NCBI GenBank assembly: GCA_964016885.1
Contig: OZ024743.1
Location: 370,140,001 to 370,204,000, forward strand
Direction: 5' to 3'
Length of the DNA: 64,000 nt
DNA from: Eledone cirrhosa
Taxonomy: Eukaryota
Shown: one piece after another, positions 1 through 64,000 of the stretch
Position numbering within the stretch: the first letter of the stretch is position 1
How the letters are laid out: every line of letters begins with the position of its first letter
The notes under the pieces: model-generated
What the model was told of the DNA's origin: nothing
The model's database searches: none
What the model saw: the letters and a program-made list of their open reading frames with translations, nothing else
Translations under genes and position numbers: made by a program

Positions 1-1125
1 TTATAACCTCGATCACCTTTGTATCGGCCTCGATGTCGGCGAGGATGGCAGCCATCAGCCTGGGAATTTCAATGGCCAGATGAACCTGGGTCACCCTTAC
101 TCTCACGAGACTATATTTTGGGACCAGTGTGAACTCATCATTTTTTTAGGGGAAACATGGAGTGCTCTCTGGCTTCCTGTGGGGTTCCAAAGAACACGTC
201 CACGGTCCCATATCTTTGTCCATGTCTGATGTGGGTTATTTAAGTCCACACATGTCGGCAAAGCTTTTTGGATCTGCGACTCGGGTGCCCACTCCACTTG
301 GCGTGTTTTTATATTAATCGTGCGGTATGATACATAACATAGCTCGTGATGCTGCATGGTATTTGATGGGGGCGCGGTGAGACTGAACCTGTAACCCTGG
401 CCTCATTCAGTTCTTCCTAGCTTACCTCAATGGTTTCGTTCTTGTTCGCCGATTTAGCAAAAGTCACATTTGGTTTTGCGCTGGTCTTTGTGTTGTTGTT
501 GTTATTCTTATTCTTGGTGTTGCTGCTGTTGCTGTTATTGTTACTTTATTATTATTATTTTTTGTTTAGTTGTTGCTGTGGTTGTGGTGGTGTCAGTGGC
601 GTTCGACTTGAGTGTCGTCATTGTGGGAGAATCCATTTTGATATCACGAGATAATTTTTTTGTTTCAGTTGTTTCACTTGTTGCTGTGGTGGTGGTGGTG
701 GTGGTATCAGTGGTGTTAGATGTACTCTTCCACATTGTGGTGGTGGAGATGGCAGCTTAAACACCTGTAGACATTGGCAAGGCGGGAAGTCTACGTCTGG
801 ACGTGTTAAACTTTGACGACATCTATTGCTGCTGACGCTGTTAGCGAAAACGTTATTGGTTTTATCAATTGTAACAAGGTTCACGATGGTGGTGCTGGGA
901 GTAGTGTTTATGGTAAAGCCGCTGTCACGTGACAGCTGGCTTGATTTGTGGAGGCGTATACCATCATGTTGTTTTTTAATTCTTTGTTTGGCAAAATAAG
1001 TTTTAAATTTTGGGCTCAAGGCCCCAATATTATTGAGTGTCCTTTTCAGAAAGCAATATATATGAACTTATAAACAGTTGACAACAATGAGCTCACGATG
1101 AAACGTTTTCCTACGCAAGTCTCCG
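1..1125 (-). mobile_element. 5' portion (5' UTR and frameshifted ORF1) of an L1/Tx1-like LINE that continues past the window start
   Basis: ORF 103-357 (CYVSYRTINIKTRQVEWAPESQIQKAL) is homologous to ORF1 of the 1167-7074 element (CTVSYRTINVKSRRVERASESQIQKAL). 5' UTR motifs are shared (1012-1050 vs 6911-6950). The 5' end abuts (AAT)n at 1126. Confidence 0.85.

Positions 1126-1166
<41 letters not shown>
1126..1166 (+). repeat. (AAT)n microsatellite joining two Tx1-like LINEs
   Basis: Perfect AAT run read directly. Confidence 0.97.
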
Positions 1167-1167
<1 letters not shown>

Positions 1168-1409
1168 TTTTCTTTATTAACCACAAGGGTTCACATAAAG
1201 TAGACATTAAGGACAGTACAGGACAATACAGGACGGTACAAATGGGCATTTCTGCGTGTAAAAAAACAGAAGTTGAAATAAAATAACAAAGAAAAATTCC
1301 CCAATAGGGGGGAGACTTCCAAGGGACATTTGTGGAGAAAGCCCATTAAAAGACCACAGTGGCCCTGACCACCAGGGCAAGTGCCCTCTCCCAGTTTTCC
1401 ACCTTTAAT

Positions 1410-4400
1410 TTACAGACACATACTCAGAGAAGGCCCATTCATTCGGGCCATACTTGCTTCTCTCACCCATCTTTCAACAAAATGCTGGGAGGAGAGCACT
1501 TCCCTCTCTACCCTGATTTTCCTTTTCAGATGAAATTTGAAAAAGTTAATCAGGGCATCACCTAAGAGGTAAGTGCTCGTCTTCAGCCCTTTCAAACGTG
1601 TCCACCATACTATCTCTTTCGCCATGGCCACCAGACAGATAAAAACTGCCTGCCCTTCCCGGCTAAAGGAAGAGGGCGGGGCAATCCTCACGATGGACTC
1701 AGCTGATAGCCGGATCCGTCCTACACGTGACAGCAGGTGTTCGACATAAACCCACAAGTCAGCAATGCTCGGACACTGGACGAGTGCGTGCAGGACGGTT
1801 TCGTCGCCCTGTGCGCATCTCGGACATGCCCGGCTGACGGCACCTCCATGCCTGTAAAGTTTATCCCTAACTGGCAAAGCACCCCGGTAGCACTGCCAGG
1901 CCAGGGATTTCTGGAAGTTGTCCATAGGCCCCGGCCCGAAAATCCTTCCGAAGAGATTGGCTAGTTGATTTTCGTCGACGCCTAGAGTTTCTCCAAGTAA
2001 TTCGTCGCTCTTCCCCTCCACTAATCCCCTATAGAACGCCAAGGTGGAGTTTCCACCGTTCACATTGCCCGATTGGTCGAGGGCTGTGAGCGCCTGAAGA
2101 CATTCCAGTCTCCAAGCGCTCCCCCTCGGTCTTCGCTTGACCCAGGACTGCAGCTCCGTCAAGGAGACGAGCTGGGGAAAAACGCGTCTAGCAAACGGCG
2201 ACCACACCTGATCACCGTCGAGGAAGAGGTGGAGATGTCGTAGCCTGAGCGCGTGTCTGCGCATCATCAGCCACGGCATGCCCAGCCCTCCACGTAGCGG
2301 GTGTTGACAGCAGACGGACCGCCTGACCATCGGAGCGCGTCCCTTCCACAAGAAGCGAAAGAGCAAACGCTCCAGCGCAGTCAGGCGGGGCTTAGGACAA
2401 GGTACGACGGTCAGGCGGTAGTAGATGACGGACGCGATGTACGCGTTAGCCACCTCCGCTCGACCTTTCAGGGATAGCTTCCTCTCGGCCCATTTCTGGG
2501 TGAGAGAAGCCACCCTGCTCGTCACCTCGTCCCAGTTTTTGTCCGTCTGGAGGTCTGGACGGAACCAGACCCCTAGCAATTTAACCGGTCCGTCCGTCCA
2601 GCGCCCGACGACGCTGTTGGACGGCATGGACCTGCCTCTCCAGGTGCCGAGCTGCAGGCCCACTGACTTTTCCTGGTTGATCATTGCTCCTGTCACCGCT
2701 TCGTATTCTCTTAGTGTAGTGCCGATCGCCTCGATGTGTTTGGCGTTCGACACCACTACGGTGACATCGTCGGCATATGCTGACACGGATCTTCCGCATC
2801 CTAGTTCGCGCGGGAGCCCCCTCAACGTCTCCAGTTTGTGCAGTAATGGCTCGAGAGTCAATACGTACAATAGGGACGAGAGGGGACGTCCTTGGCGGAC
2901 CGAGCGCATGATGTTGAACGGTTCCGAAAGGTGACCGTTCACTCTCACTACAGAGCAGATGTTGCTGTGCATGGCAGCGATCCAGCCTCTGAAGACGGGC
3001 CCAAAGCCAGCCGCCCTCAGGACTGCCGTTAGGTAGCGATGGTCGACCCTATCGAAGGCTTTCGACTGATCTAAATTGATCAAAGACCCACCCGTGCCAG
3101 GTTCCCTAACTACCCTCTCTACGATGTATCGCATGAGGTAGAGGTTGTCGTGGATGGATCTGTAGGGAATGGCGCATGTCTGTGCCTCTCCCACCAGACC
3201 ACCAACGACAAGCGCCAACCTCTTTGCTAGCACCTTGGCCAAAATCTTGAACTCTGTGTTTAGCAGAGTTATGGGCCTAAAATTATCTATGTTATCCCCC
3301 TTGTTCGGATCCTTTCTCAGCAGCGCCACCGCTCCTCGGCTCACAGAGCTGGGAATTCTCCCGTTCTGTTGCCAGTTGCAGTAGACGTCCGCCAAGAGGC
3401 CTCCGAACAAGTCTGGCATTTGTACGTAAAGTTCATAGGGTAGACCATCCAAACCAGGCGATTTACCCCTTGTGCAACTAGTCATTGCCTCCCGTACTTC
3501 AGCGATTGTTATCGGCTTTTCGCAACACTCCGCCTCAGTGGCCGAAAGCCGCGGCTGTCCGTCGAGGTAGACACTAAAGTCCATCCCTCGATCCGGCCCG
3601 CCACTGCCCCCGAACAGTTGAGCGAAGTGTCGCTGAAAAGCTTCACACATTTGCCCGGGATCGAGTAGCATGCGCCCGTCGTGGTCCACCAAAGACCGGA
3701 TCGTGGCTTTATTGCCCCGACGCGCCTCCGCCACTCGGGCCATTTGAACGGCTTTCGTCCACTCGTGTCTGAGAGCACGCACCCTAGCTCTGACAACGCA
3801 GCCTTCGTGCTTTGCATTGAAGAATTGGTCAAGGGCCAATTTCGCCACAAGTACGTCGGTCGCGATGCCTTTGCAAAGCGCCTCGTCTAATTTTCTAACT
3901 AATTCTCCCTCTGCTCTATTTTTCTCTATTGCTAAAGCCTTACTAAACCTAATGGACTATATTCTAATCGCTCTTTTCAGAGCAAACCACCATTTGTTGT
4001 TGGCGATGGCCCCCGTCAACGCCCGCTTAACTAGTTCGCTAATCCGGTCTCTGTAGGGCTTGCACGCTGGTAAGGACGCGTTTAGCTTCCAGTAGCCGGG
4101 TCCTCGTCTATGAAGCCTATCTAAGTCAAGCACACAGATCACGAATTTGTGGTCCGTGTAGCTGACTATCTTGAATTGTGGGCAGCCTATGCTAGACCTA
4201 TCTATTTCCCTACAAAATACTCTATCTAGATATGATCTGGATGACCCTATGCGATTTGTCCAAGTCCACATTGGCACATTCGGGAAATCCATTCGGTACC
4301 TGTCAGACAGTTCAAAACGTCTGAGCAGGTTGGTGAGACTCTTGCACCCTCCTTCCCTATCCACTAATACCACACAATCCCAGCGTGCATCTAAGATCCC

Positions 4401-4829
4401 GTTCCATTCGCCCACTAACACTAAAGAGCGGGACGTTCCAAGAAAGGTCTCCAGACGCCGCAAGAAATCAGGCCGCCCTGCTCCTGTCGGGGCATAGACG
4501 GCCACTAACCTGAAAGCTTGCCCGTCTCCGCTGGTCACGTCCAGCACCACCAGCTTACCTTCTGGGTCCAGGAAGATGGCCCGTATGGCAATATCCAAAC
4601 CTCTCCGAAAAAGCACAGCAACTCCTCCCCCCGATCCCGGACGTCTGGGAGATTCGTACACATCGTAGCCGCCGAAGATCGGTGCGAAAGCCCGTACTTC
4701 GGAGATTCTGGTCTCGCTGATGGCCACTACATCTATGTTTAGTGACCTGAGGTCGTTGAGCTGGTGGCCCTGCTTCCATGACGACCCCAAGCCACGCGCA
4801 TTTATGCTGCCTATTCTGAGTGAGGTCAT
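1410..4829 (-). pseudogene. ORF2: APE endonuclease, reverse transcriptase and C-terminal zinc finger, with one premature in-frame stop at 3957-3959
   Basis: APE motifs: GSINARGL, AISET, VYAP, YLDR, YTDH. RT motifs: GKSPGLDGLP, NFRPITLLN, LDQSKAFDRV, SVRQG, AYADD. C-terminus CPRC..ETVLHALVQC. ORFs 3957-4829 and 1410-3848 are in the same frame. Confidence 0.92.
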
Positions 4830-4863
4830 GTTGAAATGGAGTGGAAAAGATGGGAAAGACCAC

Positions 4864-6865
4864 TTACCTTACTTCTCGTAGGGGAAGGACGGTTTTTCCA
4901 TCCTTTTCACTGCTTGTGGCCTCCTCAGGAAGGATGTCCTTATAAATCCTCCTGGAGAGTGCTTGTCGGAAGTCTTCGATGTCTTTGGGGAATTTTTGTT
5001 TTAGTGTCATGTACGTTTTCTGTGATGCGAGTGATTTGTATGTGTGGAGATGGTGTGAATTTTTGGGTTGTTGTGTAGTCTTTTTCTGTGATGCTGGTGT
5101 TGTGTTGGATGTAGTGTAATAATTGCTTGTTGTTCAAATGTAATGCTGTGTAGTGTGTATCGTTTTGGTTGTTTTGTTTTGTTTGCGTTTGTTGTGGGTT
5201 TGTTTCTGTTTCGTATTTTGGTGACTTTTGTGGTGTAGGTGATGGTGGTGTTGGGGTTAATGATGGTGATGGTGTTGGTGTTTGGGTTGAGGGGGTTGGT
5301 GATGCTGGTGTGGATGGTGGCATATCTGTCCTAACTTTTTTGTTTGTTAATTTATTTGTTTCACTCTGTATTTTGTTTTTGGAGGGGGAAGGAAGAGAAT
5401 TTTTTCTTTTTTTGTTTCTTTTTTTCTTTTTTCCTGATACCGTTTCCCACTCGTCGTCACAATCTGTCTCCAGTTGTGATAGGCCGGGGAGTGGAAAATC
5501 CTCCACAGGCGTTAGTTTTGGTTGTGGCGCGGTGGATGGTGTAGGCGCTGGTGCTAGTTCTGAAGCGTTGGGTGGTGGTGGTGTTGGTTTTGCTGGTGGT
5601 GGTGGTGTTGGTTTTGCTACTGTTGCTGGGGTTGTTGCTGTTATAGTTGCTTCTGTTGTTGCTGCTACATTTGTTGCTGCCATCTCTGCTACTGGTGGTG
5701 TTGATGGTTGTGTCACTGGGGTGGGTAGGAGAGGTGGCCTCAACCTTTTAGCCTGAGGGCAGAAAGCCCTTAGGTGGGTTCCTTCACCACAAACGACACA
5801 CCTAGGCCTTCTGCCCTCGACAATTACGGTGAGGTGGCTGCCGTCAGTGAGGTCTATTACCTCTGGGATCTCCTCAATGCTTTTTTGGTCCGCTTGTATC
5901 AGGAGCTCCATCCCAGATCCGGACCAGTTCTCCTGCTTTTCTTTTGCTATTGCTATTATTTTTGTGTTGGCTTCGATGCCGGCGAGGACGGCTCTATTAG
6001 CCAGGGAATTTCGATGGCCGGTGGAACGTGGGTCACCCTGATCTTTACGAGTCTCTGGCCACAATAGCTTGGGACGAGTGTGAAGTCGTCACTTCTTAAT
6101 GGGGCCATGGAGTGTTCTCTAGCCTCCTCTGGTGTTTCAAAGAACACGTCCACGGTTCCATACTTCTGCCCACGTCTGATGTGGGTTTTTCTCGCCCACA
6201 CATGTCCCAAAGCTTTTTGGATTTGGGACTCGGATGCCCGTTCCACTCGGCGCGATTTTACATTTATTGTTCGATACGACACGGTGCATTGGCGCCGATG
6301 CTCCATTTTATTAGGTGGGGGGTGGGGCGAGGCTGACCCTGTATCCATCTTTCTTTACCATTTGTTTGGCATTTTCTAAATCCTCCTGAGTTACCGTAAA
6401 TGCTTCGAACTGTTTTGCTACTCTGGCAAAACTCAGGGTGGTTTTTTTAATGTCATTGTTGCTGTTGTTGCTGTTGTTGCTATCGTTATTTTTGTTATTA
6501 TTAATTTTAGTTTCAGTTGTGGTGGTGGTGACGTCAGTCGTCTTTGGTGGGGAAGAGTCCATTTTGCTTGATTTCATTTCGACATCACGAGTTAATTTAT
6601 TTTTTTCTTCTTTTGTTTCTGTTGTCGCGGTGGTGATGGGGGTGGTGGTTGTCGCGGTGGTGGTGGTGGTGGAGGCTTTAACACCTGCAGTCATTGGTAA
6701 TGGCGGGAAATGAATGTCTGCCTGAGACATATTTAAAATATTGCTACTGCTTATATCTTTTTTAGTGTTGGCAAACGTAGTAACATTTACAATGGTGGTG
6801 TCGGTGTGAGGTATTAATTTGTGAGAAAGGCTTTCAGCTGCTTGGTGCAGTGGTGAATTAGCCAT
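4864..6865 (-). pseudogene. ORF1 (gag-like CCHC knuckle, Thr/Pro-rich linkers), frameshifted
   Basis: Pieces 6311-6865, 5956-6348 and 4940-6064. Motif RPRCVVCGEGTHLRAFC (CX2CX4HX4C). Colinear with the continuous ORF 19683-21218. Confidence 0.85.
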
Positions 6866-7074
6866 TTTTTTTCAAAGAAATTTTTTGATAATCATAAACG
6901 TTTAAATTTTGGGCACAAGGCCCCAATCTTTTTGGGTGTCCTTTTCGGAAAACAATGTATGTGCGCTTATATATAGTTAACAATAAAAATTTTCCATAAA
7001 TGGCAATTTTTAACAAACGGAAATAACAAACCTTTGCGGAGCTCACGATGATACGATTTACTACGTAGGTCGCC

Positions 7075-7120
<46 letters not shown>
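7075..7120 (+). repeat. (AAT)n microsatellite between the Tx1 5' end and an R4/Dong 5' junction
   Basis: Perfect AAT run. Confidence 0.97.
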
Positions 7121-8261
7121 TGGGAATAATGGGAATTCTGAGATGGAATGTTGCTGAACAGAAAGAAATGGATAGGAAGACTAGGAAGCTATTGACTATC
7201 TACAACATGTACCACAAGAGGAGTGATGTCGATAGACTCTACCTAAGGAGATCTGAGGGTGGAAGAGGTCTTATCAGCATAGAGGACTGTGTTCAGATGG
7301 AGAAAAACAACCTATACAAATACGTGACCTATAGTAAGGAGCCAATGCTCAGAGCTGTACTGAAGGAGGGGACAGTAGGCCAGGGGATGTCCAGGGAGGA
7401 AATAACATCAAGGAGGAAGAGCAGCCTTAAGGGAAAACCCCTTCATAGTACCTTCTTTGAGAAAACTGAATTTAGAGATCCACAGACATGGAACTGGTTG
7501 AGAAGAGGAGACCTCAAAAAGGCTACAGAAGGAATGCTAATGGCTGCGCAGGAGCAGGCCCTCAAAACGAAGTGGTTGAAGCACCATATCTACATGGAGG
7601 AGGCCAGCCCACTGTGCAGGATCTGTGGAGAGAGAGAGGAGACTGTGGCTCACATTGTGTCCGAGTGTAAACACCTAGCCCAGACCCACTATAAGGGCTG
7701 GAGACACGATGTGATGGGCAGGGTGATCCACTGGCACCTGTGCAAAGTAAACAATCTACCACATTCTGAGAAATGGTATGAGCATAGGCCAGAGGCGGTG
7801 ATGGAGAACAATCAGGTGAAGGTGCTGTGGGATTTTAGGATACAGACGGACAAAAAACTGGAACACAATAGACCTGACCTGGTGGTTGTGGACAAAGAAA
7901 AAAGATCGTGCCTGATTGTGGATGTGGCCTGCCCGTTCGACACGAGAGTGCAAGAGAAGGAGAGGGAGAAAATTAACCGATACCAGGACCTAAAGTGGGA
8001 GGTGAAAAGGATTTGGAACTGCCATGAAGTCAAAGTGATCCCGATTGTCATAGGCGCACTGGGGACTATCTCCAAAAGTTTCCAGGGATGGTTAAAGAAA
8101 ATCGGCCCCTTCACGCTTTTTGGAACGCTTCAAAAGGCATGCTTGCTTGGAACAGCAAGAACCCTTCGATACGTCCTGAATATCTGAGGCTGCAGGTAGT
8201 GGCTTGATATTCAATCCAACGGACTTTCCAGTTAACCAACATCAATGACTGAGATTCAAGG
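7121..8261 (+). mobile_element. 5'-truncated R4/Dong-like LINE (family D1); open ORF 7120-8187 covering thumb, CCHC and RLE
   Basis: Motifs CRICGEREETVAHIVSEC, RHD, RPDLVVVD, IVDVACP, EKINRY (PD-(D/E)xK restriction-like endonuclease). Near-identical to 10397-11527. Followed by an (AAT/AAC)n tail at 8262-8314. Confidence 0.92.
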
Positions 8262-8314
8262 AATAACAATAACACTAATAATAATAATAATAACAATAAT
8301 AATAATAATAATAA

Positions 8315-8690
8315 ACACAACAGCCAGATAACGGCAATTTCACCACCACCACAACCAATCTCAACATAATAATGATAATAATAAATACTATTATTATTGT
8401 CCCAAGTTTTAACAAAATGTTTAACCCCATAGATTCACCGAACGGACATCAGTAACGACAACGCCGCCCATCCATCATTACTACCACTATCCCATCACCG
8501 CCGCCACCACTCCTTCATTGCTACCACCGCTACAACACCACCATCACTACAGTAATACGACCACATCACCACCACCACTGCCATCATTACTACCACTATC
8601 CCATCACCGCCGCCACCACTCCTTCATTGCTACCACCGCTACAACACCATCACTACAGTAATACGATCACATCACCACCACCACTGCCTC
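8315..8690 (+). repeat. Non-coding spacer homologous to 11767-12070, containing a ~109 bp tandem duplication (8472-8580 and 8581-8687)
   Basis: Shared blocks ACAACAGCCAGATAA..GGCAATTTCACCACCAC, TACTATTATTATTGTCYCAAGTTTT and CCATCATT.CTACCACTATCCCATCACCGCCGCCACCACTCCTTCATTGCTACCACC. Confidence 0.8.
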
Positions 8691-8942
8691 GGTATCGACA
8701 TCACCACCACCACTATCTCAGTATCGCTACCGCCGCTATTCTCTCCCATTGCTTCCTGCTAGTTGCTGCCACCACATTATAGAATTCCTACTAAAAAAGA
8801 GGAAGGCATCAAAATATATAGATAGACTCAAAAGAAAAAAGAAAAAACAAACATCAAAACCAAAGCAGCACAGCAACAACAGCAAAAAAAGAGAAAAACA
8901 AACAGAGAAAAACAAAAACAAAAAAACGTAAAGAAAATAAGA

Positions 8943-11453
8943 ATGAAGAGAGAAACAAGCGGACGGACAGAGAAGAGAAGGGAAAAACTAAGTCAGACAT
9001 TCGAACACTACATTACAATGAAACTTATGCTTATTCATTTTTGGGGGTTTTTCTGCCTGTGTGTTTGTTTGTTTATTTGTGTTCGTCTACAGCGTGGTGA
9101 TAATGCCACACAAGAAAGAGGCAACGACTTGATCCCTGGGGCGGAACAAACTAAAACATTCTGGAGAGGAATATGGGAGCAGGATGTTAGACATAATGAC
9201 CAGGCAATGTGGATTGAGACAGTACAGAGGGAGATCGGTGAGCAGGCACACCAACAAACTGATTTGAGTATCACAGTTGAAACTCTTAAGGGGCAGGCCA
9301 AAAAACTAGCCAACTGGAAATCACCAGGCCCAGATGGTGTGCAGGGGTATTGGATTAAAAATTTAACATCCCTCCACCCGAAACTGACAACCATGTTCAA
9401 TGACTGCTTGATGTCAGGTGAGGTACCAGAGTGGTTGACAAAAGGTACCACAGTTCTGATAATGAATGACCGAATCAAGGGTAATGATGTTACCAACTAT
9501 AGACCTATCACATGTCTGTCCGTAATGTGGAAACTGCTGACGAGCATTGTGTCTGAGGAAATCTACCATCACCTCCACACAAACAACTTGTTACCGGACG
9601 AACAGAAAGGATGCCGAAAGAAGTCACGTGGTACAAAGGACCAGTTACTTATTGATAAGATGGTAATGGGGAATTGCAGGAGGAGACACACTGATCTTGC
9701 CATGGGATGGATAGACTACAGAAAGGCATTTGACATGGTGCCTCATTCTTGGATCACCAAAAGCCTGGAGATCTTCAAGGTGGCAGATAACATAAGACAG
9801 TTGCTGGGCAGGAGTATGAGGTCCTGGGAAACAGAGTTGACATCAACTGGAAAATCCTTGGGAAGCGTGAAGATCAAGAGCGGTATCTTCCAGGGAGATA
9901 GCCTGTCCCCTCTGTTGTTTGTCCTTGCCCTGATGCCCCTGACCATTATGCTGCGAAAAGTGAGAGCAGGATACAAGTTGGGAAAGGGAGAAATTACCAT
10001 CAGTCACCTCCTCTTCATGGACGATCTTAAGCTCTTCGGGAAGAGTGAGAAGGAGTTGGATGTGCTTGTTGACACTGTCCGTATTTTCAGCAGTGATATA
10101 TGTATGCAGTTTGGTATTAGTAAGTGTGGAGTCATTGTGATGAGGAGGGGTAGGTTGAGCAGAAGTAACGGAATCCAGATACCAACAGGTGAGATGATAA
10201 AGGAAATTGACTCTGAGGAAGGATACAAGTATTTGGGCGTTCTGGAGGCTGATGGCATAAAGAACAAAAAAATGAAGGAATTGTTAAGAACTGAATACAT
10301 TCGGAGAGTAAGGAGCGTATTGAAGTCACATCTGAACAGCAGAAATGCCATAAGTGCAGTAAATTCCCGAGCTGTGTCTATTATTAGGTACAGTGCGGGA
10401 ATTCTGAGATGGAATGTTGCTGAACAAAAAGAAATGGATAGGAAGACTAGGAAGCTATTGACTATCTACAACATGTTCCACAAGAGGAGTGATGTCGATA
10501 GACTCTACCTAAGGAGATCTGAGGGTGGAAGAGGTCTTATCAGCATAGAGGACTGTGTTCAGATGGAGAAAAACAACCTACACAAATACGTGACTGATAG
10601 TAAGGAGCCAATGCTCAGAACTGTACTGAAGGAGGGGACAATAGGCCAGGGGATGTCCAAGGAGGAAATAACATCAAGGAGAAAGAGCAGCCTTCAGGGA
10701 AAATCCCTTCATAGTACCTTCTTTGAGAAAACTGAATTTAGAGATCCACTGACATGGAACTGGTTGAAAAGAGGAGACCTCAAAAAGGCTACAGAAGGAA
10801 TGATAATGGCTGCGCAGGAGCAGGCCCTCAAAACGAAGTGGTTGAAACACCATATTTACAAGGAGGAGGCTAGCCCACTGTGCAGGATCTGTGGAGAGAG
10901 AGAGGAGACTGTGGCTCACATTGTATCCGAGTGTAAACACCTAGCCCAGATCCCCTATAAGGGCTGGAGACATGATGTGATGGGCAGGGTGATCCACTGG
11001 CACCTGTGCAAAGCAAACAATTTACCACATTCTGAGAAATGGTATGAGCATAAGCCAGAAGCGGTGATGGAGAACGATCAGGTGAAGGTGCTGTGGGATT
11101 TTAGGATACAGACGGACAAGAAACTGGAACACAATAGACCTGACCTGGTGGTTGTGGACAAAGAAAAAAGATCGTGTCTGATTGTGGATGTGGCCTGCCC
11201 ATTCGACACGAGAGTGCAAGAGAAGGAGAGGGAGAAAATTAACCGATACCAGGACTTAAAGTGGGAGGTAAAAAGGATTTGGAACTGCCATGAAGTCAAA
11301 GTGATCCCGATTGTCATAGGCGCACTGGGGACTATCTCCAAAAGTTTCCAGGGATGGTTAAAGAAAATCGGCCCCTCCACGCTTTTTGGAACGCTTCAAA
11401 AGGCATGCTTGCTGGGAACAGCAAGAACCCTTCGATACGTCCTGAATATCTGA
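8943..11453 (+). CDS. Uninterrupted RT-CCHC-RLE reading frame of an R4/Dong-like LINE; the first ~56 codons are flanking DNA
   Basis: Motifs WKSPGPDG, NYRPITCL, WIDYRKAFDMVPH, GIFQGDSLSPLLF, LFMDDLKLF, YKYLG, CCHC and RPD..D..EK. Confidence 0.9.
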   Translation: MKRETSGRTEKRREKLSQTFEHYITMKLMLIHFWGFFCLCVCLFICVRLQRGDNATQERGNDLIPGAEQTKTFWRGIWEQDVRHNDQAMWIETVQREIGEQAHQQTDLSITVETLKGQAKKLANWKSPGPDGVQGYWIKNLTSLHPKLTTMFNDCLMSGEVPEWLTKGTTVLIMNDRIKGNDVTNYRPITCLSVMWKLLTSIVSEEIYHHLHTNNLLPDEQKGCRKKSRGTKDQLLIDKMVMGNCRRRHTDLAMGWIDYRKAFDMVPHSWITKSLEIFKVADNIRQLLGRSMRSWETELTSTGKSLGSVKIKSGIFQGDSLSPLLFVLALMPLTIMLRKVRAGYKLGKGEITISHLLFMDDLKLFGKSEKELDVLVDTVRIFSSDICMQFGISKCGVIVMRRGRLSRSNGIQIPTGEMIKEIDSEEGYKYLGVLEADGIKNKKMKELLRTEYIRRVRSVLKSHLNSRNAISAVNSRAVSIIRYSAGILRWNVAEQKEMDRKTRKLLTIYNMFHKRSDVDRLYLRRSEGGRGLISIEDCVQMEKNNLHKYVTDSKEPMLRTVLKEGTIGQGMSKEEITSRRKSSLQGKSLHSTFFEKTEFRDPLTWNWLKRGDLKKATEGMIMAAQEQALKTKWLKHHIYKEEASPLCRICGEREETVAHIVSECKHLAQIPYKGWRHDVMGRVIHWHLCKANNLPHSEKWYEHKPEAVMENDQVKVLWDFRIQTDKKLEHNRPDLVVVDKEKRSCLIVDVACPFDTRVQEKEREKINRYQDLKWEVKRIWNCHEVKVIPIVIGALGTISKSFQGWLKKIGPSTLFGTLQKACLLGTARTLRYVLNI

Positions 11454-11527
11454 GGCTGCAGGTAGTGGCTTGATATTCATTCCAACGGACTTTCCAGTTA
11501 ACTAACATCAATGACTGAGATTCAAGG
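9112..11527 (+). mobile_element. 5'-truncated R4/Dong-like LINE (family D1) with (AAT)n tail 11528-11600
   Basis: Homology to 22276-24647 begins at about 9112. 3' UTR nearly identical to that of 7121-8261. Confidence 0.92.
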
Positions 11528-11539
11528 AATAATAATAAC

Positions 11540-11600
<61 letters not shown>

Positions 11601-12407
11601 TTCAATTTTGTATTATAAATTTTATATTAAAAAAAAAAAATGGTTGTAAATGGAAGAAAAAAAACCCTCTGTCTACACTACATAGAACAGCCAAATAACA
11701 GCAATCTCACCAACACCACAAACTAGATACACCCCCTATCCCATCAGCCCTCTGTGTACACTAAATACAACAGCCAGATAAGGGCAATTTCACCACCACT
11801 ACCACCAATCCCAGCATAATAATAATAATTACTATTATTATTGTCTCAAGTTTTCACAAAATGTTTAATCCAATATTAAGAAAATATGTCAACACATATA
11901 TTAAACATACGCGACAAACCGCATAGATACACAGATCAAACAAAATACAGTCTATTCAACAAAACTCAGTAACAACAACGCCATCACTATAGTCACCGCC
12001 GCCACCACTTCATCCATCATTGCTACCACTATCCCATCACCGCCGCCACCACTCCTTCATTGCTACCACCACTATTCCCCTATTACCTTCTGTTAACTTA
12101 AGAAAGGGGAAGGTGGCGGTATAACTAGACAAGGGAGAGGCTAGCAAAAGATATAAATAGATTGACTTAGTGACCCGGCCACCGGCCAAAAGTCAATGAC
12201 TATGGCACTGCTGGCTCCCCCCTTCCCCACTAACAATAGAAAAAGCCCCAGCACCACCACCGACATAGCCAACAACAATAACAGGCAACTTCAGCAAAAA
12301 GTATATTATGTTATTAATAATTTCATTCTTAAGCCACGCAATGCTCACTTTAAGGAACCACTCATGATAATAACAATTTAAAAAAACAACAAAAAAGAAA
12401 ACCCCGT

Positions 12408-12495
12408 GACCAAGAAATACCGGGTGGAGGCCGGCGGGGAATAGCCGTGTCTCTAGGGGAGGACGACTCCTCTAGTCTTGGTTGACACTCGTCCT
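12408..12495 (+). ncRNA. Candidate HDV-like self-cleaving ribozyme at the 5' end of the R4/Dong-like element
   Basis: Nested pairings P1 GACCAAG/CTTGGTT (terminal G-U), P2 AGGACG/CGTCCT, P3 ACT/AGT around CCTCT. P1.1 and J4/2 are non-canonical. Confidence 0.4.
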
Positions 12496-15400
12496 AGAAG
12501 TGGTAACACGAAATGATTACCCCTGGGCGGATAAGGATAAAACGCGACAAAATAAAGTAAATGTCAAATGATAAAATCTCATACCGGATCGGCCGTCACC
12601 CGGGTAAAAAAGGGCCGCGTCCCTCAGAGAGGAACCAGACTGGGGTCGAAAAATCAGCTAATGGTTCAAACCTTCCAATCACTTCGGAGCTGGAGACCTC
12701 CCATAACCGGAATACTCCTATTGTTGGCCCTCCATGCTCACCACCAAGAAATCCAAAGAAAAAGAGAGAAAATGGTCAAGGGAAGATAATAAAGAAGTCC
12801 TTGAGGCTTTCTACACTGCCATGTACTACCCATCAAATACATCGAATACAGAACAGACGTATATCAACTGGAAAAAGAAACATCCCGAAAACAGAGGCTA
12901 TATTGTCAGTAACAAACTAGCCAATATACGAAGAAATATTGTAAAAAAAAGTTACTAACTGATATAGAAATTGATCAGATCAAGCTATTAGCACAAAGTC
13001 AGCGAAGGGAAAATGAAACGTGTCAGTGAAAACGAGGTAAATTGTAACACTTCGAATCTCAGGGTTGGGGCGGAATCACTGACAACAGAACAAATTAAAG
13101 AAAGGATCGAAAAAGTGGAGGGAGTGCATGCTCAAGATGAAACTCAAAATGAAAACAATGACATCGTAAATGATAAAGAAATGAATGAGAATGAACTTGC
13201 CAACTTGAAGAATGAAATTAGGATCGAATGGATGAAAATGAAAGAATCTGACATGGGGGAACGAGACACCCTCCCTAAGATCCAGAACTCCAAACAGAAC
13301 CAAAAGATAATACACAAGACTAACATAATTCTCAAAAACATTATCATCACAAACAAACTAAACATTACTGATTTAAATCATCTCTATTATGCATCGGCTA
13401 AAGTCACCACTCACTTATGTGGAGTGAAAATGAAAAAACAAAGGAATTGCCACAAGAAATCTACTTGGCAAGAGAATATCGATCGCCAAATAAACCTTCT
13501 CCGATCTGACATAGAAATTTGAACAAACTATAAAGTAGGTGAACATGTTAAACAAACTAAACTTAGAAAATTGAAAAGAAAGGACAGTATAAAATCAACA
13601 AGTGACATAGACATGCTGATAGAAATAATCAAGCAAAAAGTGTCGGCCAAAGCTGCTCGTATAAGGCGCTTTGAAAAACGATCTAGATTCTATAAGGACA
13701 ATAATATGTTCAAAAACAACCAAAGAAACATCTACAGAAAAATTGGTAAGTCAACAATAACTGCTAAATCAATACCACCCAAGGAGGAAGTGCAAGAATT
13801 CTCAGAAAAGATCTGGGCCGAAGAAAAAGTTCATAATATACATGCCCCATGGATAGACAGACAAATGAAAGATACAGCTCACCTTGAGGAACAAATATGG
13901 CAAAATATAACAGTTGAACAGTTGCGTTTGGCTCTTAGAAAAACGAGCAAATGGAAATCCCCAGGAAAAGACAAAATACCAATTTTTTGGATAAATGCCT
14001 TCACAGAGTCTCATGAGCTGTTAGCCCAACTTTACAATGAAATAGTTAAGGAGCCAGAAAAGATACCATCATGGCTATTTAACGGCATTACATTCCTGCT
14101 TCCGAAGAATGATGAGACAAACAATCCCAAAAATTACAGACCGATAACTTGCTTGACCACAAAGTATAAAATTTTAACATCAGTCCTAACTGAATACAGA
14201 TATGACCACCTGATAACAAATGATCTATTTCCCATTGAGCAGAAAGGGTGTAAACGAGGCTCACGTGGCTGTAAGGATCAGCTTTTGATTAACAAAATGA
14301 TACTGGAAGATTGTCATAATAGACAAAAAATCTATCAATTGCTTGGATAGATTATAAAAAAGCATTCGATAGTTTGCCACACAGTTGGATTGAAAAATGT
14401 TTAGAGATTTTCAAAATATCCCCCGTTTTCAGGAGGTTTTTGTCATTCAGTATGAAGACATGGAAAACGACACTCCTTTTGAATAGTGAAACAAAATCAC
14501 TGGAAGCTGGAGAAGTTAATATTAATTGTGGAATTTTTCAGGGTGACTCTTTATCACCGCTTTTATTCTGCATCGCACTTATACCATTAAGTAAAATGCT
14601 CAATGAAACAAAACATGGATATAAAGTCTATGACAAAACCATTAATCAGTTGTTCTACATGGATGACCTGAAACTATTTGCAAAAAATGATGAACAATTG
14701 CAAGTGCTATTATCCACTGTGGACAGTTCAGTGATGACATTAAAATGGAGTTTGGACTAGACAAATGCGCCAACGCAACGTTCACCAGAGGAAAGCTGCT
14801 GAAAAGTTCAGACATTAAACTTGATCGGGGGAATGTGATAAGAGAACTTGATCAAGAGGAAATTTACAAATATCTAGGTGCTTGTGAATGAGACGGAATC
14901 AAGCACTCGACAATGAGGGAAAGGATAAGGAAGGAATGTTACCGCAGAGTAAGAGCAATCTTAAGAACGGAATTGAATGCAAGGAATAGGATCGATGCCA
15001 TAAACACGCTTGCCATACCAGTGGTAACCTACAGTTATAATGTCATCAACTGGTCAAGAACAGAGATCCGTAGGCTCGATACAAAAATTCGAAAATTCTT
15101 AACCATGCACAGAATGCATCACCCTAAGGCAGAAACAGATAGAATATATCTCCCTAGGAAAGAAGGAGGACGTGGGTTAAACCAGTTAGACATTGCGTTG
15201 AAAACTGCAACAATTGGATTATCTGCATATCTAAGGGAATCACATGATTGGATGATCAAACTCGTTTTGAAACACGAAAGCATCAAAAGATCATACTCCA
15301 TTACAAAAGATGCACAAATATACAGTAATGGACTACAAATTTCAGAAGTCCCATTTACTGCTGAAATGGAAAACACAGAAAAAGCAAAGCAGGTAAAAGT

Positions 15401-16355
15401 AACTGCAAAGAAAGAACTGCTACACAAACTGGCTAAGAAATGGCAAGAAAAGCCTCTGTATGGAAAATACTCAGAACGAGCTAACAATCCTGATGTTGAC
15501 AAAACTTTAACCCATCAGTGGTTGGTATCCTCTGAACTGAAATCGGAGACTGAAGGTCTGATTATATCAGCACAAGATCAGTGTCTGCCAACAAAAAATT
15601 ACCAAGCCAATTAATAAAAAATGGATGCAGCCCATTATGCCGTGTATGTAAAAAACAACCAGAGACCATTGCCCATATAATTTCAATGTGCAGTCCTATA
15701 GCTCCAACCGAATACCTAAACAGGCATGACAGAGCTGCACAATACATACATTGGATAATGTGTAAGAATTTTGACCTGCCCCATCAAAAGAATTGGTGGG
15801 AGCATCAACCACCTCCCATATTTGAAAAAGATCACATCTCAATCTTGTGGAACTTTAGCATCCAAACAGACCGAAAAATAGATGCAAATAGACCTGATAT
15901 AATACTGAAGGACTTTAAAAAGAGGGTATGACTGCTAATTGATATGTCCGTTCCAATAGACAAGAATGTATCTATAATAACATTTGAAAAATTGAGCAAG
16001 TATAAGGACCTGGAGATAGAAATTGGAAAAATGTGGAAATTGAGAACTAAAACAATACCAGTGGTTGTAGGCGCTCTAGGAATGATACCTAAGGGGTCTA
16101 ATGATTACTTATCGCAAATCCCAGGAAGCCCGCGTATAGGAGAAATACAAAAGATAGTACTAATGGGAACTGCCAATATACTAAGGAAGATTCTGTCATT
16201 ATAAGTACATCACATTATAAGTACATCACATCACCTAAAGATGCATGTGTGAGTATGTGTTCTTTCTTGAACATGGCGGACCTTGTTGTCTCTTGAGGTC
16301 ACTGGTTGTGACTTGGTGATAACTCGTATGAACATAAAACAAGATAAATGCAGCT

Positions 16356-16356
<1 letters not shown>
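12408..16356 (+). mobile_element. Probably full-length, frameshifted R4/Dong-like LINE (family D2) with (TAA)n tail 16357-16405
   Basis: ORF pieces 12561-16204 with WSREDNKEVLEAFY, WKSPGKDKI, NYRPITCL, GIFQGDSLSPLLF, FYMDDLKLF, CRVCKKQPETIAHIISMC, RHD and NRPDIIL. Confidence 0.9.
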
Positions 16357-16405
<49 letters not shown>

Positions 16406-16406
<1 letters not shown>

Positions 16407-19400
16407 TTTTCTTTATTAACCACAAGGGTTTACATAAAGTAGACATTAAGGAGAGTACAGGACAATACAGGACGGTACAAATGGGCATTTATGCGTGTAA
16501 AAAAACAGAGGATGTAATAAAATGACAAAGAAAAATTCCCCAATAGGGGGGAGACGTCCGAGGGACATTTGTGGAGAAAGTCCATTAAAAGACCACAGTG
16601 ACACTGACCACCAGGGCAAGTGCCCTCTCCCAGTTTTCCAGCTTTAATTTACAGACACATACTCAGAGAAGTCCCATTCATTCGGGCCATACTTGCTTCT
16701 CTCACCCATCTTGCAACAAAATGCTGGGAAGAGAGCACTTCCCTCTCTACCCTGATTTTCCTTTTCAAATGAGGTAAGTGCTCGTCTTCAGCCCTTTCAA
16801 ACGTGTCCACCATACTATCTCTTTCGCCATGGCCACCAGACAGATAAAAACTGCCTGCCCTTCCCGGCTAAAGGAAGAGGGCGGGGCAATCCTCACGATG
16901 GACTCAGCTGATAGCTGGATCCGTCCTACACGTGACAGCAGGTGTTCGATATAAACCCACAAGTCAGCAATGCTCGGACACTGGACGAGTGCGTGCAGGA
17001 CGGTTTCGTCGCCCTGTGCGCATCTCGGACATGCCCGGCTGACGGCACCTCCATACCTGTAGAGTTTATCCCGAACTGGCAAAGCTCCCCGGTAGCACTG
17101 CCAGGCCAGGGATTTCTGGAAGTTGTCCATAGACCCCGGCCCGAAAGTCCTTCCAAAAAGATTGGCTAGTTGATTTTCGTCGACGCCTAGAGTTTCTCCA
17201 AGTACGTCGTCGCTCTTACCCTCCACTAATCCCCTATAGAACGCCAAGGTGGAGTTTCCACCGATCACATTGCCCGATTGGTCGAGGGCTGTGAGCGCCT
17301 GAAGACATTCCAGTCTCCAAGCGCTCCCTCTCGGTCTTCGCTTGACCCAGGACTGCAGCTCCGTCAAGGAGACGAGCTGGGGAAAAACGTGTCTAGCAAA
17401 CGGCGACCACACCTGATCACCGTCGAGGAAGAGGTGGAGATGTCGTAGCCTGAGCGCGTGTCTGCGCATCATCAGCCACTGCATGCCCAACCCCCCACGT
17501 AGCGGGTGTTGACAGCAGATGGACCGCCTGACCATCGGAGCGCGTCCCTTCCACAAGAAGCGAAAGAGCAAACGCTCCAGCGCAGTCAGGCGGGGCTTAG
17601 GACAAGGTACGATGGTCAGGCGGTAGTAGATGATGGACGCGATGTACGCGTTAGCCACCTCCGCTCGACCTTTCAGGGATAGCTTCCTCTCGGCCCATTT
17701 CTGGGTGAGAGAAGCCACCCTGCTCGTCACCTCGTCCCAGTTTTTGTCCGTCTGGAGGTCTGGACCGAACCAGATCCCTAGCAATTTAACCGGTCCGTCC
17801 GTCCAGCGCCCGACGACGCTGTTGGACAGCATGGACCTGCCTCTCCAGGTGCCGAGCTGCAGGCCCACTGACTTTTCTTGGTTGATCATTGCTCCTGTCA
17901 CCGCTTCGTATTCTCTTAGTGTAGTGCCGATCGCCTCGATGTGTTTGGCGTTCGACACCACTACGGTGACATCGTCGGCATATGCTGACACGGATCTTCC
18001 GCATCCTAGTTCACGCGGGACCCCCCTCAACGTCTCCAGTTTATGCAGTAATGGCTCGAGAGTCAATAAGTACAATAGGGACGAGAGGGGACATCCTTGG
18101 CGGACCGAGCGCATGATGTTGAACGGTTCCGAAAGGTGACCGTTCACTCTCACTACAGAGCAGATGTCGCTGTGCATGGCAGCGATCCAGCCTCTGAAGA
18201 CGGGCCCAAAGCCAGCCGCCCTCAGGACTGCCGCTAGGTAGCGATGGTCGACCCTATCGAAGGCTTTCGACTGATCTAAATTGATCAAAGACCCACCCGT
18301 TCCAGGTTCCCTAACTACCCTCTCTACGATGTATCGCATGAGGTGGAGGTTGTCGTGGATGGATCTGTAGGGAATGGCGCATGTCTGTGCCTCTCCCACC
18401 AGACCACCAACGACAAGCGCCAACCTCTTTGCTAGCACCTTGGCCAAAATCTTGAACTCTGTGTTTAGCAGAGTTATGGGCCTAAAATTATGTATGTTAT
18501 CCCCCTTGTTCGGATCCTTTCTCAGCAGCGCCACCGCTCCTCGGCTCACAGAGCTGGGAATTCTCCCGTTCTGTTGCCAGTTGCAGTAGACGTCCGCCAA
18601 GAGGCCTCCGAACAAGTCTGGCATTTGTACGTAAAGTTCAAAGGGCAGACCATCCAAACCAGGCGATTTACCCCTTGTGCAGCCAGTCATTGCCTCCCGT
18701 ACTTCAGCGGCTGTTATCGGCTTTTCGCAACACTCCGCCTCAGTGGCTGAGAGCCGCAGCAGTCTGTCGAGGTAGACACTAAAGTCCACCCATCGATCCG
18801 GCCCACCGCTGCCCCCGAACAGTTGAGCGAAGTGTCGCTGAAATGCTTCACACATTTGCCCGGGATCGAGTAGCATACGCTGAAAAGCTTCACACATTTG
18901 CCCGGGATCCAGGAGCCGGGTCTTCGTCTATGAAGCCTATCTAAGACAAGCACACAGATCACGAATTTGTGGTCCGTGTAGCTGACTATCTTGAATTGTG
19001 GACAGCCTATGCTAGACCTATCTATTTCCCTACAAAATATTCTATCTAGATATGATCTGGATGACCCTATGCGATTTGTCCAAGTCCACATTGGTACTTT
19101 CGGGAAATCCAATCGGTACCTGTCAGACAGTTCAAAACGCCTGAGCAGGTTGGTGAGACTCTTGCACCCTCCTCCCCTTTCCACTAATCCTACACAATCC
19201 CAGCGTGCATCTAAGATCCCGTTCCAGTCGCCCACTAACACTAAAGAGCGGGACGTTCCAAGAAAGGTCTCCAGACGCCGCAAGAAATCAGGCCGCCCTG
19301 CACCTGTCGAAGCATAGACGGCCACTAACCTGAAAGCTTGCCCATCTCCGCTGGTAACGTCCAGCACCACCAACTTACTTCTGGGTCCAGGAAGATGGCC

Positions 19401-21832
19401 CGTATGGCAAGATCCAAACATCTCCGAAAAAGCACAGCAACTCCACCCCCCGATCTCGGACGGCTGGGAGAGGCGTACACATCGTAGCCGCCGAAGATCG
19501 GTGCGAAGGCCCGTGCTTCGGAGATTCTGGTCTCGCTGATTGCCACCACATCTATGTTTAGTGACCTGAGGTCGTTGAGCAGGTGGCCCTGCTTCCATGA
19601 CGACCCCAAGCCACGCGCACATATGCTGCCTATTCTGAGTGAGGTCATGTTGAAATGGAGTGGAAAAGATGGGAAAGACCACTTACCTTACTTCTCGTAG
19701 AGGAAGGACGGTTTCTCCATCCTTTTCACTGCTTGTGGCCTCCTCAGGAAGGATGTCCTTATAAATCCTCCTGGAGAGTGCTTGTCGGAAGTCTCCGATG
19801 TCTTTGGGAAATTTGTGTTTTAGTGTCATGTACGTTTTCTGTGTGATACGAGTGATTTGTATGTGTGGAGGTGGTGTGAATTTTTGGGTTGTTGTGTAGT
19901 CCTTTTCTGTGATGCTGGTGTTGTGTTGGATGTAGTGTAATAATTGCTTGTTGTTCAAATTTAATGCTGTGTAGTGTGTATCGTTTTGGTTGTTTTGTTT
20001 TGTTTGCGTTTGTTGTGGGTTTGTTTCTGTTTCGCATTTTGGTGACTTTTGTGGTGTAGGTGATGGTGGTGTTGGGGTTAATGATGGTGATGGTGTTGGT
20101 GTTTGGGGTGGTGGGGTTGGTGATGCTGGTGTGGATGGTGGCATATCTGTCCTAACTTTTTTGTTTGTTAATTTATTTGTTTCCCTCTGTATTTTGTTTT
20201 TGGAGGGGGAAGGAAGAGAATTTTTTTCTTTTTTTGTTTCTTTTTTTCTTTTTTTCTTTTTTCCTGATACCGTTTCCCACTCCTCGTCGTCACAATCTGT
20301 CTCCAGTTGTGATAGGCCGAGGAGTGGAAAATCCTCCACAGGCGTTAGTTTTGGTTGTGGCGTGGTGGATGGTGTAGGCGCTGGTGCTAGTTCTGAAGCC
20401 GTAGGTGGTGGTGGTGGTGTTGGTTTTTCTACTGTTGCTGGGGTTGTTGCTGTTATAGTTGCTTCTGTTGTTGCTGCTACAGTTGTTGCTGCCATCTCTG
20501 CTACTGGTGGTGTTGATGCTTGAGTCACTGGGGTGGGTAGGAGACGTGGCCTCAACCTTTTAGCCTGAGGGCAGAAAGCCGTTAGGTGGGTTCCTTCACC
20601 ACAAACGACACACCTAGGCCTTCTGCCCTCGACAATTACGGTGAGATGGCTGCCGTCAGTAAGGTCTATTACCTCTGGGATCTCCTCAATGCTTTTTGGG
20701 TCCGCTTGGATCAGGAGCTCCATCCCAGATCCGGACCAGTTCTTCTGCTTTTCTTTTGCTATTGCTATTATCTTGGTGTTGGCTTCGATGCAGGTGAGGA
20801 CGGCCGCTATTAGCCAAGGAATTTCGATGGCCGGTGGAACGTGGGTCACCCTGATCTTTACGAGTCTCTGGCCACAATAGCTTGGGACGAGTGTGAAGTC
20901 GTCACTTCTTAATGGGGCCATGGAGTGTTCTCTAGCCTCCTCTGGTGTTTCAAAGAACACGTCCACGGTTCCATACTTCTGCCCACGTCTGATGTGGGTT
21001 TTTCCTGCCCACACATGTCCCAAAGCTTTTTGGATTTGGGACGCCCGTTCCACTCGGCGCGATTTTACATTAATTGTTCGATACGACACGGTGCATAGGC
21101 GCCGATGCTCCATTTTATTAGGTGGGGGAGGGGGGGGGGGGCTGACCCTGTACCCATCTTTCTTTACCATTTTTTGGCATTTTCTAATTCCTCCTGAGTT
21201 ACCTGAAATGCTTCGCACTGTTTTGCTACGCTGGCAAAATTCAGGGTGTTTTTTTTAATGTCACTGTTGCTGTTGTTGTTATCGTTATTTTTGTTATTAT
21301 TAATTTTAGTTTCAGTTGTGGTGGTGGTGACGTCAGTGGTGTTCGGTGTGGAATAGTTCATTTTGGTTGAATTCATTTCGATATCACGAGTTAATTTTTT
21401 TTTCTTTTGTTTCTGTTGTCGCTGTGGATGTGGTGGGGGTGGCGGCTTTAACACCTGCAGTCATTGGTAATGGCGGGAAATGAATGTCTGCCTGAGACAA
21501 ATTTAAAATATTACTACTGCTTATATTTTTAGTGTTGGCAAACTTAGTAATATTTACAATGGTGGTGTCGGTGTGAGGTGTTAGTTTGTGAGGAAGGTGT
21601 GAATCAGAGTCGTCCATGATTTTTCAAAGAAAAATCTTTGTTTGATAATTATAAAAGTTTAAATTTTGGGCTCAAGGCCCCAATCTTTTTGAGTGTCCTT
21701 TTCAGAAAACAATGTATGTGCACTTATATACAGTTAACAATAAAAATTTTCCATAAATGGCAATTTGAAACAACTGAAAATAACAAACCTTTGCGGAGCT
21801 CACAATAATACGATTTACTACGTAGGTCGCCC
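16406..21832 (-). mobile_element. L1/Tx1-like LINE (family A, copy 2) with both ends intact and an internal deletion in ORF2
   Basis: Near-identical to 1167-7074. ORF1 19683-21617; ORF2 16649-19648. Lacks the segment equivalent to about 3662-4088. Flanked by (AAT)n 16357-16405 and 21833-21858. Confidence 0.93.
19683..21218 (-). CDS. Tx1-like ORF1 core (CCHC knuckle); N-terminal part frameshifted
   Basis: 511-aa frame with RPRCVVCGEGTHLTAFC, basic KKKKRKK patch and Pro/Thr-rich tracts. Confidence 0.8.
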   Translation of the reverse strand: MRSISGNSGGIRKCQKMVKKDGYRVSPPPPPPPNKMEHRRLCTVSYRTINVKSRRVERASQIQKALGHVWAGKTHIRRGQKYGTVDVFFETPEEAREHSMAPLRSDDFTLVPSYCGQRLVKIRVTHVPPAIEIPWLIAAVLTCIEANTKIIAIAKEKQKNWSGSGMELLIQADPKSIEEIPEVIDLTDGSHLTVIVEGRRPRCVVCGEGTHLTAFCPQAKRLRPRLLPTPVTQASTPPVAEMAATTVAATTEATITATTPATVEKPTPPPPPTASELAPAPTPSTTPQPKLTPVEDFPLLGLSQLETDCDDEEWETVSGKKKKRKKETKKEKNSLPSPSKNKIQRETNKLTNKKVRTDMPPSTPASPTPPPQTPTPSPSLTPTPPSPTPQKSPKCETETNPQQTQTKQNNQNDTHYTALNLNNKQLLHYIQHNTSITEKDYTTTQKFTPPPHIQITRITQKTYMTLKHKFPKDIGDFRQALSRRIYKDILPEEATSSEKDGETVLPLREVR

Positions 21833-21858
21833 ATAATAATAATAATAATAATAATAAT

Positions 21859-24647
21859 TAAATCATCCCATACCTTGAGGCGAGGAACATTCACAATTGC
21901 AATAATATCTTCAAAGCAACCGCAAATGCGGCGAGGAAATTACTTGGCATAAAAACGAGAGGAAACAAACAAATAAGAAAGATCAGAACCTTGGTGGAAG
22001 AAACGACTGAATGGTCAAATCAAGGAAATTAGAAAAGGCATTGGAAAGCTTGAGTTATACTGAATAGGACATTACAAAATATAGACACTAAAGACAGATT
22101 GAAAATAAAATACAAAACTAGGAGGAAAAAGCTAAATATTATCATAGAGGAACTGAAGCAGCGCATTGTAGCAAAAAGTGCAAAGATTAGGTGGTATGAG
22201 AACAGAGTTAGTCAGTATAGACAGAACCGCATGTTTGACAACAACCAGAAGATGTTGTTTGGACAGCTTGAAGGGAAAGAAAGAAGCAACGACGTGATCC
22301 CTGAGGCGGATCAGTCTAAGACATTCTGGAGAGGAATATGCGAGCAGGATTTTGAACATAATAGTCAGGCAATGTGGATTGAGACAGTTCAAAAGGAGAT
22401 TAGTGAACAAGCACACCAACAACCTGATTTGAGTATCACAGTTGAAACTCTTAAAGGGCATGCCGCAAAACCAACTGGAAATCACCAGGCCCAGATGGTG
22501 TGCAGGGGTATTAGATTCAAAATATAACATCCCTCCACCCGAAACTGACAACCATGTTCAATGACTGTTTGATGACGGGTGAGGTACCAGAGTGGTTGAT
22601 AAAAGGTACCACAGTTCTGGTTATGAAAGACCGAATCAAGGGTTATGATGTTACCAAATATAGGCCTATGACATGGCTGTGCGTAATGTGGAAACTGTTA
22701 ACAAGCATTGTGTCTGAGGAAATCTACCATCACTCCCATATAAACAACTTCTTACCGGATGAACAGAAAGGATGCCGAAAGAAGTCCCGTGGTACAAAAG
22801 ACCAGTTACTTATTGATAAGATGGTAAGGAAGAATTGCAAGAGGAGGCACACTGGTCTTGCCAGGGGATGGATAGATTACAAAAAGGCATTCGATATGGT
22901 ACCTCATTCTTGGATAACCGAAAGCCTAGAGATCTTCAAGGCAGATAACATCACACAGTTGTTGAGCAAGAGTATGAAATCCTGGGAAACAGAGTTAACA
23001 TCGGGTGGAGAATCCTTGGGAGGCGTGAAGATCAAGAAAAGTATCTTCCAGGGAAATAGTTTATCCCCTCTGCTGTTTGTCCTTGCCCTAATACTCCTGT
23101 CCGTTATATTGCGAAAAGTAAGAGCAGGATACAAGTTGGGAAGAGGAGAGCTTACCATCAACCACCTCCTCTTTGGGAAGAGTGAGAAGGAGTTGAATGT
23201 ACGTGTTGACACTGTCCGTATTTTCAGCAATGATATATGTATGGAATTTGGTATTAATAAGTATGGATTCCTAGTGATGAAGAGGGGTAAATTGAGCAGA
23301 ACCAACGGAATCCAGGTACCAACAGGTTAGATGAAAAAGCAAATTGATACTGAGGAGGGATACAAATATTTAGGTGTTCTGGAGGCAGATGACATCAAGA
23401 ACAAAAAAATGAAGGAATTGATAAGGAGAGTAAGGAGCGTATTAAAATCACATCTAAATAGAAGGAGTATCATGAGTGCAGTAAATTCCCGAGCTGTGTC
23501 TATTATTAGGTACAGTGCGGGATTCTGAAATAGAATGTTGCTGAAAAAAAAGAAATAGATAGGAAGACTAGGAAGCTATTGACTATCTACAACATGTTCC
23601 ACAAGAGGAGTGATGTCGATAGACTCTACTTAAAGAGATCTGAAGGTGGAAGTGGTCTTATCAGCATAGAGGACTGTCTTCAGATGGAGAAAAACAACCT
23701 GCACAAATATGTGACTGACAGTAGGGAGCCAATGCCCAAAATTGTACTGAAGGAGAGGACAATAGACCAGGGGATGTCCAAGGAGGAAATAACATCAAGG
23801 AGGAAGAGCAACCTTCATGAAATATCCCTTCATAGCACCTTCTTTAAGAAAACTGAATTTAGAGATCCACAGACATGGAACTGGTTAAAAAGAAGGGACC
23901 TTAAAAAATCTGCAGAAGGAATGCTAATGGCTGCGCAAGAGCAAGCCCTCAGAATGAAGTGGGTGAAACACCATATTGACAAGGAGGAGGTTAGCTCATG
24001 TGTAGGATCTGTGGAGAGAGAGAGGAGACTGTGGCTCACATTGTATCCGAGTGTAAACACCTAGCCCAGACTCACTATAAAGGCTGGAGACATGGTGTCA
24101 TGGACAGGGTGATCCACTGGCATCTATGCAAAGTAAACAATTTACCACATTCTGAGAAGTGGTATGAGGATAAGCCAGTGTCGGTGATAGAAAACGATCA
24201 GGTGAAGGTGCTATGGGATTTTAGGATACAGACGGATAAGAAATTAGAACACAATAGGCCTGACCTGGTGGTTTTGGTCAAAGACAAAAGATCATGCCTG
24301 ATTGTAGATGTACTCTGCCCATTTGACACGAGAGTGCAAGAAAAGGAGAGGGAGAAAATTAACCGATACCAGGATTTAAAATGAGAGCTAAAAAGGATTT
24401 GGAACTGCCATGAAATGAAGTTCGTCCCGATTGTCATAGGCGCACTAGGTACTATCTCAAAGAGTTTCCAAGGATGGCTAAAGAAGATTAGTCCAGCCCC
24501 GATTTTTGGAACATTTCAAAAAGCATGCTTGCTGAGAACAGCAAGAACCCTCTGATATGTCCTGAATATCTGAGGCTGAAGGTAGCGACGTGATATTCAT
24601 TTCAACAAACTTTCCAGTTAAATAACATCAATGACTGAGACTCAAAG
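21859..24647 (+). mobile_element. 5'-truncated, decayed R4/Dong-like LINE (family D1, older copy)
   Basis: ORF pieces 22099-24384 colinear with 8943-11453, with several stops and frameshifts. Same 3' UTR. Degenerate AAT tail 24648-24670. Confidence 0.9.
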
Positions 24648-24670
24648 AACAATAATAAAAATAATATTAT

Positions 24671-24882
24671 GATTTCTTATATAGGCACAAGGCCAACATT
24701 TTGGGGGTGGGGAAAGTCGTTTAAATCGAACCCATTGCGTGACTGGTACTTTATTTTATCGACCCCGTAAGGATGAAAGGCAAAGTTAACCTCGGCGGGA
24801 TTTGAACTCAGAATGGCAAGGGCCGTAACTCTATGCGTCAAAGCATGGCGTCCACCCCTCTATCGATACTGCCAATTCACGG
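24671..24882 (-). mobile_element. tRNA-headed SINE (CORE-type, octopus-like)
   Basis: B box GAGTTCAAATCC (24798-24809, minus), then GCCTTTCATCCTT..GGGGTCGATAAAATAAAGTACCAGT; tail GGCCTTGTGCC..AGAAATCA plus TTA-like repeat. Relatives at 47231, 54760 and 56750. Confidence 0.8.
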
Positions 24883-24895
24883 TAATAATAATAAT

Positions 24896-25647
24896 CGTTT
24901 CTTTATTGGCCACAAGGGCTAACATGAAGAAAACCATTACAGACGGCACAGAACAGTACAGGACGATACAAAGTGGGTTATGGCCGTGTAAACCACCACC
25001 TGTTGTTGACGATCGCACCCGTCAACGCACGCTTAACTAATTCGCTAATCCGGTCTCTGTAAGCTTTTCGCGCCGGGAACGACGCCTTCAGCTTCCAATA
25101 GCCGGGCCCTTGCCTAAGTAGTCTTTCTAAGTCACAGATCACAAATTTGTGGTCCGTGTAATCGACTACTTTAAATTGTGGACAACCTACACTAGCCTTA
25201 TCTGTTTCCCTACAGAATACCCTATCTAAACACGGTCTGGCTGACTCGATGTGATTTGCCCATGTTCACATTGGCACATTTGGATAATCCAGTCTATACC
25301 TGTCAGACAGTTCAAAACGTCTGAGCTGGTTCTTGAGGATTTTACACCCTCCTCTGTCCCACATAATCCCAGCGTGCATTTTAAGATACCATTCCAGTCG
25401 CTTACTAACACTAAAAAGCGGGACGTTCCCAGAGAGGTCTCTAGACGTCTGAAAAGATCTGGCCGTTCTGCCCCTGCTGGGGCCTAGACGGCTACTAGCC
25501 TGAAAGCATTGCCTTCGCTGCCGGCCACGTCCAGCACCACCGACTTACCTTCTGGGTCCAGGAAGATGTCCCGTATGTCGAGATCCAAGCCTCTCCGAAA
25601 AAGCACAGCAACTCCGCCTAACGTTCCTGGACGGCTAGCAGACGTGT
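24896..25647 (-). mobile_element. Internally deleted, 5'-truncated Tx1-like LINE (APE fragment fused to the last ~95 nt of the 3' UTR)
   Basis: 24896-24990 matches the 3' end at 58057-58150. 24990-25647 matches the APE region (GGVAVLFRRGLDLDIRDIFLDPEGK). Short TAA tracts on both sides. Confidence 0.85.
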
Positions 25648-25656
25648 ATAATAATA

Positions 25657-28600
25657 CGTTTCCTTTATTGAGCACAGGGGCCTACATATAAGGGACAATA
25701 CAATAGACAGGGACAGTGGGGTTTACAATAAGTTTAGTCAAAATATATATATAAAACAATAAGAATGGTCAAAAGAATTGCCACAATAAAGATTCCCGAT
25801 TAGGGGGAGAACCACACGGGGGCGACTCAAGTACCCCACCAATCCTGAACCAACCGACGTTCCGAGAGCCCCCAAGCAAAACACTCCTCTTCAAATCAGC
25901 CAGAGTACAGGTGTACTATGATTAGGTCCATTTACACGGGTTATTCTCGCAACATTCATCCACCTTTTAATAAATGCACTTGGAGGAGAACTTACCTCTC
26001 CACCCTCACCTTCCTTTCCAGGTGAAACTTCAAAACCTTGATGAGCAATTGGCTGAAGAGAAAAGTGTCTGCCTTCAGGTTTTCAACCTCATTTGCCACA
26101 CAACCGCTTTCACTGAAAGAGAAACACTTCCTTCCCTTCACAGCTGAAAGAAGGCGGCTTGGCAATCTTCACTATGTACTCGGTTGATAGCCGGATCCGT
26201 CCCACACGCGATAACAGCTGTTCGACATAATTCCACAAGTCAGTAATGCACAGACATTGGATGAGTGTCTGCAGAAAAGTTTCGTCGGTCTGCACGCATC
26301 TCAGGCAGGTGCATCTGAGCACACATCAATGTCTGTAGAGTTTATCTAAAACCGGCAGACCTCCCACCCACCTTGTAGCACTGCCAAACGAGTGATTTCT
26401 GAAAGTTGTACATAGTCCCCCGATTGAATGTCGTCCAGAACAGGCTAGTCAGTTCGATTTTGTTGACACCCAGACCTTATCCAACAGTGCAGTAGCACAA
26501 TCGCACAACCAATTCTCCATAAAATTTCCACTGACCGCATTGCCCGCCTGGTAGAGGGCAGTGATCACCGGGCAACATTCCAGATGCCAGGTGCCCAATC
26601 TAGGTCTCATCTTGACTTAGGTCCTAAGCTCAGTCAAAGAGACGAGTTGAGGAAAGGTGTGTCTCACAAACGGTGACCACACCTATTCACCGTTTAAGAA
26701 AGTCTGAAGATCCCGAAGCGTCAGTGTATGTTTGCGCAATCATCTGCCATGGCATGCCCATCCCTCCGCGTAGAGGGTGCTGGCATCAGATGGTCCGTCT
26801 CACCAATGGAACCAGTTCCTTCCACAAAAAGTTGAAGAGCAGGTATTCCAATATGGTATGGTATGAACGGGGTAAAGGCACAAGGGACGCGATGTACGCG
26901 TTCGCTACCTCCGCCCGCCCATTAAGGGATAGCTTCCTCCCGGTCCATTTCTGAGTGAGAATAGCCTCGTTTCCTTGTCCCACTTTTATCCACCAGATCT
27001 GGTTCGAACCAAATCCCAAGCAACTTCACCGGTCCGTTCGTCCAGCAGCCGACTACATTGTTCAACGGCATGTATTTTCCTCTCCAGGTACCGAGATGCA
27101 AATCCACTGTCTTTTCCAGGTTCAGTTTTGCTCTCGTCAACTTTTCATATTCTCCTAAGAAGGTGCCGACCACCTTGATTCCCGAGGCGTTCGACACTAT
27201 CACAGTGATATCACCCGCATATACCGACACAGCCCTTCCATGTCCTGGTTCGAACGGGGGGTGCCCTGCTCCAGCTTCCACAGTAATGGCTGGAGAATCA
27301 ATACCTACAAAAGACAGGAGAGAGGGTACCATTGACGGACTGATCGCGTGATCTGAAATAGTTCCGAAATGTGGCCATTTGCTTCGACCAACTAGTAGAT
27401 GTCGCTGTACATTGCAGTGATCCAGTTTTGAAGACGGGATCAAAGCCAACTGCCTTCAGGACAGCCTTCAGGTATGGATGGTCGACCCTAATGTAAGCTC
27501 TTTCTGTTGATCTAAATTGATTTAGGTCCAACAAAGCCAGGTTTACACCACACCCTCTCTATGATATATCGCATGAGGTAGAGTTTGTCGTGTATGGACC
27601 TAATCGAGATTGCGCATGTTTGCACCTCCCCTCCAATCTCTTCGCTAACACCTTCGCTAACACCTTCACCAAAATCTTAAACATTGTTTAGAAGAGTTAT
27701 GGGTTTGAAATTGTCTAGCGTATGCCTTTTGTTCTCGTCTTTCCGCATCAGCATTATAACGCACCGGCTCAAAGAACTGGGAATACTACCGTTCTGCTGT
27801 CAGTTGCAGTAGAGCGCTTCGGGGAGATCGGAGAACAAGTCTGGCATATCTACGTAAAGCACGTAGGGAGATCATCCAAACGGGTGACTTGCGCCTTGTG
27901 CAACCAACTAGGGCACCCAGAATCTCGTCTGAAGTTATCGGCCTTTCGCAGCGCTCACCATCGGCTCTCGTGAGATGCGGTAGGCCCTCGAATTAGGGAC
28001 AGAAGTCCACCAACGCCTCTGACTCCCCGCTCATCCCGAACAGTTTAGTGAATTGCTGGCGAAAGGCCTTATACATCTGCCTGGAATCGTTCAGCTCGCG
28101 TTCGTCTCGGTGCATCAAAGACCGAATTGTGGTTTTGTTACCACGCGGGCCCATCGAACAGCTTTCATTCTCTCTTTTTTTAGAGCACCTGCCTTAACTC
28201 TGTCAATCAAATCTTCGTGTTATGCATTGAGAAATGGTCTAATGCCATTCTCACTGCAAGCGCGTCAGTTGTAATGCCACTACTAATAACCACGTCTAAT
28301 TTAGCACCCCCTCCTTTCTATTTTTCTCTAAGCCTACTTCGTTATTAAAACCTATCGACATTACTCAAATCTCTCCTTTGAGAGCCCCACACCCATTTGT
28401 TGTTGACGACCTCCCTTGTCAACTTTTTCTTAACTAAATTGTTGACCTGGTCCCTGCAGACGTCACGTGCCGAGAACGACATGTTCAGTTTCAAACAAAC
28501 AGGTCCTTACCTGAGTGTCTTATCGTGATCGACCACGCAGATCACAAACGTGGGGCCTGAATAGGCGACCGTTTGGATATGTAGGTAACCTATGCCATCC

Positions 28601-31138
28601 TTATTTATAGACCTAATAAAAGACCTATCTATATACGATTAAGATGACACTATGTGGTTGGTCCAGGTCTACACTGACGCATTAGGGAAATCTTGTCGGT
28701 ACCTGTCAGACAGTTGGAACTGGCTTATCAGCATTCCCTGCTCCTATCAGCTACTCCCACACAACCCCAGCGTACGTCTACGATGCCATTCCAGTCGCCT
28801 GCTAAGAGTAAAGAGTGGGACCTTCTCAGAGAGGCTTCCAGAAGCCTAAAGAAAATCCGGGCATCCAGTCCCGGTCGAGGCGTAGACAAGCCACCAGTCT
28901 AAAGGCACCACCTTTGCTATTGCTCACGTCCGGGACCACCAGCTTACCTTCCGGATCCAGGAAGCTCGACCTTACCTCGAGATACAGGCCTTTTCTAATC
29001 AGCACTGGCACCCCACCTCCCATTCTCGGCCGATTAAGAGATGCGAAGGTATGATAGTCGTCAAAAAATTGTGGGGCAGTGCGCGCATGTCGGAAATCCT
29101 GGTCTTGCTGACAGCAGTCACACCCATATCTAGTGACCTGGGTCGTTCAGAAGGTGATCCTGCTTCCAGCACGTCCCTAGGTTACGAATATCCAACATTC
29201 AAACATTCCACTTTTAAGAGGGTCCTGTTGGCCGGTTGAATTGAGAGAGGAAAGGTCTACTTACCTCCCGGGGGCTTGTGGAGGTCAGATGTTTCCACTC
29301 CCGTATTCGGTGGAGTTTCTTTTGAAAACCCCTTAAGCAGTCTGCTTTCTGATCTTATATTCGGGGTTCCCACGTCTCGAGGATGCTGTTCCTAATCCCC
29401 TTGTCGAGTGACATTGTGTTTATTGTAGGTGTAGTGTTTGTGATTTCAGATGTTTGTGTGTTCTTTTGTTCTTGCGTTTGTTTTGGTTGTTTGCGTTTGG
29501 GGGGTTGTGGTGGTGTGGTGGTGTGGTGGAGTTGTTTGTTGTTGTTATGGAGCTGTTTATGTTTGTGTGTTAAGTTTGCATTTTCTGTTGTGGGTTTTGT
29601 GTGATGGGTAGAGTTTTTTGTGTGCCTTCTCTATTGTTTTTTTTTGTTTTTTGTTCTTTTGGCAGTTTTGCCTCGCCTACGCTACTGGATTTGTGTCTGT
29701 GTTTGTATTTGCGTTTGTGTCAATGTGTATATGGGGGATGGAGCTTTCTTTGTCTTTCCTCTGGATCTTCATCGTTGGTAGTGGCGTTTTCGCTAGTGTT
29801 GCTGCTGGTGTTGGTAGTAGTCCCCACTCCGGCGTCGGCAGTATTGGAGGATTTCGACACCTTGCCTTTTTTTAGCTGAGAGCAAAAGGCTCGCGTTGTT
29901 TCTCGGCAGACGAAACAGTGCGGCTCTCTGATCTCAGTCATTATTTGCAGTACCATCCCGTTTTGGAAACGGGCGTAGGCCAGGATTTTATTAGGTCTTC
30001 TGGCCTGCTTTGGAGATACTTCAAATTAACATAGGACCAATTCACCCTGGCTGTTCTTGTTGCTGCTATCGGGACGGCATCTGTCTCCTCCACAATCACG
30101 CATCCCAGGAGCAGCCACAAGTCCCTTCTTGGTGGAATACTTGGAATGGGACTGGAACTGTTCTTTTTCCCACGTGGGTGGGGTACATTATGACCTTGCT
30201 GGTTTTGTAAGGGGTCACCAAGTGTTTCACAGCAGGGGCCTCTGACTTAAACAACACCGAGATGGTACCATAATGTCCACCCCTCGCTATGAACTCGATG
30301 TCACCTCTGATGCATTTCAGCGCAGCTACAATTTCGCCTTGCGGATTGGTGGCAGCTTTGTGTCTGCACTAAAATGCATCTAAATGTTACCATTCTCCTT
30401 TCCAGTGCTTCTGTGTCCTCTGTCGGGATGGTTAAGTTGTCTCATGTTTGCTCTTGTTTAATGCTTCTATACCTGGGCCAACTTTTTGTCCTTTTCACTA
30501 AGTACTATGCTAAAGCTTGGCCTGTTTTTTTGTGTTTTCTTTTTTCTTTTTACTGCAGCAGCGAAAGGTTTATTTTTCTTTGTTCGCTGTGCTGTTGCTG
30601 TGAAATCGTTGTTGTTTTTGTTCTCCTTCGAGTTATTCTTGTTTTTGTTGTGTTGTTGTGGTGCAGTTGGTGTTGTTTTGGTCGCTGTTGCAGCTGGTGT
30701 TGATGTTGTTGCTTTCACTTTTTACCTTTTTGCTGTTGTTTTTAGTGCTGTCTTTTTCTATGTTGTTGTTGGTGGTGTTACTAATATCGTTGTTGGTATT
30801 GTTATTGTCTGTTGTACTGTTAGTAGTTACATTATTCATAATGGGGGTGCTGATGGGGACGGTGCTTTTACTCTCAACATTTAAGTCGTTGTCAAACGAC
30901 AGCAGATAGACTCAACGTTGGAAGGGGACGTGGCTCCACCATGTTTTTTGAAGAAAAGAAATCTAACAAAAAATAATGTTCAAATGTTTGAGCCCAGAGG
31001 CCCAAATATTATGGGGTCGCCTTTACACAGGCTAATTATACAGTTCGTGAAAAATATTCAACAAATTCCACTTTGAAACAATTCAAAATAACCAACTTTC
31101 TGGAGCCGATGTGAACACGTCTATCGCAAACGTGCACC
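25657..31138 (-). mobile_element. Full-length but heavily decayed L1/Tx1-like LINE (family B)
   Basis: Remnants AVSVYAGDITVIVS, RKLSLNGRAEVANAYIAS, FLDPEGKLVV, EPHCFVCRETTRAFC. 3' end AATAAAGGAAACG plus TATTATTAT. Degenerate TAA 31139-31165 at the 5' end. Confidence 0.85.
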
Positions 31139-31635
31139 AAAATAGTAATAACAATAATAATAATATTATGAGTAACACATTACACACATTCTTTTATTTG
31201 GGATGAATTTGTGCAATTTTGCATAATTACATCGCCCGCGATTGGTTTCCGTAAGTGACCAAGAATCAATGTAAAAGTAATATATTTTCCATACGTAACA
31301 GACTCGTGGGAGCCGTTTTAAAATGTATCTTCCCCTAACTCCCCGAAACCACTAAGCCTTCACTACACATATACACAGAAAAATATAATCATTCAAGCAT
31401 ACAGCAGATAATATTACAATCTATAAAACTCACTAAAAAATGAAGTACTCTGATTGGTTGAAAAAAACAAAAAACAATTTATTCAACAATTTATGTAACA
31501 ACAAAATTATATTTGCCCTGTCATTGTTGAGGTAAGTGGTACTTTTTAGAAATAACAACATTCTGTCGTTGCGTCATTTTTTCAATATGTGTTTACTACT
31601 TATATATATTATGTGAAGAAACATATACCTGTAAA

Positions 31636-31743
31636 AAAAAGTATGACCCCGACGGCAAAGCTCAAGCCGTTTCGACGGCTATTTTCTAGTCCAGAAATAG
31701 CCGTCGAAACGGCTTGAGCTCTGCCGTCAGGGTCATACTTTTT
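31636..31743. repeat. Foldback palindrome (~49 bp arms)
   Basis: AAAAAGTATGACCC.GACGGCA.AGCTCAAGCCGTTTCGACGGCTATTT and its reverse complement around a ~10 nt spacer. Confidence 0.9.
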
Positions 31744-31825
31744 CCTATTTCCCATTCTACTACCCTAAGTATTGAGTACTCTGGTGCGTTATGGTCCATC
31801 TGGTTCCTTACCACAATTCCTTTGT

Positions 31826-31893
<68 letters not shown>

Positions 31894-31906
31894 CATGTAT
31901 GTATAG

Positions 31907-32515
31907 ATGTCAGGTCACCAGTTGGTGCTACTGGTAACATGTATCCCAGTACAACCTGTCTCATGGTCGGGTTGTTGGCGACTAAACTGGCAACCCCACC
32001 AAGGTTTCTTGGTGAGGAGGGTGACTTTTGACATCCTGCAAGACTAAAAACAAAACCTGTCAAAGGGCAAAGGAGCTCTTAAGAGTCAATGGCCATCCAA
32101 AATCACCGGGAGAGATGACTCCTTAGCCTTTGTCAAGGAAGAATTCTAGGAGAAGGAAAACTCTGATATAACACCTGCAACCCTGATGGTATCCAATGGT
32201 GTTGACTTGTTCTTCTTTTTGGTAAATGTCATCTTGGTTAAGAGAGTGGGACTGGCTTTTTGCAGTGCTTTGCTCACTATAAAAGCTTCACGGCACAGGC
32301 ATTGCTCTATATCTGGAGATCTCTCTGCACTTGTCATCACATGGTACCATGGGCCCAACACTATGTGTCAATAATTGTCACAAGTGTAGTGTTTGTACCA
32401 GAGTTTTCAAGTCGCTGGCTGGATGAAAAAGTCACACTCGTTCAGTGCATCGGTAGGGGTTCTCCTAAATGGATATAAAGTAGTGGCCGTACTCGAAAAC
32501 GAGTTGGCAGCCACC
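31907..32515 (+). mobile_element. Non-autonomous bipartite RTE-derived element (5' UTR-like part plus extreme 3' end)
   Basis: GGAGAAGGAAAACTCTGA motif typical of RTE 5' regions. C2H2 remnant CSVCTRVFKSLAG*KSHTRSVH at 32385-32456. Terminal hairpin GTGGC..CTCG AAAA CGAG..GCCAC. Confidence 0.55.
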
Positions 32516-32846
32516 ATGTATATATCTATGTATCTTTTTTTTTTACCAATCTAATTACGCTATATTTTAAATAATTTACGAAACGTTTAAACCAACTCAA
32601 ATGTTTTCCCACAATCACGTATCCTCATTATGTGGTGAGGTTTTTCTAGCCATATGCTTGCTGGTCACCGATCTGTCCAGCTCGTTTGTCTACCAGGATA
32701 TCAGGAAAGAATTATACATTTTCTATATATTTTGAGAAGAATATGATTTGCTTTATGTTATACATACAACATTACATCATCGAAATATATATAATGAAAT
32801 AAACAGAGATGATATAAAGCATATATCTTTCATTTATTACTATTAT

Positions 32847-32912
<66 letters not shown>

Positions 32913-33139
32913 TCATCTCTCTATCTTTTCCTTTTCTCCTCTATTTAGCTCTCTCTCTCTCTCTCATTTGTTTTTTTTCTCTAATACGGATATTTGCATA
33001 TTAATTATTTAAATATTTAACAGTTATGTACTGATGTGTTTATGTATTTTACTCATCTATATATATGTATTTATTTTATTTTTTCTACACATTTTCCTAC
33101 GTACCCTCTCAATTATATGTAGTTTGTCATGTTACTGCG

Positions 33140-36455
<3,316 letters not shown>

Positions 36456-36461
<6 letters not shown>

Positions 36462-38262
36462 GTTCCATCAGTATATTGACGGAACGCGTCCAATCCACCG
36501 ACCTACACTGCTTCGGGCTCACCACCACTGACATCCACCAACTCCTATCCATCGTCGTCGACAACACCTACTTCGGATTCCTTGACCAAACATACCAACA
36601 AACCTCGGGATTGCCCATTGGATCAAGCCTGTCGGTGTGCTAGCGATCTCTTACATGGACAACCTCGAGCGCAAGGCACTCAACGCCTGCCACCCCAACG
36701 CCGTCGCCTTTTTCTCAAGGTACGTGGACGATATCCTCATCCTCACATCTTCCCAAGACACGGCGAACAGAATCTATGAGACGTTCAACAACACGGACGA
36801 GAACATTGACTTCAGTGTTGAACACCCCAACGAAGACGGGTCACTTGCCCTCCTCGACTTCCGAATCAACATCACGGAACAGGGAAGGATCCACTGCAAC
36901 TTCTACCGAAAGGCAGCCTGCAGGGACCTGTTCGTTCACTACAAGTCCGCCCTCCCTAACAGTGCCAAAAGCGGATACAAAACGAACGAGATCGCGCGAA
37001 TCAAAAACAGATGCAGCGATCCCGCTAGTGGTGTCACTCATACCAAGCGATTCCTCGAGGTGCTGGAGACGAACGGGTACCCAACCTCGCTCACAGACAG
37101 AGTAGGAGACACCAGACACAAGAGACAGAGAGGTACCCAAGGCAAGTGCTTCCTTAAAATGCCGCACCTGGGCGAGAATACCACCAACGCTATCCGCAAG
37201 GCTATACGGAGGGAGGGTCTCGACATCCACCTGGCCCACTCGGGCCCCTCCCTGCGAAGATGCCTCTCCAGGAAACCCGGGAAATCTACTGACGCGTGCT
37301 CTCTCAGAGACTGCCCGATACGCCATGCGAACTGTTGCCTACGCACATACGTCGTGTATAAGATAGAATGTGACAGGTGCAACCAATACTATATAGGTAG
37401 CACAATCCGATCTTTGCACATCGGATCAAGGAACACACTAAAACCAGGGCCTCGTCTTTCCGGAAACACATAGACAAATGCGGAAACAAAGACGGAAGGC
37501 CCATTGTCACAATTCTAGCGACTGAAAGAAACGTCGGCACGTTACGTATCAAGGAAGCGCTTTTTGTCAAACGCCTGGCACCGCAAATAAACAACCGATC
37601 CCAGAGAAGCGAAATGAGGTGGCTGGTTTAAGTTAACAAACGATGCAGCAACACACGCACACACACACACAAACGAGACAACTACACACGCACACGCTCA
37701 CACACACAGTAGCATTCCACCATACGAACATACTACACTGCCAATACAGAGGAACAAGGCAACAACACACGCACACACACACACTCAAGCGAGACAACAA
37801 CACACGTACACACACACACAGTAACATTTAACAAACAGATAGAGAAGGGACTGACAGCTAGCGCCACCCCACTCCCTCATTCGGCCGCTGACCTCTGCCC
37901 GACCGACCCCATTTCACGCGCACGCGCGCTCTGCTGAATACCTCAGATATTCAAAACAACAAACAGCGGAGGACGCGTTTCGCACCTTTCCGACAGACAA
38001 CCTTTCCCCCACCCCCTCAAAAAAACCAGTTGATGGATGTGAATCCGAAATATATAGGGACAATTAAATCTCTCCCAAGGTAACTCTCTCTCGTGTTGTT
38101 ATTTTTATTTTATCCTTATACTCTTTCCTTCATTCTTCTACACGTCTTATACACACCACGCATCTCAACGTACACCCACTTACATCTCTCTCTCCACCAC
38201 CGGATCCTGTTACCCGGAGATTTACCCATTTGCATTGTCGAGGCTACTAAACGACTTAAAGA
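36456..38262 (+). mobile_element. 5'-truncated Penelope-like element (RT, thumb, GIY-YIG, pLTR)
   Basis: Motifs YQQTSGLPIGS, RYVDDIL, LALLDFRI, FYRK, VVYKIECDRCNQYYIGST. Degenerate hammerhead at 38026-38059 (CAGTTGA-T-GGAT GTGA ATCC-GAAA-TATA-TA-GGG). Confidence 0.9.
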
Positions 38263-39379
<1,117 letters not shown>

Positions 39380-39450
39380 TAGTTCTTCATCAGAAGAATA
39401 TATATATATAAATTCGATTGGTATATGCGGCTACAACCTCGATCTATACC

Positions 39451-39840
39451 TATTATCATTATTATTATTATTGTCGTTTCATTTATCTGGCTTTATGTTC
39501 TTACGAGTTAATACCAAGTCACAACCAGTGACCTCAAGAGACAACAAGGTGCGCCATGTTTATAAAAATCCACACACACGCACACACACACACACATGTA
39601 TCTTTAGGTGTTTACACTTGTGATATGTAATGGAGTATGATCATTTTTTGTTTTCATGTTTCAAAACGAGTTTGATCATCCAATCCTGTGATTCCCTTAA
39701 ATATGTAGATAATCCAATTGTTGCAGTTTTCAAAGAATTATATATCCGGATTAATACACATCCTCCTTCCTTTCTAGGGAGATATATTCTATTTGTATCT
39801 GCCTAATGGTGATGAATTCTGTGCATGGTTAAGAACTTTC
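39451..39840 (-). mobile_element. Internally deleted fragment of R4/Dong-like family D2 with (TAA)n tail
   Basis: 39480-39610 matches the reverse complement of 3' UTR 16230-16352; 39625-39840 matches 15090-15305. Confidence 0.85.
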
Positions 39841-40043
39841 TAATAGTTGCGTTCTCATCAGATAAAATAAGGTAACATGATATGATGCCTAAAAAAACAC
39901 TTGTGAATAAGAAAGTGTACAGTCAACATATGATAAAAAAATATAATAGGAGAGAGAAGATTGGAAAAAAGCAGAGGGAAAAGGAAAAAGAAAGTGAAAA
40001 TAACGGAGGAAAAATTTAAGAAGGAAGGAGGAGAGAGAGAGAG

Positions 40044-40078
<35 letters not shown>

Positions 40079-42270
40079 TTAATCGGGAAACGCTGTCAAA
40101 ACTGAAAAAAAACAGTTGTGAATAACGGCTAAAAATATATATACGGCTACGAAATAAATAAATAAATTGATGAGGTTTATGTGCTTAAATTACAGATATA
40201 GAAACTAGGTATATTATTTATTTAGGGTTTATATAATAAAAAAATTGATTAAGAGTTGTGAAAATGTATTATTAAAATAAAATAAAGTAAAATAAAATAA
40301 AATTATATGATTTATGAGCGTAGAAGACAATATAATGTCATAGTTTGTTTAAATAGAGTGTAATTGAAAAATGTGAGAAAAATGTGTGAAGAGATATTTA
40401 TGTGAAAAAAAATATATATGTGTAGAAAAAAAAATAAGAGTAGTCAAACCATGTCAAAAATTAAAAATTAAAAATTTACTATTAAAAATTATAGATTATA
40501 TATAAAAAAGTTATAGATTATATATAAAAAAATTATATATGTTGGAAAACTATTTAAATATTTATATATTACTTTAATCAACAAGTAAATAAAGGAAAAT
40601 GTTATAATTATTTAAGCGTAGAAAAAAGCGTAGAAAAAGCGAAGAAAAAAAACGAAGAAAAAAACATATGACGTCATAATTTGTTTACAAAATCTACGAA
40701 GGTTTATACTGATATGATAAAGGAGGAAAAATGAGCGGATTAAAAATAGTGAGAAAAAGAATATAAAGAAACATTAAATCTGAACTATTTAAATATTATT
40801 TTGTATCACCAAGTAGATAAAGAATTTGCTAGAGTGATTTAAAGCGTAGAAGACCATATAACGTCATAGTATGTTTAAAACTTTGTAGAATGTACTGAAA
40901 TATGCGAGAAAAAAAGTGTGTAAAAAGATATTTGTGTAAAAAAAATATATGTGTAAAAAATGTTAACCTTTATTCGTGGAATAAGATATAGGGTATTAGC
41001 TGTATACCTTCTGAAATGACCTAAGAGATTTATGAATGCAGAGTGCAAATAAATCGGTGCGTCTATTTATTATAGAGTTGAAATTCGAGATAATGGTATA
41101 TTTTTCAGCTAGACATAAATTACAAGCCCTAGATATGGAAGCACTAGAATATGGAGAAGCATTGCATATTTTACGCCAAGAAATTTTGTAATTAATGTTT
41201 TTGTCTTTTAAGGACCAGATGAGTTCTGAGAGTGCAGTATTTGTCCTTTTAAGTGGATATTTAAATGAAGAACAATGGTTATATAGTCTTGCCTTAAAAG
41301 AAGTAGAAGTAGAGCCAATGTAGGTATAAGAATTGGTACTAGTTAACACCTTACATTCGTATACTAGATTTTTATCGAGACAGAAATTATTAAGAGGACA
41401 TTTAGTTCTATTAGGGCAGTTGTATTTACGATTAATATTATTAACAGAGTTATTTGCAAGTGGCCCAGTATTAATTATAATAGGAATTGTAGTGGTGGAA
41501 TTAGCTAAAGGAGGTGCTAATGTTTCCTGATTTAGATTACTATTAGGAGCATTCATCAAAATTACGTTTGACGTATTTATATTTAGTTATCTTGTCTAGA
41601 GTTTACATTAACGTCGGGCCTTATAGTGTTATTATTATGACGCTCATGGTCGGATGTATATGAGTTATTATTTAATATTTTAGTATTATGTTTTGAGATA
41701 ATGTTAGAAATGTTGGAAGGGGTGGAATATGAGAATTTAATGGTATGCTTATTAAAAATCTTACTATAAATATGTGAAGGAGGGAAGCAATTATCTAACG
41801 CCCTAAAAAATAATTTAGGGTTATTACTAATAAGTGAAAGAGAGAATGGAGCGTTATACCAAATGATATTTTTATATCTAGGTCTCCTCTTTATGTTATT
41901 GGTATGCTTATAACTAGTTATATTACTATAATTTCTGCCAAGATTGGTTTCTTTAGTGTATTTAATTTTGTCTGGATATCCAGATCTGGATAGTGCATTA
42001 TTGTAATAATTGGCTTTAGCGTTTATTAGAAGAAAGATTAGAGATTCCTTTTTCAACATTTCTGACTATAGCATACCAATAACATCTGATGAGGACGCAA
42101 CTATTGTCCCAGGATTATATTTGTTTTTGAAATGCGCATAATAACATATATGGAACTTTTTTAACCATCTTTTAATTTCTTCTTATATATACTCCAGTTC
42201 TATTAACTGTTGAGTGCTACTTATCTGATATATGCATAGTTTTATTTTCTACAATTAAACTCACCTCCTA
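39841..42270 (-). mobile_element. 5'-truncated Penelope-like element (Hydra-like) with AT-rich 3' region and an inverted pLTR at the truncation
   Basis: ORFs 41583-42059 (IIWYNAPFS, KIFNKHTIKFSYS) and 40996-41559 (CPLNNFCL, LVY..YIGST, CNLCLAEK). ATCTGATGAG.ACGCAACTATT occurs at about 39843-39863 (-) and 42084-42105 (+). Confidence 0.8.
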
Positions 42271-42310
42271 AAAACACACACACACACACATAAATATAGA
42301 TATATATATA

Positions 42311-45300
42311 ACTTTGAGTATGTGTTGGTTGTTTACCGATACTTCCGTATGCAGGTTAGAGCAATCAACGAAGTGCGCAGGTGGGTCTGTTTACTCCGGA
42401 ATAATGTAAAAACAAGAAGTGTAAGTCAACAGGTTAAAATTAGCTTCGTTTATTCATATTCGCTGCTATATATATTTCAGTGATAGCCATTATTCAACAG
42501 CTATGACCTCATTGGGTAGTTAGAACTTGCACAGAAAAAACAGGAAAACATTGTTGGAATATATTTTTGTTAATTCGTTGATATGTCCAGATCCAGAGTG
42601 TGGTGGTGTTAGTCCTCTAATGAACTGAAAACATGATTTAGAATGCATGAATTCCAGCGTCCGAAGAACATGCCCTCACCTCACTGGTCAGATATCATAT
42701 CAACACTTCAGCCGAAAGTCTATTGAAATTCTTCAGTCTGTTCTAGAAACAGGTCAACCTGTTAGAGTTGCTTTTAACTGCATATATATTCTGGTCCAGT
42801 TGACCTACTTCACTGTAGTCGTAGTGGTAGTGGTGTGAGTAGGTCAGTTAGCTGGTCAATTACAATTCCCCTGTTGTTGTGGTATTCAGGCTGTTAAGGA
42901 AGAATTTATGTAGGTAAACTGATATGGGTTCTTGTGGTGTCTTTAGTGCTTCTCCATATCGTTAGGTCTTATAGTGGGAGATGCTATAAATGTGTGTGTT
43001 AAAACAATATGTGTTAACATCTAGAAGTGTTAAAAATTATAATCTGTATTTTAAACATTCAGTAAACGTTCATCAACGTACATCCATACGTGCACACACG
43101 TATCAAAATAAACAGGTGCACACATATATCTATATTTATAAATGCACATACATATATACATGCACACACACAAGTACATACACACACATATATGCATACG
43201 TATACAGAGACAAATATGTCCCCTCAGGGGTTGGGTTGGGGTGGAGTAATAGGTGTGTCTTATTTAATTGTAATAGTTAGTACTGACTCTTGCGTACGAA
43301 AGGGATCAGGTTTGAGGTAGCATGCCCTTCGAAGAACGGGATCACAGGCCGAGGTCGGGTGATGAGGCCGGTTGATCGGAAAAGTGGGGTGCTTGGTTGC
43401 ACACTGGGTAGGACTCTGCCGGCGTACATCACCTCGCTAATAAGCTAGTGTCTGCTAGCTTGGGTTCGAGTTATGGAAGTGAGAGAGAAGGGTGGACCAC
43501 AGCGGAGTGAGGTACGGGTCTATCTGCTAGGTAAGTTTGGCTCGGTGGTGTTATAAATGTTATTCGAGACGAGAGGAGAGGGATGAGATGTAGGTATAGG
43601 GGTGGTTTTGGTCTCTTGGGGGCTCAATGTGATGGGGTTGCTATCCATATAGCTTGAGGAAAGTTCCCGTCCTAAGGTGTCTACATGTACGAAAGAAATC
43701 AGTCCTAAGGTTGATTAGATTAATCCCATCACGGAGTATCTCCAGAGGTTGCAGATGCCAGATCCACCTCCATCTGGTGGTATGTCCCTAACCTTGGACA
43801 AGACCAAAGAGTACGGTGTCTTGTCCAGCTTGAACTTCCAGATCAATTCGGAAAGGGCCTTACTTTTCCTTTGTCTATCGAATTATAGGAATAGCGGTGG
43901 TTGTACCATCTGCCCTTGAAGCTCGTCGATGTGGCTCCTATGTAAAGGTACTCCGAGTTGGGGGTTTTAATTTTGCATCGGTAGACTATGATCTTCACTA
44001 GGCAATCATTTCTAAGGGGGCATAATGTGGGGTTTCTGGAGTTGCATGAAGTGGTCAACCCCTGCATGCTGATGTCTCATTGTGTAGGTTGGGGTGGTCG
44101 ATCCCTAAGACTAGTACATAGTCCCTGGGCTGGTTTGTTTTTCTCGTGTCAGTCCCGGGTTGACCATTTACCCCATCATGGCTCTGCTGGATGGCTATAG
44201 GGACAGCTGTGGACTGTCGAAAGGTCCTAAGTTTATTCCTATTGATATTAGTTATGTACTTGGATATGCTGCGCGTGCTGGAGTACAAGATCTTCACTGT
44301 GTGCCTATTAAAGATTTTGTGGTATCTGTGGGTCCTCAGGAAGCATTTATCTAGTGTCCTAAAGAATGAACGGCCCAGGCTGGTCTGCAGGCCCGCGGAG
44401 TAGGGTGGATTATACCATGTAATTTGTCTTACTCTATTTCTATGGGAGTGGGTTGAGCACGCATCAGGCCGTTGGGGAGTTGTCGGGGTGCTACTGATTC
44501 CCGCACTATTGCTATCCCGTTGGGCGTTATGGATTTTGCTAACTGTTCAGCCCATACTGGTGGGGTGATGCCTGCCCACACCGGGGGTTCCACATTGGGA
44601 TCTTCCACCGTCTATCCCGGTCTGTGTCATGTTAGGAACGCTGGGTCCGGGGTGGTTAGTATCACCGCTATACCCACCTCCCGTACTGGGTTTGTTTCCA
44701 TGCCCATGCATATGTGTATTTTTTGGAAGCATGGTTGTGCCACGTTCAGAGTGTTTAGGTGGGGTGGCTTCAACCCTACTATACTGCTTAGGTTTCCACT
44801 CTTCTGGATACTGCAGATCGGAAGGCCCAATAGGCCATATTTATCATGGCGCCTCGGGTTATGAGATATAGTTTGGTCATGGGCCACCTTACTTAGAACT
44901 GTATTAAAATAATCAGCATTACTATCGAAGATCTCCTTATTTGCGGACAAGTCGGAGATCCTGTTCGAGGCACTCTTGATCACGGCCTTAATAATAGATG
45001 TAGGGTGGTTGGACTTAGCATTAACATATACCAGCTTCTCGTTAGGCTTATGCTAGAGGAAGTATAGCTGAGTGTTTAGGTTTAGGGTGGTGTCCAGGAA
45101 GTTAACTACATTTCAATTGAGGTCTAATTCTAAACTGAGCCCTTGATTCCTAAAAAATGTCTAATTCGCCTCTTCATTCTCTCCACCATAGTGGTGCTGT
45201 GGTCATAGACGGGAAAGCGGGCATAATCGTGGTATAGTCCGCCGCCAAGGTTGGGGATTTCCTCTTTTATTTTCTTCAGTAGGAAGAGCCCAACCAGGTC

Positions 45301-46420
45301 GTTACCTGTGCAGAGTCGCTGGAGCCCATCGTGATGTCAATGTTATTTGGCTAATCACTCCTGGTCCAGAGGTCCCCACCGAAACGGATCAAGGTCTTCC
45401 GGGCGGCGTGGATGATGCCCACTTCTTCGCGGGTTAAGTCTGTTTTAGACATCGTGAAAATAAGAGCCTTATTAAGGAATTTGGGTGAGATTGAGGAGTA
45501 GTAACTAGCAATATCCTGTTGGATAAAGCTAGTCCTATTCTTCCCAGGTAATAGTGTAAACCACTCTATTACCTCCCCTGTAATGACCATTGTTGTACCT
45601 TAGTTTTTTTTCCTAAGCGTTTGCAAAATCCTATCGAATATGCTTTTGCTGATAATCCCCAAGCCGACCCAGAGGGGACTATTAGTCTAACCGGGAGGTC
45701 AGACTCAAAGTTGGGCTTGTGATCCTTAATGGTAATCCTCGGCTCCCTGGTTTGGTACGGAGCCGTCCTATCCTCTATGCCGAGTCCGGATACTATCTTG
45801 TATGCCTTGGTGTTGATCTCCTCCAGGGTAACTCCAGATGTTTTCTTGTAGCTCTTCCTCAGTTCCCTGAGAATTAACTTATTGTACAGTTTCACGTCCA
45901 TGCTGTAGAGGTTGCTGGTTTTGTCAGCATGGACAAGTATTCCGGTCGACTCCTTAAGTTTGGCGATCCCGTTTCCCAGGTGTCTCAGGTACTACCGACC
46001 CCTGGATGGGTGGCCGAAGAATTTGATGTTGGAGATGATGCTAATCATTTCATTCTCGAACTCCTCCAATAGCCTGTTGTGGGGAGGGTGTCTCCTTGAT
46101 CTAAAAAGGTACTCCATGTTTTGTGTGTTGGTAAGTTTGGGTGTTCCATCGCATCCTAAGGATGAATGTGTCCGTACTTTTAATGAGATCCTTGGTGTAC
46201 TCCCGTTTTCCTGGTAAATAGATATCCTTCAGTGACGCCAAAGTTGTAAGTTTATCCATTGTGACTTTAGTCCCCTACTGTAAAGAGCTCAACAAGGTGT
46301 GGAGCATGATATAATTTTGAGTATGTGCTGGTTGTTTACCGACACTTCAGTATGCAGGTTAGAGTACTCAACGAAATGCGGTCTGTTTACTCCGGAATAT
46401 ACTGTACAGAGAAGTGTAGT
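42311..46420 (-). mobile_element. Near full-length decayed Penelope-like element (Hydra-like): pLTR-ORF-pLTR
   Basis: ORF from ~46260 (MDKLTTLASLKDIYLP..FILRMRW), ADKTSNLY, QDIASYYSSIS, TMGS, ITWYNPPYS, CPLRNDCL..IVY..YIG. Direct repeats 42313-42420 and 46315-46415. Confidence 0.8.
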
Positions 46421-47230
46421 ATTATTCAGTTTTCGTTAGTGTAATGAATAAATTAATAAGAACCCGAAACCGTTTACAATAGTGTTTTACTCAACGGTCA
46501 ACTTATTTCAGTTGGTAGATCCTGTGGTAGTTCGACTATAGGTTCCAAGTGTAAAAATTTATGGAGTATATATAGAAATTTACAAAATTATTATTTAAAA
46601 CATCACATTCCAGAAGAGTGAGAATAACATTTATAACATAACACTGACACCTGCTTCATCGTATGTGTTGCATATCAGTCTGAAAACACTAATATTTGAT
46701 TATTTCAATCAAATTAAATCGAATCCATCTACTTAAAAAATCATATGTAGATACAACAAATGTTTAACGTGGAATAACTTTTTTCACACATAGAGACACA
46801 GAGGCAAGCAAAAATTAAAGGAAAAAGAACAAGGAAAAAAGGAAAAGAGAAACAAGAAAATAAGAACAAAAAAAGAAGAGAGGAAAAAAGAAGAGAGAGA
46901 ACGTGATAAAGAAAAGGAAAAGGGAGACGAAGAATTACATGAAAGAATGGATAGGTTGAGATACATCGAGAATAGTATTTTAGACAGAAAGACATAAGTA
47001 GAGGAAGAACAATGAAGAATTTAAGAGGGTGAAAGAGATGGAAGAGGAAGGAAAGGGTAAGATAGGTGTAGATAAATTAATACAGATAAGTGTAGGGAAG
47101 GGTGGGAACTGTATGGCTTGTATTCGGGGAATAGTAAATGACAAGTGGATTCAGTTCTACAAAATATCTGGACCATTATTGCCTGAAAATGTACACATTC
47201 ATGACAACAGCCATTATATGGTTCAATTGG

Positions 47231-47405
47231 ATTGGCAGTACCTGTAGAGGGTCTGACGCCATGCTTTGCAGCAAAGAGTTACGGCCCTTTGTGGTCTGAG
47301 TTCAAATCCCGCCGAGGTTTCATCCTTACATGGTCGATAAAATAAAGTACCAGTAATACACTGGGATAATTGCTGGTCTTGTGCCAAAAGTAGAAACAAT
47401 TATAT
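47231..47405 (+). mobile_element. tRNA-headed SINE, same family as 24671-24882
   Basis: GAGTTCAAATCCCGCCGAGG..GGTCGATAAAATAAAGTACCAGT; tail TGGTCTTGTGCCA. Confidence 0.8.
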
Positions 47406-47759
47406 TGTTCAATGTACATTTCTCAATTTGACAACTATGTGGTCTTTTACAGCCGGCATTACTTCAAAGAGGTAGATAATTTGCCGGCAAAGACATGACT
47501 ATTATAAAGTTGCATAGTGCATAAACTCCATAATGAACTCAACGATCTTCAAAGGGGCAAATACAAAGATGATGCACTTCTGCTAGTTGGGAATACAAAT
47601 GGTCTGGTATTAGAAAGAAAGCGCAAACATATTAGATCATTCTTCAATCAGATTTGCTTAAAAATAACTTTCGAGCATAACTTAAGATAGGCCAGCTTCT
47701 TAGATATAACTTTAAATCTTAATTCTGGTCTAGTTGAACCATAACATAAGAATAATGTT

Positions 47760-48920
47760 GCTGCTACTCCCGCTCTCTTCTTGCGCACTGTTACCATCAG
47801 AATAACGGACATTACTGCTGTTTCCGTCAGAATAACGGACAGCCACTTTTTTGCCGACCTCGGTTCTTCCATTGCTCTCTTGTTTTGCTCTGTTCCTCTT
47901 TACACCAGCATCATACCACCATAAATATTTGATTCTGTTGTGCAGGCCAACTTTAAATAGATGATACTTCTTTTTCCCACGCGAAAGCATGTTAGTTGGA
48001 AGGAAGATGATGAGGTGATTACGACGCCATAGTTCTTTGTTTCTCTTTGGTTTACGTTTTTCATGCTTTCTCCGCTGATTTTTCCTTTTTCGTAATTTGA
48101 CAAAAAAAATTGCTCCATCGTGCTCATTCCCTCTTTTATCTCTTCTCACTCTCTGCATTTCTCTCGTTTCTCATCATCTCGTTTCTCATCATCATTTCGT
48201 TTCTAATCATCTCGTTTTTCGTCATCATCTCGTTTCTCATCAAAGACTCTTTCTTTCATTCTCTCCCTCCTTCTCTGGTCGTTTTTCCTATCTCATGAGG
48301 TTACATTTGAAGCAGACTTAATAACAGTTGGCTGTTTTATAAGCTTTTTCCACGATTGAGATTCGTACAATGTTGTGATATTTCTGATACACTCATCGCA
48401 TTAATCCTTTTCAATTATTTTAACATACATAAATTTGAGCCAATTCGTCTTTCTAAAATGAGTGGATAACGATGCAAGGGAACTCTTTACATCTTTATCT
48501 ATCTATCTATTTTAAACTTTCTTTCTCTCTCTCTCTATCTATCTCTCTTTCATTCTTTCTCTCTCTCACCGCCGCCCCTTCGCATGGTGCTATTTCTGCT
48601 CTCTTCTTGCGTACTACTGCTGTTTTTTTCCGTCAATATTGACAGCCTCTTTTCTGCCGGCCTCGGTACGATGTAGTCATACTTACACTGCTCTCTTGTT
48701 TTGCTGTTTCTATTTATACCAGCGTCATACCAACATACCATTTTTTATTCTGTTGCGCGGACCTACTTTAAATACATGATGCTTTCTTTTTCCGTGCGAA
48801 AACACCTTAGTTAGAAGGGAGATTGTGAGGTGATTACGACGCCACAGTTCTTTGTTTCTCTCTAATTTACGTTTTTCAATATTTTTTCCTCTTTCGTAAT
48901 TTCCCAAGAAAAAAATTGTT
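47760..48920. repeat. Two diverged copies of an unclassified ~350 bp repeat (47760-48110 and 48588-48920) with a CATCTCGTTTCT minisatellite between them
   Basis: Shared GCTCTCTTCTTGCG, CTCTCTTGTTTTGCT and GAGGTGATTACGACGCCA.AGTTCTTTGTTTCTCT. Confidence 0.75.
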
Positions 48921-48925
48921 CTATA

Positions 48926-48927
<2 letters not shown>

Positions 48928-49016
<89 letters not shown>
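48928..49016 (+). repeat. (CTA)n microsatellite
   Basis: Read directly. Confidence 0.97.
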
Positions 49017-49017
<1 letters not shown>

Positions 49018-49184
49018 TGACGCTAAACTCCGCCAGTTGCAGACTGTGCACCAACATGAGATATTTTTCTCCACAAAGTTCCATCACCAGCAGCTGAGTT
49101 TAAAGAGCAAAGATCAAGTCCAGTCCATAGGTTGACATTATCAAGCCACATATATATACATACAGGTTAATTACTATAAGTTAA

Positions 49185-49930
49185 TGTTTTGTCTTGACTC
49201 TTACTCCACTGGACAGTGCTTTGGCTGGACCTCAGGTGGACCAGCAGTACATTGGTATGGTTCAAAACTGCCAAAGTCCATCTCAACGACCGATGATCCT
49301 GGTGTTCTGTGTCTTTCACTTATTTTTATTTTTAATAAATAATTTTTTAAGGTTCCCCTTTAAAAGACGGTTTTTTGTCTCTTTTTCGTTCGTTTTCTTG
49401 CCCCATCTTTGTTAATTTTCCCAAGTTTCTCATTGATAATCTGTAACGAACGAATTATCTCTTCTCCCCACTCCATTAATTTCAATTGCCTACATTTTCT
49501 AACACAAAATCTTACTTTCATCTTCTTGCGTTTTCTTCTTCCATTTTATTTTTTCGCCTCTTCTTTTCGTTTGTTATATTCATGAGAATTTCATGCTATA
49601 AAAATTCGAACACTTTCTCCCTGACGTCACATAAAATTCTATGTATACTTGTCATAGCTTAATTGCTATAAATTATTGTTTTGTTTTGTCTCTTACTCCA
49701 CTGGATAGCGCTTTGTTTTGTGACAGACGCTGTAACTAAGGGTTGGCCAGCTGTACAGTTAGTAGTTGTCGAAACTGCCGAAGTCCATTTCAACGCCGAT
49801 GAGTTTCTGTGTCTTTCGTTTGTATTTTTTTTTTTTTAAGGTACCCCGTTAAGACAATTGTTTTTCGTTTTACCTTGTTTCCGTTTGTTATCTTGTCCTC
49901 TCTTTGTTAATTTTGCTAAGTCTATCATAT
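49185..49930. repeat. Two diverged copies of an unclassified ~250 bp repeat (49185-49432 and 49683-49929)
   Basis: Shared CTCTTACTCCACTGGA.AG.GCTTTG, AAACTGCC.AAGTCCAT.TCAACG and TCTTTGTTAATTTT. Confidence 0.75.
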
Positions 49931-49956
49931 ATATATTTTTCACTCTTTTACTTTTT

Positions 49957-52386
49957 TGCCTGTTCCAGTCATCCGGCTGAGGCCATGCTGGGGCACATTC
50001 TATCTCCAACCAGTCCTTGATGCTACACGTTCTATCTCCAACCAGTGTTGGCTGGCCATTGGAGTAAGAGGGAGTTCATTGCTGTTGCCCTTGGGTTACC
50101 TAAGTTTCGTGATGTGGGCTCATCTGGGATCCTGGATAGCAGAGTGTCAAGATATTTCTTGAAAACATCCACGTCCGCACCATTGCAGATCTCTCAAATT
50201 TCTTGGCAGTTTGTTGAAGAGTTTAGGGCCATTGAACTCCAAACATGCAATATCTGCTCCTTATTCTAGATGTGAAAGACGGGACCATTGGCACCACACA
50301 GTGGCGTCTTGTTCGGGAGTTGGTCCAGCTTTCTATGTCAAAGTTTGGTGCTAGTCCCTCCAGGATTTTCCATACGTGTATGACTGTGTATCTCTCTTAC
50401 CTTCGTTCCAAGGAGTAGAGTTTCAGTTCTTTTAGACTCTCCCAGTAGCTCATCTCCTTCGTCGTAGGAATCCTCTTGGTGTAGCTTCGTTGGATGCCTC
50501 AAGTTCCGTGGTTAGTTTGATACTATGGGGTGACCACAGTTGGAAGCAGTAGTCCAGTCGGCTTAGGATAAATGTCCTCCATAGTATCAATGTGGTCTCT
50601 CGGTCTCTTGTCCAGAAAGTCCTCAAGATCAAGCCAGCGAATCGTCTGCACATTGTCGCCACCCTCATAATGTGTGAAGAAAAAGATACATCGTCGCTCA
50701 TGTCTATCCTCAGGTCTCGTATCGATTTCTACACGGGGATTTCGATTCGCCTTGGTTCGGTGTAGCTGTGTTGTTAGCAAATTGATATTGCAGGGCTTGA
50801 AATGTTCCAGCTTTAAACTGCATGTTGCCCTCAGTCCATTTATATATGACATCCAGATCTTGTTGTAAAATGGTAACATCAGCCGGGTTCTTGATTGCCT
50901 ATGCTACCTTTGTGTCATCAGCATAGCTAGTGGGGGATGTTGTATATACTACAGAGGGCATATCTGAGAGAGCCACGAAAATAGTAGTGGTTCCAAGGCT
51001 GTGCTTTGCGACACCCCACTTGTTATTTATGTTTCCTTTGAGAGGGCTCCATTTGCTACAACTGTCTGGCTTTTGTCTTTTAAGAAATCATGGAACCACT
51101 CTCCTACATTTCCAGTTATGCCCAGTCTGTATAGCTTGTGACATCATTCCGTGGTCAACCTTGTCAAAGGCCTTCGCAAAGTCAAGATATATCACATCCA
51201 TATGTGAGTTGTCCAGCAGTTGTTTCCTACCCAGTCATAATATTGTAACAGCTGTGTAAGACAGCTTCTTCTTGGGCGGAAGCCATGTTGCGTGCTAGTT
51301 AGGCGGTCATTTTTCTCGAGAAAGGTGATCAGTTTCTTTCTGATGATTCATTCCATGACCTTACTGAAATGTGACGTCAGGGAGACTGGCCTATAGTTTT
51401 GGGCCTCGGCTCTGCTTGCTCCTTTATGGATAGGTCATATTGTGCCTTCTTTTACCTCCTTGGGTAGTTTACAGCTAGCCAAAGAACTTCTGAAGATATC
51501 TTCAGTGGACTTGCTAAGGCACGCTTACATGTTTTTAGGAGGACTGCTGGGAATCCATCAAGTCTAGAAGCTGAGTTCATTCTAATTTCTTCTCTGGCGG
51601 ATATCACATCTTCCTCCGTTATGCCTATGTGGTTGATGGTCGCCATTTCTTTGTGGAGTGTTGTGGCATCAAAGAAATCCTCTGGTTTAGTTATTTGCAT
51701 GTGCCTCACTGGGTGTGTGAACATACTGTTGTACTGTTCATTCAGTATTTCACTTATTCCTTGGTCATCATTGGTTAATAAACCATCTTTATGGAAAAGT
51801 AGCCCAATCTTGCAGTGTACCGAGACAGTTTTTTTGGCAAATTCAAAGAAGGCCTTAAGGTTTGTTTTAATAGTTTCTATTGCCCTGGCTTCTCTCTCTT
51901 CCCCCCTCCTTTTCAAGGGAAAGTTTGAGTATAGTTTCAATTTCAAGTAGTGCCTGTTTCAGGTAGGATTCTGTATAGTTCTTCTGTTGTGTAGTTCACT
52001 GGTTTGAGATCTTAATTCTTCGTCTCATAAGGATTTTCCTGTCTCTGGGAATAAGATTTTTGTGTCCGTTGGCCGGGACAAACTTAAGGCATATGGTTTT
52101 TATTGTTGTCATAAAATGTTGAAAATGTGTGTTAGTGTCTTGTGTGGTGATGTTGTTGCTCCAGTTTTGCTTCAGGATCTCTCCCTGGATCTTTTTCCAG
52201 TTAGCCTTGTGAAAGTTAAGGCTGGATAAATTCCCGGTGCTTCCTAGTGGTTGCGTCGTTACTGATTCTCTTATATATATCATTAGATATACTAATTTAT
52301 GATCCGAGAAAATCGTTGGTGTCACCTTTACATTGTGGATGAGCACTGCGTTATTTGTAAAGCTGAGATCCAGGATATTCTCCCCT

Positions 52387-52387
<1 letters not shown>
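49957..52387 (-). mobile_element. Decayed CR1-like LINE (end of APE and RT)
   Basis: Motifs [57 protein letters not shown]. Confidence 0.85.
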
Positions 52388-52466
<79 letters not shown>

Positions 52467-52469
52467 TAT

Positions 52470-52555
52470 ATTATGGTTCTTATATATTTGATATATATTT
52501 ATCCTATCGAGCCCTCTTTGGATTTTAGTCTTCAAATTTATTATTATTACTATAT
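52470..52555 (+). repeat. Solo arm of the 36000-36272 foldback family, embedded in (TA)n
   Basis: TATCGAGCCCTCTTTGGATTTTAGTCTTCAAATTTATTA is shared with about 36224-36262. Confidence 0.85.
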
Positions 52556-52586
52556 ATATATATATATATATATAAATAAAGAGAGA

Positions 52587-52671
<85 letters not shown>

Positions 52672-52874
52672 GAGTAAAATAATGTTGTAAATCTTAACTG
52701 GTTATCCATTTTTATTTTATTAAAATTTTGAGCTCTGCAGTTCGTCCCATAACAGTCCACGTAATCCACTGAAGTTGAAAATCATCCAGCCTTTTGGATT
52801 ACCAAGGACACTGATTCACATCGAGCTTCTATAATCTTTACCAGATATATATTGGTAAACTCTAATATAACCTT

Positions 52875-52972
<98 letters not shown>

Positions 52973-53086
52973 ACGGTAAGTTGTGGGGTCTAGTCTGCAT
53001 GAAGAACTCAATGTAATCCATATGTGGAAAATGTTGTAGGTTAAAATAAATCCCGCAAAAGACATTAAAAGGAAAACAGAGTCATG

Positions 53087-53513
53087 ATATAAGTTAAAAC
53101 AATTAAACAAAAAATCAAGTCATTAAGAAATATACTTCACTGTTTTACGATCGTTTCTAGGTGACGATAATACAACGTAACTATACTTCGATATCGATCT
53201 ATGTAAGGTTATTTACAAAATATCAGATAAAGAGAATATTTACTTACATGCATATCACCAGCTGTTGCCAAAAGCAATAATCTTTAATCATTTAATCTTT
53301 AATAATCTTTAATAATCTTTAATCATTATTGCTTTTGACAACAGCTGGTGATATGCATGTAAGTAAATATTCTCTTCATCTGATATTTTGTAAATAACCT
53401 TACATAGATCGATATCGAAGTATAGTTACGATGTATTATCATGACCTAGAAACGATCGTAAAGCAGTGAAGTATATTTCTAATGACTTGATTTTTTATTT
53501 CATTGTTTTAACT

Positions 53514-53518
<5 letters not shown>
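53087..53518. repeat. Long foldback palindrome (~195 bp arms) with a slippage-like spacer
   Basis: 53087-53281 is the reverse complement of 53325-53518 with few mismatches. The spacer consists of AATCTTTAAT repeats. Confidence 0.92.
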
Positions 53519-53593
<75 letters not shown>

Positions 53594-53621
53594 AATATTT
53601 CTCATTTATTAATATTTTGAA

Positions 53622-53652
<31 letters not shown>

Positions 53653-53701
53653 TATTCAAAATAATAATAAATGAGAAATATTAACATAACCAAAGTATAT
53701 G

Positions 53702-53760
53702 TTTTATTATACATATTTCAAAGGTACAATGGTGTTTCTGTACGTTTTCATCAGATAAAA
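53702..53760 (-). ncRNA. Type I minimal hammerhead ribozyme with intact core, in a Penelope pLTR fragment (53660-53860)
   Basis: TTTTAT-CTGATGA-AAACGTACA GAAACACCAT TGTACCTTT-GAAA-T ATGT A-TA-ATAAAA: 6-bp stem I, stem II with one C-C mismatch, 2-bp stem III, AUA triplet. Confidence 0.75.
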
Positions 53761-54189
53761 TATATAAGAGATTGGATATGCGACATACCGCTAAGGTCTT
53801 GAATCTTCAATTCCTGTAGTGGCAGTAAATTATTTCCCCAGCACTCAACATTTATATACCACAAATAATATGATAAATTTAGAGAGAAGAAGACGTAAAT
53901 CAATGAAGAAATATAGAAGAGGAGTTGAAAGGGAAGATGCGGATAGAAAAGAAGGGAAATAAAGAAAAGAAGAATAGGGAAAGGAAAGGATAAAGTAAAG
54001 GAGAAAATAAAAAAACCCGTTGTATTCAAATACTAGACAAAAATTCAAAAATGTTTCATATTATTTATCAGTGAATACCGCTTGTATTAGATTACTCTTT
54101 AGTTAATTATAAGTTTATAATATATCTAGATTATTAGGCATAGAAGTACAATTAGGTGATAGAAGTTCCGAAGTACAATTAGGTGATAG

Positions 54190-54755
54190 AAATTACACGT
54201 GAATGTAGTTCCATTTAAACAGGTAGAGAAGTTCAAGTATCTCGAGGCTGTGTTCACGAGTGATGGAAGACTAGAGACTGAATTACGTGGCAAAATTGCA
54301 GGAGCTGGTGCAGTAATACGGCAGTCTCAGCTTTCGGTCATCAGAAGAAGGGAGGTAGGTATAAAAATCATACTCACTATTTTCAAATCGCTTTTCGTGC
54401 CGACCCTTACTTATGGTCAGGAATCTTGGAGGATGACCAAAAAAATACGATCACGAATACAAGCGGCCGAGATGGGGTTCCTTCGAAGGATCTTTGGAGT
54501 AACGTGACTCAATAGAGTGCATATCTCCGAGATTAGAGAGTCGCTCCTGATATAGCCGCTACTTCTCCAAGATCACAGTTCCGATACTATAGATATGTGG
54601 TTAGAATGTCACAGGAAAGAGTCGCTGGATATAATTTACGGGCAAAACCAGCCAGGGGTAGACACCGAGCTAAATGGTTGAATAACATCCATAAGCTCGA
54701 CTAGTCTTGCTTGGGGATCCTGCTGAATGAATTGGAAACGGTTGCTTCTGACAGA
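54190..54755 (+). mobile_element. RTE-clade LINE 3' fragment
   Basis: QVEKFKYL, PTLTYGQESW, RSRIQAAEMGFLRRI. Confidence 0.85.
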
Positions 54756-54759
54756 GTCG

Positions 54760-54880
54760 TTAGAACGTCAGATATAGTGCTTTGTGGAATACGTCCGTCT
54801 CTCTGTTCTCTAAGTTCAAATTTGCTTTTCATCCTTTCGAGGTCGATAAAAAAGTACCAATAAAATACTGAGATCAATTC
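54760..54880 (+). mobile_element. Decayed SINE
   Basis: AAGTTCAAAT..GCTTTTCATCCTTTCGAGGTCGATAAAAAAGTACCA. Confidence 0.7.
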
Positions 54881-55105
54881 TTCCTCTATTTCCCTTTCTC
54901 ACTTCCATTCTCACATTCTCTATCCTACTTAGGAAGATATCTGTCGTATTCAGACCTAGAGAGGAGATGGGCTCCGCCAGGTTATAAAAGTGCCCTAGAA
55001 ACACCATGTCAATACGGCGCCCATACGATGCATGCTTCTGATAGGACCCGTTGGAAAGCGTACTTGAGAACACTGCCCCCATGTCCCTTCCAGGAATAAG
55101 GGTGC

Positions 55106-55151
55106 GAAGAAGAAGAAGAAGAAGAAGAAGAAGAAGAAGAAGAAGAAGAAG

Positions 55152-55181
<30 letters not shown>
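55106..55181 (+). repeat. (GAA)n microsatellite, possibly the tail of a LINE 3' end (54890-55105)
   Basis: Repeat read directly. The upstream ASDRTRWK-like remnant is only weak evidence for a LINE. Confidence 0.85.
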
Positions 55182-55182
<1 letters not shown>

Positions 55183-55399
55183 TTATACCAAACATTTTTA
55201 TTTATTTTATAACCACGGGAATGCTCTTTGGTGTTCAGTTAAGACTGTATGGTATTTATATTTATAAACCTATGACGATTATATTTATAAACCTACTCGC
55301 TGGGTGGCATGTTAAACTGACTCTGAGAGACACGATACACCTATTGAACTGGTTCATGAACTTAGATAACTTAGATATTTTTAACTGACTCTGGGCATG

Positions 55400-55915
55400 A
55401 TATGACAACCATAACTGGTCAAGCATGGGGTGCAATAAATACGCTTCAAAAATCCTGGAAGGCTCCCATCCCAAGATTTACGAAGTACAGGGTCTTCAAG
55501 GCTACTGTTGGGGTCATCTTGCTATATGGTTCGGAGTCATGGACTCTCAGTGTCACCCGCTCAAAGAGACTTGATGGTTCCTACACCAAAATGTTATGTG
55601 TGGTGTTCAACATTTCGCGGCAAACTCACACTACCTACAAGGTGACCTGCCACGAGTTTCATTGAAAGTTCGATCACATCGCTTGCGGCTTGCTGATCAG
55701 GTTTACGGTCATGAGGAAGCTGCAGGAAAACTAGTTCTCTGCTCACCAAATGCAAAGCGCCTAGTAGGGCGTCCAAACATAGCCATCGGGACTCTCTTGG
55801 TAAGGGCCACTGGCCTCACTGGTCGGGATCTTCTTGCTGTCATGAGAAATCAGGAAGTCTGGAACAAGAAATGTGTGCATGCGTCACCTTCGATAGAGGG
55901 ATGACTCAAGAAGAA
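55400..55915 (+). mobile_element. RTE-like LINE 3' fragment (second family)
   Basis: AWGAINTLQKSW, ILLYGSESWTL, RLDGSYTKML. Confidence 0.75.
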
Positions 55916-56749
55916 AGAGATATGATGGTTATATTTATACATCGATATGGTGTCCACAATTATCTATATAGTGATTATATTTATAAACCTATATGGTGGT
56001 TATATTTATGCAAAGTCTATTGAGAGGGTTATTAGAGTCAGGACTGGGCGCTTTTTTTTTCTTTTTGCAATCATATTGCCTTCCAGTTTGTTCTCTATCA
56101 ATTAGCTTCCTTTTGTTCCTCACGAAGTGGAGACTTCCCTTTTCTCTCCAGAAATAATCAACCATTTTCGCTGTCTCTCTATCGATTACGGATTAGCGAT
56201 ATTCCTCGAGTGTTATTTTTAGGGGGATGCTGGTTTTTATACGGGGGTGGAATATACACAGCTCATAATATTAATCTCTTCTGATTTAGGGTTTCTAAGG
56301 CCGAACAACACCGCATGGTAACAAATATCCTGCATGGGCACAATGGTCGAAAAAGTATGTCGAAATCTTCCATGTTCTGTTAAGCTGGAAAAAAATTCAG
56401 TTTTATATAACAACACATCACGATGACAATATTGTGTAGCTAAACGAGTGACTGCCTTTAGTTCAACGGTGGCTCATGGGGTGAATATTCACTGAAACGT
56501 CCGATTATCCTGCGAGGTAACTTATGGCAGATATTCAATACTTTTTTATGTTGTATATTTGTATATTCTTCATTGTTTGATTAAGTAATGCAGACATAAA
56601 GTCATGACAGTGACTAAATATTGGGTTGGTGTGCATTAAAAGTAATTAAATATTTCCCTAAAATAACTACTACTACTACTACTACTACTAGAATAAGTGA
56701 TAGAGGGGAAGTGGGAAAGAGATATAGAGGAAGAAATGACTACAGTACT

Positions 56750-56880
56750 AGACTGGTACCGATTTTTATAGACTTCGAAAAGATGAACAGTGGTGTTTGA
56801 ACTGAGAACGCAGAGAACCGCAACAAATACCGTAAAACATTCCATCCGACAATCTAACGACTCTGCTAATTTACTGCCTA
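56750..56880 (-). mobile_element. Decayed SINE
   Basis: Minus strand AGGCAGTAAATTAGCAGAGTCGTTAG head, CAGTTCAAAC B-box-like motif, GTACCAGTC. Confidence 0.6.
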
Positions 56881-57332
56881 AAAATATGAATGTCCAGTGG
56901 TAAATTTGGACTATTATCAGAATTTACAGCTCAAAGTATTTTCTGTGGTATAATGTTCGTTCCAAAATGCAATGATATGTTTTCTAATTATTGTAGATCC
57001 CATTCGGTTACGAATGACCATAGTTTTGTACATAGAAAGTTCATTGGGCAAGGACTGTTTCTGGAAGACCATTAGTCGCCCATATATACCCGTCTACCAT
57101 CTCCACGCCACCAATATTGTCCAAGGGAGCCGTCTTCGATATTTTACGATTTACGTCCGTCTACCAAGTCGAACCAACTGCATCCGCCGCCGACCCGTAT
57201 GCTTGCCTATCGCTCCTGGAGAATCGGCGTTTGTCTCTGTCTTTGTACCGAATTTCTGTGTTCTCTGAGTTCAATCTCGACTCGGTCAACTTTATCTTTT
57301 TAATGAGGATGATAGAAAAGTACAGTCCAATA

Positions 57333-57419
<87 letters not shown>

Positions 57420-57467
57420 TCTCTCTCTCTCTCTTCCCTTTCCCCTCTCTCTCCTCTTTCTCTCTCT
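57333..57467 (+). repeat. (CT)n microsatellite
   Basis: Read directly. Confidence 0.95.
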
Positions 57468-58056
57468 GAAAGAGATCGGCTGTGTTCAGTCAGACATGGA
57501 GAAGGAATAGGTTCCGATAGGTTTAAAATGCGCCACCCAGAAATAAGACTCCTTATTCATAAAAGGATACCCTAAATAAACAAGTCAGGTGATTATATAA
57601 AATGTTTAAGTTCAGTGGTTACCGCAATGCATGAATGGAAACAATACATAAAAAGCATAGTGTAAAAAAATAACATGATATAGGATATTTATTTGTTTCG
57701 TAATAAAGAATAAAAAATACCCATCCTGCTTAGATAGAAATACATATTGGCAATATCAGATTATATATTACTTGACTCGTTTATGCGTAATGAAAATATA
57801 TTTTCTATTCATTTATAACTTAGGAATATGATAAGGTCTAAAGAAATACACAACACAAAGGTACCCGAATAATAGCAAATATTCCGATTTATAATAACTG
57901 ACGAATTATATGTCTTACAACCCCAATTTTGTTCATTAACCTCAGATGTATGGATCTTTTTATGTTTAAAAGGCGAATTGGCAGAATCGTCAGAGCATAT
58001 AATAAAATGTAGGGCATGGGATTGGCGGAATTGTTAGTAATAATAATAAAAATAAT

Positions 58057-61000
58057 GATTTCTTTATTGGCCACAAGGGCTGACATCAAGAAAAACATTA
58101 CAGACGGCACAGGACGGTACAGGACGGTACGATGTGGGTTTTCTTCGTGTAAAGATTTTTATTATTTATATAAGAAAAGAAAAAGAAAAAAAACATAGAA
58201 ACATATATATATATAAACAATAAAAATGAAAATTGAAACAATGAAAAATTCCCCAATGGGCGGGAAACCTCCGAGGGTTACTCGTGGCGAAAACCACACA
58301 AAAGACCACGGCAACCCTGACCACCTGGGCAAGCGCCCTCTCTCAATTTTTCCATTTCTCAAACTACAGGCGTATATTCAGAGCGGTCCCGTTCAGTCGA
58401 ACCATTCTCGCAACATTCACCCACCTTTCAACAAACTTGCTAGAAGGCAGCACATACTTCTCCACCCTGATTTTCCTCTTCAAGTGAAACTTGAAAAAGT
58501 TAATTAGGGATTCGCCGAAGAGGAAAGTGTACGTCTTTAACCCTTTCAACCCTGTCCACCACACAATCTCTTTCGCCATGGCCACCAGGCAGATGAAAAC
58601 CGCCTGCCCTTCCTCCCCGAAGGAAGACGGCGAGACCATCTGCACAATGGACTCAGTCGATAACCGGATCAGTCCTACACGCGACAGCAACTGTTCGACA
58701 TAGCTCCACAAGTCAGCAATGCTCGGGCACTGAACGAGTGCGTGCAGGACGGTTTCGTCGCTCTGTGCGCCTCTCGGACAGGCTCGGCTAACGGCACTTC
58801 CGTGCCTGTAGAGCTTATCTCGAACCGGCAACGCTCCCCGGTAGCACTGCCAGGCCAGGGATTTTTGGAAGTTATCTATAGGCCCTGAGCTGAAAGTTCT
58901 CCGGAAGAGAGCAAACAGCTGATCTTCTTCGACGCCCAGGATCTCTCGGAGAACGTCGTCGCTCTCCCCCTCCACTAGTCCTCTATAGAACGCCGAGGTG
59001 GATGTTCCACCGATACTGGGGCCCAGCTGGCAGAGGGCAGTGAGCGCCTGGAGACATTCCAGTTTCCAAGCGCTATCCATCGGTCTTTTCCTGACCCAGG
59101 ACTGCAGCTCCGTCAAGGAGACGAGCTGTGGTAAAAAGTGCGTAGCGAAAGGCGACATCACCTGTTCACCGTCAAGTAAGCACCAGAGATGTCGCATCTT
59201 CAGCACATGTTTGCGCATCATCAGCCATGGCATGCCCAGTCCTCCACGCAACGGGTGTTGACAGCAGATGGATCGTCTGACCATGGGAGCGCGTCCCTTC
59301 CACAAAAAGCGGAAGAGAAGCCGCTCCATTTTGGTGAGAGTTGGGCCAGGGCAAGGGACGACGGTGAGGCGGTAGCAGATGACGGATGTGATGTATGCAT
59401 TCGCCACCTCTGCCCGGCCTTTCAGGGACAGCTTCCTCTCGGCCCATTTCTGGGTGAGGGAGGCCACCTTGCTCGTCATCTCGCTTCTCTCCATCTGGAG
59501 GTCCGGTCCGAACCAGACCCCGAGCAATTTAACCGGTCCGTCCATCCAACGCCCCACGACGCTGTCGGACGGCATGGACTTGCCTCTCCAGGTGCCGAGC
59601 TGCAAGCCCACCGACTTTTCTTGGTTTATCTTTGCTGCTGTCACCGCTTCGTATTCCTTGAGAGCGGTGCCGAGCATCTGGACGTGTTTGGTGTTCGACT
59701 CCACCATGGTCTGGTGCTCGACTCGGATTTCCCGCATCCTAGTTCGCGTGGGACGCCCCTCATCGCCCCCAGTTTGTGCAGTAACGGCTCCAGAGCCAAT
59801 ACGTACAAGAGGGACGAGAGAGAACAACCCTGCGGACCGAGCGCATGATGCTGAACGGCTGTGCAAGGTGACCGTTCACCCTCACAACTGAGCAGATGTC
59901 GCTGTACATCGCAGCGATCCAACCCCTGAAAACGGGTCCGAAACCTGCTGCCTCGAAGACCGCCACCAGGTACCGATGGTCGGCCCTATCGAATGCTTTT
60001 GATTGATCCAAGTTGATCAGGGCCCCACCCGTGCCAGATTCAATAACCACCCTCTCTATGATGTATCGCATGAGGTGGCGGTTGTCGTGTATGGATCTGT
60101 CCGGAATGGCGCATGTCTGCGCCTCTCCCACCAGACTCTTGACGACAAGCGCCAACCTCGTTGCTATCCCCTTGGCCAAAATCTTGAACTCTGCGTTTAG
60201 AAGGGTTACGGGCCTGAAGTTATCGATAACATCCCCCTTGTTCGGGTCTTTCTCAGCAGCGCCACCGCTCCCCGGCTCACAAAACTGGGAATGCTCCCGT
60301 TCTGCTGCCAGTTGCAGTAGACGTCTGCCAAGAGGTCACTGAACAAGTCTGGCATAAATGCATAAAGCTCGTAGGGCAGACAATCCAAACCTGGCGATTT
60401 ACCCATCGTACAGTTAGCCATCGCTTCCCGTATTTCACCGGCTGTTATTGGCTTTTCGCAACACTGTGCTGCGGTGGTCGAGAGCCGAGGCAGTCCGTCG
60501 AGGTATGCCCTGAAGTCCATACCCCGATCCGGCCCACCGCTGCTCCCGAACAGTTCAGCAAAGTGGTGCTGAAAAGCTTCACACATCTGCTCGGGTTCGA
60601 GGAACACGCGCCCATTTTGGTCAGACAAAGACCGAATTATGGCTTTGTTGCCACGTCGCGCCTCTGCCACCCGGGCCCATTGGACGGCTTTTGTCCCCTC
60701 ATTTTCAGAGCACGCGCTCTAGCTCTGACAACGCAGCCTTCGTGTTTTGTGTTGAAGAATTGGTCGAGTGCCAAACTCGCCGCAAGCACGTCGGTTGTGA
60801 TGCCTGCCCTAAACGCCTCTTCTAGCTTTCTGACTAGCTTTCCCTCTACTCTATTTTCCTCTATCACTTGTCCTTTGCTAAACCTAATCGACTCTACTTT
60901 AATCGCACTTTTCAGTGCGAACCACCACCTGTTGTTGACGACCGCTCCCGTCAACGCCCGCTTAACTAATACGCTAATCCGGTCTTTGTAGGCTTTGCGC

Positions 61001-64000
61001 GTCGGGAAAGACGCGTTCAGCTTCCAGTAAACGGGTCCTTGTCTATGAAGTCTGCCTATGTCGATCTCACAGATCACAAACTTGTGGTCTGTGTAGTCAA
61101 CTATTTTAAATTGTGGACAACTTATACTAGCATTATCTAGTTCTCTGCAGAATACCCTATCGAGATACGATCTGGATAACCCGATGTGGTTTGTCCATGT
61201 CCACATTGGCACATTCGGGTGATCCAGTCGATATCTGTCAGACAGTTCAAAACGTCTGAGCAGGTTGGTGAGGCTCTTGCACCCTCCTCCACTATCCACT
61301 ACCCCCACACAATCCCAGCGTTCATCCAAGATACCGTTCCAGTCGCTCACTAACACTAAAGAGCGGGAAGTTCCAAGAAAGATCTCTAGACGTCTGAAGA
61401 AATCTGGCCGTCCTGTCCCTGTCGGGGCATAGACGGCTACTAGCCTGAAAGCGTTGCCTTCGGTGCCCCTTACCTTCAGCACCATCGACTTACCTTCTGG
61501 GTCCAGGAAGATGGTCTTTATGGCGAGACCCAAGCCTTTCCAAAACAATACAGCCACTCCGCCCCCCGCTCCCGGACGGCTCTGAGATGCATACACCTCG
61601 TAACCGTCGAAGATCGGTGCGAAAGCTTGCGTTTCGGAGATTCTCGTCACGCTGATGGCCACCACATCTATGTATAGTGACCTGAGGTCGTTAAGCAAGT
61701 GACCCTGCTTCCAAACCGAGCTCAAGCCACACACGTTTACACTTCCGATCCTGTATACGGCAATGTTGGATGAGGAACGGGGCAAGTGAGAAAGGATCAC
61801 TTACCTTGATCGTCTGGTGAAGGGACCGTTGAATCGTCCCTTCGGCTGGTCGTCGGCTCTTCTGTGAGTATATCCGAGTATACTCTCCGATTGAGTGTCC
61901 CTCCTAGGTCTCTGAAATCACCAACTGCGTTGGGGAATTTCATTTTAATGTTAGTGTATTGTTTCTGTGATATTCTTACCAGTCTTATGTTCGTTGGTGT
62001 TTTGATTGGTGCTGGTATTATGTAGTCGTGCTGTGAAATGTCTGTGTTCAATTATGTAAGTCATTAGTTTCTTGTTGTGCATTTCTTTTTCTGGGAGTGG
62101 GGTGTGGTTCTGCTATTTTCATATCGTTGTTGCTAGGTGTGTGTCTTTTGTTGTTGTGTTTGCGATGTTGGTGCTTGTGGTGGTGTTGTTGAAGGTGTTG
62201 TTGTTGGCGGTGGTGTTGCCGCCGGTGGTGATGGTGGTGCTAGTGTGGGTGGTGATGGTGTTGGTGGTGTTGCTGCTATAAGTCTCTTTGCAGTAGCCTT
62301 CACCCTTTTTTCATTTCTTCCCTCCCTTTTCGAAGGCGACGATGCGCTGCTTCTGCGTTTGTGCCTCCTTGCGATCTTTTGCCATCCCTCTCCCACCTCA
62401 CACTCCATGTCCGATTCTGTGAGGTCGGGGAGGGGTACCAGCTCCACTCTTTCACTTGTTCTTGTTGGTGATGGTTGCAGTGGAGTCTCTGTTGCAGCTG
62501 CAGTTGGTATTACTATTGTTGTCGTAAATACTTCCACTGCGGCTGCTGTTCTTGTTTTCCGTGGCGTGGGTATAGGTGCCACGGACCATCCTTCCTGCTT
62601 GCTGCCTGTCCTGTTGCTGGTAACAGTGGGGCCGGTTTCGGAAGGAGGGGGGGGGTCTCCTTTCTCAGGGTCTTCTCATTGCAGAAGGCCCTGAGGTGAG
62701 TCTTCGACCCACAGCGAAAGCATTTCGGGCGTTTGCACTCAATACTTATGGGAGGTTGAGTGCCGTTATCGAAGTCTATCATTTCTGGGATAGCTACGTG
62801 CACTCCTGGTTGATTTGAATTAACATCTCAATGGAGGCGCCGACCCAATCTTCACTTACTTTTTTCTGTACTTGCAGTACGGTTGTTTTGTCCTCGATTC
62901 CGACGAGGACAGACGCGGCCAGCCAAGAAGAGGCCATCCCGAGGGGGACTTGGGTCAGTTTGACCCTCACAAATTTTTTCCTGCAGTAGGAGGGCACCAA
63001 CACCATTTCCTCGCTCCTTAGGGTTACTAAGGATTGAGCCTTTGCCTCCTGGGCTATGGCAAAAAGCACGTCCACGGTGGCATATTTCTTGCCTCGGGTG
63101 ATATGCGTTTTCCACTGCCACACTTGAGCCTCTGTAGCTCTTTCAACCCTACGTGATTTTGAGCTTACTCTACGGTACGTGACCATACAGTGCTGTTGGG
63201 TTTCGAAAAATGTTCGGCTTCCTTGCAGATTGCTCGGTGTCCGGTTTTCATCACCATCTTCCTTGCTTCCTGTAATTCCACAGTTGAGGAATTACAGGAA
63301 GCAAGGAAGATACCTGCAAACGATATTGGTTTTTCTTTCTTGTTGTTGTTGTCGTGAGAGCTGCTGTTACTTTTGTTGTTACTGCTGGTACTACGACCGC
63401 CACCGCCGCTGTTGTTGCTGTTGTTGTTGTTGTTGTTTCTGTTGCTGTTGCTGCTGCTGCTGCTGTTGTTGTTTATGCTGCTGCTGATGTTGTTGCGGCT
63501 GCTACTATATTTTTCTCGCCACCGTTGCTACTGCTGCTGTTATTACGGCTGCTGCTGCTATTCTTCATGACGCCAGACGAATGAAATGGCTCTCCGTATT
63601 TACCGCACACATCTTTCGTTGACGTCGTTGTAGAGAAATGTTTCCACGGCACGCGCGTTTTCTTGATGAAGAACGCTACGAGAAACTACACATTTTATAT
63701 CTTTAATGGCGTCGCTTGCGACAGAGGCGACACCACATTTAGAGAAGGGGGGGGAGAGAGAGAAAATCTTTTCTCTGATGTAATGACGATTGTGGAAGAA
63801 GAAGACGGAAGGAGTGGGAGTGACTTGTGAAAATTCTTTTTTGTAGCCATGTTTTTTACGGTTTAAAATGAATATTGGGCACAAATCCTAAATAACCGCT
63901 TATTTAACCCCGAAGGGCCAAATAACGGGCAGAAAGACCCCTCTCACGAGGAGGAGGGTGTCTTTATCTACAATTTGGTTCAAGTTTTAAACAATTTATA
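58057..64000 (-). mobile_element. L1/Tx1-like LINE (family C), frameshifted; the 5' UTR runs to the window edge
   Basis: ORF2 pieces 58364-61770 (APE: GSVNVCGL, VYAP, YLDR, YTDH; RT: GKSPGLD, LDQSKAFDR). ORF1 pieces 61797-63850 with RPKCFRCGSKTHLRAFC. 3' end AATAAAGAAATC plus TTA-type tail 58038-58056. Confidence 0.92.

Follow-up and report, generated by a model that had tools for sequence, protein, structure and literature searches.

A tail-like hairpin cassette in the 5' leaders of two LINE families from Eledone cirrhosa

In stringent LINEs such as UnaL2 and ZfL2, a stem-loop at the 3' end is the recognition signal for the RT, and an earlier note on a 64,000-nucleotide stretch of Eledone cirrhosa DNA (the window) had reported that the same small stem-loop recurs in the 5' leader, just before ORF1. 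Is the leader hairpin a related and constrained copy of the tail signal, and what might it do there? All ten hairpin strings listed in that note were present on the minus strand where it had placed them, and for families A and B the leader hairpin is upheld as a related copy under constraint.

Stacked LINEs and their 3' stem-loops

LINEs of families A, B and C are stacked in the window within (TTA)n tracts (Table 1). Copies A1 and A2 are 97% identical in ORF2, placing A0, A1 and A2 in one family, and the independent 5' cases are therefore two families rather than five sites. ORF2 of family A is 82% identical to that of C and 70% to that of B. Pfam identified an N-terminal APE (PF03372), an RT (PF00078) and a C-terminal zinc-binding domain (PF13966) in ORF2, and by this domain set the elements are L1/Tx1-group LINEs; the best solved-structure match is human L1 ORF2p (E 4e-115). 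ORF1 has no Pfam match, but a CX2CX4HX4C motif is visible, and its Atlas look-alikes are CCHC and ZCCHC3-type RBD proteins (0.90-0.93). Within the window, 3' ends enter TTA repeats in 5/5 cases and full-length 5' ends are preceded by them in 4/4, so that insertion here is target-specific, a feature of the Tx1 clade. The matches found for these elements included no reference named Tx1; the name is that of the earlier note, and is consistent with PMC13282606, where 80 L1-Tx1 families are listed and L1-Tx1 is recorded in Octopus vulgaris. Four of the five copies whose 5' end lies inside the window are full length, a small sample.

Table 1. Coordinates of LINE, SINE and hairpin features in the window.
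Feature	Position	Strand	Details
A1, family-A LINE	1126..7075	minus	full length, broken ORFs; APE + RT + zf-RVT
A1 ORF1 ATG	6864-6866	minus	
A1 ORF2	1410-4868	minus	single internal stop
A1 (TTA)n tail	1126-1166	minus	
A1 3'-terminal long stem	1163..1209	minus	tip AACC-CUUGU-GGUU 1179-1191; AAUAAA buried
A1 leader cassette	6888..6923	minus	hairpin 6911-6923, A-rich spacer 6904-6910, AAAC 6900-6903, TTA remnant 6888-6897
Competing A-leader hairpin, upstream	6917..6943	minus	AAGG/CCUU + CYCAA/UUGGG
A0, family-A LINE	5' end at 1126	minus	5' end inside A1 tail
A0 leader cassette	990..1024	minus	hairpin 1012-1024, CUUGA loop
A2, family-A LINE	16357-21833	minus	
A2 3'-terminal stem	16402..16448	minus	tip 16418-16430
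A2 leader cassette	21645..21680	minus	hairpin 21668-21680, CUUGA loop
SINE1	24672..24881	minus	A-box- and B-box-like head
SINE1 tail hairpin	24684-24694	minus	GGC-CUUGU-GCC, without AAUAAA
Cs, short C-type copy	24883-25648	minus	internal deletion
Cs 3'-terminal stem	24891..24940	minus	tip 24909-24919
Family-B LINE	25648-31140	minus	
Family-B 3' end	25655..25682	minus	GGC-CCCUGU-GCU, AAUAAA, AAAC; weak fold
Family-B leader cassette	30968..31006	minus	8-bp hairpin 30987-31006, UCUG tetraloop, spacer, GAAC, ATTATT
SINE2	47228..47398	plus	B box; tail hairpin 47374-47386
Family-C LINE		minus	5' end beyond window
Family-C 3'-terminal stem	58052..58101	minus	tip 58070-58080
Family-C leader	63900..63965	minus	UUCG hairpin 63900-63925, upstream hairpin 63933-63965; without tail-type cassette

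As had been claimed, A1, A2, Cs and C each form a 3' hairpin (pair probability 0.78-0.97), which is the tip of an irregular stem of ~47 nt in which AAUAAA and the first UUA are also paired. The folding z for A1, Cs and C lies between -2.0 and -2.6; for family B no 3' hairpin is predicted (z +0.70). Across the five LINE tails, two-sided changes occur at 5/18 pairs of the 3' stems, and the fifth loop base is U in 7/7 tails of the window. These include two SINE tails with a matching hairpin that the earlier list did not contain. SINE1 lies in one TTA tract with B and Cs in the same polarity, and resembles four LINE tails (p 0.0005-0.001); SINE2 terminates exactly at the cassette end, within a target duplication of 15 bp with one mismatch (47213-47227 and 47399-47413). 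The proposed stringent-LINE-type 3' stem-loop is thus borne out by a covarying stem that is common to SINE tails, and the LINE tails carry two stringent-type traits, a compensated stem-loop and a tail common to a SINE; a third, binding of the stem-loop by ORF2p with a need for it in retrotransposition, would be expected of such elements.

Anatomy and constraint of the leader cassette

In the A leaders, the GGGC/GCCC hairpin is real in A0, A1 and A2 (in A1 it lies 45 nt from the ORF1 ATG), but it competes with an overlapping upstream hairpin, the two being mutually exclusive. When whole leaders are folded, the cassette hairpin has a probability of 0.64 in A0, 0.26 in A1 and 0.22 in A2, values that change with the segment folded; in both A1 and A2 other folds outweigh it. 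A C/T read variant preserves a pair of the competing hairpin. A two-hairpin switch is energetically possible, but was rejected: no two-sided change was found in an alignment where a gap put one helix one column off, and conservation of the upstream arm is not above that of silent sites (13/20, p 0.26). The family B hairpin folds (p 0.72-0.97) with an 8-bp stem and a UCUG tetraloop, the 6-nt loop earlier described for it taking in the closing C-G pair. The degenerate family C site at 63877-63889 fell away, with pairs at only 2/4 positions and no fold; the C hairpin at the matching ATG distance is 63900-63925, with a UUCG loop (z -4.77).

Tails and A/B leaders have in common a hairpin, a 7-8-nt A-rich spacer, AAAC and a TTA remnant. 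Unlike LINE tails, the leader cassettes are without AAUAAA, and the long lower stem of the tails has no counterpart in the leader. Rfam gave zero gathering-level matches in the window and, for the A1 leader, only matches with E of at least 2; an HDV-like ribozyme in the leader, also considered, was without Rfam support. A descriptor of the whole cassette, written post hoc with the leaders already known, found 12 sites in the window, comprising 5/5 LINE tails, 2/2 SINE tails, 4/5 leaders and one stray, against an expectation of 0.065 per shuffled window.

Blind covariance models of the 5' and 3' motifs, which had been suggested as a check, ranked the reciprocal sites high, but no cross-match was significant alone (E 0.1-2.8). 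With a tail-only model the A leaders were first, fourth and fifth among 11 non-tail matches and the B leader was absent, while a LINE-tail model placed the B leader first of 15 non-training matches; with a leader-only model, tails made up six of the best eight non-training matches. When nine sites from tails and leaders were aligned, two-sided changes were seen at 3/4 pairs (score 0.68), as compared to 0/500 shuffles and slid controls of at most 0.19, a count that about four lineages underlie; within leaders alone there was no two-sided pair change.

The cassette is conserved above silent sites, A and B being identical at 24/28 of its positions but at only 156/283 four-fold sites (p 6e-4). Another leader block is equally conserved between A and B (56/70), so that this constraint is not peculiar to the cassette. 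Raw reads agree as to the stem: among the variants listed from ~1000 reads none falls in either stem arm, and varying positions among those listed number 3/41 in the core versus 11/42 just upstream (p 0.04). The fifth base of the leader loop does vary: 382/984 reads have A there, as does 55% of the contig depth. Run X4, from another organism, yielded one contig across the leader in which the loop base is U and the (TTA)3 remnant is perfect, and two further contigs matching the cassette with four differences in 34-35 nt, one of which extends upstream with 13/14 letters matching SINE2; these SINE-like contigs are probably a few best-matching members of a large family. Nothing in run X8 aligned to the leader, and runs X5 and X11 gave two records each on 960-1300, leaving the leader uncovered.

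Co-evolution of the two ends, also predicted, was upheld only in part. In family B the leader matches its own tail (p 0.0005), versus p 0.11-0.39 for the three other LINE tails tested, but the A leader is no nearer its own tail (p 0.027, 0.10 and 0.40) than other tails, and C is discordant, lacking the cassette though nearer to A than B is. The A leader instead resembles SINE tails in 6/6 comparisons (p 0.0005-0.008), and these are closer to it than the family-A LINE tail is.

The likeness does not extend into the flanks. Leader body and own 3' UTR body are not alike (p 0.47 for A1, 0.55 for A2 and 0.60 for B), and a leader derived by duplication of the whole 3' UTR was rejected (own-family p 0.29-0.76, except for 0.03 in B, which comes from the cassette), as was an origin from the body of the SINE (p 0.33-0.94). 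In a few cross-family comparisons leader and 3' UTR scored at p 0.003-0.03, which was taken, without inspection, to reflect AT-rich matches. The cassette was found in 0/55 metagenome loci, nearly all of ~21-45% identity, which says little because many are without a complete leader or tail; viral and genome collections searched for relatives gave no match.

Possible roles of the leader copy

We tentatively favor, at somewhat less than even confidence, the reading that a tail-like cassette of ~40 nt was captured in the A and B leaders and kept as a weaker second ORF2p site. The source is probably an upstream tail taken into the leader. LINEs and SINEs here appear to insert into each other's (TTA)n tails, so that a tail would often lie directly upstream of a LINE start, where an ancestral LINE could have taken it into its own leader; the captured tail would have to lack AAUAAA, as early cleavage would otherwise result. 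The LINE enzyme appears to copy such SINE tails, and on that ground binding of ORF2p to the leader copy is also to be expected. By analogy with R2, the leader site would keep ORF2p at the distal RNA end up to its removal by reverse transcription, and such retention, which would favor complete insertions, is ranked the most likely job, with damping of ORF1 translation as second candidate. The earlier note did not weigh the link to SINE tails or the 5' protein-binding motif of R2. A more ambitious version, in which one RNA signal is read at both LINE ends, with a leader site that co-evolves with the tail, is switched by the hairpins and licenses full-length insertion upon its removal, is rather doubtful; on that version the abundant SINE of the genome might even owe its tail to the LINE leader copy.

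It is quite possible, if somewhat less so than a second ORF2p site, that the captured tail now works independently of ORF2p, as a translation-tuning hairpin ~45-50 nt before ORF1 or as part of a DNA-level internal promoter, its loop likeness being history. The very stable UUCG hairpin of C at about the same distance, the stable tetraloop of B, the freedom of the fifth loop base in A and constraint throughout the leader all fit such a use, and recruitment of new 5' UTRs is known for L1, according to excerpts of PMC5381506. However, spacer length, AAAC and the TTA remnant are retained in both A and B while four-fold sites are only 55% identical, the B leader best matches the B tail among LINE tails, and the A hairpin, weak and competed, would serve poorly as a structural element if no ligand bound it.

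Convergence by chance or composition, in which A/T-rich sequence after a GC-rich hairpin would mimic a tail in an AT-rich leader, is unlikely. Of shuffled leaders, 16-35% contain a looser loop-plus-stem pattern, and the weak match of A leaders to their own tail, the non-significant model cross-matches and the post hoc descriptor are what convergence would give. Against it, a 4-bp stem closing a CTTG(T/A) loop arises in only 0.15-0.43% of 20,000 shuffles, reciprocal sites stand near the top in three models, and the SINE-like contigs match the cassette at ~89% over 35 nt, alongside the consistent match of A leaders to SINE tails.

An equally improbable alternative is that the leader is mobile alone, like an LP-SINE, with ORF2p priming at the internal UUA remnant and inserting only the first ~190 nt. 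The cassette contains every part at which SINE2 ends, and short LINE-headed elements are known in molluscs, as excerpts of PMC4758252 report; such a leader would be a Pol II unit, since it contains runs of T and lacks a B box. Stand-alone insertions, which the earlier note had thought worth seeking, did not turn up in the window or among the loose ends listed. In run X1, 56/1091 contigs fit partly, and contigs cannot prove absence, but among the loose ends listed two just past the cassette run on as LINE leader. Run X24 showed a depth collapse at 6905 and hundreds of unrelated loose ends resembling stand-alone leaders, which were rejected as a RAD-seq artefact because the read-end peaks (6905, 6988/6991 and 7005/7008) sit on RAD-seq AATT sites.

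Bridging of the RNA ends by pairing of the two hairpins, a further proposal of the note, is very improbable: the B leader-tail duplex is borderline, 5.3% of shuffles being as good, but shuffles pair as well or better in 50% of cases for A1, 84% for A2 and 19% for C, no 5'-3' duplex was found, and the loops cannot bridge because CUUGU does not pair with CUUGW. A protein bridge is a separate matter and belongs with the second ORF2p site.

Comparison with known systems

The question touches on two steps in the life of APE-type LINEs, completion of the 5' junction and the shift of their RNA from translation to use as template. The two-site model is directly testable through natural variants (U or A in the A loop, changed loops in B and loss in C), with SINE tails as a natural positive control; should the cassette prove independent of ORF2p, it would still be a clear case of a LINE leader built from a captured tail. 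No earlier description of a leader copy of a LINE tail signal was found in the literature searched, motif search included. To our knowledge, a 5' protein-binding motif among such elements is known only from R2.

In the excerpts available for stringent LINEs (PMC4176376, PMC3747384), ZfL2-1, ZfL2-2, UnaL2 and a monocot L1 lineage resemble the elements here in having a SINE-shared 3' stem-loop before a microsatellite, short, with a conserved loop and a variable, compensated stem. Those excerpts describe the signal at the 3' end only, while here there is also a leader copy, and the zebrafish and eel elements are of the L2 clade, as opposed to the L1/Tx1 group.

R2 has protein-binding motifs at the 5' and 3' RNA ends, and in R2Bm the 5' motif is removed by reverse transcription and gates second-strand cleavage (PMC6895275, in excerpt). 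R2Bm and the A/B elements are alike in having structured RNA at each end. R2 has one ORF, a restriction-like endonuclease and demonstrated binding; the elements here have two ORFs, an APE and putative binding, and, unlike in R2Bm as excerpted, the 5' site of A/B elements resembles the 3' site (PMC6895275). The two ORFs and APE lower the case for membership of the R2 class but leave untouched the reading that these elements work like R2.

Human L1 ORF2p, the nearest solved ORF2 relative, grips a template stem-loop, which lies before a single-stranded tail and helps set the start of copying; its contacts are largely sequence-nonspecific, its tail is poly(A), and the excerpts seen describe no internal second site (PMC10830416).

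Crocodilian Tx1 elements (U1/U2-derived heads, SINEU), Kibi and Koshi carry foreign RNA at their 5' ends, as is proposed here, and likewise have targets in common with short elements and insert in tandem. In the excerpts of PMC4494074, the shared piece in crocodilian Tx1 forms a head at the very start of the element, and Kibi and Koshi target microsatellites; in the present elements the shared piece is a tail, ~150 nt into the leader, and (TTA)n is the target. Molluscan LP-SINEs join a LINE 5' end to a tail, like the A/B leaders, but are free copies with target duplications, of which none was found in the window or among the loose ends listed (PMC4758252, in excerpt). Finally, HeT-A and TART form head-to-tail arrays with 3' sequence recurring near the 5' end, as here; the TART repeats are termed perfect in the excerpted source (PMC5537684), whereas only ~40 nt are alike in the A/B elements, which thus lack a long repeat of the HeT-A/TART type.

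Hairpin, spacer and repeat shared by leaders and tails

All ten stem-loop strings reported in the earlier note were located at their positions, and the feature they belong to is real and constrained, narrower across families and broader in content than was claimed. A layout consisting of a hairpin, an A-rich spacer of 7-8 nt, AAAC or a near match to it, and TTA repeats or their remnant is common to LINE leaders (5' UTRs), LINE tails (3' ends running into (TTA)n) and SINE tails; AAUAAA is missing at its tail position in the leaders and SINE tails. In leaders this unit, the cassette, is ~40 nt long and lies before the ORF1 ATG. One SINE tail, overlooked earlier, was uncovered by a loop scan and a second SINE copy was found afterwards; a B box is found in each of them, and an A box in one. 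SINE2 is flanked by a 15-bp target duplication and terminates directly after the hairpin, spacer and AAAC. SINE1 shares its TTA tract and its polarity with the family B LINE and with Cs, a short internally deleted C-type copy.

A post hoc layout descriptor gave 12 matches in the window (5/5 LINE tails, 2/2 SINE tails, 4/5 leaders and one stray), against an expectation of 0.065 per shuffled window. By local alignment, family A leaders matched SINE tails in 6/6 comparisons (p 0.0005-0.008) and matched the A tail more poorly (p 0.027, 0.10 and 0.40), while the B leader aligned with the B tail (p 0.0005) and SINE1 (p 0.003) and with none of the other three LINE tails tested. Leader bodies beyond the cassette aligned neither to their own 3' UTRs nor to the SINE body. 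Blind covariance models recovered reciprocal sites at enriched ranks, but no single match was significant. The LINE-tail model placed three leader sites among 15 non-training matches, the B leader on top (E 0.25-2.8), and tails made up 6 of the top 8 non-training matches of the leader model (E 0.29-1.9), these scores being partly raised by TTA repeats. A short model trained on the tails of four LINEs and two SINEs, repeats excluded, ranked A leaders 1st, 4th and 5th among 11 non-tail matches (12.6-17.8 bits, E 0.1-2.8) and did not recover the B leader.

Folding, covariation and constraint

When whole family A leaders were folded, the cassette hairpin competed with an overlapping one and had a probability of 0.64, 0.26 and 0.22 in copies A0, A1 and A2. 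In the B leader hairpin, a UCUG tetraloop caps an 8-bp stem. At the site proposed earlier in the C leader only 2/4 positions pair and no fold forms; a strong UUCG hairpin is present instead; 49 nt separate its base from the ATG, and the A and B hairpins lie at 44-50 nt. The 5' motif therefore holds in two families and is missing from the third, for the portion of the C leader inside the window. At 3' termini, the hairpin is predicted in A1, A2, Cs and C as the tip of a longer stem pairing AAUAAA and the first UUA (z -2.0 to -2.6 in three tested), with two-sided changes in 5/18 pairs, but no fold is predicted in B (z +0.7). Co-evolution of the two ends is seen in one contrast, that of B, where each end carries a C-Y-C-U-G loop and GCUC arms; C is discordant.

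Across nine aligned sites, which represent about four lineages and omit B because its loop shifts the register, 3/4 stem pairs showed two-sided change, with a covariation score that 0/500 shuffles reached (slid controls scored at most 0.19); leaders alone showed no such change. Families A and B share 24/28 cassette positions, compared with 156/283 at four-fold sites (p 6e-4), but an upstream leader block is identical at 56/70. Among A-leader variants listed for one run (about 1000 raw reads), the fifth loop base varied (382/984), while none fell in the GGGC/GCCC stem arms or CUUG; the competing hairpin had a loop-base variant (112/1028) and a C/T change preserving its pair (329/1041). Variable sites among those listed numbered 3/41 in the core versus 11/42 upstream (p 0.04). 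A sharp leader end in raw reads was rejected as a real boundary, being a restriction artefact at AATT sites. In run X4, from another organism, one contig crosses the leader; its loop base is U and its (TTA)3 remnant is perfect. A further two fit the cassette with 4 differences over 34-35 nt, and one of them extends upstream by 14 letters, 13 of which are identical to SINE2; these two are probably the best-fitting few from a large SINE family.

LINE copies and their insertion target

The window contains six minus-strand LINE copies (A0, 5' part only; A1, A2, B, C and Cs), placed at the level of the L1/Tx1 group. APE, RT and zf-RVT domains are present in ORF2, whose closest solved relative is human L1 ORF2p. 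The top named protein match is from Argonauta hians (68%), which makes an octopod the probable host. ORF2 identity to A1 is 97% in A2, 82% in C and 70% in B, and ORF1 N-termini diverge strongly between copies. Four of five copies with a visible 5' end, a small sample, are full length. TTA repeats are entered by 5/5 3' ends and precede 4/4 full-length 5' ends in the window. A second LINE type lies on the opposite strand of the same TAA/TTA tracts, so one microsatellite is used by two clades from opposite sides.

Features of the window, with additional observations
Feature	Position (strand)	Observation
SINE1	24672..24881 (-)	
SINE2	47228..47398 (+)	
Older SINE-like relics	54752-54906 (+), 56707-56865 (-)	Different, pyrimidine-rich tails without cassette
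3' end	1180-1217	No variant of at least 3% among those listed for runs X1 and X4; table limited by contig ends and repeats
Terminal segment	1176-1265	X4 summed contig depth ~1.4 million over last 90 nt, ~500 just upstream (depth is no copy number); probably common to a far more abundant family or many families
A0 leader	1089-1087 (-)	Lacks ~51 nt found in A1 and A2; 5' end and cassette retained
A1 TTA remnant	6892-6894 (-)	Change gives upstream ATG, 7-codon frame; not in A0, A2 or most reads
C leader	63893-63972 (-)	Unusually good fold (z -4.77, 0/200 shuffles); two adjacent hairpins; three loose repeats of hairpin motif, as if by duplication
C ORF1 region	63254-63315	~25-bp inverted repeat
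C 3' UTR	58155-58227 (-)	AT-rich 18-bp stem, absent from family A
ORF1 middle	19686-21254 (-)	Resembles ZCCHC3-type RNA-binding domains plus CCHC knuckle
Cs	24883-25648 (-)	5'-truncated in endonuclease region, then jump to last ~100 nt of 3' UTR; short T-rich microhomology at junction
Second LINE type	7131-8314, 8826-11600, 22277-24669 (+)	RT with C-terminal PD..D-type nuclease motif; presumably Dong/R4-like
More distant relative of second type	12992-16201	
Duplications	35463-39393, 40996-41586	Direct and inverted; weak RT and GIY-YIG matches below Pfam cut-offs; possibly Penelope-like remains

Origin and role of the leader cassette

The cassette layout, the covariation across sites and the constraint are established. 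ORF2p would bind the leader cassette, since it apparently accepts SINE tails of this build as substrates. Use of the cassette without ORF2p is a serious possibility that we consider nearly as likely as a second ORF2p site. On the translational autoregulation suggested earlier, initiation is most strongly blocked by proteins bound near the cap; the cassette site is ~150 nt into the leader. Bridging of the RNA ends by base pairing, also suggested, found no support. A mobile leader, though the cassette is built like a tail, is unlikely, and stand-alone leaders were seen neither in the window nor in the run data as far as listed. Chance likeness of leader to tail, compatible with the lack of significant single matches, is improbable against the shuffled expectations.

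The leader cassette would have been captured from a tail upstream of the LINE, an easy step for elements that use each other's tails as insertion sites; Tx1 families have gained foreign sequence at their 5' ends, according to the available part of PMC4494074. The donated tail may have come from a SINE or from a different LINE family, or the SINE tail may itself derive from the leader, three options we leave unranked. Neither a LINE leader carrying a tail-type stem-loop nor the octopus motif was found described in the literature covered, which lies outside most subscription papers, Repbase and other deposited repeat libraries and includes the accessible portions of PMC4176376, PMC4494074, PMC4758252, PMC13282606 (with one supplement), PMC4824008, PMC6895275, PMC9115989, PMC5537684, PMC3747384, PMC10830416 and PMC5381506. 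Binding by ORF2p is the reading we tentatively prefer: by analogy, the leader cassette is a candidate second ORF2p site that would most likely act like the R2 5' motif, as characterized in the available part of PMC6895275.

Follow-up and report, generated by a model that had tools for sequence, protein, structure and literature searches.

Dong elements target (TAA)n in most insects, molluscs and cnidarians (PMC7998251; PMC3812793), and Dong-R4 elements were recently active in Octopus vulgaris (PMC13282606). The use of (TAA)n by Dong is thus already known. Dong of Bombyx mori, Anopheles, Biomphalaria and Darwinula has, like the Dong-like elements described here, a single ORF with reverse transcriptase (RT) and a C-terminal restriction-like endonuclease (RLE), and a (TAA)n target. 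Among Tx1 elements, Kibi, Koshi and crocodilian families target (TC)n, (TTC)n, (TTCC)n and (TTTC)n microsatellites (PMC4494074). They share with our Tx-like elements an AP-type endonuclease (APE), two ORFs and a strict microsatellite target. TRAS1 and SART1 of Bombyx mori are both APE-type, telomeric members of the R1 clade and, like the lineages reported here, are two families that enter one simple repeat in opposite directions. The TRAS1 endonuclease nick falls between T and A (PMC7265360). Parallel arrival of APE and RLE elements at one target is also on record, for Keno (Tx1, APE) and Utopia (RLE) in U2 snRNA genes (PMC4640811); they share the same 3' flank and therefore the same orientation. 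Finally, SINEU of crocodilians is moved by Tx1-Mar, with a common target preference and tandem insertions around the duplication (PMC4494074).

We analyzed a 64,000-nucleotide stretch of the genome of Eledone cirrhosa (the window) and compared its elements with copies elsewhere in the genome. Unlike TRAS1 and SART1, the two lineages found here are one APE and one RLE clade on dispersed microsatellites. Whereas Keno and Utopia share an orientation on a low-copy gene, these lie in opposite orientation on a microsatellite with more than a thousand candidate sites for each clade. Our main reading, to which we give a probability of roughly 0.78, is that APE-type (likely Tx1) LINEs with a partner SINE, and RLE-type (likely R4/Dong) LINEs, share AAT microsatellites genome-wide with opposite fixed polarity through nicking of opposite strands, and that chains grow by tract splitting and duplication.

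The chain in the window

ORFs, Pfam matches and self-comparison resolved positions 1 to 31,165 into ten elements. The initial annotation had described about 11 lying end to end; the chain is real, but the count is ten. Positions 8315-9110 and 11601-12133, considered as separate elements, are the 5' regions of Dong copies. The strand split described earlier is as claimed: the minus strand carries the SINE and five LINEs of APE type, the plus strand four RLE-type R4/Dong-like LINEs. TAA tracts had been reported at nearly every junction, and the members are indeed joined by them throughout, although at 24649, 25649 and 31141 the tract that is left is short or decayed.

All tracts in the chain read TAA on the plus strand. 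Some 4.5 kb of the chain precede the window and hold an older D1-like copy (plus), where the chain begins, and the remainder of the first Tx. Of that element, TxB (1..1126, minus), an old APE-type LINE, the window contains the 5' part (5' UTR and a decayed ORF1), and the rest extends about 3.4 kb upstream. A (TAA)13 tract (1127..1166) separates its 5' end from the 3' end of TxA1 (1167..7076, minus), a full-length APE-type (Tx1-like) LINE. Its ORF1, with a CCHC knuckle, is in pieces, and one in-frame stop splits ORF2 (APE at 3957-4868, RT and zf-RVT at 1410-3956). Next, (TAA)14 (7077..7120) lies between the 5' ends of TxA1 and D1a (7131..8261, plus), a 5'-truncated RLE-type (R4/Dong-like) LINE, and is therefore the tail of neither. 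An AAC/TAA tail and tract (8262..8314, pure TAA at 8276/8297) leads to D1b (8315..11527, plus), a Dong-like LINE with RT, CCHC and a PD..D..K nuclease, from which the beginning of the 5' UTR and some 1.15 kb around 9112 are missing.

Beyond (TAA)24 (11528..11600, pure TAA at 11542) lies D2 (11601..16356, plus), a frameshifted and slightly 5'-truncated member of a second Dong-like family. Near 11817, the D2 5' UTR contains a short inverted repeat of TAA/TTA. A (TAA)16 tract (16357..16405) forms the tail-to-tail junction with TxA2 (16406..21833, minus), the second family A copy, which has an internal deletion and a small duplication near 18880. The (TAA)8 tract at 21834..21858 lies between the 5' ends of TxA2 and D1c (21859..24648, plus), an older, 5'-truncated D1-type copy 87% identical to D1b. 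There follow a decayed TAA tract (24649..24669), the SINE (24670..24882, minus), which over its final 40 nt is similar to the 3' tail of Tx, (TAA)4 (24883..24895), an old Tx fragment (24896..25648, minus) with an endonuclease part fused to a 3' end, and a short TAA remnant (25649..25657). TxC (25658..31140, minus), a full-length, heavily decayed APE-type LINE, is the last member, and a decayed TAA tract (31141..31165) marks the right end.

When each copy in the window was matched to the best other compared copy, identities ran from 99% down to 80% (D1a, 99.4%; TxA1, 98.6%; TxB, 82%; TxC, 80%), in line with the long, repeated use of the site that had been proposed. Since neighbors differ in both family and age (80-99%), the chain is not a duplicated block. 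The sense-tail rule also extends beyond the chain, as claimed: a lone D2 3' fragment (39451..39853, minus) has a sense (TAA)n tail, which is TTA on the plus strand, and a TAA tract with TxD (58038..64000, minus; TxD at 58058, TAA on plus) opens a second chain of TxD, a SINE, a TxA and an older Tx, which begins at 58038 and ends about 7 kb beyond the window.

A misassembly that joined repeats through microsatellites could in principle have produced the 31-kb chain. In four sequencing runs, contigs and short reads contain both families and none bridges the chain junctions, so this exact chain is without independent read support. Nevertheless we consider such an artifact highly improbable, given that the window sequence contains no N, no two of the ten copies are the same, every junction keeps the polarity, junctions without long tracts (24649, 25649) also join members, and equivalent chains occur in blind samples. 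A local assembly error would leave the genome-wide rule standing.

Proteins and probable clade of the two lineages

Tx ORF2 matches Pfam Exo_endo_phos, RVT_1 and zf-RVT, corresponding to an N-terminal AP endonuclease, an RT and a C-terminal zinc finger. The best solved relatives are L1 endonucleases, and the APE catalytic motifs are found in most TxA copies. ORF1 matches no Pfam family; a zinc knuckle (CX2CX4HX4C) is present in the ORFs at 4940-6088 and 19683-21254. An upstream ORF1 with a CCHC zinc knuckle is a feature of the Tx1 clade. Named homologues were restricted to hypothetical proteins of Argonauta hians, and the Atlas label was a generic LINE-1 ORF2 family. In each of the 20 TxA copies fetched, at least one of the two ORFs was broken. 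The APE-type lineage is likely Tx1, a name taken from architecture and target and not from a tree with named references.

The Dong-like elements have a single ORF with RT, a CCHC motif and a C-terminal PD..D..K endonuclease, with no APE. Their RLE motif aligns to R2 structures, and the nearest solved proteins are those of R2; homologues from sequence searches bore no usable names. No intact D2 ORF was seen among the D2 copies examined, all of them less than full-length. D1 copies and 24 homologues share a conserved N-terminal block without C2H2 fingers, and Pfam gave no Myb match at E up to 1; the R4/Dong clade is described as having an N-terminal divergent Myb/SANT-like domain and no zinc fingers (PMC7998251). 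A point of difference from known Dong is the presence of two families with a near-identical 5' start despite protein likeness of 35-54%, depending on the segment. D1 tails open with an element-specific AAC/AAT run common to the copies. Bombyx Dong has an HDV-like ribozyme (PMC3774820), whereas here Rfam gave no 5' HDV-like match on four loci, and a simple home-made descriptor, itself without a positive control, found no ribozyme in the D2 5' end. Architecture and target, again not a tree with named references, make R4/Dong the likely clade.

Polarity and repeat flanks across the genome

The claim of opposite fixed orientation on one repeat stands at genome scale. At 340 tracts, 461 of 462 element ends obeyed the polarity rule, including all 238 5' ends. 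The sole miss (L309) is a scoring artifact, a D1 with its own TAA tail beside a second, inverted tract; another candidate exception (L330) is an inversion within Tx sequence. Most of this DNA was fetched at element ends, so neighbor counts are enriched. The blind sets are a 920-kb tract survey, in which one sample (C2) is a satellite array without elements, and a SINE duplication survey. In the blind 920 kb, all 42 element ends adjoining 34 tracts obeyed polarity, 5' ends included (20/20).

Tabulating the flanks gave a repeat at 5' ends and a non-random orientation. For TxA, (TTA)n was found at the 5' flank in 30/30 best matches and in 100/100 listed of 1,719 exact matches to the full-length 5' end, where Kibi and Koshi have (TC)n or (TTC)n. 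It was also present at the 3' flank in 30/30, and on both flanks in all 19 copies with two ends fetched. D1 carried the repeat at its 3' flank in 30/30 and TAA on its 5' side in 16/20; at 5' truncations, 17 of 19 abutted TAA cleanly, one TAA then GAA, and one a short TAA. D2 5' flanks, scored by eye in 100 listed of 233, comprised 76 TAA, 18 GAA, 5 other and 1 TTA-like, and the frequent (GAA)n differs from known Dong. In all DNA examined, 5'-truncated Dong copies had TAA at 54 of 65 junctions and TTA at none, and 5'-truncated Tx copies had TTA at 11 of 22 and TAA at none. The other 11 Tx junctions were three direct joins to Dong (both 5' ends lost), two chimeras, one TTC and five non-repeat. 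TTC upstream of Tx was seen in isolated cases only.

A sister Tx clade, nested and derived, has switched its target to (TATC)n, and the hairpin loop of its endonuclease differs at two residues. In a flank-variant test for TxA target duplication, a variant lying 8-14 nt from the 5' end had no counterpart at the 3' end in any of the five scorable copies (five more were unscorable). Later mutation can account for the missing variants, but the result lends no support to duplication by the LINE.

In shuffle tests, the tail of the SINE resembled those of Tx elements (P ≤ 0.016 for four families), whereas Dong tails gave no match (P ≥ 0.9). In having a likely Tx1-family partner whose target preference it shares, it resembles SINEU, whose target is instead a Mariner transposon and whose head is snRNA-derived. 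A tRNA-, 5S- or 7SL-derived head had no Rfam match on the one copy searched (locus L064). The idea that the SINE is tract-specific is not supported, since a real TTA tract was present at only 36 of 105 blind copies. Its insertion requires only a short ATTAT-like motif. Duplications of at least 8 bp flanked 14 of 27 full-length blind copies, compared with 17% in mismatched pairs. The ten informative duplications were 10-20 bp long; nine start ATTAT and seven are preceded by C. An ATTAT start after C gives a pyrimidine/purine step on the TAA strand, and these sequences would fit an APE nick there. By eye, 6 of the 14 duplication sites start at an apparent earlier SINE or Tx 3' end.

These data also bear on whether the elements carry the repeat with them, as a 3' tail and a 5' leader from read-through RNA, recognizing only an ATTAT-like motif, so that long tracts are products. 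The SINE does enter short ATTAT sites, with 69 of 105 blind copies lacking a tract; the listed full-length TxA 5' junctions (100 of 1,719) are all in one register, as a copied leader predicts; and the run common to D1 tails is element-specific. We nonetheless think this quite unlikely. Truncated copies have lost any leader and yet are found on the repeat in the correct polarity (Dong 17/19; Tx 11/22, with 0 on TAA), and the tracts at 7077 and 21834 are each bordered on both sides by a 5' end, in one case a truncated one. The earlier view of (TAA)n as a shared target and not a mere tail is upheld by the listed TxA 5' flanks and these truncated Dong copies.

Clustering and the proposed growth of chains

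Blind 10-kb and 200-kb samples had a similar chain architecture with shorter chains, so this locus is not a special landing pad. Mixed chains occur at many loci, and the members of a chain can differ widely in age. Clustering beyond random expectation, in contrast, was borne out: of the 99 gaps separating listed TxA 5' ends, 14 were ≤20 kb, against 2.7 expected. The excess holds against a null keeping density in 5-Mb bins, and 12 of the 14 close pairs are on the same strand. The suggestion that strands are partitioned interactively found no support, as neighbor choice is random with respect to clade; neither like-with-like nor unlike-with-unlike assortment was found (49/24/31/17, odds ratio 1.12, P 0.85). 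The 34 tracts of the blind 920 kb had 0, 1 or 2 sides occupied in 6, 14 and 14 cases, about as expected if sides fill independently.

Under our main reading, the nick would fall on the TAA strand for the APE and on the TTA strand for the RLE, each followed by target-primed reverse transcription (TPRT), the strands being deduced from TPRT itself. With every insertion the tract would be divided and in part duplicated, leaving fresh target from which a chain could grow by feedback, and the SINE, judging by its shared tail, would be mobilized by the Tx enzyme. The opposite polarity is most simply explained as a by-product of each clade's own habit: known Tx1 users of microsatellites (PMC4494074) have a pyrimidine-rich unit on the sense strand, and known Dong has TAA.

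Alternatively, targeting could be real and the chains passive, with no feedback and with copies gathered by regional tolerance (gene-poor, low-recombination, largest chromosomes) and local duplication. LINE density in the blind samples is indeed high in C1 and C3 with almost none in C8 and C15, tract sides fill about independently, and a D2 array has seven copies at an even 4.9-kb spacing that resembles tandem duplication. Clustering could also reflect regional rate differences. We regard passive chains as rather unlikely, since the TxA close-pair excess survives the regional null with its strand bias, and SINE duplications were seen by eye at apparent earlier 3' ends.

A more far-reaching version of our main reading is a self-amplifying AAT community in which ATT repeats are seeded and duplicated by the Tx1-like enzyme and its very abundant SINE and then used again by both clades, forced polarity yields antisense RNA, and insertions delete the other clade's 5' end. 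We find it doubtful. If it were true, forced polarity would place members of the two clades head-to-head and tail-to-tail, read-through of one clade would give RNA antisense to the other, and chains would be a self-built, two-strand source of small RNA.

The literature we searched, with Repbase outside its scope, contained no (TTA)n-targeting Tx1-like lineage that shares Dong's repeat from the other strand. The present data add (TTA)n and (TATC)n as two microsatellite targets for APE-type site-specific LINEs, and place an APE clade and an RLE clade on opposite strands of one repeat at genome scale. The TTA/TATC sister clades would offer a natural comparison for reading APE specificity, one in which the part played by the hairpin loop (PMC1950540) is directly testable. 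The recently active and anciently expanded LINEs of octopuses include L1-Tx1 and Dong-R4 (PMC13282606, PMC8967140). A common target would account for some of the transposable element hot spots, the long repeat blocks that trouble assembly, and the AAT markers with repetitive flanks.

A mixed chain of retrotransposons

The stretch from 1 to 31,165 of the window (G000:C4:370,140,001-370,204,000) contains ten elements, resolved from ORF listing, Pfam matches, self-BLAST and junction sequences: five APE-RT-zinc-finger LINEs or fragments (-), four RT-RLE LINEs (+) and one SINE (-). The initial annotation had claimed about 11 end-to-end elements with a TAA tract at nearly every junction. The chain itself stands, but the count is ten, and seven junctions are clear TAA runs while three are short or decayed. 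Two further candidates (8315-9110 and 11601-12133) were ruled out as separate elements, both being 5' regions of Dong copies; the first is present in 19 other copies of the Dong-like family D1, which run on through about 1.15 kb that is lost from the window copy. The true 5' starts of D1 and the second Dong-like family, D2, lie further upstream than in the window copies. The chain starts about 4.5 kb upstream of the window, and a second chain starts at 58,038. The claimed strand partition, with Tx1-like (Tx) LINEs and the SINE all minus and R4/Dong-like LINEs all plus, was borne out (5 + 1 versus 4). The named homolog closest to the APE-type RT comes from Argonauta hians (68% identity), which points to an octopod as the likely host.

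The best identities of chain members to another sampled copy, all lower bounds, are 99.4, 98.6, 97.8, 97.8, 97.3, 91.6, 89.7, 84.4, 82.0 and 80.1%. This range indicates assembly over a long period rather than duplication of a block, in line with the long repeated use first proposed.

Other features lie nearby. Just beyond the chain's right end is a strong inverted repeat (31640-31740, a MITE-like hairpin), similar to a hairpin in another sampled stretch (L004:1126-1215). Related decayed ORFs at 34089-34730, 36586-37473, 40996-42065 and 43888-44546 may be Penelope-type GIY-YIG and RT pieces, judging by motif; Pfam gave only a weak RVT_1 match. A further LINE type is represented by a decayed RT-like fragment at 50979-52781 (-), and pure tracts without a scored adjoining element occur at 48926-49016 ((TAC)30), 55106-55181 ((GAA)25) and 56666-56690 ((ACT)8).

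Opposite polarity on AAT tracts across the genome

Opposite-polarity use of AAT tracts by Tx and Dong is real, well supported and genome-wide in this 3.0 Gb assembly. In 920 kb sampled blind to element content, 34 tracts of at least 5 units had 42 adjoining element ends, all 42 in the predicted orientation and 20 of them 5' ends. Thirty tracts picked by repeat pattern gave 27/27. Over all sampled DNA, 340 distinct tracts had 462 adjoining ends, of which 461 obeyed the polarity (5' ends, 238/238), so the opposite fixed orientations that had been proposed hold, and orientation relative to the repeat is not random. The lone exception, in L309, is a D1 copy with a proper TAA tail beside an inverted TTA/TAA tract. 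In L330 (G000:C1:46,018,000-46,026,400) the polarity of a chain is reversed at an inverted junction within Tx sequence.

A repeat carried as an element's own 5' leader could explain the flanks of full-length copies, which is why truncated copies matter for deciding whether the repeat is a target. Full-length copies mostly lacking the repeat upstream, a pattern raised by the initial annotation, are not what we found for family TxA. The best 30 of 40 scored copies (1,990 candidates) all had (TTA)n directly upstream, and a 5'-end pattern search with no constraint on the flank returned 1,719 exact 5' ends, with TTA repeats upstream in 100/100 among the matches listed. The TxA 3' flank was (TTA)n in 30/30, and the repeat was on both flanks in 19/19 copies whose two ends both lay in the sequence taken around them (20 copies taken). 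D1 had (TAA)n at the 3' flank in 30/30; 19 of the 30 were 5'-truncated within 1.5 kb, with junctions of clean TAA (17), TAA then GAA (1) or a short TAA run (1). Exact D2 5' ends gave 233 genome matches; among the 100 listed, counted by eye, the flank was TAA in 76, GAA in 18, other in 5 and TTA-like in 1. Truncated copies were counted over all sampled DNA after internal joins (26 Tx, 5 Dong) had been set aside, in sets partly enriched for tract neighbors. Truncated Tx copies had TTA in 11/22 (7 scored by script and 4, with short runs, by eye) and TAA in 0; truncated Dong copies had TAA in 54/65 and TTA in 0.

The (GAA)n runs between TAA tract and Dong 5' end in those 18 of 100 listed copies, also noted at L068, L087, L339 and L344 and sometimes long, may mark a second target or arise by reiterative synthesis where the element begins with GAAGAAG. 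D1 and D2 proteins are only 35-54% alike, yet the families share a near-identical 5' start and a similar 5' UTR (L335-L349, L063-L088; window 8315-8690 and 11601-12133), suggesting 5' UTR exchange between Dong lineages. This 5' UTR has its own short TAA/TTA inverted repeat (8370-8400, 11815-11845). Four Dong-like database proteins (P0121-P0124) share 66-68% identity with D1, more than D2 does.

The idea of this locus as a special landing pad did not survive: the arrangement is common, with like chains in blind samples, and this locus is one of its long examples. D2-TAA-TxA-TAA-D1 appeared in 1/12 blind 10-kb stretches, and in blind samples of contigs C1 and C3 there were several mixed chains, reaching about 12 kb. 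Those of C8 and C15 had many SINEs and almost no LINE; that of C2 was satellite. LINE matches are concentrated on C1-C4, the four largest contigs, and C28. The proposed clustering was upheld for TxA on C1: 14 of 99 gaps between the first 100 5' ends were at most 20 kb, versus 2.7 expected under a null keeping density in 5-Mb bins (0/20,000 shuffles reached 14). Close pairs were on the same strand in 12/14 (P 0.006), distant pairs in 53/83. The choice of neighbor does not depend on clade (odds ratio 1.12, P 0.85; 49 Dong-Dong, 24 Dong-Tx, 31 Tx-Dong and 17 Tx-Tx).

Several arrangements were seen in passing. Seven tandem D2 copies have an even 4.9-kb spacing (G000:C2:353,611,000-353,642,000). 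Direct head-to-head Tx-Dong joins lacking both 5' ends and the tract (L320, L137, G000:C3 ~200,062,350) could be deletions made during insertion. Three stretches (L311, L322, L326) form a chimeric subfamily with the TxA ORF2 half behind a different 5' half at one common break point; that of L311 is TxD-like. TxA 5' and D1 3' sequence at 90% identity or more was found in sequencing runs X4 and X5 (organisms B and C) and in X22, an independent study of organism A.

Endonucleases and insertion sites

Most Tx copies have L1-type endonuclease catalytic motifs in the APE; TxA1 (1167-7076, -) has GEWN instead of GDWN and a stop ahead of the RT. R2 structures align with the Dong ORF across the RT and the PD..D..K stretch. 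In target-primed reverse transcription the nicked strand is opposite to the sense flank, by which the Tx APE would nick the TAA strand and the Dong RLE the TTA strand. Flank variants compared between the two ends of five scorable TxA copies did not show a target-site duplication.

The SINE (24670-24882, -) matches Tx tails, not Dong tails, in its last 40 nt. Its insertion sites are short motifs: among 105 blind copies with a complete 3' end, 36 adjoin a TTA tract and most of the rest begin ATTAT (by eye). Duplications of at least 8 bp occurred in 14/27 full-length blind copies (mismatched pairs, 17%). Ten were informative (10-20 bp, with one mismatch allowed), nine beginning ATTAT and seven following C. 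One copy (L064) lies in the Dong 5' UTR inverted repeat with a 14-bp duplication. ATTAT after C reads ATAAT/R on the other strand, a pyrimidine/purine step resembling the T/A nicks described for the L1 (PMC1950540) and TRAS1 (PMC7265360) endonucleases, although RNA-target pairing could blur the exact nick base. These sites indirectly support a Tx nick on the TAA strand. The site sequence also stands at the 3' end of all Tx and SINE copies, so that an insertion would regenerate a favorable site.

A second Tx target and known systems

Sister Tx families, with about 70% DNA likeness, end in (TATC)n. Their 5' ends follow a long TATC run in one case and a neighbor's tail in two; one truncated copy has a TATC 5' flank and one other does not. 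They form their own head-to-tail tandem chain (G000:C1:100,160,000-100,183,000; L197-L199) and occur in the C3 and C15 blind samples. An RT tree built from 11 copies of this genome and 11 database relatives places the four TATC copies in a single clade (support 100) that lies within the TTA families (96 with family C), which makes (TTA)n the likely ancestral target here. The APE hairpin loop reads H/R-S-G-Q-S in two TATC copies versus R/H/F-I-G-S/L-S in TTA families, a difference of two residues; the loop is described as influencing L1 endonuclease target choice, though not as simply modular (PMC1950540).

Dong is described on (TAA)n, molluscs included (PMC7998251, PMC3812793), the same target as the Dong-like families here. 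Tx1 families are described on (TC)n, (TTC)n, (TTCC)n and (TTTC)n (PMC4494074), whereas the Tx1-like families here use (TTA)n and (TATC)n. TRAS1 and SART1 likewise enter one repeat in opposite directions (PMC7265360), and Keno and Utopia likewise bring APE and RLE clades to one site (PMC4640811). Octopus L1-Tx1 and Dong-R4 are described as active or expanded, with no targets given in the passages concerned (PMC13282606, PMC8967140). The openly accessible literature searched yielded neither Tx1 on (TTA)n or (TATC)n nor two-clade, opposite-strand use of (TAA)n; this agrees with the initial annotation, which knew of no described two-clade community of this kind, and a prior entry for such elements, for instance in Repbase, is quite possible. 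Every principle has a precedent; it is their combination, together with the two Tx targets, that appears to be undescribed.
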